Shown: positions 1 through 38,669 of the stretch, one piece after another
Layout of the letters: the number at the start of each line of letters is the position of its first letter
How positions within the stretch are numbered: the first letter of the stretch is position 1
Source of the DNA: an uncultured virus (IMG/VR IMGVR_UViG_3300024999_000036)
Lineage: Duplodnaviria > Heunggongvirae > Uroviricota > Caudoviricetes
Direction: 5' to 3' (one strand)
DNA: 38,669 nucleotides
Virus record (IMG/VR): IMGVR_UViG_3300024999_000036
The notes under the pieces: model-generated
Seen by the model: only the letters and a program-made list of their open reading frames with translations
What the model was told of the DNA's origin: nothing
Databases searched by the model: none
Made by a program: the position numbers and the translations under genes

Positions 1-160
1 CATCGTAATAAATACTTCCACTACTATGAAGTTCTGAGATTTGCTTAATATTCAATGGAACTAAATATTTTTTCTGCCCTTGGTTGTCTACTATTTCTGT
101 CACATTCTCAAATTCCCAATTAATCATTTCTTTCTTTTCTAATACACTAGCAACACCCAT
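1..160 (-). CDS. 5' part of a gene running off the window (MGVASVLEKKEMINWEFENV...SGSIYYD); possibly DndB/DGQHR-like
   Basis: Manual translation: ATG at 158-160, RBS AGGAG upstream, open to the window edge; the family guess is weak. Confidence 0.6.
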   Translation of the reverse strand, partial: MGVASVLEKKEMINWEFENVTEIVDNQGQKKYLVPLNIKQISELHSSGSIYYD

Positions 161-211
161 TTATTTCACTCTCCTATTATCATTTTTAATACTTTTAATC
201 ATCTTATTCTA

Positions 212-240
212 ATTATATCATTTTGTTGAATTTTTATACA
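212..240 (-). promoter_or_regulatory. SigA-type promoter with extended -10
   Basis: Minus strand TGTATA-17 bp-TATAAT with TG upstream of -10. Confidence 0.45.
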
Positions 241-439
241 TACTAAATCAATAAAATTTTAAAAAATTTAACAAATATCCTACCTTATTCTTTATTGCTA
301 AATATTCCATTCCACATTTCAATATATTTATGCCCTATTACCTAAAAATATAACCCATTTTATATATTGCTTATGATTTATTATAAAAATATAATTATAA
401 AAATATAAATTACAATGAAAAGTTTATATTCATATATGT

Positions 440-2071
440 TTATATCTTTTTTGCAATTTCCCAATGAAAATAATCATATCGTACCAAGTTTCTAATATCA
501 AAAGAATGTGTACTTGGTACACTATGAATATCAACAATAATTCCGTAAAATCCTAGATCATATTCATCTTCCTTATCCTCTTTTTTCTTAACGATGATAC
601 GATCTATTAATATTTCTATAATTTTCCTTTTATATTCATAACTTATTTTATCATTAATAATATCATCTTTATATTTGTTCATTATTTCAAATACTTTAGA
701 TGAAATTTCATTACTATATTTTTCTTGTTCTATTCTTTCATTGATTTTTTTAATTTCGTCTTGAAGATTTTTAATTTCAATGTTTATTTTAGATAAATCT
801 TTTTCCATTTCATTTTCTGAAATTAAATCCAACATAAACATTTTTTTAATTTTTTCACGATTTTTATTCTTATCCTCTAAAAGTTTACTATGCAATTCAA
901 ATTGTTTTAATAAAATATCATCATTTTTTTTCTCTCCTAATTTTTCCTTAAGTAAATTAGGATTAGTACACATATCTTTAATTTCATTCCAAACAGCATT
1001 ATCTAATTTATCAGCATGTATTGTTTTACTAAGACATTTATACGCCCCCATAGTTTTAGGATTTTTACCATTACATCTATAAACAAAATATTTCTTATTT
1101 TTATATCCATTATAAGTAGTACAAATTAATGATTTACCGCATATACCACATTTTAATTTAGATCTTAATAAATAATCATATTTTGTATTTGATTTTTTAT
1201 ATGTTTTATTTTCTTCTGCTTGTTTACGTGCTAATCCATATAATTCTTCTGAAATTATTGATGGTACTTCTGCATAAATCCAATCTGATTCATCTCTCCA
1301 AGTATATGTTTTCTTTTTATTTCCACTAGCAGTTCTTTCTCCTATGATTTTTTTACTTTGTCTTCTATTATAAATATATTTACCTATATATATTTCAGAT
1401 CGAAGTATTCTACTAATTGAACTTTTACACCAATTATCAGATTCTTTTCTTTTAGGTTGTACCCCCATATCAGATAATTTTGTTCCCATTTCGGTTAAAC
1501 TTAATTTTTCATATACGTACCACTTATAAATTAATTTAACAATTTCTGCTTCTTGCTCATTTATGATTAATTTACCTTCAATTAATTCATAGCCAAAAGG
1601 AGCAGACCTCATAGGCATAATTTTACCATCACGAGAAACTGCTTTTTCTCTTCCACTAGTAGTTCGCATTTTAATTCTTGCTAATTCATATTGCCCAAGT
1701 GAACTCATCATATTGAAGAATAATTGTCCTTCTGGTGTAGATTTAAATTCCATATCTACAAAAACAAGTTTAACATCATTGTTTTCAAATTCTCTACACA
1801 CAATTAATTTATTTGTTAAATCTCTTGAAAATCTATCAGGATGCATACAAATAACACCATTAATTAAACCATGTTTTATATCTTCTCTTAGTTTGTTTAA
1901 TTCAGTTCTGTCTAAATCCTCTCCTGTTTCTCCTTCTTCGCTATATATTTTCCATTCATTTATACCCATATTTTTTAATTCTTTTATACATTTTTCTGTT
2001 TGTGATTCAAGACTATATCCTTCCTGAACTTGCTGTCCTGTAGACACTCTAGGATAAATTGCCCAAGTCAT
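440..2071 (-). CDS. Large serine recombinase (integrase)
   Basis: YPRVST catalytic Ser motif, DRFSR, recombinase domain, Zn ribbon CGICG...YRC...C, coiled coil; 543 aa. Confidence 0.95.
   Translation of the reverse strand: MTWAIYPRVSTGQQVQEGYSLESQTEKCIKELKNMGINEWKIYSEEGETGEDLDRTELNKLREDIKHGLINGVICMHPDRFSRDLTNKLIVCREFENNDVKLVFVDMEFKSTPEGQLFFNMMSSLGQYELARIKMRTTSGREKAVSRDGKIMPMRSAPFGYELIEGKLIINEQEAEIVKLIYKWYVYEKLSLTEMGTKLSDMGVQPKRKESDNWCKSSISRILRSEIYIGKYIYNRRQSKKIIGERTASGNKKKTYTWRDESDWIYAEVPSIISEELYGLARKQAEENKTYKKSNTKYDYLLRSKLKCGICGKSLICTTYNGYKNKKYFVYRCNGKNPKTMGAYKCLSKTIHADKLDNAVWNEIKDMCTNPNLLKEKLGEKKNDDILLKQFELHSKLLEDKNKNREKIKKMFMLDLISENEMEKDLSKINIEIKNLQDEIKKINERIEQEKYSNEISSKVFEIMNKYKDDIINDKISYEYKRKIIEILIDRIIVKKKEDKEDEYDLGFYGIIVDIHSVPSTHSFDIRNLVRYDYFHWEIAKKI
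471..530. other. Putative attP-like site inside the integrase 3' end
   Basis: Imperfect inverted repeat TAATCATATCGTACCAAGT / ACTTGGTACACTATGAATA (16/19 symmetric), centred on AA at 500-501. Confidence 0.6.
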
Positions 2072-2147
2072 AAATATTAATTCCCCCTGTTGAATACAAT
2101 AATACTTATACCTATTATTATATATTTAACACACTATGTCAATACAA

Positions 2148-2177
2148 AAAAATGGTTAGAATATTCTAACCATTTTT
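2148..2177 (-). terminator. Rho-independent terminator upstream of the integrase
   Basis: Perfect palindrome AAAAATGGTTAGAATATTCTAACCATTTTT ending in a T7 tract on the minus strand. Confidence 0.75.
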
Positions 2178-2294
2178 ACGTTTATTAACATCATCTATTA
2201 ACATAGAAATAATGAGAAAATATAATTCATTCAATTCTTCTTCTGAATATTTATTTTCATTTGCAATATAATTAATATTAAATTTATACTCCAT
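2166..2294 (-). CDS. 42-aa protein, candidate recombination directionality factor
   Basis: MEYKFNINYIANENKYSEEELNELYFLIISMLIDDVNKRKNG; RBS GAGGTG; directly upstream of the integrase; below the ORF-track size cutoff. Confidence 0.55.
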   Translation of the reverse strand: MEYKFNINYIANENKYSEEELNELYFLIISMLIDDVNKRKNG

Positions 2295-2328
2295 AAACAT
2301 CACCTCTTGCAATATGTATATTGACTAA

Positions 2329-3063
2329 TCAACTAATTTTTGCTTGGTAATTATTGTTAATTTCTTCAGTAATAATATTTCTCACGATACTTCTATAATA
2401 TTTATAATAATATAATGATCGTTTTTTAAATTTATTATTAAATTCTATTTGTTCTTTTTCATCTAAACTATCATAATAATCAATTATTTCTTTAATATGT
2501 GGACGATTTAAATAAAGTCCTCTGTCTTTATTTCTAAATCTTTTATTATTAAGTGGATTCATCTTATAAAAATCAATTCCAAATAAAAACATTTGATGAT
2601 AAATCGCTGTCAGATGTCTTACGTATCTATCTTCTACACATCCATTAGTAATAAGTGAATGGCAACTATTACAAATACGCAACATATTAACAGTATCATC
2701 ACTACCACCTTCTGATGCAGGTATACAATGGTGGTCTTCAAATTCTGTTGTTTTATTTAAACATATAGGACAATATTTATTTTCAAGATATGTAATTTTA
2801 TTTGTTGTTTGACTTTTAGTGTCTAAATTTAAATATAAACTTTTAGGTTTAGAATGTTTCTCCCAAACGTCTTTTACCCAAATTTTTTCTTCATCACTTA
2901 GTATTAATTGTGGATCATATATACCATCAAAAACATAGAATTTACAGTTTAAAATTAAATCATCATTACCCCATATAACACCTATATCATTTTCTATGTC
3001 ATAATTAAACCACCAATCTTCATTATGCTCATTTGTAAATGTTTCTAAATATTTATCGTTCAA
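2329..3063 (-). CDS. HNH endonuclease domain protein
   Basis: CPIC...EDHHCIPASEGG...NMLRICNSCH motif. Confidence 0.8.
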   Translation of the reverse strand: MNDKYLETFTNEHNEDWWFNYDIENDIGVIWGNDDLILNCKFYVFDGIYDPQLILSDEEKIWVKDVWEKHSKPKSLYLNLDTKSQTTNKITYLENKYCPICLNKTTEFEDHHCIPASEGGSDDTVNMLRICNSCHSLITNGCVEDRYVRHLTAIYHQMFLFGIDFYKMNPLNNKRFRNKDRGLYLNRPHIKEIIDYYDSLDEKEQIEFNNKFKKRSLYYYKYYRSIVRNIITEEINNNYQAKIS

Positions 3064-3079
3064 ATTATTCTCCTTTTTA

Positions 3080-3631
3080 TTATTTTAATATTTCTTTAAC
3101 AACCTTATAAAACTCATCCCAATTACTAACTCTAAAATCACATTTAATATCTTTATTATATTCTCTATCCATAACAACTGTAATCCCTCTAAATCTCCTA
3201 ACATAATCAGGACAGTCATCAAACAAAATCCCATTCCCATCTAATTTCTCTAACAATTCACCTTTATTACCAACAAGAATTAAATTTCTAATATTAAAGA
3301 ATGGTAAATATTCTTTAACCCATAAAAACTTCTCAAATACACTATGTTCATTCATAGGACTAGAAACAATAAACACTTCATATAACCCGTTATTAATCAA
3401 TTTCTTAATCGTTTCTATTGCTCCTCCTATTGCTTGTAATTGCATGAAGAATCCAGGTTTATTAATAATTTCAAATCCTTCATTACCTATGTATTGTGCT
3501 AAATTATATGTTTTAATGTCAGATACTTTAAGATTTTTATTATATTTTTCGTTATATTTGAAACATAAACTAGATAACATATCTACACTAACCTCATCCA
3601 TGTCTATGTATATTGTTAGTTTATTTTTCAC
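3080..3631 (-). CDS. 5'(3')-deoxyribonucleotidase (NT5C, HAD family)
   Basis: IYIDMDEV motif I, VSSP, EKFLWV, LFDD; GTG at 3629-3631 follows GGAGG. Confidence 0.85.
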   Translation of the reverse strand: MKNKLTIYIDMDEVSVDMLSSLCFKYNEKYNKNLKVSDIKTYNLAQYIGNEGFEIINKPGFFMQLQAIGGAIETIKKLINNGLYEVFIVSSPMNEHSVFEKFLWVKEYLPFFNIRNLILVGNKGELLEKLDGNGILFDDCPDYVRRFRGITVVMDREYNKDIKCDFRVSNWDEFYKVVKEILK

Positions 3632-4055
3632 TATTATCCTCCCATGACAGACCAATTTTATCTAAACAATTTTCTTTTTTTACTTTCTCAACTTTCCCTA
3701 AATAATGTGGCATATCATCCCATTCTATCTCACCAAGTTCTTGATGATGCATAATAGCAAAAGCATTCCATGCAATTGCAGATAAATGATCTTCTGATTC
3801 GTCACCCTTTTTAAAAGCAATTACATGTCTTTCTAATGAAGCTATATATCTTGAAAATGGCATACCTTTCTCCCAATTTCTATCACCATATTTATTTGAG
3901 CCAAGTTCATACCATTTTGAAAGTCTAGTGATAGCAAATGGAGTAATTAAATCTGGTCTACCTTTACCTGTATCTGGTTCTCTTTGTGCAGCATTTTCAC
4001 CATAATTTATTCTTTGTCCATTGTCGTTCATTTTACCATTTAAACTAGTAATCAT
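3621..4055 (-). CDS. dATP/dGTP diphosphohydrolase domain protein (DUF5664-like)
   Basis: GKGRPDLI...GSNKYGDRNWEKG...SLERH...EDHLSAIAWN signature. Confidence 0.85.
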   Translation of the reverse strand: MITSLNGKMNDNGQRINYGENAAQREPDTGKGRPDLITPFAITRLSKWYELGSNKYGDRNWEKGMPFSRYIASLERHVIAFKKGDESEDHLSAIAWNAFAIMHHQELGEIEWDDMPHYLGKVEKVKKENCLDKIGLSWEDNSEK

Positions 4056-4091
4056 ATATTGCTCCTTTATATTTTTATTTATTTTTGTATT

Positions 4092-4409
4092 TTATTCTTC
4101 ACAATTAAATCTATTCCACAGACATCTTCCAATACTATGTATTTTCTTATTATATTCAATTAAATCAATTTTCTTATCAATTAAATCAGTATAACATTTT
4201 CTATATTCTTTCAATATATCGTCAATTTTTATATTAATACTATTATAGCAATATCTTAATTCTTCTAATATATTACATATCATACTTATTTCTAAGTCAA
4301 TAAAATTACAAGTTTCAATAGGCACTCTTGTAGTACATTGATCAATATATGGATTACCATCTTTATTATTATATATTTTATTCAATATATTTTTAATTTG
4401 TTTACTTAT
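4092..4409 (-). CDS. Hypothetical protein (probable ATA start)
   Basis: Track ORF 4092..4385 extends in frame to ATA at 4407-4409, 7 nt after AAAGGAGG. Confidence 0.6.
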   Translation of the reverse strand: MSKQIKNILNKIYNNKDGNPYIDQCTTRVPIETCNFIDLEISMICNILEELRYCYNSINIKIDDILKEYRKCYTDLIDKKIDLIEYNKKIHSIGRCLWNRFNCEE

Positions 4410-4454
4410 ATTAAAACCTCCTTTCTAAATTTATATTATCATTTTATACTTTTA

Positions 4455-4619
4455 TCATTCTTTTTCTAAAATATATTCAATGTAATCAGTTTCCCTATTA
4501 TTTAAATAAATAGGAGTTGAAAATTTAACAATCCAACCTTCTCTTAATTTTTCTTCTAATTGTCTCATAGGATTCAAATAGGTTCCTTCTTTATAAGTTC
4601 TAACTACACAATTTTTCAT
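4455..4619 (-). CDS. Small hypothetical protein (54 aa)
   Basis: ATG with AGGAG RBS; manual translation. Confidence 0.55.
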   Translation of the reverse strand: MKNCVVRTYKEGTYLNPMRQLEEKLREGWIVKFSTPIYLNNRETDYIEYILEKE

Positions 4620-4670
4620 AATTATTCTCCTTTCTAACTTTATATTATTATTCTATTAATATTCCTATCA

Positions 4671-5501
4671 CTATACAGCAATAGGAATCCCTTTAATTTG
4701 TTCTCCGCATTTATACCCTTCTAAAACAAAATCATCCACAGTAAAATCATAGAAATTCTTAACCTTATTATTAATAATTAATCTAGGTGCATTATAACTT
4801 TCCCTATTAATTAATTCTTCGATTATACTTACATGCCTATCATAAATATGAGCATCACAAATCACATGAATAAACTCTCCTACTTCTAAATTACTTACTT
4901 GTGCAAACATATAAATTAAACACGCATATTGGACTGTATTCCATGAGTTAGCAGCTAAAACATCTTGACTCCTTTGATTTAATATTCCATTCAACTTATT
5001 TCCCTCAACATTAAATGTCATACTATATGCACAAGGGTAAAGATTCATTGCATGTAAATCTTCAAAATTATAAATATTAGTCATAATTCTTCTGCTATAT
5101 GGATTATGTTCTAAATCATATAATACTCTATCTACTTGATCAAACCATCCTTCTTTATATTTATGTTTCTTTTGAAATTGAAAACCGTAACATTTTCCTA
5201 TTGAACCATTTTCATCTGCCCATTGATTCCATATCCTCGAATTTAAATCTTTAATATTATTAGATTTTTTTTGAAATATCCATAAAATTTCATCAATAGA
5301 TGCTTTTAAATTTGTTGGTCTTAAAGTTAAAATAGGAAATTCTTCTTGTAAATTATATTTATTAATTACACCAAACTTTTTAATTGTGTGTGCAGGAATT
5401 CCATCTTCCCACTTTGCTCTTATAATTTGTCCATGTGAGTATGTTCCGTTTTCTAGAATATCTTTACACATATTAATAAATATTTGATCTGCTTTGCTCA
5501 T
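4671..5501 (-). CDS. thyA: Thymidylate synthase
   Basis: EILW, IWNQW, SRR, LYPC (catalytic Cys), QRSQD, DAHIY. Confidence 0.97.
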   Translation of the reverse strand: MSKADQIFINMCKDILENGTYSHGQIIRAKWEDGIPAHTIKKFGVINKYNLQEEFPILTLRPTNLKASIDEILWIFQKKSNNIKDLNSRIWNQWADENGSIGKCYGFQFQKKHKYKEGWFDQVDRVLYDLEHNPYSRRIMTNIYNFEDLHAMNLYPCAYSMTFNVEGNKLNGILNQRSQDVLAANSWNTVQYACLIYMFAQVSNLEVGEFIHVICDAHIYDRHVSIIEELINRESYNAPRLIINNKVKNFYDFTVDDFVLEGYKCGEQIKGIPIAV

Positions 5502-5544
5502 ATGTATATTGTTTCTCCTTTTTAATATTTATTTTATATTATTA

Positions 5545-5730
5545 TTATCTTAAAAGTGTATGATAATCTAATACTCTTAATTTACTTGCCATATATTCTT
5601 CATGTTCAACTAATTTTCGTTGAAGTTTCTCAATAGCATCTTTGTGTTTAACTTCTTCTTGTTCCATTCTTTGTTCTAAGTTTTTAATTTGTAATTGTAG
5701 ATTATAAATAATTTCATTTATGTTTGACAT
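5545..5730 (-). CDS. Hypothetical coiled-coil protein
   Basis: ORF with AGGAG RBS. Confidence 0.6.
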   Translation of the reverse strand: MSNINEIIYNLQLQIKNLEQRMEQEEVKHKDAIEKLQRKLVEHEEYMASKLRVLDYHTLLR

Positions 5731-5789
5731 ATTATTTCTCCTTTATTGTTTTATATTATTTATTTTATCTTTTTATAACTCAAAATCAC

Positions 5790-5981
5790 CTAGAACAAAA
5801 ACTTACCAATTAAAAATGCTATGCTTATCAACACTGTCCCTATAACTATCCCTAACGATATCATAGGTGTCACAACATCATAAGGATGAAAAGCATTTTT
5901 ATTGTAAAAATAATATGCATAACCAAAACCTGTACAGATAAATAGTATTAAGAATCCCCACCAAGGAATATATAAATTTAT
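5790..5981 (-). CDS. 63-aa two-TM membrane protein (ATA start)
   Basis: AAGGAGGTGA RBS, consensus promoter upstream, two hydrophobic segments; an in-frame TGA upstream prevents extension. Confidence 0.6.
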   Translation of the reverse strand: MNLYIPWWGFLILFICTGFGYAYYFYNKNAFHPYDVVTPMISLGIVIGTVLISIAFLIGKFLF

Positions 5982-6010
5982 AAGAAATCACCTCCTTTAT
6001 TGTTGATGTA

Positions 6011-6039
6011 ATTATACTATTATATTTGTATTCTGTCAA
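6011..6039 (-). promoter_or_regulatory. Consensus SigA promoter
   Basis: TTGACA-17 bp-TATAAT, perfect. Confidence 0.85.
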
Positions 6040-6045
6040 TCTTTA

Positions 6046-6110
6046 ATCATCATAAAACATGAATTTTATACAGTTTTTCAATTTCTAAAACTCTTATAAA
6101 TCAATGCTTT
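6046..6110. repeat. Composite palindromic site: core plus 23-bp accessory palindrome
   Basis: ATCATC-ATAAAA-catgaa-TTTTAT, 18 nt, AAACTCTTATAAATCAATGCTTT. Confidence 0.7.
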
Positions 6111-6366
6111 ATAGACTATCAGTTTTTTCATTTTTAATTTTTCAAGTAAATTATTTTTATTTAAAGAATTTATAAACATTTTATTAATTTGTTTGCGTTT
6201 TTTCTGATTGAAATTCACCATTATTAATATTAATAAGATTCATTTCACAATTCCAAGCATGATTACTATTACTAATATCTTGTAAACAAAATGGACATAT
6301 AATATTATTCATATTAATTATATTTTATCCTTTCTAATCTTTTATTTTATTTTTATTCCATTATTT

Positions 6367-6507
6367 TTATTCCATTACAAAATAACATCCACAATCACAA
6401 AATACAATAGGTTTACCATTATTATCTAATTTAACAACTTTAGGATCAATAATTAATTTACCACATCTTGGACAATTTATATTACCCATTAAAATACCTT
6501 TTGGCAT
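6367..6507 (-). CDS. 46-aa Zn-ribbon microprotein
   Basis: CPRCG...FCDCG; AGGAGG RBS. Confidence 0.6.
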   Translation of the reverse strand: MPKGILMGNINCPRCGKLIIDPKVVKLDNNGKPIVFCDCGCYFVME

Positions 6508-6533
6508 AAATATTCCTCCTATATATTTTATCA

Positions 6534-6725
6534 TCACTCATCTTCCAAATATCTCTCCAAACAATTAACACAATCTTCAATACATGCAATACGAAATTTA
6601 ATACAACAATATTTATCTCTATGTAATTTTTCAGCAATCTTTCTTTTTTCTTCTTTCCTCCCTTCTTCTTTTTTCATTTCTGAGAATTGTTCTATAGTAT
6701 CTGCATAAAAAGTTATTTTGCTCAT
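6534..6725 (-). CDS. Hypothetical Cys-rich protein
   Basis: ORF with RBS. Confidence 0.6.
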   Translation of the reverse strand: MSKITFYADTIEQFSEMKKEEGRKEEKRKIAEKLHRDKYCCIKFRIACIEDCVNCLERYLEDE

Positions 6726-6770
6726 AGATTACTCCTTTCTTTATAATTTTATTATACTTATATTATAATT

Positions 6771-6989
6771 TTACAATTTAATATTAATCCTAAAATCACA
6801 CTCAAGTATCAATTTTGCTAAATCTTTCTGCAATTTAGTTGCGATATTATGCCATTCTATTACTTCTATATCTGATATTTCTACAGGTTGATCCTGATTC
6901 TGAAATATAATAGATAATTCTTTAATCCTATCTTGAAGTGATTGAAATTGGTTATAAAATTGTTTATCTGATCTTATTGTATGTTGCAT
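6771..6989 (-). CDS. Hypothetical protein
   Basis: ORF with AGGAGG RBS. Confidence 0.6.
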   Translation of the reverse strand: MQHTIRSDKQFYNQFQSLQDRIKELSIIFQNQDQPVEISDIEVIEWHNIATKLQKDLAKLILECDFRINIKL

Positions 6990-7168
6990 GGTTAATTTGC
7001 CTCCTTTCTTACATTTTTACTCTAATGTCATTTATATCTGACGTACTAATACTGCCATCTTCATACACAATAATTGCTAATGTTTTACCATCTGCTCTAA
7101 CAAAATTAATAACATAAGCATCAAAACTTACTGGCATATCACAAAAATGTGTTAATTTTAATTTCATA

Positions 7169-7414
7169 TTATTTCTCCTTTTTGAAACTTTCTATTACAT
7201 TACAAACTCCTTCAATAAGTTTATAATAAAATTCATTAACAAAATCATCTAACGTCATTAAATGTTCTCCGTCCCATTCAAGTCTAATTTCATCAGAAGA
7301 ATAACCTTTAAGTCCTTTTATTTCACCAATCATGTCTGATATAATCTCATTTTTATTATATCCTTCTTCTAATTCAAAGAAATCAATTATTTGTTGTAGT
7401 TTTTTATTACTCAT
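7169..7414 (-). CDS. Hypothetical protein
   Basis: ORF with RBS. Confidence 0.6.
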   Translation of the reverse strand: MSNKKLQQIIDFFELEEGYNKNEIISDMIGEIKGLKGYSSDEIRLEWDGEHLMTLDDFVNEFYYKLIEGVCNVIESFKKEK

Positions 7415-7415
7415 A

Positions 7416-7598
7416 TTAATCTCCCTTATATTCTTCTAATATAATAGTCATTTCTTCTAACCATTCTGCACATTTTTCTAATTGTTGTTTTCTATAATTA
7501 ATGTCACGATTAGTAGACATTCTACGATAAGAATCCACTATTAAATTAAGATTTTTATTGTATTTTGATAATAGATTCACAGGTAATAGATTTAGAAT
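7416..7598 (-). CDS. 60-aa hypothetical protein (ATT start)
   Basis: AGAAAGGAGGTTTTAAT-ATT, same leader as the gene at 4409; open frame to TAA at 7416. Confidence 0.5.
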   Translation of the reverse strand: MLNLLPVNLLSKYNKNLNLIVDSYRRMSTNRDINYRKQQLEKCAEWLEEMTIILEEYKGD

Positions 7599-7636
7599 AT
7601 TAAAACCTCCTTTCTATATCATAATAAATGAAATTA

Positions 7637-7933
7637 TTATATAGACTCAACCATATTATCTTTTATTAAATTATATAAAGGTTTTAAATTAAAAATATTA
7701 AATAATCCTGTTTCTTCAACATAACATAAAATATCTATATGTCTATTATTTGTATTTACAGTAATTCTAAATTCATTATTAATTTGACAAAACCAATTAT
7801 TTAAATGATAATAATGATCTTCTGGATGTTCACAATTTGTGGGATCTTCTATAAATCCATATTGTGCCAGTTTATTTAAATTTATATTATCTTTTAATTT
7901 AATATATTGATTCATAATTATTCCTTCTTCCAA
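7637..7933 (-). CDS. Hypothetical protein
   Basis: ORF track; real start probably the second Met. Confidence 0.6.
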   Translation of the reverse strand: MEEGIIMNQYIKLKDNINLNKLAQYGFIEDPTNCEHPEDHYYHLNNWFCQINNEFRITVNTNNRHIDILCYVEETGLFNIFNLKPLYNLIKDNMVESI

Positions 7934-8312
7934 TTTTCATAAGTATTCCAAATAACATTAATTACATTTTCTTCTATTTGTTTAATATTATGATTCGTTC
8001 CTACTATACCTTGTCTTTTAATTTCATTAATTAAATATTCAACAAAACCTCTTATACCTAATGACATGATTTATTTTCTCCTTTCTTTTTAAATATTATA
8101 TTTCATCTCTTATTTCTCTAATAAAACTTTTTATTTTGCAAACATCACACATATTTCCATCTATCCATGCATCTTCAATATCTCCATATAACATACTCAT
8201 AATAGTATCTTCCATTTCTTGTTTATTGCATTTATATTTACAAAAATAATTTTGAATATCTTGTAGTTTTTTCCATTTCTAAATTTATTATAAGGATATG
8301 CCTCCTTTCTAA

Positions 8313-8377
8313 ATCATCACAAAATTTATCTTTTGTGATGATATTTAATCTCACAAATTCTTTATTTATAAGGGTTT
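8313..8377. repeat. Composite palindromic site with a perfect 12-6-12 core
   Basis: ATCATCACAAAA-tttatc-TTTTGTGATGAT, then AAATTCTTTATTTATAAGGGTTT 18 nt after the inner arm. Confidence 0.75.
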
Positions 8378-8396
8378 CTAATTAGTCATTAGTTAA

Positions 8397-9245
8397 TTAT
8401 TTAAATAAATTTAACCATTCTTTATTATTAATCTTACTATTGCCACTAATCCCACCTTTCCCTCCTTTGAAATTTAATAAAAATGATTCTTCTGAATACT
8501 TTTTACATTCTGATACATATATTGGTGCTAATGTTTCTTGCATTAAATCACCAACAAATTCTTCCCAATTAAAACTAAAACCATATTTAGTTGTATTTTT
8601 ATATGGAGGGTCAATATAAAAAATAGAATTATCGGTATTTTTAAATCTTATGTATTCTAAAAAATCGTAAATATCAATATGTAAACAAGTTAATCCTTTA
8701 CATTTATCTACTATTGAAAGCATTCTTCTTTTAATAGTATCTGGCATTGGTATCATTGGATTAACAGGACTTTTTCTTTTTGCAATACCATTAGGTTGCC
8801 AATAATTTCTAAAAGAAGTATTATTCCAAATACCATTTTCTTTCCATATTTGTTTACCACCAAATGCACCAGATTGTAATAAAATATATCTGTATTCTTC
8901 ATCAATTTCAGGATTTTCTTTTGATAATTTTTTTAAATATGATTGTATTTTATATTTGTCTTTTGGTACATTTTCAATATATGTATTAAATTTTTCAATA
9001 TCATATTCTCCGCTACCTACTTTACTCCAAAACAAACCCCAAGAACTTTTATCTAACATAACAATATTTTTTGGTTTTATTCCTCTGGAGATTAATTCTA
9101 ATGATATTGTACCTGTGCCACAACATAAATCATAAAATTTTGTATTATTGTTTATAACATTTTGTTCAAATATTAAATCAATAATTTCAGTTACCACTCT
9201 TTGTTTTGCACCTTGATAGGTACAAGGCGGTATTAACTTTTGCAA
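8397..9245 (-). CDS. Orphan DNA adenine methyltransferase (D12/Dam-like)
   Basis: YQGAK, DLCCGTG (motif I), IDPPY (motif IV). Confidence 0.85.
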   Translation of the reverse strand: MQKLIPPCTYQGAKQRVVTEIIDLIFEQNVINNNTKFYDLCCGTGTISLELISRGIKPKNIVMLDKSSWGLFWSKVGSGEYDIEKFNTYIENVPKDKYKIQSYLKKLSKENPEIDEEYRYILLQSGAFGGKQIWKENGIWNNTSFRNYWQPNGIAKRKSPVNPMIPMPDTIKRRMLSIVDKCKGLTCLHIDIYDFLEYIRFKNTDNSIFYIDPPYKNTTKYGFSFNWEEFVGDLMQETLAPIYVSECKKYSEESFLLNFKGGKGGISGNSKINNKEWLNLFK

Positions 9246-9263
9246 ATAATCGCTCCTTTTATT

Positions 9264-10241
9264 TTAATAAATTCTTTTATCCAATAATCTAATGTCATTT
9301 ACTTCAAACATATCACAAATCAAACCTACCCTAACCCACATCCCATTTTCAACCTGCTCCCAATACTTTGCCCTATGATCTTTATCAATCTCAACACTAA
9401 TCTCATTTCTTCTAGGAAGAGGATGAAGTATAATAGCATCATCTTTTAAAGTATTTATATTGTTTTTATTAATACTATATCTACTCGTATCAATAAAATC
9501 TTCTCCATTAATTTGTCCATATTCATCTTGCAATCTTGTCATATATACAACATCCATTTCTGGTAATACCTTTTCAATATTATCAGTAACTTCATAATCG
9601 ATATCTAATTGTTCCAAAATGTCATTTTTAATTTGATATTTTTCAGGAGCAACGAAAAATAACTTTGTACCACTAACTTTATTTAAAAGTAATGATAATG
9701 ATCTTACAGTCCTACCTCTAAGAAGATCACCAACAAATGCAATTTTCTTACCTTCTAATAATCCATATTTCCATATGGTATAAAAATCCAATAATGCTTG
9801 AGTTGGATGTTCATTTGAACCAGAACCAGCATTAATAATTCTAATATCATTAGGTAGATTATTTGATATTTCATAAATAAAGTCAGAAGATGGATGTCTC
9901 ATAATAATTAAATCTGCATATTGTGAAAATGTTTTAATAGCATCTAATTCAGTCTCGCCTTTGATTTCTGAAGATGTGCTGGTGTCACGTATTTCAGAAC
10001 ATGACATACCTAATACGTGACACGCATTTTGAAATGATAAGAATGTACGTGTTGATGCTTGTTTAAAATACAATATTGCTCTTTTGTGAGATAGGATAGT
10101 TTTAAGGTATTGTAAACCTTCTTTAGTTAATGCAATGTTTCTAATATTGTCTGTTAGTTTACATAGATTTAGTAAGTTTTCTAATGTGAATTGATTTGAG
10201 TTTAAGCATCTTGTTTGAGAATTTGTATTTATGGGATTCAC
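9264..10241 (-). CDS. pyrB: Aspartate carbamoyltransferase catalytic subunit
   Basis: STRT, KGET, HPTQ, GDL..GRTVRS, TRLQ and HPLPR all intact. Confidence 0.93.
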   Translation of the reverse strand: MNPINTNSQTRCLNSNQFTLENLLNLCKLTDNIRNIALTKEGLQYLKTILSHKRAILYFKQASTRTFLSFQNACHVLGMSCSEIRDTSTSSEIKGETELDAIKTFSQYADLIIMRHPSSDFIYEISNNLPNDIRIINAGSGSNEHPTQALLDFYTIWKYGLLEGKKIAFVGDLLRGRTVRSLSLLLNKVSGTKLFFVAPEKYQIKNDILEQLDIDYEVTDNIEKVLPEMDVVYMTRLQDEYGQINGEDFIDTSRYSINKNNINTLKDDAIILHPLPRRNEISVEIDKDHRAKYWEQVENGMWVRVGLICDMFEVNDIRLLDKRIY

Positions 10242-10276
10242 TCTCCTTTATATTTATAATATATTTTTTATTTTTG

Positions 10277-10331
10277 TAATATAGTAATAGTTATTACATA
10301 CTATAAATTAATAATAACTATTACTATATTT
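10277..10331. repeat. Perfect 20-bp inverted repeat between the VWA gene and pyrB
   Basis: TAATATAGTAATAGTTATTA-15 nt-TAATAACTATTACTATATTA. Confidence 0.7.
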
Positions 10332-10342
10332 ATTTTTATATT

Positions 10343-12589
10343 TTAATATTCAACTTTAACTTTTTCACTTTTAATATTCAAAATCTTATCATCTTTCTTA
10401 TAATACCAATTGCCTTTATCATCTTTTTCTAAATTATCAAACCAAGAACCAGTTAAAACAACAGCAATTTTCATACAATTAATTTTTGTTCTTTCTGTAA
10501 ATAATTCTTTTTTAACAATTTCTAATTGTTGTTGTAAAACATCCTTATGTTCTTCAGTTAAGTTATTTAGATTATTGTATCCTAATTTAGTTAAACCAAT
10601 ATTCAACATATTAATATAATCATACATATATTTATTAATATCATTTAATTTCTTTTTAGTTTCTACTTTTTTAAGAACATCATTTATACTAGGAATGCTA
10701 CTATACCCCTTTAGATTAAATTCTAAACATCTTGCAAAATAATAATCTTTTGATTCTGCTTTTTGATTATCCACACCCACATATTCTAAATTTTTATTTA
10801 ATCCATGTTGTTGTAAAACTTCAATTTGTTCAGCAGAAAAATCTTTAAACTTACCTTCTATAATATTATGTTTATTAATAATTTCTTTAATATAAAAATT
10901 TAATACTTTTTGTTGTATTTCTAATTCATTAATTTTAACAACACTATCAAAAATGTTTTCAATATTGCTACTTTCATTAATATACATGCGATTAATAACT
11001 GGTAATTTATTCAGTATTATATTAACTTTATATGCATTATCATTTGAATTAATTAATTGAATAAATTCAATATTATTTTTATTTTGAATTTCAATTAATT
11101 TATTATACGTTTCTTCATCTAAAACACATTCAATTTCTTGCATGTTTAAATTACCATCTTTAATTAAAGTATGTGTTCTAAATATTTTACTATCGATTTC
11201 TTTATCTAAATTATGTTTACTAGCAATTTTTGCATTAATTTTTACTTTCCCATAAATAGTTAATGGTAAACTTACATTTAAAAATTTCTTATTGTAAGTT
11301 AAAGTATTAATAGGTGTTTTACTTTCATCTTCATTTTTAACAAACAAATTAAATTTATCTTCTGTTTTTGTTCCAATTCTTTGATAGTTTTTAGAAGGAA
11401 TATAATAATTATTACCTTCAGATAAAATCTTAAGTAAATCCATAATACAAAAACTATTATCTTTAGGTAAGTAGTTATCAGGAGATAAACCTGTTTTATA
11501 TCTAGTCTTAGGTTTGAATATGCTATTTTTTAATTCTTTAGTATATTGCCCAACTTCATCATTTGTAAAAATATTTAATTGTGTATCTACTAAATATTTA
11601 TCATGTAAATTATTTGCAATGATATTTAATGCTTCTTGTCTTTTGTTTATGTAAAATAATTCGTAAGCATATGTATAAAAGAAATTATTAATTGTTGGTT
11701 GAATATTTTTGTTTATTTTTGTGATAGGTAATTTTGATGTATCAATAATTTCATCATTATATTTAAAAGTAAAGTCCTTATCAGATAATATAAATATTTG
11801 ATTTTTCTTTTTATCTAATCTATTCAATTTTAATGTATTTTGCGTATATTTGGAAGAATTACTATTAAGATATATAATATCTATGTTTTCTGTTTCGTTA
11901 ATAACATCAATTTCAACAGATTCTAAAATTAAATCATTAACTCTTTCATAATTATGGTCAAAGATAGAAACATACTCATTAATATGATTAGAATGAATTG
12001 CATTTCCAAAAGTAGATTCTGCTGAAATACGTTTTAATAAATCTTGATTATAATAATATCCATAACCAATTGTATTAAATGCTAATATCTTATCTTTAAA
12101 TTTAGTAATTTGAGCAAATATTTTATTTTCTTCTTCTCTTTCTGTCCAAGGTACAACTACTTCTCCATCTGTAAATAGATTAACACTAATACTATTACAA
12201 ATATTAAATAAATCTTCAATAATTGTATTTGTTTCAGCAATAGGAGTAGAAAAGCAAGTTAATCCAACAGTTGATTTAATAGAATCTAATAGTTTAAATA
12301 AACTTTCATCTTTTTTAGCACCTTTAATTAAAACTTTACATTCATCATGTCCACTAAACCATATAATACTGACATAATCATTATCGGACATATGTTGAAT
12401 TGCTAGTTTAACATTTTCTATTAAATTGCTTATTTCTCTTGACATTGAACCACTTCTATCAAGAATGTGAATGTGATGCTGAGAATCTACTTTAATAGAT
12501 TGTGTTTGTTGTTCAGTTTGATTGTGATTGATTGTAATTAAAATTTTGTCTTGATTGTTGATATTTATTAAGTTTTTGGTTGTAGACAA
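10343..12589 (-). CDS. VWA-domain protein (748 aa)
   Basis: MIDAS motif DRSGS, later T and FTDG; long unknown C-terminal region. Confidence 0.85.
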   Translation of the reverse strand: MSTTKNLININNQDKILITINHNQTEQQTQSIKVDSQHHIHILDRSGSMSREISNLIENVKLAIQHMSDNDYVSIIWFSGHDECKVLIKGAKKDESLFKLLDSIKSTVGLTCFSTPIAETNTIIEDLFNICNSISVNLFTDGEVVVPWTEREEENKIFAQITKFKDKILAFNTIGYGYYYNQDLLKRISAESTFGNAIHSNHINEYVSIFDHNYERVNDLILESVEIDVINETENIDIIYLNSNSSKYTQNTLKLNRLDKKKNQIFILSDKDFTFKYNDEIIDTSKLPITKINKNIQPTINNFFYTYAYELFYINKRQEALNIIANNLHDKYLVDTQLNIFTNDEVGQYTKELKNSIFKPKTRYKTGLSPDNYLPKDNSFCIMDLLKILSEGNNYYIPSKNYQRIGTKTEDKFNLFVKNEDESKTPINTLTYNKKFLNVSLPLTIYGKVKINAKIASKHNLDKEIDSKIFRTHTLIKDGNLNMQEIECVLDEETYNKLIEIQNKNNIEFIQLINSNDNAYKVNIILNKLPVINRMYINESSNIENIFDSVVKINELEIQQKVLNFYIKEIINKHNIIEGKFKDFSAEQIEVLQQHGLNKNLEYVGVDNQKAESKDYYFARCLEFNLKGYSSIPSINDVLKKVETKKKLNDINKYMYDYINMLNIGLTKLGYNNLNNLTEEHKDVLQQQLEIVKKELFTERTKINCMKIAVVLTGSWFDNLEKDDKGNWYYKKDDKILNIKSEKVKVEY

Positions 12590-12642
12590 GGGTAAGTCCT
12601 CCTTTTATATTTTATATTTTGTTTATTTAAATTTAATTTTTA

Positions 12643-13230
12643 TTATTCAATAGTAATAACTTCATCATCTTTAGTATTCATAATATAGAATGGTCTTTTT
12701 ACTCCACAAGCATGTTTTTCTGATGCTTCTAAGCCTTCTTTGATTCTTTTAACACTATCTTTATCTTTGTTTTGAGATAATACAGCTAAAGCAAAATTCC
12801 CACCTGAACCATCTGCAATATATTCATCTTCTGTTTCTAATACTGCTCCAGTAATATCTATCCAATATAACTGATTTTTATAGGCAAATATTAAATTACT
12901 ATCTAAATATGAAATACCATCTTTATATCCACAACATTCATATTTCTTTGCTATATTAAATATTTTTGGAGAAGTATATTTAATTATATGTTCAATGTTA
13001 ACTTCATTTTTTAATTCTTTAATTTCTTCAACTAATTTCTCTTCAATAGAAAGAATATTTAATAATTTAATTCCACCGCATACTGCCATTAATATATTCT
13101 TATTATCTTTTGCTTTAAATACTTTTTTATTTTTGATAGTTAATTGTTTATTCCATGTTGATGCAAGTGAATCTGCACCTATGTATACACAATCTTTTTC
13201 TTTGTCTAATAAACCTATAATACAGGTCAT
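12643..13230 (-). CDS. Ntn-hydrolase, HslV/proteasome-beta-like peptidase
   Basis: N-terminal M-T-C-I-I-G, GADS, KKVF, GSG. Confidence 0.75.
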   Translation of the reverse strand: MTCIIGLLDKEKDCVYIGADSLASTWNKQLTIKNKKVFKAKDNKNILMAVCGGIKLLNILSIEEKLVEEIKELKNEVNIEHIIKYTSPKIFNIAKKYECCGYKDGISYLDSNLIFAYKNQLYWIDITGAVLETEDEYIADGSGGNFALAVLSQNKDKDSVKRIKEGLEASEKHACGVKRPFYIMNTKDDEVITIE

Positions 13231-13268
13231 AATTATCCTCCTTTGTTTCTATTTTATTATATTATGTG

Positions 13269-13286
13269 ATAAAACTAAATTTTTAT
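13269..13286. repeat. Palindromic core site
   Basis: ATAAAA-ctaaat-TTTTAT; contains the stop codon of the upstream gene. Confidence 0.55.
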
Positions 13287-13729
13287 TTTAATACTTTAAT
13301 CTCATACGGTGAAACATAAAACATTTCTGCCTTATAATCTGCATATGTAACAGTTTTCTTTTGATAATAAATTTTAATATCACTATCATCTTTGCAAGTT
13401 AACCAAATATATTTTACATTTTCACTATACTTAGGGTCATTGATTCGATATTCTTGTCCTTCTTTAACTTTGATATTTTCTTTAATAATTTGTGATTTAT
13501 CAAATTCTATGAAAGCACCATAATCACCTATAACAATTCTATTATAACCATTAGAGATTAAAGTGTTTGATAAGGTATATATCTTAAATTCTTTGTCACC
13601 ATTGATGTTTAATTGATTAGGTATATTATCTAAGTATTTTTGTCTTACTTCTTGAGATAGTTTTTTATTTAATTTTCTGTATTTATATTTTTGTGCTAAT
13701 AACTCTTGGAATTGAAGTAAGTTTTCTAT
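13283..13729 (-). CDS. 148-aa hypothetical protein missed by the ORF track (ATA start)
   Basis: Open frame IENLLQFQE...GYNRIVIGDYGAFIEF...VKYIWLT...VTYADY...; the ATA overlaps the upstream TAG; no NTG until the final codons. Confidence 0.75.
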   Translation of the reverse strand: MENLLQFQELLAQKYKYRKLNKKLSQEVRQKYLDNIPNQLNINGDKEFKIYTLSNTLISNGYNRIVIGDYGAFIEFDKSQIIKENIKVKEGQEYRINDPKYSENVKYIWLTCKDDSDIKIYYQKKTVTYADYKAEMFYVSPYEIKVLK

Positions 13730-13923
13730 AAATTATCACTTCCTTTCTCTTTATATTCTTTACATTTATTAAAATCACAACCTAAATGTTCCATATAATC
13801 TAAAGAAGTATTATTTGCAGTACACCAATCAAATATTTGCCCATAACCATAATAAGTATCCATGCAATATAATTCAGCTTCACTTATTTCTGTTTTGTTA
13901 ATACATGTGTTGCATTTAATCAT
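13726..13923 (-). CDS. Hypothetical Cys-rich protein
   Basis: ORF with GAGG RBS. Confidence 0.6.
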   Translation of the reverse strand: MIKCNTCINKTEISEAELYCMDTYYGYGQIFDWCTANNTSLDYMEHLGCDFNKCKEYKEKGSDNL

Positions 13924-13937
13924 ATTAATTACCTCAT

Positions 13938-14435
13938 TTACTTCTTAATTCCTGCTATAGCAATTTGATATGTTATATTAACAGGAGGCCATTCTAAAAT
14001 AATTCCTACATTCTTCATTGTTTCAGTTAAATTAACTCCCATTGCTTCTGGACAAGTGATTATTTCATATCCTAATCCTTCATGTTCTTTTATAAATATT
14101 TTACATTTTTCTTTTAATTGTTTTCTTGCAGAACCTTGCCAATATAATACACATTTTAATTGATGTTCTGACCAATTAGGATGTTTTAATTTCATTTTAT
14201 CTATATGAGATTTAAAATCAAATATATTATATATAGCATAAATAGGTTTTAACATATCTATATACTTATCAAATAAAGGTGCAAATGGAGGACAATCTTC
14301 TCTTTTTCTAAAATTAGGGCAACCTTTAGGATGATTGTAATAAGGTTTTCTACATAAACCTCTCATTGCATAATCAATAATAGGATTAACTTGAATAATA
14401 AAATTATCTTTAATATTATTGTTAATATTAATCAA
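13938..14435 (-). CDS. DUF2284-like predicted metal-binding protein
   Basis: C...GCPNF...CPP and PEAMGVN...T motifs. Confidence 0.6.
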   Translation of the reverse strand: MININNNIKDNFIIQVNPIIDYAMRGLCRKPYYNHPKGCPNFRKREDCPPFAPLFDKYIDMLKPIYAIYNIFDFKSHIDKMKLKHPNWSEHQLKCVLYWQGSARKQLKEKCKIFIKEHEGLGYEIITCPEAMGVNLTETMKNVGIILEWPPVNITYQIAIAGIKK

Positions 14436-14443
14436 CCTTTCTT

Positions 14444-14956
14444 TTAGTTATAATCTTTCTTACAAGGTGCATCTACAATTTTGCCATTTGCTTGTAAAAC
14501 TTTATGATTGCAATTTTTACAATCCGAACCTGATAGTTTCATATTTATAGGTTTTATATTTTTCCCTCTGCCTGTAGGTACGAATTGAAGCAAATGAACC
14601 TTATGAGCATTTTTAGGTATATATGCATCTTCTCCTGGAGTTAAACAAACATTTGCTTCAATTTGTATTTCATTAATTACAGAAGTATTATATCTGATTT
14701 GAGTTAATTCATTAGTATATACCCAAACATCAGAAGTTAATTGTTTGCATAATTGTAATATTTCATAAAATTTAGGATGTGATAATGGTTCTCCACCTGA
14801 TATATTAATTCTATCTGTTGCTTGTATTTTATTATTATGTAGAAAATGTTTTATTGTTTCTATATCAATATGTATTCCATTTTCAGTTGCGTTTGTTGAA
14901 CAGTAACTACAATTATGTGTACAGTAAGTAGTTATTTCAATTGTGTATTCTACCAA
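14444..14956 (-). CDS. Short radical SAM protein
   Basis: CTHNCSYC, SGGEPL, YTN; C-terminal CxxC...C. Confidence 0.85.
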   Translation of the reverse strand: MVEYTIEITTYCTHNCSYCSTNATENGIHIDIETIKHFLHNNKIQATDRINISGGEPLSHPKFYEILQLCKQLTSDVWVYTNELTQIRYNTSVINEIQIEANVCLTPGEDAYIPKNAHKVHLLQFVPTGRGKNIKPINMKLSGSDCKNCNHKVLQANGKIVDAPCKKDYN

Positions 14957-15164
14957 ATTAGATTTCCTCCTTATTATTATGTATTATATTGGTAATTTCT
15001 TTAACATCTGTTGGAATATTGCAGGTTCACCTTTTTTATTTGCTCTAAATAATGGTTTTTCATTAATATCTGCTTTGCATACTGAGCATTTCATAATTTT
15101 TCCTCCTTATATTTATTTTTTATATTTAATTTTTTAAATTATAATAAAATGATACTTTTGTTAA

Positions 15165-15698
15165 TTATGATTCATTAGGTAATAAATCAATTTGACATAC
15201 ACTAAATACTTCTATACTATAATAAACACTTTCATAATTAACATCATCAGTAATCACATGTCTAATTTTATTATTATTGATGTACATTTCTTTTCTATTA
15301 TCAATAAACCTAACTACATAAACACGATCTCCTAAAGTTGTTTTATCTTCATATTCTGCTAGTATTTCTACTTTTAATCCTTTTTTATAATCATTTAAAT
15401 CTTTATTTATTACACCATATCTTTTTTTATTTGTGTCAAATGTAATTTCTATATTTTCTAAAATGAATCTATCTTTTTCAAAATATTCTCTTTCCCAATG
15501 ATTAAGACACCTCCTCCAAATATCTTCTGCTAATTTAGGATTTTCTTGATATATTCTATTAGCATAAAATCTAATTGCTGCCCTTGCTTTTGAATCAGTA
15601 TCTAACCTTAATACAAAATAATCTGCGTTAGGATCTACAGGTGTTCCATCTGATTTTTGAATTATGTATTTTTGATATAAACCTTTCATGTTTTCCAT
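15165..15698 (-). CDS. Hypothetical phage protein
   Basis: GLYQKY...YFVLRLDTD..AR.A...YA N-terminal phage domain. Confidence 0.65.
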   Translation of the reverse strand: MENMKGLYQKYIIQKSDGTPVDPNADYFVLRLDTDSKARAAIRFYANRIYQENPKLAEDIWRRCLNHWEREYFEKDRFILENIEITFDTNKKRYGVINKDLNDYKKGLKVEILAEYEDKTTLGDRVYVVRFIDNRKEMYINNNKIRHVITDDVNYESVYYSIEVFSVCQIDLLPNES

Positions 15699-15700
15699 AT

Positions 15701-15976
15701 TTAATTTTCCTCCTCAATATCTTTTAATAATTTAAAGAAATATTCATTAATTTTATTATCAGTTGAAGCAATTTGCTTAATATATAGCATAATTTCATTA
15801 ATGGTTATATTATTATTTTTATTTTTTATTTTATTTAATACATCATATAAAGAATAAAGTCCTCTTGCTATTCCAAATGCATGATATTTACAATTTTCAG
15901 AAGTATTAAATAATTCTTCATGAATCAATTCTATCTGTGTTCTCTTTCTTAATTTTCTAAGGTATTCAATATCCAT
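15701..15976 (-). CDS. Hypothetical protein
   Basis: ORF with RBS. Confidence 0.6.
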   Translation of the reverse strand: MDIEYLRKLRKRTQIELIHEELFNTSENCKYHAFGIARGLYSLYDVLNKIKNKNNNITINEIMLYIKQIASTDNKINEYFFKLLKDIEEEN

Positions 15977-15992
15977 GTTTTTCTCCTTTTAT

Positions 15993-16304
15993 TTATAGTT
16001 TTAAACTTTTATCATTCCATTTTTTAATTTTATTTTTAAGCATATCAGAGATATTGATAAAACTAAATCCAGACTTAAAAACAATACATAATGTAACAAT
16101 GATTATATCTACACATTCTTCTAAGATTCTTTCTTTAGTAATATTTTTAGTTTGACATTTATATCCACAACCTGGAGCATTTTCTGTTGATAAAATAGCT
16201 TCTGATAATTCACCTAATTCTTCAGAAAGTTTTAAACCTAATTCGAGTATAGATTTTCTTTCTTGCGTATGTAATTCTTTGATTGTTTTAAATTGTTGTA
16301 TCAT
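15993..16304 (-). CDS. MazG-like nucleotide pyrophosphohydrolase
   Basis: KLSEELGEL...EECVD (ExxE...ExxD). Confidence 0.8.
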   Translation of the reverse strand: MIQQFKTIKELHTQERKSILELGLKLSEELGELSEAILSTENAPGCGYKCQTKNITKERILEECVDIIIVTLCIVFKSGFSFINISDMLKNKIKKWNDKSLKL

Positions 16305-16338
16305 ATTATTAACTCCTTTTTGTATTAATAATTTATTT

Positions 16339-16794
16339 TTATATTAACTCATCCTTATAAATACAATTAGTCCATTCACATTTATTATTCCAGCAAACAA
16401 AACAACAAGTATAACAACCATTATTATGTTCTAATTCACAATGTCTACCATCTTCGGTAATATGAATACAATTAATTGATTTCTCTATAGGATAGTTTAA
16501 TTGTTTAATTTGATTATTATTTTGGAATACATCTACATAGTCTTTATCAGGATAATTTTCTTTGAGATGATTAATAATAAATTTTATTCTTAGATTATCA
16601 TTTATTCTTTTTATAATTCTTGTTTCTTCGTCATTGTAATTAGGATTTGTTTTAAATGAAAATCCACTAGGACAATCATTTTGAATTTTAATTTTATATT
16701 TATCTAATTTAGATGGTGTTCTGCCGTATTTATTTGTAAATTCCATTGATGCTAAGAATACAGCAGAATCATATTTATTTAGTTTTATGGTCAT
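16339..16794 (-). CDS. Hypothetical protein with Cys-rich C-terminus
   Basis: ORF with RBS. Confidence 0.6.
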   Translation of the reverse strand: MTIKLNKYDSAVFLASMEFTNKYGRTPSKLDKYKIKIQNDCPSGFSFKTNPNYNDEETRIIKRINDNLRIKFIINHLKENYPDKDYVDVFQNNNQIKQLNYPIEKSINCIHITEDGRHCELEHNNGCYTCCFVCWNNKCEWTNCIYKDELI

Positions 16795-16799
16795 GTTTA

Positions 16800-16991
16800 T
16801 TACTCCTTATTTAAATAATTCTTTGGTTCAATTAATACTTTTCCGAAACATCTTATTTGCTTTTGAATATAATAATCTCTTTCATGTAGCTTATATTCTT
16901 CTGACTTACTACCTGATACATCTCCACATGAAGAACAAAATGGTTCATCATTAATATATTCTGCACATATTGGACAATAGGTGTTTAACAT
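16800..16991 (-). CDS. Zn-ribbon microprotein
   Basis: CPIC...CSSC. Confidence 0.6.
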   Translation of the reverse strand: MLNTYCPICAEYINDEPFCSSCGDVSGSKSEEYKLHERDYYIQKQIRCFGKVLIEPKNYLNKE

Positions 16992-16996
16992 ATTTA

Positions 16997-17563
16997 TTAA
17001 CTCCTTATATTATTTAATATGCCTTGCAGTAATTCTAATTGATTTACTACGGATTCTGGACAGAATTTTTCAATATATTGTTTATCATTATTAATTATTG
17101 CTTCTCTTATTTTAGTTGCACTTAATCCCTCAAATAATTCATTACGTTCAAAAAATCTAAAATTGATTCTTTCTTTAATTTTATCTTCAAACCAATTTAA
17201 CATAATACTTGGTTCATCTGAATAATACAATGAAAATTTATTATTTTTTGTTTTTGAAATTATATTATAATATAGGTATAAACCCCATTCTTTATCATTC
17301 TCATAATCTTTTTCATGTGTAAAATCAGGTAAAGTATGTATTTTAATTTTATTTATATGATCAAAATCAAAATTATTAAACAATGCTCCATTTAACATAC
17401 TTATTCTTAATTCTATTGGAAAAGGATTTCTTGTTTCATATTCTTTATTTGCACTTCCTAGCATAACAATAACTTCATCATTATCAACACATGCTTGTTT
17501 AATTAAATGTAAATGTGCATTATGAACTGGTTGCATTCTTGCTAAAAATACTCCTGTTTTCAT
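16997..17563 (-). CDS. Nicotinamide mononucleotide adenylyltransferase (NadM-like)
   Basis: ARMQPVHNAH (HxxH), GSAN...RNPF...R, SATKIR. Confidence 0.85.
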   Translation of the reverse strand: MKTGVFLARMQPVHNAHLHLIKQACVDNDEVIVMLGSANKEYETRNPFPIELRISMLNGALFNNFDFDHINKIKIHTLPDFTHEKDYENDKEWGLYLYYNIISKTKNNKFSLYYSDEPSIMLNWFEDKIKERINFRFFERNELFEGLSATKIREAIINNDKQYIEKFCPESVVNQLELLQGILNNIRS

Positions 17564-17603
17564 GGGATTTTATCTCCTTTTTATTTTTACATTAATATAT
17601 TTG

Positions 17604-18182
17604 TTAACTTCGCCATGCTTTGCCTTGTTTCATAGCATTAACAATATTTTTAATTTGATTTGCAATTATTTCTGTACTTGCCTTTTCACCTTTAATAACT
17701 TGATATTTAATTTTATAATCATCTAGCATTTTTCTTAATTTAATATCATCTTCTTTTGCTTCTTCTGCTGTTTGAAATCTACCAAATGGGTTAAAAGGTT
17801 TAACTCTTTCAACAAAGTAGTTTATATTATTAAATTTATTAAATTCATTTAATACATATTGATTAAATGTTTCATCTACTAGTTTATTATTTTTAATTGC
17901 ATTTACTGTATTATAAAAAGCAGATAATAAAATAGGTGAATCAGTAACTATTACATCTAATTTATCTACGATTAATCGTCTTATTTTATAATGTTGTTTA
18001 CCAAAAATATAACATTGATCTTGAAATATTGCTTTTCTTTCCTCAATTAATTGATGTTTAACATACTCATCACAATATTCTACGTTAATTCCACCCATCC
18101 ATTTTAATTCTGCTGAAACATCCCAAGCTAAATTACTTTTTCCTGCCCCACTTCCAGCAAAAAAGTTTACTACTAAAGTCAT
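17604..18182 (-). CDS. NadR-like/AAA_28 P-loop kinase
   Basis: GSGAGKS Walker A, EYVK, TDSPILLS, GRFQ. Confidence 0.75.
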   Translation of the reverse strand: MTLVVNFFAGSGAGKSNLAWDVSAELKWMGGINVEYCDEYVKHQLIEERKAIFQDQCYIFGKQHYKIRRLIVDKLDVIVTDSPILLSAFYNTVNAIKNNKLVDETFNQYVLNEFNKFNNINYFVERVKPFNPFGRFQTAEEAKEDDIKLRKMLDDYKIKYQVIKGEKASTEIIANQIKNIVNAMKQGKAWRS

Positions 18183-18201
18183 GTGTATTATCTCTCCTTT
18201 A

Positions 18202-18384
18202 CTATATTAATAATTTATAATCAAAACATGTGAATTTTTCTTTTCTCTTTTGCGTTGTGTCTGTTTTATATTGTGGACATTGAAATTCTTTAGGACATTT
18301 TAATCCTAAATCACAATTACATTTTTCATCACTGGTTAAGCATTTAATTTGTCTTTCTGTATAATGAACGCATATAATTTTCAT
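18202..18384 (-). CDS. Cys-rich microprotein
   Basis: ORF with RBS. Confidence 0.55.
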   Translation of the reverse strand: MKIICVHYTERQIKCLTSDEKCNCDLGLKCPKEFQCPQYKTDTTQKRKEKFTCFDYKLLI

Positions 18385-18410
18385 TAATTTATCTTCCTTT
18401 CTAGGTTAAG

Positions 18411-18434
18411 ATAAAACCTATATTTGGTTATGAT
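18411..18434. repeat. Palindromic core site (degenerate)
   Basis: ATAAAA-cctata-TTTGGT-TATGAT. Confidence 0.5.
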
Positions 18435-18448
18435 ATTAGGTCAATTAT

Positions 18449-18495
18449 TATCTATATATAGTACATGTTGATATATTTAATACTATATATTGTAT
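18449..18495. promoter_or_regulatory. Tandem NrdR-like boxes
   Basis: tatCTATATATAGTac (18449) and ataCTATATATTGTat (18480), 31 bp apart. Confidence 0.65.
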
Positions 18496-18518
18496 ATGTA
18501 GTATGGTATATTTTTATT

Positions 18519-19382
18519 TTAATAATTTGTAATCAAAACCTCTAAAGTCGTACTATCATCTTTTTCTTTCCTTTGATAATTTGCATTACCATATTTAACA
18601 TTTAATCTATGTATATTATATTTCTTAGACCATTCTTTTAATAAGTCATTACTTTTACCTTTACTTTCAAGCACATTTGATAGAGCAAACTTAACACTAT
18701 TATGATTTAATTTATCAAGTAGATTTAATAAGTCTATTTCATCTTTTTCTTTCCATCCATTTTTCTCATTGTAGGTTGCACAGGTAATTAAGTAAGGAGG
18801 GTCAAAATAGGCAAAATCATTCTTGGTTAATTCATCAATTTTAAATTCCCTAAAATCTAAATTTGCAAATTCAATATTTTTATTTTTTATACTCTCTACA
18901 AATTTAATTAAATTATCTTTCATAACAGAATTAAATGTTCTTTTGCCAAATGGCATGTTAAATTCTTTTTTATTGTTAAATCTAATTTGATTACTAAATG
19001 AATGTGCTACAAGAGTAAAGAAATACTTCCAATTTTTATCTCTTTCATTATAATGTTTTCTTAATTTTAAATAACCTTCTTGATTATCTTTTGATAATTC
19101 AAATTCTTCTATTACTGATTCTATTTGATTAATTATGTACTTTAGAGGGAATGTTTCACATACACAATAAAATACCATTACTTCAGTAAGAATATCATTA
19201 CATATAATTTTATTTGCTTTTACATTAATTACTACATTTGCTCCACCACAAAATAAATCAATAAATGTATCTATATTATCAGGGAATAGTGGTAGAATTT
19301 GAGGTAATAATTTATATTTACCTCCGACATAATTAAGTGGAGATTTTATTAAGTTTTCTTTGTTGAATTGGATAATATTCAC
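18519..19382 (-). CDS. Orphan DNA adenine methyltransferase (D12/Dam family)
   Basis: SPLNYVGGK, DLFCGG, RFN...FNMPFG, DPPY, EVLITNY. Confidence 0.92.
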   Translation of the reverse strand: MNIIQFNKENLIKSPLNYVGGKYKLLPQILPLFPDNIDTFIDLFCGGANVVINVKANKIICNDILTEVMVFYCVCETFPLKYIINQIESVIEEFELSKDNQEGYLKLRKHYNERDKNWKYFFTLVAHSFSNQIRFNNKKEFNMPFGKRTFNSVMKDNLIKFVESIKNKNIEFANLDFREFKIDELTKNDFAYFDPPYLITCATYNEKNGWKEKDEIDLLNLLDKLNHNSVKFALSNVLESKGKSNDLLKEWSKKYNIHRLNVKYGNANYQRKEKDDSTTLEVLITNY

Positions 19383-19424
19383 CTACTTTTATATTAGTAT
19401 TATATATCATAACAAAATTTCAAT

Positions 19425-19955
19425 TTAACATAATATATAATAAATACTATTATTTGTATAAATTATATAATTATCATCATTAATCTCTACATTAATCACT
19501 TTAGAAGTAGTAATATATCTATCATCATCATCATCCATAAACATAATTAAACTTTGTCCTATTTCTATATTTTCATTAAAACTAACACTTAATCCAAACC
19601 AATCAATATGTTTATTATTACCTTCAGAATCAGTTATTTTATTAATGATACCTTTCTTCATAACACATTTCCCTTTTATAATAACACCTTGTTCATCAAC
19701 ATAAATTCTATATAAAGGTGTACCATTAATACCATACCATTTGCCATTTAATTCTTTTCTCTCTTCTTCGGTTAGCAATCTACAATCTTCTTTTCTAAAC
19801 TCAACATTTATGAATCCAAAACCTTCTTCGAAATTGCCTATGTAATGTGTTTCTGTTTCTTCATGTACTCTGATATGTTCATCGTTCAATCTACCAATAT
19901 TACCTAATTTATGTATTGCTGGACTTCCACCTTTAAGTATCATTATTTTGTTCAT
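19425..19955 (-). CDS. Hypothetical protein
   Basis: ORF with RBS; bracketed by palindromic cores at 19412 and 19996. Confidence 0.7.
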   Translation of the reverse strand: MNKIMILKGGSPAIHKLGNIGRLNDEHIRVHEETETHYIGNFEEGFGFINVEFRKEDCRLLTEEERKELNGKWYGINGTPLYRIYVDEQGVIIKGKCVMKKGIINKITDSEGNNKHIDWFGLSVSFNENIEIGQSLIMFMDDDDDRYITTSKVINVEINDDNYIIYTNNSIYYILC

Positions 19956-19989
19956 CGTAAATTCTCCTTTTTATTTTGTATTTTTTAAT

Positions 19990-20053
19990 ATCGTGACGAA
20001 ATTCTGATTTGGGCTGAAATTGATGTCTATAAATCCTTATAAATCAAGGTTTT
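19990..20053. repeat. Composite palindromic site (degenerate core)
   Basis: ATCGTG-ACGAAA-ttctga-TTTGGG, 17 nt, AAATCCTTATAAATCAAGGTTTT. Confidence 0.6.
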
Positions 20054-20079
20054 CTGAATTGATAATTTTTGATATTTTC

Positions 20080-20370
20080 TTATATTAAACTTTTATAAGC
20101 TAATTTCTTAGTTTTATTCATACCTATTGAATTATAAATATCACAAGATAAGTGTAAATCATCATATTTAAGATTTTTAACATTTAATTGTTTAGTAGAT
20201 ATTGTATAACCACTAAAACATCCTAAAATTGAATTTCTAAATACTGACTTACATTTTTTAATTTCTTCGATATAATCATTTCAATTTTCAATTTCTACTA
20301 CTCTTGATTGATGATCTGCTATATTATCGTTATTGTCTAAAGAAAGATTGGTTTCTATTACTTTAATCAT
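20080..20370 (-). pseudogene. 96-codon ORF interrupted by an in-frame TGA
   Basis: MIKVIETNLSLD...HQSRVVEIEN*NDYIEEIKKC...; strong RBS; the frame continues 66 codons past TGA at 20281-20283. Confidence 0.65.
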
Positions 20371-20585
20371 ATTAAATATTTTCCTCCTTTTTTATCTTTA
20401 TTATTAATTGTAATTTTAGAAAATAAACAAAATACTCCAATGATAAACATATGAAATGCTATACTTATTTTACTTGGATGATAATAATTTAGTAGATACA
20501 ATATAGTGTAAAGTAAAAATATACTTCCACATATTTTAAAAAGAATATTTATATATTTTTCATATTTGGGCATATTATTCATCAC
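20367..20585 (-). CDS. Small membrane protein
   Basis: Two hydrophobic segments. Confidence 0.55.
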   Translation of the reverse strand: MMNNMPKYEKYINILFKICGSIFLLYTILYLLNYYHPSKISIAFHMFIIGVFCLFSKITINNKDKKGGKYLI

Positions 20586-20631
20586 CTTTTAATAATTTTT
20601 ATTTTAATAAAATTAATCTTTATTCAATATA

Positions 20632-20877
20632 TTACAAATCAATATTTTCAATTTCTGCACGTTCTTCAAGAAATGAAGCATATAAATTCATACTCTTAAA
20701 TTGAGCATTTAGCAAATCATAACTACATGATGGTGTAAAATTGAGTGTACCAGTTTTATATTTTTTAAGCATAGTACATAATCCGTCCATTCTGATTTTT
20801 AATTGTAAATACTCTGCTTTAAATCTTTCTTTGTAGTCTGTACTATTCATCATTTCTACTGTTTCATTTAATTTCAT
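20632..20877 (-). CDS. crAss001_48-related phage protein
   Basis: MNSTDYKERFKAEY.QLKIR...FTPSC...LL..Q...M..Y...LEERA pattern. Confidence 0.7.
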   Translation of the reverse strand: MKLNETVEMMNSTDYKERFKAEYLQLKIRMDGLCTMLKKYKTGTLNFTPSCSYDLLNAQFKSMNLYASFLEERAEIENIDL

Positions 20878-20919
20878 TTTCTTCTCCTTTTCTGCACTTT
20901 ATGTGCTTTAAAATTATTT

Positions 20920-21666
20920 TTATTTTAATTCTCTCAATAATATTTTCAATGCTAATTCATTTTCCAATTCATATATCTCAAAATCTTCCTTATTCATAAT
21001 TTCTATTTCACTTTCACTATCTCTAGTTTCAAACATTTCACATTCATAACATTGATGATGTGGTTTATGTCCTTCGGAAGTCCCATCTATATTACCAAAT
21101 GCACCAAATGGGCATCTTGATTCTTTATGATTATTATCATCTTTATTATTTTCATCGTCTTCATATACAACTATTCTAACTTTATCACATACATGAAATC
21201 TCTCATAATATACTTTTCTTTCTTCAAATGAAAAATAACCATATTCATTACATTTTTCATGTGAAAGCTTACCTAACGCATAATCTATCCAATCTTGACC
21301 ACGCATTAAATCACAATTTATTCCTTTACCAAATCTAACATAAAATAATTCTTGACCTGATAATGGCATTTGATTAATAAAGTCTAATATTTCTTGCTCA
21401 TATTTGTAATTTAATTGCATCATATTATGTTCTGTATATGATTTAATGATTTCTAAATTCCACCAAATAGGATTTGTGAGATTGTAGCATGATGAGCAGA
21501 GATGTAGACAAGATGAGAAATTTTCAAATTTACTACCATGATTGAGTGCTGGAATGTGTATTGTATGTAATTGTTGGTGATTTTGCAGACAATTAAAACA
21601 TGTAGATTCTGGATTTTGAATAGCAATATGAGGATTAATGGTATTTGTTTCGATTAATTGTGACAT
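20920..21666 (-). CDS. Hypothetical Cys-containing protein
   Basis: 248-aa ORF with AGGAGG RBS. Confidence 0.7.
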   Translation of the reverse strand: MSQLIETNTINPHIAIQNPESTCFNCLQNHQQLHTIHIPALNHGSKFENFSSCLHLCSSCYNLTNPIWWNLEIIKSYTEHNMMQLNYKYEQEILDFINQMPLSGQELFYVRFGKGINCDLMRGQDWIDYALGKLSHEKCNEYGYFSFEERKVYYERFHVCDKVRIVVYEDDENNKDDNNHKESRCPFGAFGNIDGTSEGHKPHHQCYECEMFETRDSESEIEIMNKEDFEIYELENELALKILLRELK

Positions 21667-21698
21667 ATATAATTCCTCCTTTATTTATTTTACTATTA

Positions 21699-22373
21699 TT
21701 ATTTTACTATTGTCAAATTGCCATATTCTTTTTGTGTTCCTTTATTATCTAATTTATCTAATTCATTTTGTAATTCTTTAATCTTATCTCTTAAATATTG
21801 TTTTTCTTGCTCTATTTTATATTTTTCAACTTCTTTATTTTTATTTTGTTCATTTAAATTAAATTTATCTTGATATTCCCAATAATCTCTTTCTAAACCA
21901 TCCCATGTGCAATAATTTAAATCAGTAATTTTTTCTATTCTAAAAGCAGGGGAATTCCAATCACAACCATTTCCACAACATTGATGTTTTTCATTATATC
22001 CTTCATCTTCAGGAGTACATTCACAATATCCCCAATGTCTTTCATCATATAGGAATTCTATATAATAACAATAATTATAATACGCATCTGCCCAATGTTC
22101 TGATTCTTTTTCTTCGTCTGATTTTTCAATTAATATTTTAATTTTACCATTTGTATAACCTCCAGAATAATCTTCGTCATAACCGTTAATGTGATATGTA
22201 TGCTTAGTAATATCGTCTATAAATTCTTTGCAGTTTTCTATTTGTTGGTCAATTACTGATACTATATAGCATACATCTAAAAGTTTTTTATTATTGTTAA
22301 TTCTGTTCTCATTCTCATCGTTTAATGTATTAATTAGATTTTGTATAAATTGATCTTTAATAGAAATTGTCAT
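21699..22373 (-). CDS. Hypothetical protein
   Basis: ORF with RBS; resembles 33742..34293. Confidence 0.7.
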   Translation of the reverse strand: MTISIKDQFIQNLINTLNDENENRINNNKKLLDVCYIVSVIDQQIENCKEFIDDITKHTYHINGYDEDYSGGYTNGKIKILIEKSDEEKESEHWADAYYNYCYYIEFLYDERHWGYCECTPEDEGYNEKHQCCGNGCDWNSPAFRIEKITDLNYCTWDGLERDYWEYQDKFNLNEQNKNKEVEKYKIEQEKQYLRDKIKELQNELDKLDNKGTQKEYGNLTIVK

Positions 22374-22425
22374 AGTCTAATCTCTCCTTTGATATATTAT
22401 TATTTATTTTATTATTCTTTTAAAG

Positions 22426-22680
22426 TTAGTCTTGATTATTTTTAATTAAACTTTCCAACCCATCTAAATAATCATACTCTTTGACTAATGTTGCTATTTT
22501 ACAAGTTAATTCTTCTTTTTTATTTGGTATTTCCGATAGACCATAACAATTATCTAGTAGTACGTACTTACTAATTAGTTGACATGTTTCGAAGTAATTG
22601 TCTGATTCGTGGTAGAATTTACACTCCCATCTTATACATTTTAATTTATTTGTTTTTTCTTTAGATTCTTTTTCTTCCAT
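22426..22680 (-). CDS. Hypothetical protein
   Basis: ORF with RBS and promoter. Confidence 0.6.
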   Translation of the reverse strand: MEEKESKEKTNKLKCIRWECKFYHESDNYFETCQLISKYVLLDNCYGLSEIPNKKEELTCKIATLVKEYDYLDGLESLIKNNQD

Positions 22681-22706
22681 TAAAGTTTGTCCTTTCTAGT
22701 GTTTAT

Positions 22707-22735
22707 ATTTTACATTTATTTTTATATTTTGTCAA
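22707..22735 (-). promoter_or_regulatory. SigA promoter
   Basis: TTGACA-17 bp-TAAAAT. Confidence 0.7.
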
Positions 22736-22780
22736 GATATTATTTCCATTATTTCTTTATATATTTTGGTTTATTGTAAG

Positions 22781-22815
22781 ATTAGCAGAGGTTTTTAGTT
22801 TCCCCCTCTGCTAAT
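22781..22815 (-). terminator. Hairpin after dut, probable terminator
   Basis: ATTAGCAGAGG...CCTCTGCTAAT 11-bp stem; weak U tract. Confidence 0.55.
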
Positions 22816-22827
22816 ATACTTAACTAA

Positions 22828-23292
22828 TTATTGTCCACTACTGCCTATACCTCCAACCCGTTCTTCATCAGTATTACCATTGTCAGAAATTAAAAACGGA
22901 ATAAATATCCCTTGTGCAATACGTTCAAATTGTTCAATATGTACTGGTTTATCAGTCATATTATATAAACAAATTCCTATATTTCCGTCATTATCTCTGT
23001 TAGAAAAATAATCCATATCTATTACCCCTATTGTGTTTGCAAGCATTAATCCTTTTTTAATTCCTATTGAACTTCTTACATCAAGTATAAGAACTTCACC
23101 ATCTTGCATGTATGCTTTTATATCAGACCAAATTACCTCTTTTGATTTTGGTTGAATAGTTATAGATACTGGTGAATTAAAATCATAACCTGCTGAAGTT
23201 TTAGTTGCTCTAATAGGTAGTTTAATTTCTATGTTTTTGTGTTTTCTAAATGAATCGGATACTTTTTGGAATCCTCTAGTTTTTGTTTTCAT
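22828..23292 (-). CDS. dut: Trimeric dUTPase
   Basis: SAGYDF, RSS, GVIDMDY, ERIAQ, RVGGIGSSG motifs. Confidence 0.95.
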   Translation of the reverse strand: MKTKTRGFQKVSDSFRKHKNIEIKLPIRATKTSAGYDFNSPVSITIQPKSKEVIWSDIKAYMQDGEVLILDVRSSIGIKKGLMLANTIGVIDMDYFSNRDNDGNIGICLYNMTDKPVHIEQFERIAQGIFIPFLISDNGNTDEERVGGIGSSGQ

Positions 23293-23298
23293 GTTAAT

Positions 23299-23760
23299 TT
23301 AATCTCCTTTTGTTTTTATTATTTTTTGATTACTTGAAGCAAGTTTAACACCATATTGTATATTATTACATTTATATTTTACATTATATTTGCCAAATTT
23401 TATATAGATATTTGGTATTTTATAAATTTCTTGAAAATTGTTTATAAATATTTCTTCACTCAATCCTGTATAAAGCATAATTTCAAGTTTATTTTTCTTT
23501 CCTAATTTTATCAATTGTTTAAGTTCGTTTAATTGTAATGTCCATTCTAATCCACCAAAAATAATTCCTTTATTAAATGGATTAGATAATATTTCATTTA
23601 TTATTTCATAATCTTCAATATTAATTGTAGTTTCTGATTTTAGATATTGATTAAAACAATCTTTACAATTAATATTACAATTATTTGCACAAACTAATGC
23701 TCCAATAAAAGGAGCATCTTCTGTACGTTCATGATAAATACCTTTTATAGATATTTTCAT
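23299..23760 (-). CDS. nrdG: Anaerobic RNR activating protein
   Basis: CNINCKDCFN, GGLE, LASSNQ; coupled to nrdD. Confidence 0.88.
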   Translation of the reverse strand: MKISIKGIYHERTEDAPFIGALVCANNCNINCKDCFNQYLKSETTINIEDYEIINEILSNPFNKGIIFGGLEWTLQLNELKQLIKLGKKNKLEIMLYTGLSEEIFINNFQEIYKIPNIYIKFGKYNVKYKCNNIQYGVKLASSNQKIIKTKGD

Positions 23761-25514
23761 AATTGTTTCCTATCTTTAAATTCAGATTTTTTACCTGGAT
23801 TAAAATATTCTACCTTTCTTAAATAACCAGTTATCCTTTGATATTTCTCAACAGGTTTATTACATTTAGGACAATTATCAACTTTTTCTTCGATATAACC
23901 ATGATCTACACAATATCTATTTAAAGGTGAAATACTAATATATGGAGTTTTATAATTTTTGCATACAGTCTTAATAATATCTTTTGCTTGTTCTCCACTA
24001 ATAGCACCATTCATAAATAGATGAATTACTGTACCTCCTGTAAAAAGTTTTTGCAAATCATTTTGATGTTCAAATACTTGATGTATACTTTCAATTTTAT
24101 TTACAGGTATATGACAAGAATTTGTATAATATGGTGCATCTTTTGTACCTCTAGTAATAATATCATCAAATTCTTCTTTATCTTTTTTTGCTAATCTAAA
24201 GCAGGTAGACTCTGCTGGTGACGCTTCAAAATTATAAAGATTACCTGTTTCTTCTTGATATTTAATTAGTTTATTACGAATAAAATTCCCCACTTCAATT
24301 GCAAAATCCTTACCTTCTTTAGTTAAAATATCAATACCTTCACCAAAGAAATTTTCACACATTTCATTCATACCAACTACACCTATTGTACTAAAATGAT
24401 TTTTTAACGTATTAACATAAGTACAAAAAGCTGGTACTGCATTTTTTTCAATTATGTTTTCTTGTAACCATTTTCTTTTTATTTCTAAACTATCTTTAGC
24501 AATATTTAATGTTTTTTCTAAATCATTAAAGAAACGATTTTTATTTTCACTATTTAAATAAGCAATTCTAGGTAAATTAATAGATACTACTCCTATTGAT
24601 CCTGTAGAATCTCCTGCTCCAAATAAACCACCATTTTTACGTGCCAATTCAGTCAGGTCAATACTAAGGCGACAACACATACTTCTAATGTCACTGGGTT
24701 TCATATCACTATTTAAAAAGTTTGCAAAATATGGATAACCATATTTACCTGCTGTTTCCCATAATAAATCATTATTTGGGTTATCCCAATCAAAACGAGA
24801 ATGGATATTATATGTAGGTATTGGATAAGCAAATGGTTTACCTTTAGCATCACCCTTTAACATTAATTCATAAAATGCTTTATTAATCATATCCATCTCT
24901 ATTTGACAATCTTTATATGTAAAATCTAATAAATCACTACCTATAACTACATTATCATAAAGTAAATCTTCTGGAGGTGTAATATCAAATGTTATATTTG
25001 AAAATGCTGGTTCTGCTCCACCTCTTGAATTAGAATTAATACTAAATATAAAATTTTGCATACTTTGTTTAACTTCTTTATATGTAAGATTATCGTTTTT
25101 AATAAATGGTGCTAATAAAGTGTCAAAAGAATTAAATGCTACTGCACCCATAATTTCATTTTGAAATACAGTAACAAGATTTGCCAATTGATTTAATATT
25201 GCATCAAAATGTTTTGCTGGAGCAGATGTTGGTATATTAGGTACTCCTTGCACCCCCATCATTAATATATCTTTAAGTGAATATCCGCAACAATATAAAG
25301 TCATACCACCTAAATCATGAATATGTATTTTACCACTAACATATGTATTTGCAATTTTTTTAGGGTAAACACTTCTTAACCAATAATCTTTTGAAATTTC
25401 AGAAATAATATGTTTATTCAAACCTCCAAAACTGTAAGGAGAATTAGAATTTTCACTTACTCTCCAATCGGTTTTATTAATATATTCTTCTACTATTCTT
25501 TTACTATCCATCAT
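23757..25514 (-). CDS. nrdD: Class III ribonucleoside-triphosphate reductase (no ATP cone)
   Basis: HIHDL, YCCG, SMCCRL, SPAES, YYTNS, Zn site, RITGYL glycyl-radical loop. Confidence 0.96.
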   Translation of the reverse strand: MMDSKRIVEEYINKTDWRVSENSNSPYSFGGLNKHIISEISKDYWLRSVYPKKIANTYVSGKIHIHDLGGMTLYCCGYSLKDILMMGVQGVPNIPTSAPAKHFDAILNQLANLVTVFQNEIMGAVAFNSFDTLLAPFIKNDNLTYKEVKQSMQNFIFSINSNSRGGAEPAFSNITFDITPPEDLLYDNVVIGSDLLDFTYKDCQIEMDMINKAFYELMLKGDAKGKPFAYPIPTYNIHSRFDWDNPNNDLLWETAGKYGYPYFANFLNSDMKPSDIRSMCCRLSIDLTELARKNGGLFGAGDSTGSIGVVSINLPRIAYLNSENKNRFFNDLEKTLNIAKDSLEIKRKWLQENIIEKNAVPAFCTYVNTLKNHFSTIGVVGMNEMCENFFGEGIDILTKEGKDFAIEVGNFIRNKLIKYQEETGNLYNFEASPAESTCFRLAKKDKEEFDDIITRGTKDAPYYTNSCHIPVNKIESIHQVFEHQNDLQKLFTGGTVIHLFMNGAISGEQAKDIIKTVCKNYKTPYISISPLNRYCVDHGYIEEKVDNCPKCNKPVEKYQRITGYLRKVEYFNPGKKSEFKDRKQL

Positions 25515-25517
25515 ATA

Positions 25518-25724
25518 TTATATCTCCTTTACCCATTTAATTGCTTCATTGAAATTCATTATTTCTCCATCTACCTCCAAAACAGGAACACTCATAAAAT
25601 TCTTCTCCATCATAATATCCATGTCATTGCATTCTTCATAAACCACTTTCTTTTCATCTAATTTCATTTTTAATATTTTACACTTGGGACAGTGATTAGA
25701 ATAAAGTATTATTTTGATAATCAA
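25518..25724 (-). CDS. Glutaredoxin/NrdH-like protein
   Basis: CPKC, SVPVLEVDG. Confidence 0.85.
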   Translation of the reverse strand: MIIKIILYSNHCPKCKILKMKLDEKKVVYEECNDMDIMMEKNFMSVPVLEVDGEIMNFNEAIKWVKEI

Positions 25725-25771
25725 TTCCTCCTTATATTATATTTATTTTATTATTCCATTTATCCTATTAC

Positions 25772-25957
25772 CTAAACAACTTTACTCAACCTCTTTACCT
25801 CTAAAAAATACTCAAATCCATTTTCTTTATTACAAATACTTTCTATCCCACAAATATAACTCTGATATTTACTTGGTTCTGCTAAAAATCTAAGACAATC
25901 TAATGATTTTTCACATTTATCATTGTCACACATCGAAATATCTGGTATAATAATCAC
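25772..25957 (-). CDS. Small Cys-rich phage protein
   Basis: PDISMC...C...C.RF...QSY. Confidence 0.65.
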   Translation of the reverse strand: MIIIPDISMCDNDKCEKSLDCLRFLAEPSKYQSYICGIESICNKENGFEYFLEVKRLSKVV

Positions 25958-25976
25958 CTCCTTTAAAACTAATGTT

Positions 25977-26005
25977 ATTTTAGCATTTTGTTAGTTAATT
26001 GTCAA
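25977..26005 (-). promoter_or_regulatory. SigA promoter for the RNR/dut cluster
   Basis: TTGACA-17 bp-TAAAAT with TGn extension. Confidence 0.75.
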
Positions 26006-26029
26006 ATAATATTTTCTATTCTTATAATA

Positions 26030-26458
26030 TTATTCTTCTTTTGGTCTACAACAATCTGCTTCTGGATTAAAATATTCACAGCACCATTCACCATCAAAAT
26101 GCCAATAATTATCATCACCTAAATAAAAAACATCCCATTCTCCAATAAAACATCTATTATTTTTCATTAATTCACATGCCCAATCTTTAGTATTTACAAT
26201 TAATTCTTCTTTGTATATACATTTTTCTTCTTTAAATATATTTTCATTTCCTTCAAAATAATTTCTAAAATTATCAACAGGGCAATTACTATAATTTAAA
26301 TCTATTTCATCATGCCAATCTATTTTTACTTCTTGTGCATTAAAATGATTAATACTACAATCTATAGAATTATCTATATCCTGTATTATTTCTTCTAAAT
26401 TTTTATAATTATCATTGTAATCTATGATATATAATTCTAATTTGTGTAATTTTGCCAT
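26030..26458 (-). CDS. Hypothetical protein
   Basis: ORF with RBS. Confidence 0.65.
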   Translation of the reverse strand: MAKLHKLELYIIDYNDNYKNLEEIIQDIDNSIDCSINHFNAQEVKIDWHDEIDLNYSNCPVDNFRNYFEGNENIFKEEKCIYKEELIVNTKDWACELMKNNRCFIGEWDVFYLGDDNYWHFDGEWCCEYFNPEADCCRPKEE

Positions 26459-26473
26459 AGTTAATCTCCTTTC

Positions 26474-26878
26474 TTATTTTCTTTTGTTCAATTCAAACCT
26501 TAATATACTTAACTTTTCCTTAAATACATCTCTATTAGTTTCTGCATACTCACCATCATCATAGCATTCCCAATTTAACCAATCTTCAAAATTATTTTCA
26601 ATATCATCTATTAATTCTTTTGCTAATTCTTCTATGTTTTTATCAATTGTAATAGTTGCATTTATTTTATCCATTATAATATAACTGCTATTCCATGAAG
26701 AAACTAAATGATAATCATAACCTTCTGCATCAAAATAAATAGCAATAGGAACATTATTTTTTAAACCATAAATAAAAGAATCTAAACAGTCATTAGGAAC
26801 ATCAGTTAAATAACTTGCTCTTTCTGAAAAATCATCTATTAATACATTTGTCCATCCTGAGTTTGGTTTTGTTAGCAT
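26474..26878 (-). CDS. Hypothetical protein
   Basis: ORF with RBS (ASYLTDVP...FDAEG). Confidence 0.7.
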   Translation of the reverse strand: MLTKPNSGWTNVLIDDFSERASYLTDVPNDCLDSFIYGLKNNVPIAIYFDAEGYDYHLVSSWNSSYIIMDKINATITIDKNIEELAKELIDDIENNFEDWLNWECYDDGEYAETNRDVFKEKLSILRFELNKRK

Positions 26879-27066
26879 ATTTATTTTATCCTTTCTGTAT
26901 TACACAAGTATTAATTGCTAATTCTGCTATATTTCTTAATTCTTGCTCTGTTTGAATATCAGTTGTTTCATCTGCTAACTCCAATAATTTATTAGTTAAA
27001 GCAGTAAGAAATTCATTATCTGCGTACATATTATTTATTCTCCTTTTGATTTATTTTATTTATATT

Positions 27067-27267
27067 TTATAAATCTATTTCCCATACAAAATTAATCTTA
27101 TACCCATCACTTTCTTCTTTACATTCTGGACAGATGTATAAACATTCATCTTTTTCTTCTGTTTGAATCAACCCAATATTATCTTCACCATATTTTTCTA
27201 TTGTAGATTCATTCCATAATTTCTCACTAGAAATAATATTACAAACAGGACAAGAATAATATTTCAT
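27067..27267 (-). CDS. Zn-ribbon microprotein
   Basis: CPVC...CPEC. Confidence 0.65.
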   Translation of the reverse strand: MKYYSCPVCNIISSEKLWNESTIEKYGEDNIGLIQTEEKDECLYICPECKEESDGYKINFVWEIDL

Positions 27268-27301
27268 AATTATATTCTCCTTTTTTATTTATTATTTAAT
27301 T

Positions 27302-27457
27302 TTATTTTATTTCTCCACTCTTTACATTTATACCAATGTTACTATTATATTTTGATAATTCACCTATATAACAATCGAAGCATGGTGAAGAACAAAAAAC
27401 TATTCCAGCATAAGGACATTTAAAATTTGGATAGTACGGACATTTTTCTGGCATCAT
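27302..27457 (-). CDS. 51-aa Cys-rich microprotein
   Basis: MMPEKCPYYPNFKCPYAGIVFCSSPCFDC...; AAGGAG RBS. Confidence 0.55.
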   Translation of the reverse strand: MMPEKCPYYPNFKCPYAGIVFCSSPCFDCYIGELSKYNSNIGINVKSGEIK

Positions 27458-27459
27458 GA

Positions 27460-27647
27460 TTATACTCCTTCTTTTTCATATCTGCATTTAGGACAATAAT
27501 AATCCATTTTCTCATATTCAAAATAATTACCACAATGATTACACTCTGTTCCAAATAGAACAACATGTTTATCTCCATCATATGTATATTAAATCCAAAT
27601 TTGTAGGATTCTATTGCTGATTCTATGGTTGTATTTTCATTATTCAT
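27460..27647 (-). pseudogene. Frameshifted Zn-ribbon gene
   Basis: After KFGFN another frame reads TYDGDKHVVLFGTECNHCG...YYCPKCRYEKEGV*; shift near 27581-27590. Confidence 0.55.
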
Positions 27648-27674
27648 AATTCTACATCCTTCCTATATTTTATA

Positions 27675-28283
27675 TTATAATCCTTTAATTAGTATCTCAT
27701 TCTTTTTAAACAGATCATTAATCGTATTCCTATACGCAATTTTTCTTAAAATATTAAATGTATCTATTCTATAAATATCATCTCTTTTACATATTTCTTT
27801 TCTTCTACTAGAACATTGTTTAGTTGTAGTGATGCCTTTAAATTCAAATTTATTTACTCTATTTTTAATTGTATATTTTTCAAGATCGCATTCAATAAGA
27901 CCAATTTTGGGTGGAAGTTTATCTACAGGTATAACCCCTATCGGTGCAATCAAATAAGTATATTCTGCTTGACAGCAAAATCCATTTAAGAAATCTTGGT
28001 AACTTGCCTTTGCTTCTATGCCCATAACTTTGTAGTTATCTACGTTATTCTCTCTAAGATTTAGTAGATTACCTTTGATTCCTATTACATCAATAATATT
28101 TTTAGTTATTGCTTTAGAATTAAACCAATCATAGTCTCTAAGATAATAAGATTGTTTAGGGAATTGTACTTCAGTTGCTATGCAGTTATAACCTTTTGAA
28201 AATAGTATGTATTTTGCTATCTGTTTTAATTCATAGTGTTCTTTTGATTCGTTTTTATTATAATTTTCATTAAGTAGGATTAT
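27675..28283 (-). CDS. PD-(D/E)XK nuclease (MmcB-like), ATA/ATC start
   Basis: Track ORF extends 86 codons upstream: EH..LKQIA...IATEV...IIDVIG...GIEAKAS..DF; RBS AAGGTGGTGA; in-frame TGA upstream. Confidence 0.7.
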   Translation of the reverse strand: MILLNENYNKNESKEHYELKQIAKYILFSKGYNCIATEVQFPKQSYYLRDYDWFNSKAITKNIIDVIGIKGNLLNLRENNVDNYKVMGIEAKASYQDFLNGFCCQAEYTYLIAPIGVIPVDKLPPKIGLIECDLEKYTIKNRVNKFEFKGITTTKQCSSRRKEICKRDDIYRIDTFNILRKIAYRNTINDLFKKNEILIKGL

Positions 28284-28304
28284 GTATCACCACCTTCATA
28301 TATT

Positions 28305-28520
28305 TTAATCAATCCATTTTACATCTTTCCATTTGAAATAATAATAAAATAATATATCGCCAATAAAATATTCATAAACATATATTTTTGTGTATTCTTG
28401 TTGATAAGTTACTTTTTCTAACCATCTATATTCTTTATCAATACATTTAGGAATAATTAAATATTTGCTTTTAATTCTAATATCTCCCTCTTTAATTGAT
28501 TCTTTGTGTTTCCATCTCAT
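28305..28520 (-). CDS. Hypothetical protein
   Basis: ORF with RBS. Confidence 0.6.
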   Translation of the reverse strand: MRWKHKESIKEGDIRIKSKYLIIPKCIDKEYRWLEKVTYQQEYTKIYVYEYFIGDILFYYYFKWKDVKWID

Positions 28521-28552
28521 AATTATCTCCTTTCTATATTATAATAAAAGCA

Positions 28553-28747
28553 TTATTTTAAATTATTTAAATCTTTTAAAATTTTATCACATTCTTCTTT
28601 ACTAAGTTTTATTTCTAATGATTTAAGAGACAACCCTTTTTCTAATTCATTTTGTAGTATTCTAATTGCTTTATTAAATCCTTCTGTATACCCTTCATGA
28701 TAACCTTTTTGATATCCCATCTGCTCGCCATAAACATATTGTTCCAT
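28553..28747 (-). CDS. Hypothetical protein with GYxxG repeats
   Basis: ORF with RBS. Confidence 0.6.
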   Translation of the reverse strand: MEQYVYGEQMGYQKGYHEGYTEGFNKAIRILQNELEKGLSLKSLEIKLSKEECDKILKDLNNLK

Positions 28748-28772
28748 AGTTATTTCTCCTTTCTAATAAAAA

Positions 28773-29087
28773 TCAATTTAATTCTAATTGTTTTCTTAAC
28801 ATTTTTACTTCTTCTTGCAATTCATATGTTACTATTGTATGCCATTCTGATAAATTTTTAGCATTAAGTTTATTTTTAAATGATACTAATTTAGATTGAC
28901 ATTCATAAAACATATTAATTGGTGCTTTAGTATCTGTATTTTCAGCATATATTTTTAATGCTATTAATTCATTTATTAATGTTTGAATATAATCAAGATA
29001 ATCTTTTTTAGCTTGATTAGTAGTTTTTTCTACTGTATATCCCATAACTTCATAATCATTAATGTACATACTATTCTTTTTTGCCAT
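28773..29087 (-). CDS. Hypothetical protein
   Basis: ORF with RBS. Confidence 0.6.
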   Translation of the reverse strand: MAKKNSMYINDYEVMGYTVEKTTNQAKKDYLDYIQTLINELIALKIYAENTDTKAPINMFYECQSKLVSFKNKLNAKNLSEWHTIVTYELQEEVKMLRKQLELN

Positions 29088-29279
29088 TTTATTCTCCTTT
29101 AATTTAATTTACCAATTTAATCCCATACAAACTATTGATAAAATATAGTTACTTTCACCTTTAACAGTATCTATTACATCTTGCATTGTCTGAGCAATGC
29201 ACATTTCAGTTGTTTCATCTTCATATATTACTAAGAATCTAAAATATGAACGTGCCATAAATATCTTCTCCTTTTTAAT

Positions 29280-29543
29280 CTATTTTTTATATTCTAATGC
29301 CCTATCCCAACATAATTCACATTGTTCAATTTGTTCAGAATATGTACTAACACTTTCCTTTTCACATTCACCAATAAAATCATCTAGTCCAAATGCACTA
29401 GGACAATGGCTTACTAAACATGTTTTATCAATGATGTTTTTCCTTAACGTATTTTTAATATCTATAGATGCTTGCAAATGATCTATATCACCAGTTTTAA
29501 TATTATTACAATATTTAAGTATTATTTCTTTTCCTGTTTTCAT
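29280..29543 (-). CDS. Hypothetical Cys-containing protein
   Basis: ORF with RBS. Confidence 0.6.
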   Translation of the reverse strand: MKTGKEIILKYCNNIKTGDIDHLQASIDIKNTLRKNIIDKTCLVSHCPSAFGLDDFIGECEKESVSTYSEQIEQCELCWDRALEYKK

Positions 29544-29558
29544 AATATTTAGTCCTTT

Positions 29559-30131
29559 CTACTTTAGCTTTGATTTTAAATAATATCTAATATTCATAAG
29601 TTTAGTTAATATATTCTTATAATCATCAATATTTTTCCATAATAAATCTATATTTTCTATACTAATATAATCATTTTTATTACTCATAATTTTTATTATA
29701 GTTTTATCATTCCATATACATAAATTCTTATTGCAATCCAAATTTAAATGTATTTTTTCTCCTCTTATGTCTAACATATAACAATACAAAAGTATTTCTG
29801 ATAATAAATTAATCAATCTATCTTGATATGATTGAATTTCTGATTTTTCATATGTATAATATATTTCTTTAACCTGCCAATATATAGTATCCCAACTAAT
29901 TAGCATATGTATATTAGGACAAATATCATTATTATAAAATACTATTTCTTTTCGTCTCCAATATTCTTCCGATAAATCATTTATAATGTAGTTATATTTT
30001 TTATCTTTATTAAATTCTTCAATACAATTCACCACAGCAGAATCAATATTATTTTTATTTTTATTATAACTTAGTTTGGCATTAAGTTTTTCTACTATAA
30101 TTCTATATCTATGATCTATTTTATTACTCAT
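29559..30131 (-). CDS. Hypothetical protein
   Basis: ORF with GAGGTG RBS. Confidence 0.65.
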   Translation of the reverse strand: MSNKIDHRYRIIVEKLNAKLSYNKNKNNIDSAVVNCIEEFNKDKKYNYIINDLSEEYWRRKEIVFYNNDICPNIHMLISWDTIYWQVKEIYYTYEKSEIQSYQDRLINLLSEILLYCYMLDIRGEKIHLNLDCNKNLCIWNDKTIIKIMSNKNDYISIENIDLLWKNIDDYKNILTKLMNIRYYLKSKLK

Positions 30132-30143
30132 ATATGTTACACC

Positions 30144-30866
30144 TCATAATTTATATTCTTTCCATTCTATTGATTGAGTTTTATAATCTAACTCATCATA
30201 ATTTATTTCTTTATTTTTAATAATATTTTTTAGATTATTAATCATTTTTGGTAATATGTTTTTTATTAAATCATTTTGATGGTTGTAGTCTTTAGGTTTA
30301 ATATTTAAATCCTGTTTAATTACATCTTCATAATTGTATGAAGTATATCTATAGCTTTCATATAATGCAAATTTTAAATATTCGTCTAATGTAGCAATCA
30401 TTTTTGTATTAAAATTAAGCAACATTATTTGTTTAAATAATTCTTGTATTTTATTATATAAAGCATAATCATCATATTTTTGTAATTCATATTTATATTT
30501 AATATTTAATTCATTATACTTAGAAATTAATATTTTTTCTTTAGTATCTTCATCTATTCTATACCAATTATCTTTACTTATTCCTACTTCTATAATCGCA
30601 TTGTGTTTTCCTATACATTTAAATATTAAAAATGGCTTACTATAAATTTTTGAATTATCTATTACATCTTCACTATAAATAAAAATAGTATCTTCAATTT
30701 TAGCATTGCTTAATTTTTCAATAATACAATTTTTTAATTCTTCATAAGATTCTATTTTGTTAGACGAATAACTTTCAGGTTCAATTTTAATATTTTTATT
30801 AATAAAATCATCTATCTTATAATAGAAATTTTGTTTGTCTTTTTTATTGACTAATAGTTTTTGCAT
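30144..30866 (-). CDS. Hypothetical protein
   Basis: ORF with RBS. Confidence 0.65.
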   Translation of the reverse strand: MQKLLVNKKDKQNFYYKIDDFINKNIKIEPESYSSNKIESYEELKNCIIEKLSNAKIEDTIFIYSEDVIDNSKIYSKPFLIFKCIGKHNAIIEVGISKDNWYRIDEDTKEKILISKYNELNIKYKYELQKYDDYALYNKIQELFKQIMLLNFNTKMIATLDEYLKFALYESYRYTSYNYEDVIKQDLNIKPKDYNHQNDLIKNILPKMINNLKNIIKNKEINYDELDYKTQSIEWKEYKL

Positions 30867-31045
30867 ATTATTTACTCCTTGTTTTTATCTTTATAATGAT
30901 CGCATCCATCCTTAAATCTTCTTTCTAACTCATGTAAGCTATAAATCTCTTTATTTAATTTACTACACCACATTTCACCCCACATTGCTTCGTGCATATA
31001 AATATACTTACAATTTGAACAATCAATCATATAACTATTCACCAC

Positions 31046-31255
31046 CTATAAAAACTTAGCATCTCTCAATGCAAAATTTCTTTCTTCACCTTTATCAATA
31101 TCAAAAGCTTGTAACATCCATTGTTCTTCTTTATGAAATTCTGTACTACCAAACCAAAATTTATAAGGAATAACTTTTCTTAAACTTGTTTCACCTTTCC
31201 AGTTTGTATATTCAAATTGTAGTATGGGAGCAAATACTGTATCCATATTATTCAT
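31046..31255 (-). CDS. Stand-alone WYL-like domain protein
   Basis: FEYTNWKGE...R.V.P...QWMLQAFD......RNFAL. Confidence 0.75.
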   Translation of the reverse strand: MNNMDTVFAPILQFEYTNWKGETSLRKVIPYKFWFGSTEFHKEEQWMLQAFDIDKGEERNFALRDAKFL

Positions 31256-31265
31256 TCTCCTTTAA

Positions 31266-31493
31266 TTATTTTTGTTCGCAAACAATCTTTAATATTTTAT
31301 AATTATGTTTCAATCTAAATTCATCTCTATTAATTTCTTGTGAAATTGCAATTTTAGCATCTTCTATATCGTTAAATATTATTGCTGTACCAGGATATGA
31401 TTTACATAATAACAATTCTTCTTCTCCACAACTATAACTTACAAAATACATATTGATTCCTCCTTTATATCTCCCAATCCAATCTTTGCCCAC
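31266..31493 (-). CDS. Hypothetical protein
   Basis: ORF; real start probably MYFVS after AGGAGG. Confidence 0.55.
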   Translation of the reverse strand: MGKDWIGRYKGGINMYFVSYSCGEEELLLCKSYPGTAIIFNDIEDAKIAISQEINRDEFRLKHNYKILKIVCEQK

Positions 31494-31749
31494 AATTACA
31501 ACAATACTTCATATCCTTGAAAGTTTCACCACATGAAAAACAATATGTAACTAATTTATTATATTGACCATCTGCATCAATTGGATGTCTTACTTTCATT
31601 GGAATTTGTTTTTCTAATGCTTTTATTGCTAAATCATAAAATACAACCATTCTTGGGTTTTCATCAGCAAAAGCAAATTCTTTTGAAGTTTTAAATTGTT
31701 CAATTGCTTCTTGTAGTTGTTTAGTGTTCATATTTATCCCTTTCATCAA
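31465..31749 (-). CDS. Phage Zn-ribbon protein
   Basis: ALEKQIP...CFSCG...YCCNCGQRLDW. Confidence 0.7.
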   Translation of the reverse strand: MMKGINMNTKQLQEAIEQFKTSKEFAFADENPRMVVFYDLAIKALEKQIPMKVRHPIDADGQYNKLVTYCFSCGETFKDMKYCCNCGQRLDWEI

Positions 31750-31993
31750 GATATTTTCTAATACAATTTAAACAATAATCTTTTTCTGCTCTATCTGGAA
31801 TTCCTGTAGTCATAAATTCTTTAAATTTTCTTATTTCTTTTCCACAATTATCACAAATTTCATCCCAAGAATACCAAATGCATTTATCAGGTTTATTTGA
31901 TTTTTCATTATATTTTACTCGCTGAATATTACTTTTCAAATTTATTTTCCTCCTTATATTGGTAAAATAAATGTTTATTTCATATACGGACAC
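31721..31993 (-). CDS. Hypothetical Zn-finger protein
   Basis: CDNC...CLNC; start uncertain. Confidence 0.55.
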   Translation of the reverse strand: MSVYEINIYFTNIRRKINLKSNIQRVKYNEKSNKPDKCIWYSWDEICDNCGKEIRKFKEFMTTGIPDRAEKDYCLNCIRKYLDERDKYEH

Positions 31994-32223
31994 TTATATA
32001 ATTTACATCCACAAATATTATGTGATAAACTATTATGTATAAAAGGATATTCTGGATGATATACTTTTAAATCATTAAGCATATGTGAAGAACACTTATC
32101 TATTACCTTCATCCCACATTCAGAACAGTAGTATCCAATTCTAAATGCTCTGCCACCTCTTATGTTTTCAGTTTTAACCAAGTATTTTATTACACTTCCT
32201 TTAGTTAATTCAATTTTGACCAA
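31975..32223 (-). CDS. Hypothetical Cys/His-rich protein
   Basis: ORF with GAGGTG RBS. Confidence 0.55.
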   Translation of the reverse strand: MVKIELTKGSVIKYLVKTENIRGGRAFRIGYYCSECGMKVIDKCSSHMLNDLKVYHPEYPFIHNSLSHNICGCKLYKCPYMK

Positions 32224-32261
32224 AATTAATCACCTCTTTAAAACTAAATCAAATAATTCTA

Positions 32262-32447
32262 TTATATTTTGCCTAAATAAGAATAATTAATTAAATATAG
32301 TTTACTAGTATTTATATAACTAATATGATGTTTTGTTTTTAAATACTCAACAAATTTATCTTTTGCTTCGTCAACATTATTTGCTTCAGTTTTTACACAA
32401 TGACTCATTACCCATTCTTCATCATAAATACAAACATATTCATCCAT
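32262..32447 (-). CDS. Hypothetical protein
   Basis: ORF with RBS. Confidence 0.6.
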   Translation of the reverse strand: MDEYVCIYDEEWVMSHCVKTEANNVDEAKDKFVEYLKTKHHISYINTSKLYLINYSYLGKI

Positions 32448-32479
32448 ATAATTACTCCTTTCTTTATAAAATGAAAGAT

Positions 32480-32740
32480 TTACTTACTTAATTTCTCCAT
32501 ATCATAATTATCTCTAATATAATCAATAACTTTATTTATTTCTGTTTGAATGTGCTTATCACCTTTCAATTCTGGATGGATTTTAACCATACACGAATTT
32601 TTACTACCATTAGTTTTATACTTGTTTAAATCAAATACTACCAATAATAAAGGTACTTCGGTGTAATTTTTGGTAAAGTTTTTCATTAACCATTTAAACA
32701 TAAACTTTATTCTCCTTCTTAATCCATCTTTTGACCACAA
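32480..32740 (-). CDS. Hypothetical protein
   Basis: ORF; real start probably MFKWL. Confidence 0.6.
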   Translation of the reverse strand: MWSKDGLRRRIKFMFKWLMKNFTKNYTEVPLLLVVFDLNKYKTNGSKNSCMVKIHPELKGDKHIQTEINKVIDYIRDNYDMEKLSK

Positions 32741-33042
32741 TGCTTACATACTTTCAATTCTTCTGCACATTTATCACATAATATATCAACACAAGTATTT
32801 TCAAAAGTTAATTCTTTATCACAATTAGCACAAATAACTGTAGTCATTGCAGAACCACCAATTCTTGAAGTATTAGCGTAGTAACAAAATTTACATAGAT
32901 GCTTTTCTTTAATCCTTATTTTCTTGTCTGGATCTGAATAGTATAATATTAATTTAGCAGATGTTTTATCTATATATTCTTTATTATAATATTTAGCATT
33001 TAACATTTTAGTTTTGTCTAATATTTGTTTTCTTGGTTGCAT
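32719..33042 (-). CDS. Multi-CxxC Zn-finger phage protein
   Basis: Four CxxC pairs, IGGSAMT motif. Confidence 0.7.
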   Translation of the reverse strand: MQPRKQILDKTKMLNAKYYNKEYIDKTSAKLILYYSDPDKKIRIKEKHLCKFCYYANTSRIGGSAMTTVICANCDKELTFENTCVDILCDKCAEELKVCKHCGQKMD

Positions 33043-33097
33043 ATTATTTCTCCTTTATTTTACCAGATTATTTTCTTCTTAATATGGTTATAATTCC

Positions 33098-33192
33098 ATT
33101 AGAGGAGTTGGCAAGAGAAGCAATGATATATAATATATATAATTCTTTGGAAGGGAATTAAGTTATTATGTATTATGCCAATTTCCTCTAAT
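33098..33192. other. Intergenic inverted-repeat element, candidate structured RNA
   Basis: ATTAGAGGAGTTGGCA / TGCCAATTTCCTCTAAT arms enclosing an inner hairpin TAATTC...GAATTA. Confidence 0.45.
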
Positions 33193-33198
33193 TTTAGT

Positions 33199-33450
33199 TT
33201 AATTACTGTTACTAATTTTTTCTATCTCATCTAAAATATTTTCATACGCAAATAAAATTCCTTGCCAATATCCTAAATTTTGACCACCAAAATAATTATG
33301 AGTTTCATTAGGTTTATCTCCATGAGATTCTTTTATTAAAGATATTCTTTTGTCTGCTCTTGATATTCTCTTTAATAAATATTCTTTAAAATTATTTATA
33401 TTTATCATTCCATTTCTTTTTATTGTCCCAATTCCATTCTTTTTCCACAT
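33199..33450 (-). CDS. Hypothetical protein
   Basis: ORF; start uncertain. Confidence 0.6.
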   Translation of the reverse strand: MWKKNGIGTIKRNGMININNFKEYLLKRISRADKRISLIKESHGDKPNETHNYFGGQNLGYWQGILFAYENILDEIEKISNSN

Positions 33451-33620
33451 TTACATTTAATAACACTAAATTCTTCTGCAATATCACTAGTAAAGTTTTT
33501 CATTTTATTATTGATACTATAATCCATATCTCCATCATACCAATCATATTTATCTTCTTTAATAATTTCTACTTCTTCAATAATTCCACAATCACATTCA
33601 AATCTGATAAATGCTTTCAT
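33420..33620 (-). CDS. Zn-ribbon microprotein
   Basis: CDCG...CKCG; AGGAGG RBS. Confidence 0.6.
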   Translation of the reverse strand: MKAFIRFECDCGIIEEVEIIKEDKYDWYDGDMDYSINNKMKNFTSDIAEEFSVIKCKCGKRMELGQ

Positions 33621-33639
33621 GTTTTCCTCCTAAATTTTA

Positions 33640-33663
33640 ATAAAATGTCGGTTTTATCATGAT
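33640..33663. repeat. Palindromic core site
   Basis: ATAAAA-tgtcgg-TTTTAT-CATGAT. Confidence 0.65.
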
Positions 33664-33667
33664 TTAA

Positions 33668-33714
33668 ACACTACATATAGTATTATTTAATTTTATTTAT
33701 ACTACATATAGTAT
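33668..33714. promoter_or_regulatory. Tandem NrdR-like boxes
   Basis: acaCTACATATAGTat (33668) and ataCTACATATAGTat (33699), 31 bp apart. Confidence 0.75.
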
Positions 33715-33741
33715 TTATAACAACACAAACATTTATTTGTT

Positions 33742-34293
33742 TTACAAACTATCTTTTTCTTTTATTAATCTTTGAATTTCTATTTCAATCTGTTTCTTTC
33801 TGTTTTCATTATCTATTATACGTAAATCACCTAATTCAGAATACCATTTTATATATTCATTTGATGTATCTTCATTACAATCTATAAATTTAGACTCATT
33901 ACATTTTCTTACAATAATTCTTGGTGTATATTCATCACAACTTCCATGTGTTCTCCATTCTAATTCTATTTCAAAATATATTTCATCTTTTTGTAAATAT
34001 CTATCTGGAAAATCTTTATCATCATTATATTCTTCTATTTCGTAAGTTTTTTCTATTGTTTCTCCAAAATGAATAGACATTGTACCATACGAATAAGCAT
34101 CTTCAGGATCTTGACTATAATTAATATAAAACTTTTTATTATTAGTTTTTTCAATTAATTCTAATAATAGAGGATGATTATCTTTTTGAATTAATACATA
34201 ATAAGGTACAACTTTTCTAAGATTATAACTATCACCTTTAAATTGTCCAATTAATTCTTTCTTAACTTCATTTAATAATCTATTTCTATTCAT
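33742..34293 (-). CDS. Hypothetical protein
   Basis: ORF with RBS; resembles 21699..22373. Confidence 0.7.
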   Translation of the reverse strand: MNRNRLLNEVKKELIGQFKGDSYNLRKVVPYYVLIQKDNHPLLLELIEKTNNKKFYINYSQDPEDAYSYGTMSIHFGETIEKTYEIEEYNDDKDFPDRYLQKDEIYFEIELEWRTHGSCDEYTPRIIVRKCNESKFIDCNEDTSNEYIKWYSELGDLRIIDNENRKKQIEIEIQRLIKEKDSL

Positions 34294-34374
34294 AGTATTT
34301 TATCTCCTTTATTTTTATTTTATTTTAATTTTCATATATTTTTCTATTATCATAAATAATTATTCTCCTTTAGT

Positions 34375-34683
34375 TTATTTATAATCTTCTCCAAATTTAA
34401 TAAATTCTCTTCCATCTTCATAACCTTCAAATAACAAATCAAAAACACTATCAAATGCTTTAGACATTGGAGAATCACCTGTTTCACTATCTAAACATTC
34501 TTCTATAATTTGTTTTGCTACAAATTCAGCAAACATTTGTTTTTTACCTTTTTTAACTTTTGATTCATTGTAATTATTAGGATAAAGTTCAAATGCTTTT
34601 ATTAAAATATTAATTGGGATTTCAATTGTTAATTTTTTATTTGTAAGTTTTGTTGTAAAACCAAAGTTTTCAAATTTTTTCAT
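34375..34683 (-). CDS. Hypothetical protein
   Basis: ORF with RBS. Confidence 0.65.
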   Translation of the reverse strand: MKKFENFGFTTKLTNKKLTIEIPINILIKAFELYPNNYNESKVKKGKKQMFAEFVAKQIIEECLDSETGDSPMSKAFDSVFDLLFEGYEDGREFIKFGEDYK

Positions 34684-34720
34684 AATTATATCTCCTTTAT
34701 TTATTTTTAAAAATTAATTT

Positions 34721-35332
34721 TTAATTGTCTAATTCTTCACTTAATTTATCTGCTTCTTCAAAACTCATTTCTTTCAAATAATTATATTCATCAGTAAATG
34801 AAATATTTGCATTCCATTTTTGTTTTAACCATTCTTCTTTTGTCATTGTATCTGTTTGTAAATCATATTCTAGAATATGAGAGCAAATTGGGTATCCATC
34901 TTCTGCATCATAACTTCCACCCATAAATCCTCTACTTCTATCTCCATTATCTTCATCAAAACTTGTGCAAAAATAATATATAAATTTTTCTCTTAATTCT
35001 TTTGATTCTGATATATATTCAGAAATAATTTGATATGCTTTATTATTAGAAGGAAAATCACATTCTCCATAATTTAATACTCCTGTTTCATATCCAAATA
35101 GTAAATCTTGAATCCATGTTTCATTATTTTGAATGATATAATCATATTTTTCTTTAGTTACAATACCTTTATTAAGCATCCATTGAAGAATATCTTTTCC
35201 ATTAATAAAACTTTCATTAGTATCTATTAAATCTTCACCTGCTTCACGCATCCATTGTACAATTGCAGAATAAACCATAACAGGATTTTTTAATTGCTCT
35301 TCATTTGTAATAATTGTTGATATTTTTCTCAT
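34721..35332 (-). CDS. Hypothetical acidic protein
   Basis: ORF with RBS. Confidence 0.7.
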   Translation of the reverse strand: MRKISTIITNEEQLKNPVMVYSAIVQWMREAGEDLIDTNESFINGKDILQWMLNKGIVTKEKYDYIIQNNETWIQDLLFGYETGVLNYGECDFPSNNKAYQIISEYISESKELREKFIYYFCTSFDEDNGDRSRGFMGGSYDAEDGYPICSHILEYDLQTDTMTKEEWLKQKWNANISFTDEYNYLKEMSFEEADKLSEELDN

Positions 35333-35336
35333 ATAT

Positions 35337-35768
35337 TCATTCTCCTTTATTATTTGATTTTTGTTTTTTCTTAACCTTCTTAATTTCTTCTACTAACTTA
35401 CTATCTTTTTCATTTCCTTCTTTTTTATCTTTCTTTAATTTTTTATCACACCATTTTAAAACACCGCAACAACCGACTATGCCTTTTACTGAATTATCTT
35501 TACACGTACTTCTTGGATACTCCATATATATTTCATATTCACTTTCAAGTCCTTCATTTACTTTCCATTTAGTTTTAATTATTTCTGTGATTAGGTTAGG
35601 ACATTTGCTTTGCGATGTGGATTCTTCACTACTTGAATCATCTTCATTTTCTATGTATTGTTTTTCATTTTCTATTTCTTCATCATCTTTGTGTTTATCA
35701 TCTATTAAACTACTTTTAATTTTTCTTATGATTAAAACCTTCTTTCTATTGTAGATAGTATATTTCAA
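35337..35768 (-). CDS. Hypothetical charged low-complexity protein
   Basis: ORF track. Confidence 0.5.
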   Translation of the reverse strand: MKYTIYNRKKVLIIRKIKSSLIDDKHKDDEEIENEKQYIENEDDSSSEESTSQSKCPNLITEIIKTKWKVNEGLESEYEIYMEYPRSTCKDNSVKGIVGCCGVLKWCDKKLKKDKKEGNEKDSKLVEEIKKVKKKQKSNNKGE

Positions 35769-36055
35769 TTTTTACCCATAAACTCTGCTAAATTTCTTAT
35801 CCCAACGATAGATTGAAATGCACTCATAAAATCACATAGTTGATATTTAATTCCTATATCTGGATCTGGTTTATTATTTTTATACAATAATTTATGTGTT
35901 TTATAACAATCATTTTTGAATTTATTAAACTCAAATTCTCCATGATTATTATAAAATATAATTCCATACATTGCTAACTTATCAATAATATTATTAAGCA
36001 TATTTAAATCTATATTTTGTATTCTTTTTAAAACTTGTGTTTCTAAATTTTCCAT
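35765..36055 (-). CDS. Hypothetical protein
   Basis: ORF with RBS. Confidence 0.6.
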   Translation of the reverse strand: MENLETQVLKRIQNIDLNMLNNIIDKLAMYGIIFYNNHGEFEFNKFKNDCYKTHKLLYKNNKPDPDIGIKYQLCDFMSAFQSIVGIRNLAEFMGKN

Positions 36056-36056
36056 A

Positions 36057-36335
36057 TTAATTTTCTCCCTTCTCTTTAATTATATAACCTTTACCATTAC
36101 ATTTACTACATGAATAATATGATACTGAATATCCACCATAACCACTACTATCAGAAATTTCACCAGTACTACGACATGTTTTACAAGTTGAAATAGATAT
36201 ATTCAAGGTGTCTTCAATTTTACCTAGTTTTTCATCTTCTTCTATTTCTTCTTTGAATAGTTTAGTCATTTTTTCTTTAATTGATTTTTTATTGTTCATT
36301 ATAATATCTATTTGTTTAGTTAAAATATCATTCAT
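36057..36335 (-). CDS. Protein with DnaJ-type CxxCxxxG Zn finger
   Basis: CKTCRSTG...CSKCNGKG. Confidence 0.65.
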   Translation of the reverse strand: MNDILTKQIDIIMNNKKSIKEKMTKLFKEEIEEDEKLGKIEDTLNISISTCKTCRSTGEISDSSGYGGYSVSYYSCSKCNGKGYIIKEKGEN

Positions 36336-36550
36336 AATTATTTTCTCCTTCTATTTAAAATAAGGACAATCTAATCTTGATTCTAATTTAAGACACAATA
36401 CACAAACATCATAACCACCCATAGTACATTGTAATTTACATTTACTGCATACACATTTTTCACAGATAGGATTTAAATCTATAAGTGAATAATTCTTTGT
36501 TTTTTAAAATATTTAGTTGACCATTTTAACATTTTTATTCCTCTTTTATA

Positions 36551-36808
36551 TTAATCTAATATATAATATTTCCCTTTCATGAATTCCTTTCCTAATCTAA
36601 TTTCATCCATATTATTATTTACTATAACTACTTTATCACCAAAAACACCTTGAATTGTCTTTCCATTAGACCATGCGGTCAATGCTTCTATAAAAGTTAC
36701 TTCTTTAGTTTTTTCACTTTTTAATTTAATTAATTGATTAAACTATTCTTTATCTTTAATATCTAATGCAATATCAATTAAATCATCATAGATAGTAGTA
36801 TTTTTCAT
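36551..36808 (-). pseudogene. IDEAL-like domain gene interrupted by an in-frame TAG
   Basis: LIDIALDIKDKE*FNQL... (TAG at 36743-36745 where the family usually has W); frame continues to TAA at 36551; strong RBS. Confidence 0.65.
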
Positions 36809-36832
36809 AGTTTTTATTTACCTCTCCTTATA

Positions 36833-37276
36833 TTAATCTGCACAACTATCACATTTTCCTGTATCATAATAATCAGCAAATAATTCTCCGCATACTGAAC
36901 AAACACTTAAACAATCGTCACAAAAATATTCATCAAAACTTTTATCTTTATTATGATATTTTAATTCTGAAGGTTTTAATGTTTTATTACAACCTTTACA
37001 ATATATTTCTAATGTTTCAATTTCTATTTTTACTTTAACTTTTCTATCCTTTTGAAAAATATCATTAGGATACAATCTAACTTTATCTCCTATTGGTTTA
37101 CAATTATCAAAATCTGAATCATCTATTTCTGCATAATCAAATACATCTATTTCTCTACCTTTTATTCTTTTAAATGTTTCTATGTCTACGTCCCAACAGA
37201 AACATTCATAATCACCAGAATTAATTGCTGTGAATTCTATTGTCTTTTTCATGTTAATTGGTCTCCTTTTTAACAA
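36833..37276 (-). CDS. Hypothetical protein with C-terminal Zn fingers
   Basis: Four CxxC pairs; real start probably MKKTI. Confidence 0.65.
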   Translation of the reverse strand: MLKRRPINMKKTIEFTAINSGDYECFCWDVDIETFKRIKGREIDVFDYAEIDDSDFDNCKPIGDKVRLYPNDIFQKDRKVKVKIEIETLEIYCKGCNKTLKPSELKYHNKDKSFDEYFCDDCLSVCSVCGELFADYYDTGKCDSCAD

Positions 37277-37677
37277 TATTTTTCTATTAATATACCACCT
37301 TTATCCATACACATTTTATAATAAAATTTATTAACTCTTTCCAACATTTCTTTGAAATCATCATATAATTCATCTGAATATACCTCTGTTGGTTCATTTA
37401 TATCTGTATTAAATCCTTCTTTAATTTCTTCCGTTAACCATTCTTCACAAAATTTAATAAATTTGTTTCTATTGCTAGTTGAAATAATAATTGTATTTTT
37501 CGTAACAGTAATACGATCTCTATTTTCTTGAAATTTTTCTTTAACCTTCTGAATAAATTTATCTTGATTTTTAGAATGATATAAATCACACATAAACCTA
37601 CCATCTTCATAAATTATTCTCATAATATTAATCTCCTTTAAACATTGATTTCCATTTATTCTTAATTTCTTTTTCAA
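37270..37677 (-). CDS. Hypothetical protein
   Basis: ORF; real start probably MRIIY. Confidence 0.6.
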   Translation of the reverse strand: MKKKLRINGNQCLKEINIMRIIYEDGRFMCDLYHSKNQDKFIQKVKEKFQENRDRITVTKNTIIISTSNRNKFIKFCEEWLTEEIKEGFNTDINEPTEVYSDELYDDFKEMLERVNKFYYKMCMDKGGILIEKYC

Positions 37678-37918
37678 TTTCTTGATTCCAGAACCAAATA
37701 GGTGTATCCATTTTTACTTTACAACAATTAAACTTCTCGCAATTATTACAATCATGCATAGACTGTGCTGTACCTAATGGTTCATATTTATTATTGCCTT
37801 TGTTTTTATAATAATTACAACCTGACCATTTTAAATTTCTGTTATTAGAGCTTAATTCAAAATATTCTTCATTAAGTTTATTTAATTCTTCTTGTGTAGT
37901 GATTATGTATTTATTCAT
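37628..37918 (-). CDS. Hypothetical protein
   Basis: ORF with RBS. Confidence 0.6.
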   Translation of the reverse strand: MNKYIITTQEELNKLNEEYFELSSNNRNLKWSGCNYYKNKGNNKYEPLGTAQSMHDCNNCEKFNCCKVKMDTPIWFWNQEIEKEIKNKWKSMFKGD

Positions 37919-37952
37919 AACTTTCTCCTTTCCTAATATTTTGTAAGTTTGA

Positions 37953-38011
37953 ATAAAACATCGATTTTATGCTGATATTGAGAATAACAAAGTGTTGATT
38001 TTATTGGGTTT
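37953..38011. repeat. Composite palindromic site
   Basis: ATAAAA-catcga-TTTTAT-GCTGAT, then AAAGTGTTGATTTTATTGGGTTT 18 nt after the inner arm. Confidence 0.7.
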
Positions 38012-38107
38012 GTGAAGCATGTAGTTTTTGATAATTTTGCAAAATCAACACTTTTAATTATTTTTATTTGTTTTCTTAATTATTTTCTATTTATTTTTTC
38101 TATTTAT

Positions 38108-38136
38108 ATTATAAATGATTGGTGAATATATGTCAA
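38108..38136 (-). promoter_or_regulatory. Consensus SigA promoter
   Basis: TTGACA-17 bp-TATAAT, perfect. Confidence 0.85.
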
Positions 38137-38158
38137 TATATTTATTTTAGTATTTTAA

Positions 38159-38668
38159 TTAAAAATCTTTCATTTTAATTTCACTATAATTTTTTAAAAT
38201 ATCCTTTAAATGTGTTTGTTTGGTTGAAACACTGGTTTGTTTTGTTGCATATCTCAATGCTTTATTTTCAGCACATAATACACAATATTCTTTTGCTCTA
38301 GTTAACATTGTATACACCATCTCTTTTGTCAATAATTTATAATGTGAATAATCTAAGGCTGCTATTACATATTTTATACCTGATCCTTGAGCCTTATGAC
38401 AAGTCATTGCATAACCAAGAGTAATTTTAGATAAATGAGATTTAGGGATATATACAATACCTTTGTTATTGAAATTTACAAGTAATGTTTTTCTATATAT
38501 ATCAAAATCCACTACTATACCTAAATCACCGTTAAAAATAGGAATTTCGTTTCCATATTCATCTAATGTTTTATAATTATTTTTATTATTTAATACCTTA
38601 TCTCCAATATAAATTTTGAAAGGATATTTTGAATTTTCTCCAATTGATATATATTGATTAGTATTTGT
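38159..38668 (-). CDS. RecD2-like SF1B helicase, C-terminal part (continues beyond the window)
   Basis: GDKVL..KNNY, IFNGDLG, LGYAMTCHKAQGS, VYTMLTRAK; frame open to the edge. Confidence 0.9.
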   Translation of the reverse strand, partial: TNTNQYISIGENSKYPFKIYIGDKVLNNKNNYKTLDEYGNEIPIFNGDLGIVVDFDIYRKTLLVNFNNKGIVYIPKSHLSKITLGYAMTCHKAQGSGIKYVIAALDYSHYKLLTKEMVYTMLTRAKEYCVLCAENKALRYATKQTSVSTKQTHLKDILKNYSEIKMKDF

Positions 38669-38669
38669 A

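What the first reader, a model, noticed from the sequence alone, without database searches (positions are those of the whole stretch)
6046..38011. Dispersed 12-6-12 palindromes bracket accessory genes: a candidate phage gene-cassette recombination system
Seen: consensus ATCRTN-AYAAAA-N6-TTTTRT-NAYGAT at gene boundaries. Inner arms start at 6052, 8319 (perfect 12-bp arms), 13269, 15144, 18411, 19412, 19996, 33640 and 37953, with weaker copies at 7624, 20607, 28544 and 32466. The spacer is always 6 bp but its sequence differs each time (catgaa, tttatc, ctaaat, tgatac, cctata, tttcaa, ttctga, tgtcgg, catcga). Several copies overlap the stop codon of the upstream gene and sit just before the next RBS, so single genes or small blocks are neatly bracketed: the Dam gene 18519-19382, gene 19425-19955, and the rSAM/DUF2284 block. 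Known: 11-13-bp inverted arms around a 6-8-bp spacer is the geometry of tyrosine-recombinase sites (dif, pdif modules, loxP). Inferred: these could be crossover sites of an integron-like or dif-module-like system that shuffles accessory genes. No tyrosine recombinase is in this window, and the AT-rich background makes the weak copies uncertain.
Basis: partly seen in the sequence, partly recalled or inferred. Interest (0 to 1): 0.85.

Follow-up and report, generated by a model that had tools for sequence, protein, structure and literature searches.

The report
Repressor-type palindromes between phage genes
A 30-base two-fold symmetric DNA site repeated between the small genes of this uncultured SPbeta-like phage is most likely a docking site for an integrase-shaped repressor, not a gene-shuffling machine.

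Summary
The palindrome is real. AYAAAA-N6-TTTTRT occurs 6 times in the window against 0.5 expected, only with a 6-bp spacer. A 152-kb relative (G001) has 13 exact copies against 2 in the control and 31 profile hits against 1.75 in shuffles. Nearly all copies are intergenic. They sit between a stop codon and the next ribosome-binding site, or 6-8 bp upstream of a host-type promoter.

The arms show no covariation, and most copies make no stable hairpin. So this is a protein site on duplex DNA.

G001 encodes a homologue of MrpR/SroF in conserved yopQ-yopR order. MrpR/SroF is the tyrosine-recombinase-fold master repressor of phage SPbeta, which binds dispersed SPBRE boxes placed in the same two positions. 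By alignment the homologue lacks key catalytic residues.

The cassette-recombination reading is weak:
- Spacers nearly all differ.
- 54 of 60 mosaic borders between window and G001 lie elsewhere.
- Five sites do sit exactly at homology breaks, as in PeSL-type exchange.

This is a new, symmetric variant of a known kind. The scan has reached similar conclusions on other SPbeta-like phages. No binding was tested.

The parts
37947..37976 (-). Palindrome copy (inner arms 37953-37970, spacer catcga on +). Homology with G001 ends at its 3' inner arm.
   Evidence: 33.3 bits
37987..38014 (-). Upstream hairpin-type module (class A) of the composite cassette; the stem is partly degenerate in this copy.
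33634..33663 (-). Palindrome copy; a stop TAA abuts the left arm and the ribosome-binding site lies 8 nt after the inner arm.
   Evidence: 31.3 bits
33668..33714 (-). Pair of NrdR boxes (six conserved positions, 15-bp linker); the palindrome begins 4 nt after box 2.
   Evidence: definition from PMC13584703
19990..20019 (-). Degenerate palindrome copy. Together with its hairpin it is a 133-nt insertion or deletion relative to G001.
   Evidence: 1.9 bits
20029..20055 (-). Class A hairpin module belonging to the 19996 copy.
19406..19435 (-). Degenerate palindrome copy overlapping the stop of gene 19425-19955; the G001 orthologue (126506) is an 11-of-12 palindrome.
   Evidence: contigs diverge at 19434/19435 (weak)
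18405..18434 (-). Palindrome copy. Homology with G001 starts at its 5' outer arm; G001 carries a 1.3-kb radical-SAM gene insertion just upstream.
   Evidence: 20.0 bits, not a training site
18449..18495 (-). Pair of NrdR boxes; the palindrome begins 14 nt after box 2.
15138..15167 (-). Palindrome copy overlapping the stop of gene 15165-15698. Homology with G001 ends just after it.
   Evidence: 17.3 bits
13263..13292 (-). Palindrome copy. The 18-nt core including the spacer is identical in G001 (132978), while both flanking genes differ.
8313..8342 (-). Perfect 12-6-12 palindrome, inside a 1.9-kb window-specific segment that also holds the methyltransferase gene 8397-9245.
   Evidence: dG -13.5
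8353..8379 (-). Class A hairpin module belonging to the 8319 copy.
6046..6075 (-). Palindrome copy 6 nt upstream of a consensus host-type promoter. Homology with G001 starts just 3' of it.
6085..6114 (-). Class A hairpin module belonging to the 6052 copy.
6011..6039 (-). Sigma-A-type promoter TTGACA-17-TATAAT directly downstream of the 6052 palindrome.

Best explanation
The palindromes are dispersed operator-type sites on duplex DNA for a phage-encoded regulator. The most likely regulator is an MrpR/SroF-like 'dead' tyrosine recombinase, like the one encoded by the closest relative.

As in phage SPbeta, this integrase-fold protein would clamp each site. The sites lie either directly in front of a ribosome-binding site or just upstream of the -35 box of a host-type promoter. 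Binding there would keep some 30-40 transcription units of the large accessory and early region silent in the lysogen.

The arm-spacer-arm geometry would then be a legacy of the recombinase ancestry of the protein. Two protomers may bind, one per 12-bp arm.

The site is one module of composite junction cassettes, which run: hairpin module or a pair of host NrdR boxes, then the palindrome, then a Shine-Dalgarno sequence or promoter. It is the only conserved sequence in otherwise diverse junctions, so it sometimes ends up as the point of exchange between related phages.

Shown: reality, placement and lack of pairing constraint of the sites; presence and synteny of the MrpR homologue in the relative. 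Inferred: that this protein binds these sites, and that binding represses.
For: 1. The site is real and specific: 6 exact against 0.52 expected, only at a 6-bp spacer. G001 has 13 exact against 2 in the control and 31 profile hits against 1.75 in shuffles. G004 has 11 against 0.97.
2. It is a protein site, not a hairpin. In 35 distinct sites the arms give 267 Watson-Crick pairs against 264 in shuffles, P = 0.35. Median RNA hairpin energy is -1.7 kcal/mol, and 31 of 39 copies are weaker than -4.
3. Placement is regulatory. 37 of 39 sites are outside ORFs. The Shine-Dalgarno sequence follows within 2-18 nt in 21 of 39. Four sites lie 6-8 nt before TTGACA-17-TATAAT, and three more do so in G004. 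Seven of nine NrdR-box pairs are followed by a copy, five of them at +3 or +4.
4. G001 47187-48251 matches solved MrpR/YopR structures over about 300 residues, E = 6e-15. It carries PF22822. A YopQ homologue precedes it as in SPbeta, E = 3e-25 and 3e-19. Its replication genes follow the yorG-yorL order.
5. Published work: MrpR has a tyrosine-recombinase fold, no recombinase activity, and binds SPBRE boxes at 10 promoter regions across SPbeta (PMC10516654, abstract and passages). SroF of phi3T clamps a 26-bp box with A-tracts (bioRxiv 10.1101/2025.11.27.690993, section 5).
6. In 7 SPbeta upstream regions I found SPBRE flush with the ribosome-binding site (yopM, yopV), 3-20 nt before it (yonX, yonP, yorE), or 4 nt before a -35 box (aimR). 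These are the same two placements.
7. G004, whose MrpR homologue is 75% identical, carries the same site family and hairpin module.
Against: - The MrpR-like gene is in the relative, not in the 38.7-kb window, and no whole genome is held for the window.
- No copy lies directly upstream of the yopQ-yopR-like operon in G001, whereas SPbeta has an SPBRE before its operon.
- Known MrpR/SroF boxes are asymmetric, 15-26 bp, read by a monomer, and differ in sequence. This site is 30 bp and two-fold symmetric.
- The co-occurrence of protein and site rests on two related contigs and is confounded by relatedness.
- No other DNA-binding regulator could be excluded. Most small ORFs have no family, and 18 of the 168 ORFs of 75-249 aa, plus 3 of the 35 of 250 aa or more, were not scanned.
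- No binding, footprint or expression data exist.
Confidence: 0.55

Rival explanations
1. The palindrome is, or contains, a phage-specific promoter (middle or late class) inside a terminator-promoter cassette of the PeSL type. The upstream hairpin ends the previous transcript, and the palindrome region restarts transcription with a modified host polymerase.
For: - Fourteen copies share a roughly 75-nt cassette of hairpin plus palindrome, 62% mean column identity. The hairpin lies at a fixed +19 in three copies, with dG -6.5 to -14.3.
- In G001 a copy at 88193 is followed by about 60 nt of structured non-coding sequence, then a hairpin, then the next copy at 88343. This reads like promoter, small RNA, terminator.
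- No room is left for another promoter between hairpin and Shine-Dalgarno sequence.
- Sites are absent from the core replication block 90-107 kb of G001.
Against: - Neither arm fits the sigma-A -10 or -35 consensus in a consistent register.
- A start inside the site would leave almost no leader before the Shine-Dalgarno sequence.
- Two-fold symmetry is not expected of a promoter.
- No sigma factor or phage RNA polymerase was found in G001, though the contig is 82% complete and the T7-type RNA-polymerase search also found nothing in its control genomes.
- Four copies sit upstream of a separate consensus promoter.
- The hairpins lack a clear U-tract.
Confidence: 0.15
2. A host DNA-binding protein (a global regulator or nucleoid protein of the unknown low-GC host) recognises the A-tract/T-tract palindrome, and the phage has recruited it, as it has recruited NrdR.
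For: - The phage clearly uses a host regulator: NrdR-box pairs are present, 2 in the window and 7 in G001 against 0 in 50 shuffles.
- Early promoters are host sigma-A type.
- The motif has phased A4 and T4 tracts 10 bp apart.
Against: - From memory, I checked it against the CodY, ComK (A4-N5-T4), Fur, CRP/FNR and IHF consensus sites, and none fits. No tool tested this.
- More distant relatives G002 and G003 do not show enrichment: 0 against 0, and 6 against 3.
- The host is unknown, so the idea could not be tested (one search found no host genome).
Confidence: 0.12
3. One reading: the palindromes are crossover sites of a site-specific (tyrosine-recombinase, dif-module or integron-like) system that moves gene cassettes.
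For: - The 12-6-12 geometry fits.
- A tyrosine-recombinase-fold protein is encoded in G001, with invariant R158/R160 and Y349 across 13 homologues.
- Six of 60 homology borders fall inside 5 sites. One site keeps an identical 18-mer while both flanks differ.
- One hairpin-plus-palindrome cassette is itself an insertion or deletion.
Against: - There are 35 distinct spacers among 39 sites, which blocks strand exchange between copies (the rule is established for Cre and Xer).
- Breaks lie at site edges, not in the spacer.
- 54 of 60 borders are elsewhere, and enrichment over other junctions is not significant, P = 0.12.
- All strong matches between window and G001 are collinear.
- The protein lacks the Lys, His II, Arg II and His/Trp III equivalents by alignment to MrpR.
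- The family is experimentally recombination-dead in SPbeta.
Confidence: 0.08
4. The element works as a nucleic-acid hairpin: an intrinsic terminator, an RNA processing or stability signal, or a folded single-strand site like integron attC.
For: - Three of 39 copies form strong hairpins, dG -9 to -13.5, and the terminator scan picked up 8319.
- The innermost arm pair shows a slight excess of compensated changes, P about 0.01.
Against: - There is no overall covariation, P = 0.35.
- At the Y/R position the coding strand has 6 C-A mismatches against 2 G-U pairs in 19 exact sites.
- Median dG is -1.7, and 8 copies do not fold at all.
- No T-run follows the element.
- No Rfam family matches.
Confidence: 0.04

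Closest known systems
SPBRE / Phi3TRE boxes bound by MrpR (YopR, SroF), the integrase-fold master repressor of SPbeta-like Bacillus phages (PMC10516654; bioRxiv 10.1101/2025.11.27.690993)
   Same: - Many copies are spread over a large temperate-type phage genome that has a serine integrase.
- Copies lie in intergenic and promoter regions, flush with the ribosome-binding site or just upstream of a -35 box.
- The box is A/T-tract rich.
- The relative encodes an MrpR homologue in yopQ-yopR order that lacks catalytic residues.
   Different: - This site is 30 bp and two-fold symmetric, with a 6-bp variable spacer. SPBRE is about 15-22 bp with weak dyad symmetry, and the phi3T box is 26 bp, asymmetric and read by a monomer.
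- There is no sequence likeness.
- Copies number 30-40 instead of about 10.
- The host and lineage are uncultured, from groundwater, at 24% GC.
- Protein identity to MrpR is only 26%.
- Binding is not shown.
PeSL (promoter-early stem-loop) cassettes of T4-type phages (PMC2839356; PMC4122927)
   Same: - Small composite regulatory cassettes lie between accessory genes in plastic regions and are absent from core gene blocks.
- Some homology breaks between close relatives map to them.
- A cassette can itself be gained or lost.
   Different: - PeSLs are a sigma-70 promoter plus a GC-rich terminator stem-loop. Here the conserved core is a protein-type palindrome that is not a recognisable promoter.
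- The association with borders is not significant here.
- Mini-circles could not be looked for.
Xer dif / pdif modules and loxP-type tyrosine-recombinase core sites
   Same: Inverted 11-13-bp arms lie around a 6-8-bp spacer, and the arms behave as independent protein half-sites.
   Different: - No competent recombinase was found.
- Spacers differ between copies.
- Borders are not in the spacer.
- The flanked units have not moved.

Membership tests
MrpR/SroF repressor with dispersed SPBRE-type boxes | Phage encodes an MrpR/SroF homologue (core-binding plus catalytic-like domains of the integrase fold) | tested here: met
   Met in the close relative G001: E = 6e-15 to PDB 8a0a and 8bj6 over about 300 residues, and PF22822. 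It cannot be tested for the window's own genome, which is not held.
MrpR/SroF repressor with dispersed SPBRE-type boxes | Repressor gene follows a yopQ homologue | tested here: met
   G001 45810-47183 against YopQ gives E = 3e-25; 47187-48251 against YopR gives E = 3e-19. The genes are adjacent and in the same order.
MrpR/SroF repressor with dispersed SPBRE-type boxes | Catalytic set of tyrosine recombinases is incomplete | tested here: met
   By pairwise alignment to MrpR at 26% identity: Lys becomes D193, His II becomes T286, Arg II becomes Y289/Y290, His/Trp III becomes V342. R158 and Y349 are kept. T286 and Y289 are near-invariant in 13 homologues. This rests on alignment, not on a structure.
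MrpR/SroF repressor with dispersed SPBRE-type boxes | Many copies of one box in intergenic or promoter regions across the genome | tested here: met
MrpR/SroF repressor with dispersed SPBRE-type boxes | Box placed at the ribosome-binding site or next to the -35 box of sigma-A promoters | tested here: met
   Compare (this phage group) (7 SPbeta upstream regions).
MrpR/SroF repressor with dispersed SPBRE-type boxes | Asymmetric 15-26-bp box read by one monomer; sequence like SPBRE or Phi3TRE | tested here: not met
   The site is a 30-bp dyad with a variable 6-bp spacer and has no sequence likeness.
MrpR/SroF repressor with dispersed SPBRE-type boxes | Protein binds the box and represses | not testable with these tools
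   Needs EMSA, ChAP-seq or a reporter assay.
Tyrosine-recombinase crossover sites (dif, pdif, loxP) | Inverted 11-13-bp arms around a 6-8-bp spacer | tested here: met
   The inner 6 bp are strong and the outer 6 bp weaker.
Tyrosine-recombinase crossover sites (dif, pdif, loxP) | Catalytically competent tyrosine recombinase | tested here: not met
   There is none in the window. The only such fold in G001 is MrpR-like and lacks key residues. G001 is 82% complete.
Tyrosine-recombinase crossover sites (dif, pdif, loxP) | Partner sites share the spacer (overlap) sequence | tested here: not met
   35 distinct spacers among 39 sites; only orthologous positions share one.
Tyrosine-recombinase crossover sites (dif, pdif, loxP) | Gene gain and loss borders fall in the spacer, and modules occur in new contexts | tested here: not met
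   Six of 60 borders touch a site, all at its edges. Enrichment gives P = 0.12. All matches are collinear.
Integron attC | Conserved single-strand hairpin with pairing kept by compensatory change | tested here: not met
   No covariation and weak folding.
Integron attC | IntI integrase with attI and Pc next to the array | tested here: not met
   Nothing of the kind was found among 37 window ORFs or 182 G001 ORFs scanned. No dedicated IntI search was run.
PeSL cassettes | Terminator stem-loop joined to a consensus early promoter | tested here: inconclusive
   A hairpin module sits in 14 aligned copies. A consensus promoter follows only 4 of 39 sites. The hairpins lack a U-tract.
PeSL cassettes | Borders of insertions, deletions and replacements between close relatives map to the cassettes | tested here: inconclusive
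   Five sites are at borders with base-level precision, but there is no significant excess over other junctions.
PeSL cassettes | Mini-circles from recombination between neighbouring cassettes | not testable with these tools
   Only assembled contigs of DNA runs were on hand.

The most novel reading that the evidence does not exclude
The palindromes are living fossils of recombination sites. In this lineage the MrpR-like protein would still bind as a pair on a dif-like 12-6-12 core and bring sites together. That would make the operators preferred points of cassette exchange between co-infecting relatives, carried out by residual activity or by handing synapsed DNA to general recombination. One protein-site pair would then both silence the prophage and shape its mosaic accessory genome.
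Probability: 0.1. Interest if true: 0.8.

Novelty: new variant of a known kind. Interest (0 to 1): 0.45.

Why it matters
If the reading holds, the integrase-fold repressor system would extend beyond its cultured hosts. It is so far characterised in SPbeta-like Bacillus phages. Here it would appear in a distant, uncultured, very AT-rich groundwater phage group.

It would also show an operator that still has the arm-spacer-arm layout of a recombination site. That form may be an evolutionary intermediate between a recombinase and the monomeric SroF/MrpR repressor. It gives a direct test of whether such repressors can bind as pairs.

The finding is also a practical caution. Dispersed dif-like palindromes at gene borders in large phages need not mean a cassette-recombination system.

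The tight coupling to host NrdR boxes in front of non-reductase genes suggests that the phage ties parts of its programme to the host's deoxynucleotide state.

Tried and rejected
- **Expression data.** No RNA holder was listed for the stretch. Only Logan contigs of four groundwater DNA runs could be laid. They showed many strain variants, joints with 21-25-nt sides that I do not trust, and no clean joint at a palindrome. No circles could be sought.
- **Near-identical phage records.** None found by megablast.
- **Whole genome of the window.** Not held.
- **Host or prophage relatives in species genomes.** None found.
- **Metagenome scan.** Gave only the same relatives.
- **Rfam.** No family in the window plus 100 kb of G001.
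- **tRNAs.** None in G001.
- **Sigma factor or polymerase.** No Sigma70_r2 or T7-type RNA polymerase in G001. The second search had no positive control. No sigma factor or known regulator appeared among 182 scanned G001 ORFs, apart from one marginal Q-like hit.
- **MrpR homologue in G002 and G003.** Not found, but these contigs are 31-35% complete. L019's record was not held.
- **De novo search for exact 5-mer dyads in distant relatives.** Gave nothing usable.
- **Sigma-A promoter inside the palindrome.** I tried several registers (right outer arm as extended -10, left arm TATCAT as -10, hairpin loop TTGATT as -35). None was consistent across copies.
- **Shift of half-site preference in G004** (ACCAAA/TTTGGT more common). 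I read 7 of 22 half-sites against 10 of 62 by eye. No script counted them and no test was run, and the profile is biased, so I make no co-evolution claim.
- **Complex prediction, structure prediction and the protein atlas.** Not used.

Full report
**What the window is.** The window has 24% G+C, and essentially all genes lie on the minus strand.

It carries nucleotide-metabolism and DNA-modification genes:
- class III ribonucleotide reductase NrdD/NrdG
- a ThyA-like enzyme
- dUTPase
- a 5'-nucleotidase
- a dATP/dGTP pyrophosphohydrolase
- a carbamoyltransferase
- two Dam-type methyltransferases

It also carries a large serine recombinase at 440-2071 and many small ORFs without a family. Ribosome-binding sites are long Firmicute-type AGAAAGGAGG words. 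Several perfect sigma-A promoters (TTGACA-17-TATAAT) face the genes.

**Relatives used.**
- There is no near-identical phage record, and no whole genome is held for the window.
- The best relative is a 151,782-bp viral contig, G001. Its VWA protein is 96% identical. I fetched G001 in full. Its plus strand corresponds to the window's minus strand.
- Runs holding the stretch are groundwater metagenomes.

- AYAAAA-N6-TTTTRT occurs 6 times against 0.52 expected.
- Enrichment appears only at a spacer of exactly 6, in the window (6 against 0.59) and in G001 (13 against 2.17). Spacers 2-5 and 7-11 and the reversed arm order are at background.
- G001 has 13 exact copies against 2 for the reversed-pattern control.

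I built a 36-nt profile from the 19 exact copies.
- It finds 31 sites in G001 at 12 bits or more, against 1.75 in shuffles; 18 of these are not training sites.
- It finds 8 in the window against 0.50, and 11 in a more distant relative, G004, against 0.97.
- One window hit (9631) lies inside the carbamoyltransferase gene and is probably chance.

19412 and 19996 are degenerate but backed by orthology or context. 20607 and 28544 are borderline. 7624 and 32466 are not members.

Sites are intergenic: 7 of 8 in the window and 30 of 31 in G001 are centred outside ORFs, where only 17-18% of bases lie.

**Anatomy on the coding strand.** The consensus is a(a/t)ATCAT(g) AYAAAA N6 TTTTRT nnnRAw. The left outer arm is better kept than the right. 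Three contexts recur.
- *Squeezed junctions.* A stop codon lies within 12 nt or inside the left arm in 12 of 39 sites. A Shine-Dalgarno word follows 2-18 nt after the inner arm in 21 of 39.
- *Class A.* A conserved hairpin module (AAACCC..loop..GGGTTT) lies 10-19 nt upstream and forms a roughly 75-nt cassette. Fourteen copies align at 62% column identity. By eye, the stem shows compensatory changes in several copies and is decayed in others.
- *Class B.* One pair of 16-bp boxes with a 15-16-bp linker ends 3-4 nt before the palindrome.

The class B boxes match all six positions that define NrdR boxes: C4, A6, A8, T9, T11 and G13 (PMC13584703, passages read). There are 2 pairs in the window and 7 in G001, against none in 50 shuffles.

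Four sites lie 6-8 nt upstream of a consensus sigma-A -35 box. Three more do so in G004.

No site lies in the core replication block of G001, about 90-107 kb.

**Hairpin or protein site?**
- In 35 sites with distinct spacers, the 12 mirrored arm positions give 267 Watson-Crick pairs against 264 after shuffling the right arms, P = 0.35.
- At the Y/R position of the 19 exact sites, the combinations are C-A 6, C-G 5, T-A 6 and T-G 2. This is close to independence.
- Predicted RNA hairpins are weak. Median dG is -1.7 kcal/mol, 31 of 39 are weaker than -4, and only 3 are at -8 or stronger.
- Only the innermost pair shows a slight excess of compensated change.

The dyad therefore reflects two half-sites, each matching a consensus. 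This is the signature of a protein on duplex DNA. It is not the signature of a terminator, a processing stem or an attC-like fold.

**Do the sites mark gene gain and loss?** Window and G001 are mosaics: blocks of 80-98% identity are broken by about 30 replaced or inserted segments.

Base-level alignments show five sites exactly at breaks.
- At 37953, homology runs through the hairpin and the spacer and stops after the 3' inner arm.
- At 15144, it stops just after the site.
- At 18411, it begins at the 5' outer arm, and G001 has a 1.3-kb radical-SAM gene inserted upstream.
- At 6052, it begins just 3' of the site.
- At 13269, the 18-nt core including the spacer is identical in both phages, while both neighbouring genes differ.
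- The 19996 hairpin-plus-palindrome cassette is itself a 133-nt insertion or deletion.

Against that:
- Only 6 of 60 borders touch a site.
- 45 of 60 borders lie at gene junctions in general.
- Junctions with a site carry a border in 6 of 9 cases, against 28 of 70 for other junctions (Fisher one-sided P = 0.12).
- All strong matches are collinear, so no cassette has moved.
- Contigs of related strains diverge at 19434/19435, the edge of one site. Many other loose ends exist, so I give this little weight.

**The protein lead.** Scanning G001 for recombinases found one tyrosine-recombinase-like ORF (47187-48251; phrog_5830, PF22822 MrpR_N_CB).
- Against solved structures it matches only MrpR/YopR of phage SPbeta, E = 6e-15 over about 300 residues.
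- The preceding gene is a YopQ homologue, so the yopQ-yopR order is kept.
- G001's helicase, primase, RecJ-like and polymerase genes follow the order of SPbeta yorG-yorL.
- Among phage records, homologues occur only in 32 SPbeta-like and Tsamsa-like Bacillus phages.
- Sixteen metagenomic homologues exist, all with the two MrpR domains.

What is published about this family:
- MrpR has a tyrosine-recombinase fold, has lost recombinase function, and is the master repressor of SPbeta. [quoted passage not shown]
- A 2025 preprint reports the phi3T homologue SroF clamped as a monomer around a 26-bp box rich in A-tracts (bioRxiv 10.1101/2025.11.27.690993, outline, section 5 and passages).

Aligned to MrpR, the G001 protein has D, T, Y/Y and V at the Lys, His II, Arg II and His/Trp III positions. 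It keeps an Arg at the Arg I position and the Tyr. These residues are invariant or nearly so in 13 homologues.

**Comparison with SPBRE.** I extracted seven SPbeta upstream regions named in the paper.
- The shared box is AAATACAAAWAATATGTATATA. Its arms ATACA..TGTAT are present in 5 of 8 copies.
- It ends flush with GGAGG at yopM and yopV.
- It ends 3, 14 and about 20 nt before the Shine-Dalgarno sequence at yonX, yonP and yorE.
- It ends 4 nt before TTGACT at aimR.

These are the two placements seen here. The sequences themselves are unrelated. The present site is longer and clearly two-fold symmetric, which the known boxes are not.

G004, whose MrpR homologue is 75% identical, carries the same site family and hairpin module. 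G002 and G003 are more distant and 31-35% complete. They show neither an MrpR homologue nor enrichment. This co-occurrence is suggestive, but it is confounded by relatedness.

**Conclusion.** The best-supported reading is a dispersed operator for an integrase-fold repressor, built into composite junction cassettes. These cassettes also recruit host NrdR. I put this at about 0.55.

The coincidence of five sites with homology breaks fits exchange at the only conserved words of diverse junctions. This was described for PeSL cassettes of T4-type phages (PMC2839356, abstract and passages; PMC4122927, abstract). It does not call for a dedicated recombination system.

The rivals are a phage-specific promoter, a host factor, true site-specific recombination and a hairpin function. 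They are listed with their evidence in the rival explanations.

**Earlier scan notes.** After I had reached MrpR independently, a look-up showed that this scan had drawn similar conclusions on three other SPbeta-like genomes, and had met PeSL-like cassettes several times. The first of those notes gave me the SroF name and so led to the preprint. They are not independent evidence.

Noticed in passing
window 33668-33714 and 18449-18495; G001 36851, 64675, 66635, 73238, 81747, 83172, 89968: These are pairs of NrdR boxes: all six conserved positions, with a 15-16-bp linker. There are 9 pairs against 0 in 50 shuffles. They sit in front of genes that are not ribonucleotide reductases, for example the QueD/E/C-like operon in G001. 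The phage seems to tie several units to the host dATP/ATP sensor.
   Followed up: partly
window 13287-13725 (minus strand): A roughly 165-codon open frame has no ATG, GTG or TTG start. It directly follows gene 13726-13923 in another frame and ends inside the palindrome. It may be a frameshifted fusion, an unusual start or a decaying gene. G001 has an unrelated short ORF there.
   Followed up: partly
G001 88211-88300 (L008:8211-8300): About 45 nt of self-complementary non-coding sequence lies between a palindrome copy and a class A hairpin. The next copy follows 150 nt on. This is a candidate small RNA gene, and no Rfam family matches it.
   Followed up: partly
window 22763-25725 versus G001 119727-123625: The ribonucleotide reductase is swapped. 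The window has class III NrdD plus its activase. G001 has a different reductase (phrog_367) followed by an HNH endonuclease.
   Followed up: no
window 3080-5501, 9264-10241, 15993-18182, 22828-23292; G001 83283-84980, 86635-87387, 92564-93778, 28817-29587: The gene set hints at non-standard DNA or nucleotide pools. The window has a ThyA-like enzyme, dUTPase, NT5C nucleotidase, dATP/dGTP pyrophosphohydrolase, MazG-like protein, aspartate/ornithine carbamoyltransferase, cytidylyltransferase and a kinase-like ATPase. The relative has QueC/D/E-like, Mom-like, PARP-like and Thg1-like genes.
   Followed up: no
window 440-2071 versus G001 143736-145253: Both phages carry a large serine recombinase at this end. 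The two genes lie on opposite strands relative to the neighbouring genes, in a region that does not align.
   Followed up: no
window 33420-33620, 18202-18384, 14984-15094, 37628-37918; G001 26124, 52929, 64781, 12339: The first gene after a palindrome is very often a small cysteine-rich protein (CxxC pairs), possibly a family of zinc-ribbon early proteins.
   Followed up: no
window 36057-36335 (G001 108054-108332): A 92-aa protein gives a marginal match (E = 9.5e-6, partial) to Q-like antitermination proteins.
   Followed up: no
G001 43180-44055 and 39302-39724: Two proteins carry MazF-like growth-inhibitor domains close to the yopQ-yopR-like pair. This recalls the MazEF link of the SPbeta/phi3T lysis-lysogeny switch mentioned in the MrpR paper.
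   Followed up: no

Follow-up and report, generated by a model that had tools for sequence, protein, structure and literature searches.

The 23-bp element (23-mer) that occurs at four places in this phage DNA may well be the upstream dyad of a ~100-bp regulatory cassette, composed of two dyads, that fronts early-region operons. The copies of the cassette form one repeat family with fixed internal spacing and, read in gene orientation, immediately precede ribosome-binding sites; judged by sequence comparison, the most likely role of the 23-mer is to dock a regulatory protein and not to aid DNA recombination. The phage is a large SPbeta-like temperate phage from groundwater. Uncultured low-G+C bacteria commonly harbor large SPbeta-like phages, whose early-gene switching is, to our knowledge, understood for SPbeta alone; the rigid two-dyad cassette would provide a concrete operator map for one such phage from groundwater.

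The window (the whole stretch of 38,669 nt that was analyzed) carries all its genes on the minus strand. The following features were revealed in it and, in the last line, in its closest relative, G001:

6088–6110, minus strand: 23-mer of site 1, a degenerate copy of AAACCCTT-N7-AAGGGTTT; matrix score 21.7
8355–8377, minus strand: 23-mer of site 2; matrix score 21.1
20031–20053, minus strand: 23-mer of site 3; matrix score 21.0
37989–38011, minus strand: 23-mer of site 4; matrix score 18.0
6045–6076, minus strand: core of site 1, a 13-6-13 dyad with inner AYAAAA-N6-TTTTRT
8312–8343, minus strand: core of site 2, a perfect palindrome with 12-bp arms
19989–20020, minus strand: core of site 3, the weakest core copy, shorter by 1 nt
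37946–37977, minus strand: core of site 4
6032–6137, minus strand: entire module 1, family-profile match (E 5e-13)
8268–8410, minus strand: entire module 2, family-profile match (E 1e-19)
19972–20085, minus strand: entire module 3, family-profile match (E 2e-16)
37912–38047, minus strand: entire module 4, family-profile match (E 2e-19)
18374–18439, minus strand: core without 23-mer; the 23-mer is present in the G001 counterpart
33612–33665, minus strand: core without 23-mer, preceded by two TACTATATGTAGT-type palindromes
38108–38136, minus strand: perfect sigma-70-type consensus TTGACA-17-TATAAT, ~95 nt upstream of the site-4 23-mer
6011–6039, minus strand: perfect sigma-70-type consensus, directly downstream of the site-1 core
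38040–38053, minus strand: upstream arm of a 14-bp inverted repeat at site 4, kept in one relative and missing in another
47187–48248 of G001 (a region to which the window does not extend): MrpR/YopR homologue with an adjacent YopQ homologue; matches to PDB 8a0a and 8bj6 (E ~7e-15, full length)

The positions that the earlier note gave for the four 23-mers were confirmed, as was their location on one common side of the core, which is upstream in the gene sense because all window genes are on the minus strand. The gaps are indeed 18, 18, 17 and 18 nt, counted on the plus strand and starting where the inner right arm ends (TTTTAT at 6064–6069, TTTTGT at 8331–8336, TTTGGG at 20008–20013 and TTTTAT at 37965–37970). 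The note had also argued that this arrangement exceeds chance, and our results agree. A 23-mer matrix trained on 14 copies from two other genomes, with the window excluded, ranked the four sites (best-strand scores as listed above) top in the window, the next unrelated match scoring 12.5. With 20 shuffled windows the mean maximum was 11.9 (sd 3.2) and the largest 20.1; three of the sites outscore all 20 shuffles, and the one at 37989 (18.0) lies below the largest. A matrix of 66 nt, spanning 23-mer, linker and core, gave 57.5, 43.3, 40.5 and 13.4 for the four window sites against a null maximum of 3.0.

The module is a ~100-bp intergenic repeat, and the 23-mer dyad is its 5' half. In total, profile search revealed 21 full modules (four in the window, 12 in the 151.8 kb of G001 and five in G002) and four core-only copies; at least six cores lie in the 38.7-kb window. 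The 23-mer is located gene-upstream of the core in all 21 full modules, and in 17 of them it is separated from the core spacer by 24 nt, in one by 23 nt, in one by 34 nt and in two by 52 nt. All 19 distinct 23-mer profile matches in the three genomes are at modules and none is elsewhere, so that within the phage clade the 23-mer is neither independent of the cores nor at random distances from them. The core has a 13-6-13 geometry in the 18 aligned copies, with a spacer of invariably 6 nt and imperfect arm symmetry, 69% of the cells being paired. The highest information content is that of AAACCC, GGGTT, ATCAT, TTTT and the C of ACAAAA; the linker varies.

Many module copies end a few nt before a Shine-Dalgarno sequence. 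Within 80 nt downstream of 16 of the 25 copies there is a Shine-Dalgarno sequence with a start codon and an ORF (30 aa or longer), as compared with 15.3% of 2000 random positions. As a rule, the module has the orientation of the genes; exceptions are two of the 12 copies in G001, one inverted (3557) and one located among minus-strand genes (148598).

The core has a wider distribution than its partner. It corresponds to a gene-junction dyad of SPbeta-like phages, AYAAAA-N6-TTTTRT, which is enriched in SPbeta (13 observed, 0.77 expected), G004 (17 and 1.5), G001 (13 and 1.8) and the window (6 and 0.57), and also in G003. The 23-mer partner is confined to one clade (the window, G001, G002, G012, G014 and G015); elsewhere, cores either are solitary or come with different partners, and the same core is paired with a different upstream palindrome at 18439, at 33665 and in G004. 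It should be mentioned that G012 also encodes an MrpR/YopR homologue.

The 23-mer had been described as a palindrome. This is true for the family consensus, AAACCCTT-N7-AAGGGTTT, a genuine dyad with 8-bp arms, but only weakly so for the window copies, which are degenerate and could be decaying. Only 10, 12, 14 and 8 of their 22 positions are self-complementary, and the 120 AAA-N17-TTT words in the window cover the same range. The best match to the consensus is on one strand for sites 1 and 3 and on the other for site 2, as a dyad should behave. No covariation was detected within the dyads of 18 copies: 69.8% of the cells pair, compared with 71.6% after shuffling, and 471 of 500 shuffles reached or exceeded the real value. 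Only three of the 18 copies fold at -7 kcal/mol or below, 15 are weaker than -3.1 kcal/mol, and eight, including three of the four window copies, do not fold at all (0 kcal/mol). Since the consensus is dyad-symmetric with its arms the best-conserved positions, the dyad halves vary independently and most copies are unfoldable, the element behaves like protein-docking DNA, and both dyads behave as double-stranded docking sites and not as hairpins. At site 4 the 3' half of the 23-mer (gene sense) doubles as an arm of the perfect 14-bp inverted repeat with 38040–38053.

We propose the following order for the cassette: an A-rich lead; the 23-mer dyad; a stretch of 24 nt in which a linker of 11 nt is followed by the left arm (13 nt) of the second dyad, whose inner part is AYAAAA-N6-TTTTRT; the 6-nt spacer of the second dyad; and its right arm. 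A dimeric DNA-binding regulator would dock on the 23-mer and, together with the core binder, set downstream transcription, either by repressing or activating initiation or as a roadblock. Shared descent of the cassette and the need for a set register of the two bound proteins would both contribute to the fixed spacing. The core would be the older, pan-SPbeta-like element, and the 23-mer a clade-specific addition that by analogy may function like SPBRE, the operator of MrpR in SPbeta. This suggests that the pan-SPbeta gene-junction dyad is a base onto which lineages add operators of their own. It counts against the proposal that sigma-70 region 2 was not found in G001 or G002 and that no helix-turn-helix family turned up among the 61 window ORFs scanned in Pfam, as do the two differently oriented copies in G001, the degeneracy of the window 23-mers and the occurrence of the consensus outside phages (see below).

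According to excerpts of its description (PMC10516654), MrpR is the master repressor of Bacillus phage SPbeta; it has a tyrosine-recombinase fold and binds copies of SPBRE, a repeated element, at ten promoter regions. We re-derived SPBRE from seven of these ten regions and found it between the promoter and the Shine-Dalgarno sequence, like the module studied here. The closest relative of the window encodes YopQ and YopR (MrpR) homologues and further SPbeta-like genes (yorI/J/K/L-, yosS-, yorS- and sprA-like), which makes SPBRE the closest precedent. Common to both systems are (i) a dyad-symmetric element of ~23 bp present in some ten or more copies per genome; (ii) an intergenic, promoter-proximal location just upstream of the ribosome-binding sites of early operons; and (iii) a large temperate phage with a serine integrase and a yopQ-yopR pair. 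They differ in sequence, as the 23-mer does not align with the re-derived SPBRE and the core has only a short ACAAAA-like word in common with it. Besides, the 23-mer is coupled to a second dyad at a fixed 24 nt, whereas no fixed partner was seen in SPbeta. The MrpR/YopR homologue is a possible, if rather doubtful, candidate for the binder of the 23-mer: that of G012 is only 36% identical to that of G001, and yet the 23-mer is kept, which counts against it. The core is probably not an MrpR site either, since only one of the 13 AYAAAA dyads of SPbeta lies within 300 nt upstream of a named MrpR-target gene.

The 23-mer might instead be functionless here, the whole ~100-bp module being copied as a unit with gene cassettes by illegitimate or homologous recombination, and the window copies decaying. 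Several observations are consistent with such passive spread. Module 3 shows clean presence/absence, missing at the matching gene junction in three related loci, and module 2 lies inside a window-specific stretch of 1.86 kb, in place of which the closest relative has 0.44 kb. The copies with the 34-nt linker have one common insertion and thus go back to a single event by descent; the 23-mer that accompanies the G001 counterpart of the core at 18439 has been lost in the window, and the low symmetry of the window 23-mers (8–14 of 22 positions) fits as well. We nevertheless consider this explanation unlikely. In the 21 copies, the arms of the dyads rank with the best-conserved positions and the linker separating the dyads drifts, a pattern unexpected under neutral decay. 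Module 4 is kept at the equivalent place in two relatives, and its 23-mer is retained in three genomes despite diverged flanks; the persistence of the 23-mer in G012 beside so divergent an MrpR homologue also speaks against decay.

Next to be weighed is a terminator-promoter cassette, in which a 23-mer hairpin would end the upstream transcript and the core region would start or control the next one. Excerpts of the reports on PeSLs of T4-type phages (PMC2839356, PMC4122927) present these as composite promoter-terminator motifs made of a stem-loop and a sigma-70 early promoter, and as far as those excerpts go the module resembles them in being a repeated composite intergenic cassette before early genes, at places of gene gain or loss. 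Likewise, the modules studied here are intergenic and coincide with indels, three perfect copies of the consensus fold at -7.4 to -9.6 kcal/mol, in many bacteria the exact consensus tops longer GC-rich stems followed by T-runs, and in two other phage contigs the 23-mer is followed by a T-run and then by TTGACA-17-TATxAT, a terminator-like arrangement. Unlike the PeSLs of these excerpts, however, most stems here cannot form, and the sigma-70 consensus adjoins few copies. The hallmarks of an intrinsic terminator are missing from the aligned copies: there is no stable, covarying G+C-rich hairpin, compensatory changes are absent, and in gene sense the stem is followed by just TTT and then by G, A or C, that is, by no U-tract. 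None of the four 23-mers was listed by a terminator scan of the window, and at site 4 the 23-mer sits downstream, not upstream, of the consensus promoter. We regard this explanation as quite improbable.

The promoter search, which counts against the proposed cassette, bears also on this explanation and on the following one. By eye, neither a convincing sigma-70 -35/-10 pair in any register nor a conserved -7 T register was found inside the modules. Sigma-70 matches of at least 10/12 adjoin five of the 25 copies at inconsistent positions, directly downstream in two and ~150–170 nt upstream in three. At site 1 and at G001 148598 the module precedes a consensus promoter; at site 4, and possibly at site 3, it follows a strong sigma-70-type consensus.

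In the nut site of phage lambda, a hairpin follows a linear box at a defined spacing. By a similar principle, the 23-mer and core might be transcribed and act as an RNA leader signal for an antiterminator, nuclease or translational repressor, which we find highly improbable. The upstream sigma-70-type consensus would make the module part of a leader of ~170–180 nt, the close approach of many modules to the Shine-Dalgarno sequence is in line with this, and one difference between the window and G001 cores alters both arms jointly (ATAAAA..TTTTAT vs ACAAAA..TTTTGT). Against it stand the lack of covariation over 18 copies, the absence of Rfam family matches and the downstream position of the consensus promoter at site 1 and G001 148598. 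In addition, the asymmetric center of the 23-mer occurs in both orientations relative to the core, which fits a DNA dyad and not an RNA box.

Xer sites such as cer and psi have two inverted arms of ~11–13 bp around a spacer of 6–8 bp, occur once per replicon and act in dimer resolution or integration; their accessory regions of ~150–200 bp bind PepA, ArgR or ArcA. The earlier note had interpreted the 23-mer as a site for an accessory protein that sets directionality or topology, a reading in which the cores would be crossover sites of a Xer-like tyrosine recombinase. This idea survives in part, as a candidate protein-docking site at a fixed distance from the core is supported, but a role as a recombination-accessory (cer/psi) site is not, and the interpretation as a whole is hardly credible. 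The two inverted arms around a 6-bp spacer (13-6-13), the one-sided further site at fixed spacing, the tyrosine-recombinase-fold protein of the lineage (the MrpR homologue) and the location of modules at indel boundaries do resemble a Xer system, but here a 23-bp dyad lies 24 nt away, each genome has many copies, which are linked to gene starts and with few exceptions share one orientation, and cores occur also with other upstream elements or without any. Synteny with G001 shows no rearrangement between modules, and no inversion or deletion bounded by two of them. The tyrosine recombinase domain PF00589 was not found in the phage contigs G001 and G002 (151.8 kb and 41.7 kb), while all 14 control genomes were positive; the window itself encodes a single recombinase, a large serine integrase, and excerpts of PMC10516654 describe MrpR as lacking recombination activity and most catalytic residues. 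A recombinase-like site geometry in these phages need not, therefore, imply recombination.

Outside the clade the link between 23-mer and core, whose absence the earlier note had named as refuting its interpretation, breaks down: the perfect palindrome is common without a core in unrelated viral contigs, one of 117 having a core at the standard distance. The exact consensus 23-mer was found in several unrelated phage lineages and in 86 bacterial stretches from several phyla, in unrelated contexts and once within a coding region. The 23-mer might be a docking site of a widely distributed DNA-binding protein, possibly a host factor, that the clade would have recruited at a fixed register beside its SPbeta-type gene-junction dyad, so that its early operons are coupled to this protein; we hold this to be rather improbable. 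If not a selection artefact, the recurrence of the exact 23-mer across phyla would point to an unrecognised shared DNA signal.

The four 23-mers described in the earlier note are all present, at 6088-6110, 8355-8377, 20031-20053 and 37989-38011 of the window (sites 1-4), and the spacings of 18, 18, 17 and 18 nt from the neighboring cores are right if the six inner bases of the right arm are taken as the starting point. The four loci share one layout in gene sense: 23-mer, 11 nt, the 13-6-13 core dyad, a Shine-Dalgarno sequence and a start codon. Using a profile built from the four window loci aligned with the site-4 counterparts of G001 (the closest relative of the window) and G002 (another comparison genome), we revealed 21 full modules (~100 bp; 23-mer, linker and core), four of them in the window, 12 in G001 and five in G002, and four core-only copies in the same three sequences. 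The same search found no modules in the comparison sequences G003-G006. The distance between the end of the 23-mer and the 6-nt core spacer is 24 nt in 17 of the 21 modules, 23 nt in one (window site 3), 34 nt in one and 52 nt in two. Both gap classes recur in more distant contigs: G012 has two copies, with gaps of 24 and 34 nt, and the gap is 34 nt in G014 and G015. Copies of the 34-nt type (G001 at 148598, G012 at 31173, G014 at 4756, and locus L125) share an insertion of ~10 nt containing TTAATTT, and because it is common to all of them they were counted once, as a single event by descent; the extra length equals one helical turn, yet it represents one event only. The spacing is fixed because 23-mer and core belong together in a single repeated cassette.

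The claim that this pattern is not due to chance was borne out by matrix and profile controls. With a matrix trained on 14 aligned G001 and G002 copies only, the window being excluded, the four window sites were the top-ranking ones on either strand, and there was no fifth. Three of the four scored higher than the best of all 20 shuffled windows, while the site at 37989 (18.0) exceeded the mean null maximum (11.9, sd 3.2) but not the largest one (20.1). The description of the 23-mer as a palindrome applies to the family consensus, a true dyad of the form AAACCCTT-N7-AAGGGTTT, but not to the individual window copies, in which 8-14 of 22 positions are symmetric; the remaining 116 words of the AAA-N17-TTT type in the window have similar symmetry. 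The center of the dyad is asymmetric and occurs in both orientations, therefore sites 1 and 3 are alike on the plus strand and site 2 aligns best as the reverse complement. Inside the window, G001 and G002 the 23-mer is not independent of the cores, since all 19 distinct matches to a 23-mer-only profile lie at modules, whereas in unrelated viral contigs it is. Cores without a 23-mer are located at 18439 and 33665 of the window, and several more lie in G001 and G002. A search of IMG/VR with the perfect core pattern gave no matches.

The window (38.7 kb, G+C content of 24%) has every gene on the minus strand. PHROG and Pfam matches revealed DNA methyltransferases and a set of nucleotide enzymes: thymidylate synthase, dUTPase, anaerobic ribonucleotide reductase, thymidylate kinase and 5'-3' deoxyribonucleotidase. 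Other identified genes are the following.

Selected genes of the window
440-2071, large serine integrase (PHROG/Pfam match)
9264-10241, minus strand, full-length aspartate carbamoyltransferase catalytic chain (PDB 3lxm, E 1e-53)
10343-12589, minus strand, vWA protein of 748 aa (PHROG/Pfam)
12643-13230, minus strand, HslV/proteasome-like peptidase (PHROG/Pfam)

The last three are unusual cargo for a phage, and the best GenBank phage matches of the vWA protein are in the Bacillus jumbo phages Internexus, PBS1 and AR9 (43% identity). The relatives of the window are IMG/VR contigs of 100-175 kb. G001 (151,782 nt) has a DNA identity of 83-98% across most of the shared region and contains homologues of yopQ, yopR (mrpR), yorI, yorJ, yorK, yorL, yosS, yorS and the serine integrase gene sprA in the SPbeta order; its YopR homologue matches the solved MrpR/YopR structures over the full length (E ~7e-15). 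This gene content and order identify the window as the early arm, with the genes of nucleotide metabolism, of a temperate phage that is SPbeta-like but distant. A 325-aa window ORF suspected to be MrpR proved to be the aspartate carbamoyltransferase. Megablast of 8 kb of the window against GenBank phages gave no match, and Pfam scans of 20 and 41 window ORFs revealed no DNA-binding families. Sigma70_r2 was not found in G001 and G002, and six-frame searches of these two contigs and the window revealed no YonO-type D-x-D-G-D motif. The phage sequence is present in eight DNA runs from groundwater, soil and sediment metagenomes, versus no listed RNA run.

The modules are tied to gene starts. In 16 of 25 copies an ORF of 30 aa or longer, with a start codon and a Shine-Dalgarno sequence, follows within 80 nt, versus 15.3% of random gene-strand positions, and all copies in the window and G002, as well as 10 of 12 in G001, are oriented gene-wise. 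In the best-supported reading, proteins docking on both dyads would control transcription at the early gene junctions; we give it about an even chance, the docking protein, the promoter used and the sign of the regulation being inferred. That the 23-mer is instead a functionless hitch-hiker seems unlikely to us, a cassette combining a terminator and a promoter is distinctly less probable, and a signal acting at the RNA level appears very unlikely. Module 3 is missing from the same gene junction in loci L001, L002 and L007 and module 2 lies inside a stretch that G001 is without; module 4 is kept in G001 and G002. At site 4 there is also a perfect 14-bp inverted repeat (37989-38002 with 38040-38053, 37-nt loop), one arm of which is half of the 23-mer; it is conserved in G001, and its upstream arm is missing in G002.

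Module 4, and possibly module 3, has a sigma-70-type consensus promoter upstream, and module 1 and one G001 copy have one directly downstream; most module copies have none nearby. Inspection by eye revealed no convincing promoter register within the module: CAAWAT as the -10 has no -35 upstream, in YAAAAN with a TG extension the last base is not conserved, ATGACA in the left arm as the -35 has no -10 at 16-18 nt, and the 23-mer center as the -10 lacks a -35. An archaeal TATA/BRE reading was dropped, the phage identity and the Shine-Dalgarno sites being clear.

Many unrelated viral contigs contain the perfect palindrome but have no core: among the 117 viral-contig matches listed, one has a core at the standard distance and two more have it at +10 nt, and at least 11 have the identical 7-nt center. 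The exact 23-mer occurs in several unrelated phage contigs of IMG/VR (L065, L098, L106, L109, L116, L136, L145, L162) and in 86 bacterial genome stretches from several phyla (L173-L258), versus at most about 0.1 predicted from composition. In all five bacterial genomes checked it is found once per genome, with two mismatches allowed. About one third of the bacterial matches represent three loci common within clades, and an exact-match search returns exact matches only, so that selection bias lies behind part of the apparent invariance; that bias would not by itself account for the recurrence of this 7-nt center. The bacterial contexts are unrelated to each other and include tops of longer terminator-like stems, tRNA neighbors, positions upstream of RepA_N or beside an integrase and, in acI Actinobacteria, the 5' end of a LysM gene adjoining lexA. 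Pfam analysis of 120 partial ORFs flanking the bacterial 23-mers revealed no common neighbor, Rfam detected only tRNAs at 20 of these loci, and literature searches with the 17-letter center (DNA and RNA, both strands) found nothing. Recurrence across phyla weakens the idea of a phage-specific operator and leaves room for a terminator origin as well as for a binding protein that many organisms share.

In the two proposed helices, 69.8% of cells were paired among 18 aligned copies, versus 71.6% when the 3' letters were shuffled among sequences, and 471 of 500 shuffles paired at least as well as the real alignment; therefore, each dyad has halves that vary independently of one another. Only three of the 18 23-mers fold at -7 kcal/mol or better and eight, including three of the four window copies, have no fold at all. 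The dyad arms are the most conserved parts and the linker is the least conserved. With independent halves, poor folding and conserved arms, the dyads behave as double-stranded binding sites of dimeric proteins whose half-sites differ in quality, and not as RNA or DNA hairpins. Rfam gave no matches in the window at E up to 1.

For protein docking at the two dyads, SPbeta offers a comparison. According to the published study (PMC10516654), its master repressor MrpR has a tyrosine-recombinase fold without recombination activity and binds a repeated element, SPBRE, in ten promoter regions. We re-derived SPBRE from seven of these regions as a ~23 bp sequence, CAAATACAAAWAATATGTATATA, located either between the hexamers of the promoter or in the stretch from the -10 to the Shine-Dalgarno sequence. 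The 23-mer resembles it in size, copy number and placement but not in sequence. By contrast, the inner core dyad AYAAAA-N6-TTTTRT is itself enriched in SPbeta (13 sites versus 0.77 expected), G004, a more distant contig (17 versus 1.5), and G003 (5 versus 0.3), so that the core is probably an older element common to SPbeta-like phages and the 23-mer its lineage-specific partner. In SPbeta (NC_001884; L055-L057) 13 copies of ATAAAA-N6-TTTTAT (e.g., 24127, 99497, 128076) are mostly intergenic and distinct from SPBRE, and only one of the 13 AYAAAA-N6-TTTTRT sites is found in the 300 nt preceding an MrpR target named in that study. An alternative partner of the core, the palindrome TACTAYATRTAGTA, was detected in G004 and at the window cores 18439 and 33665; such a swap of partners fits a modular operator design. 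These 14-bp palindromes, usually in two copies, replace the 23-mer at 18481-18503 and ~33680-33730 of the window, and they are found at several G004 cores, around 7626 and 24382. Recombination, with the cores as crossover sites and the 23-mer as an accessory site of the Xer cer/psi type, as the earlier note proposed, is invited by the core geometry and by the recombinase-fold protein of the phage lineage, but we consider it highly improbable given that no PF00589 domain was found in G001 or G002, SPbeta MrpR is described as catalytically dead in PMC10516654, the sites are numerous, co-oriented and tied to gene starts, and synteny with G001 reveals no module-bounded rearrangement.

Two minor observations concern the coding of the window. 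An in-frame TGA at 20281-20283 (minus strand) breaks a 97-codon ORF (20370..20078) whose frame remains open after it, and L001 and L002 have TGG (Trp) there; possible causes are a nonsense mutation, a sequencing error and local read-through. A code with TGA as sense gains no support from the ORF statistics of the whole window, in which it raised ORF coverage only from 88.7% to 90.8%, and code 11 was kept. Furthermore, a perfect AAAGGAGGTGAT ribosome-binding site is followed 8-9 nt on by ATA, with ATG, GTG and TTG absent nearby, both at a 63-codon membrane-like ORF (5790-5981) and at a gene at ~25950 on the minus strand. These two ORFs may have non-canonical ATA starts, since the same arrangement is present in the G001 counterpart (L007, ~15545).
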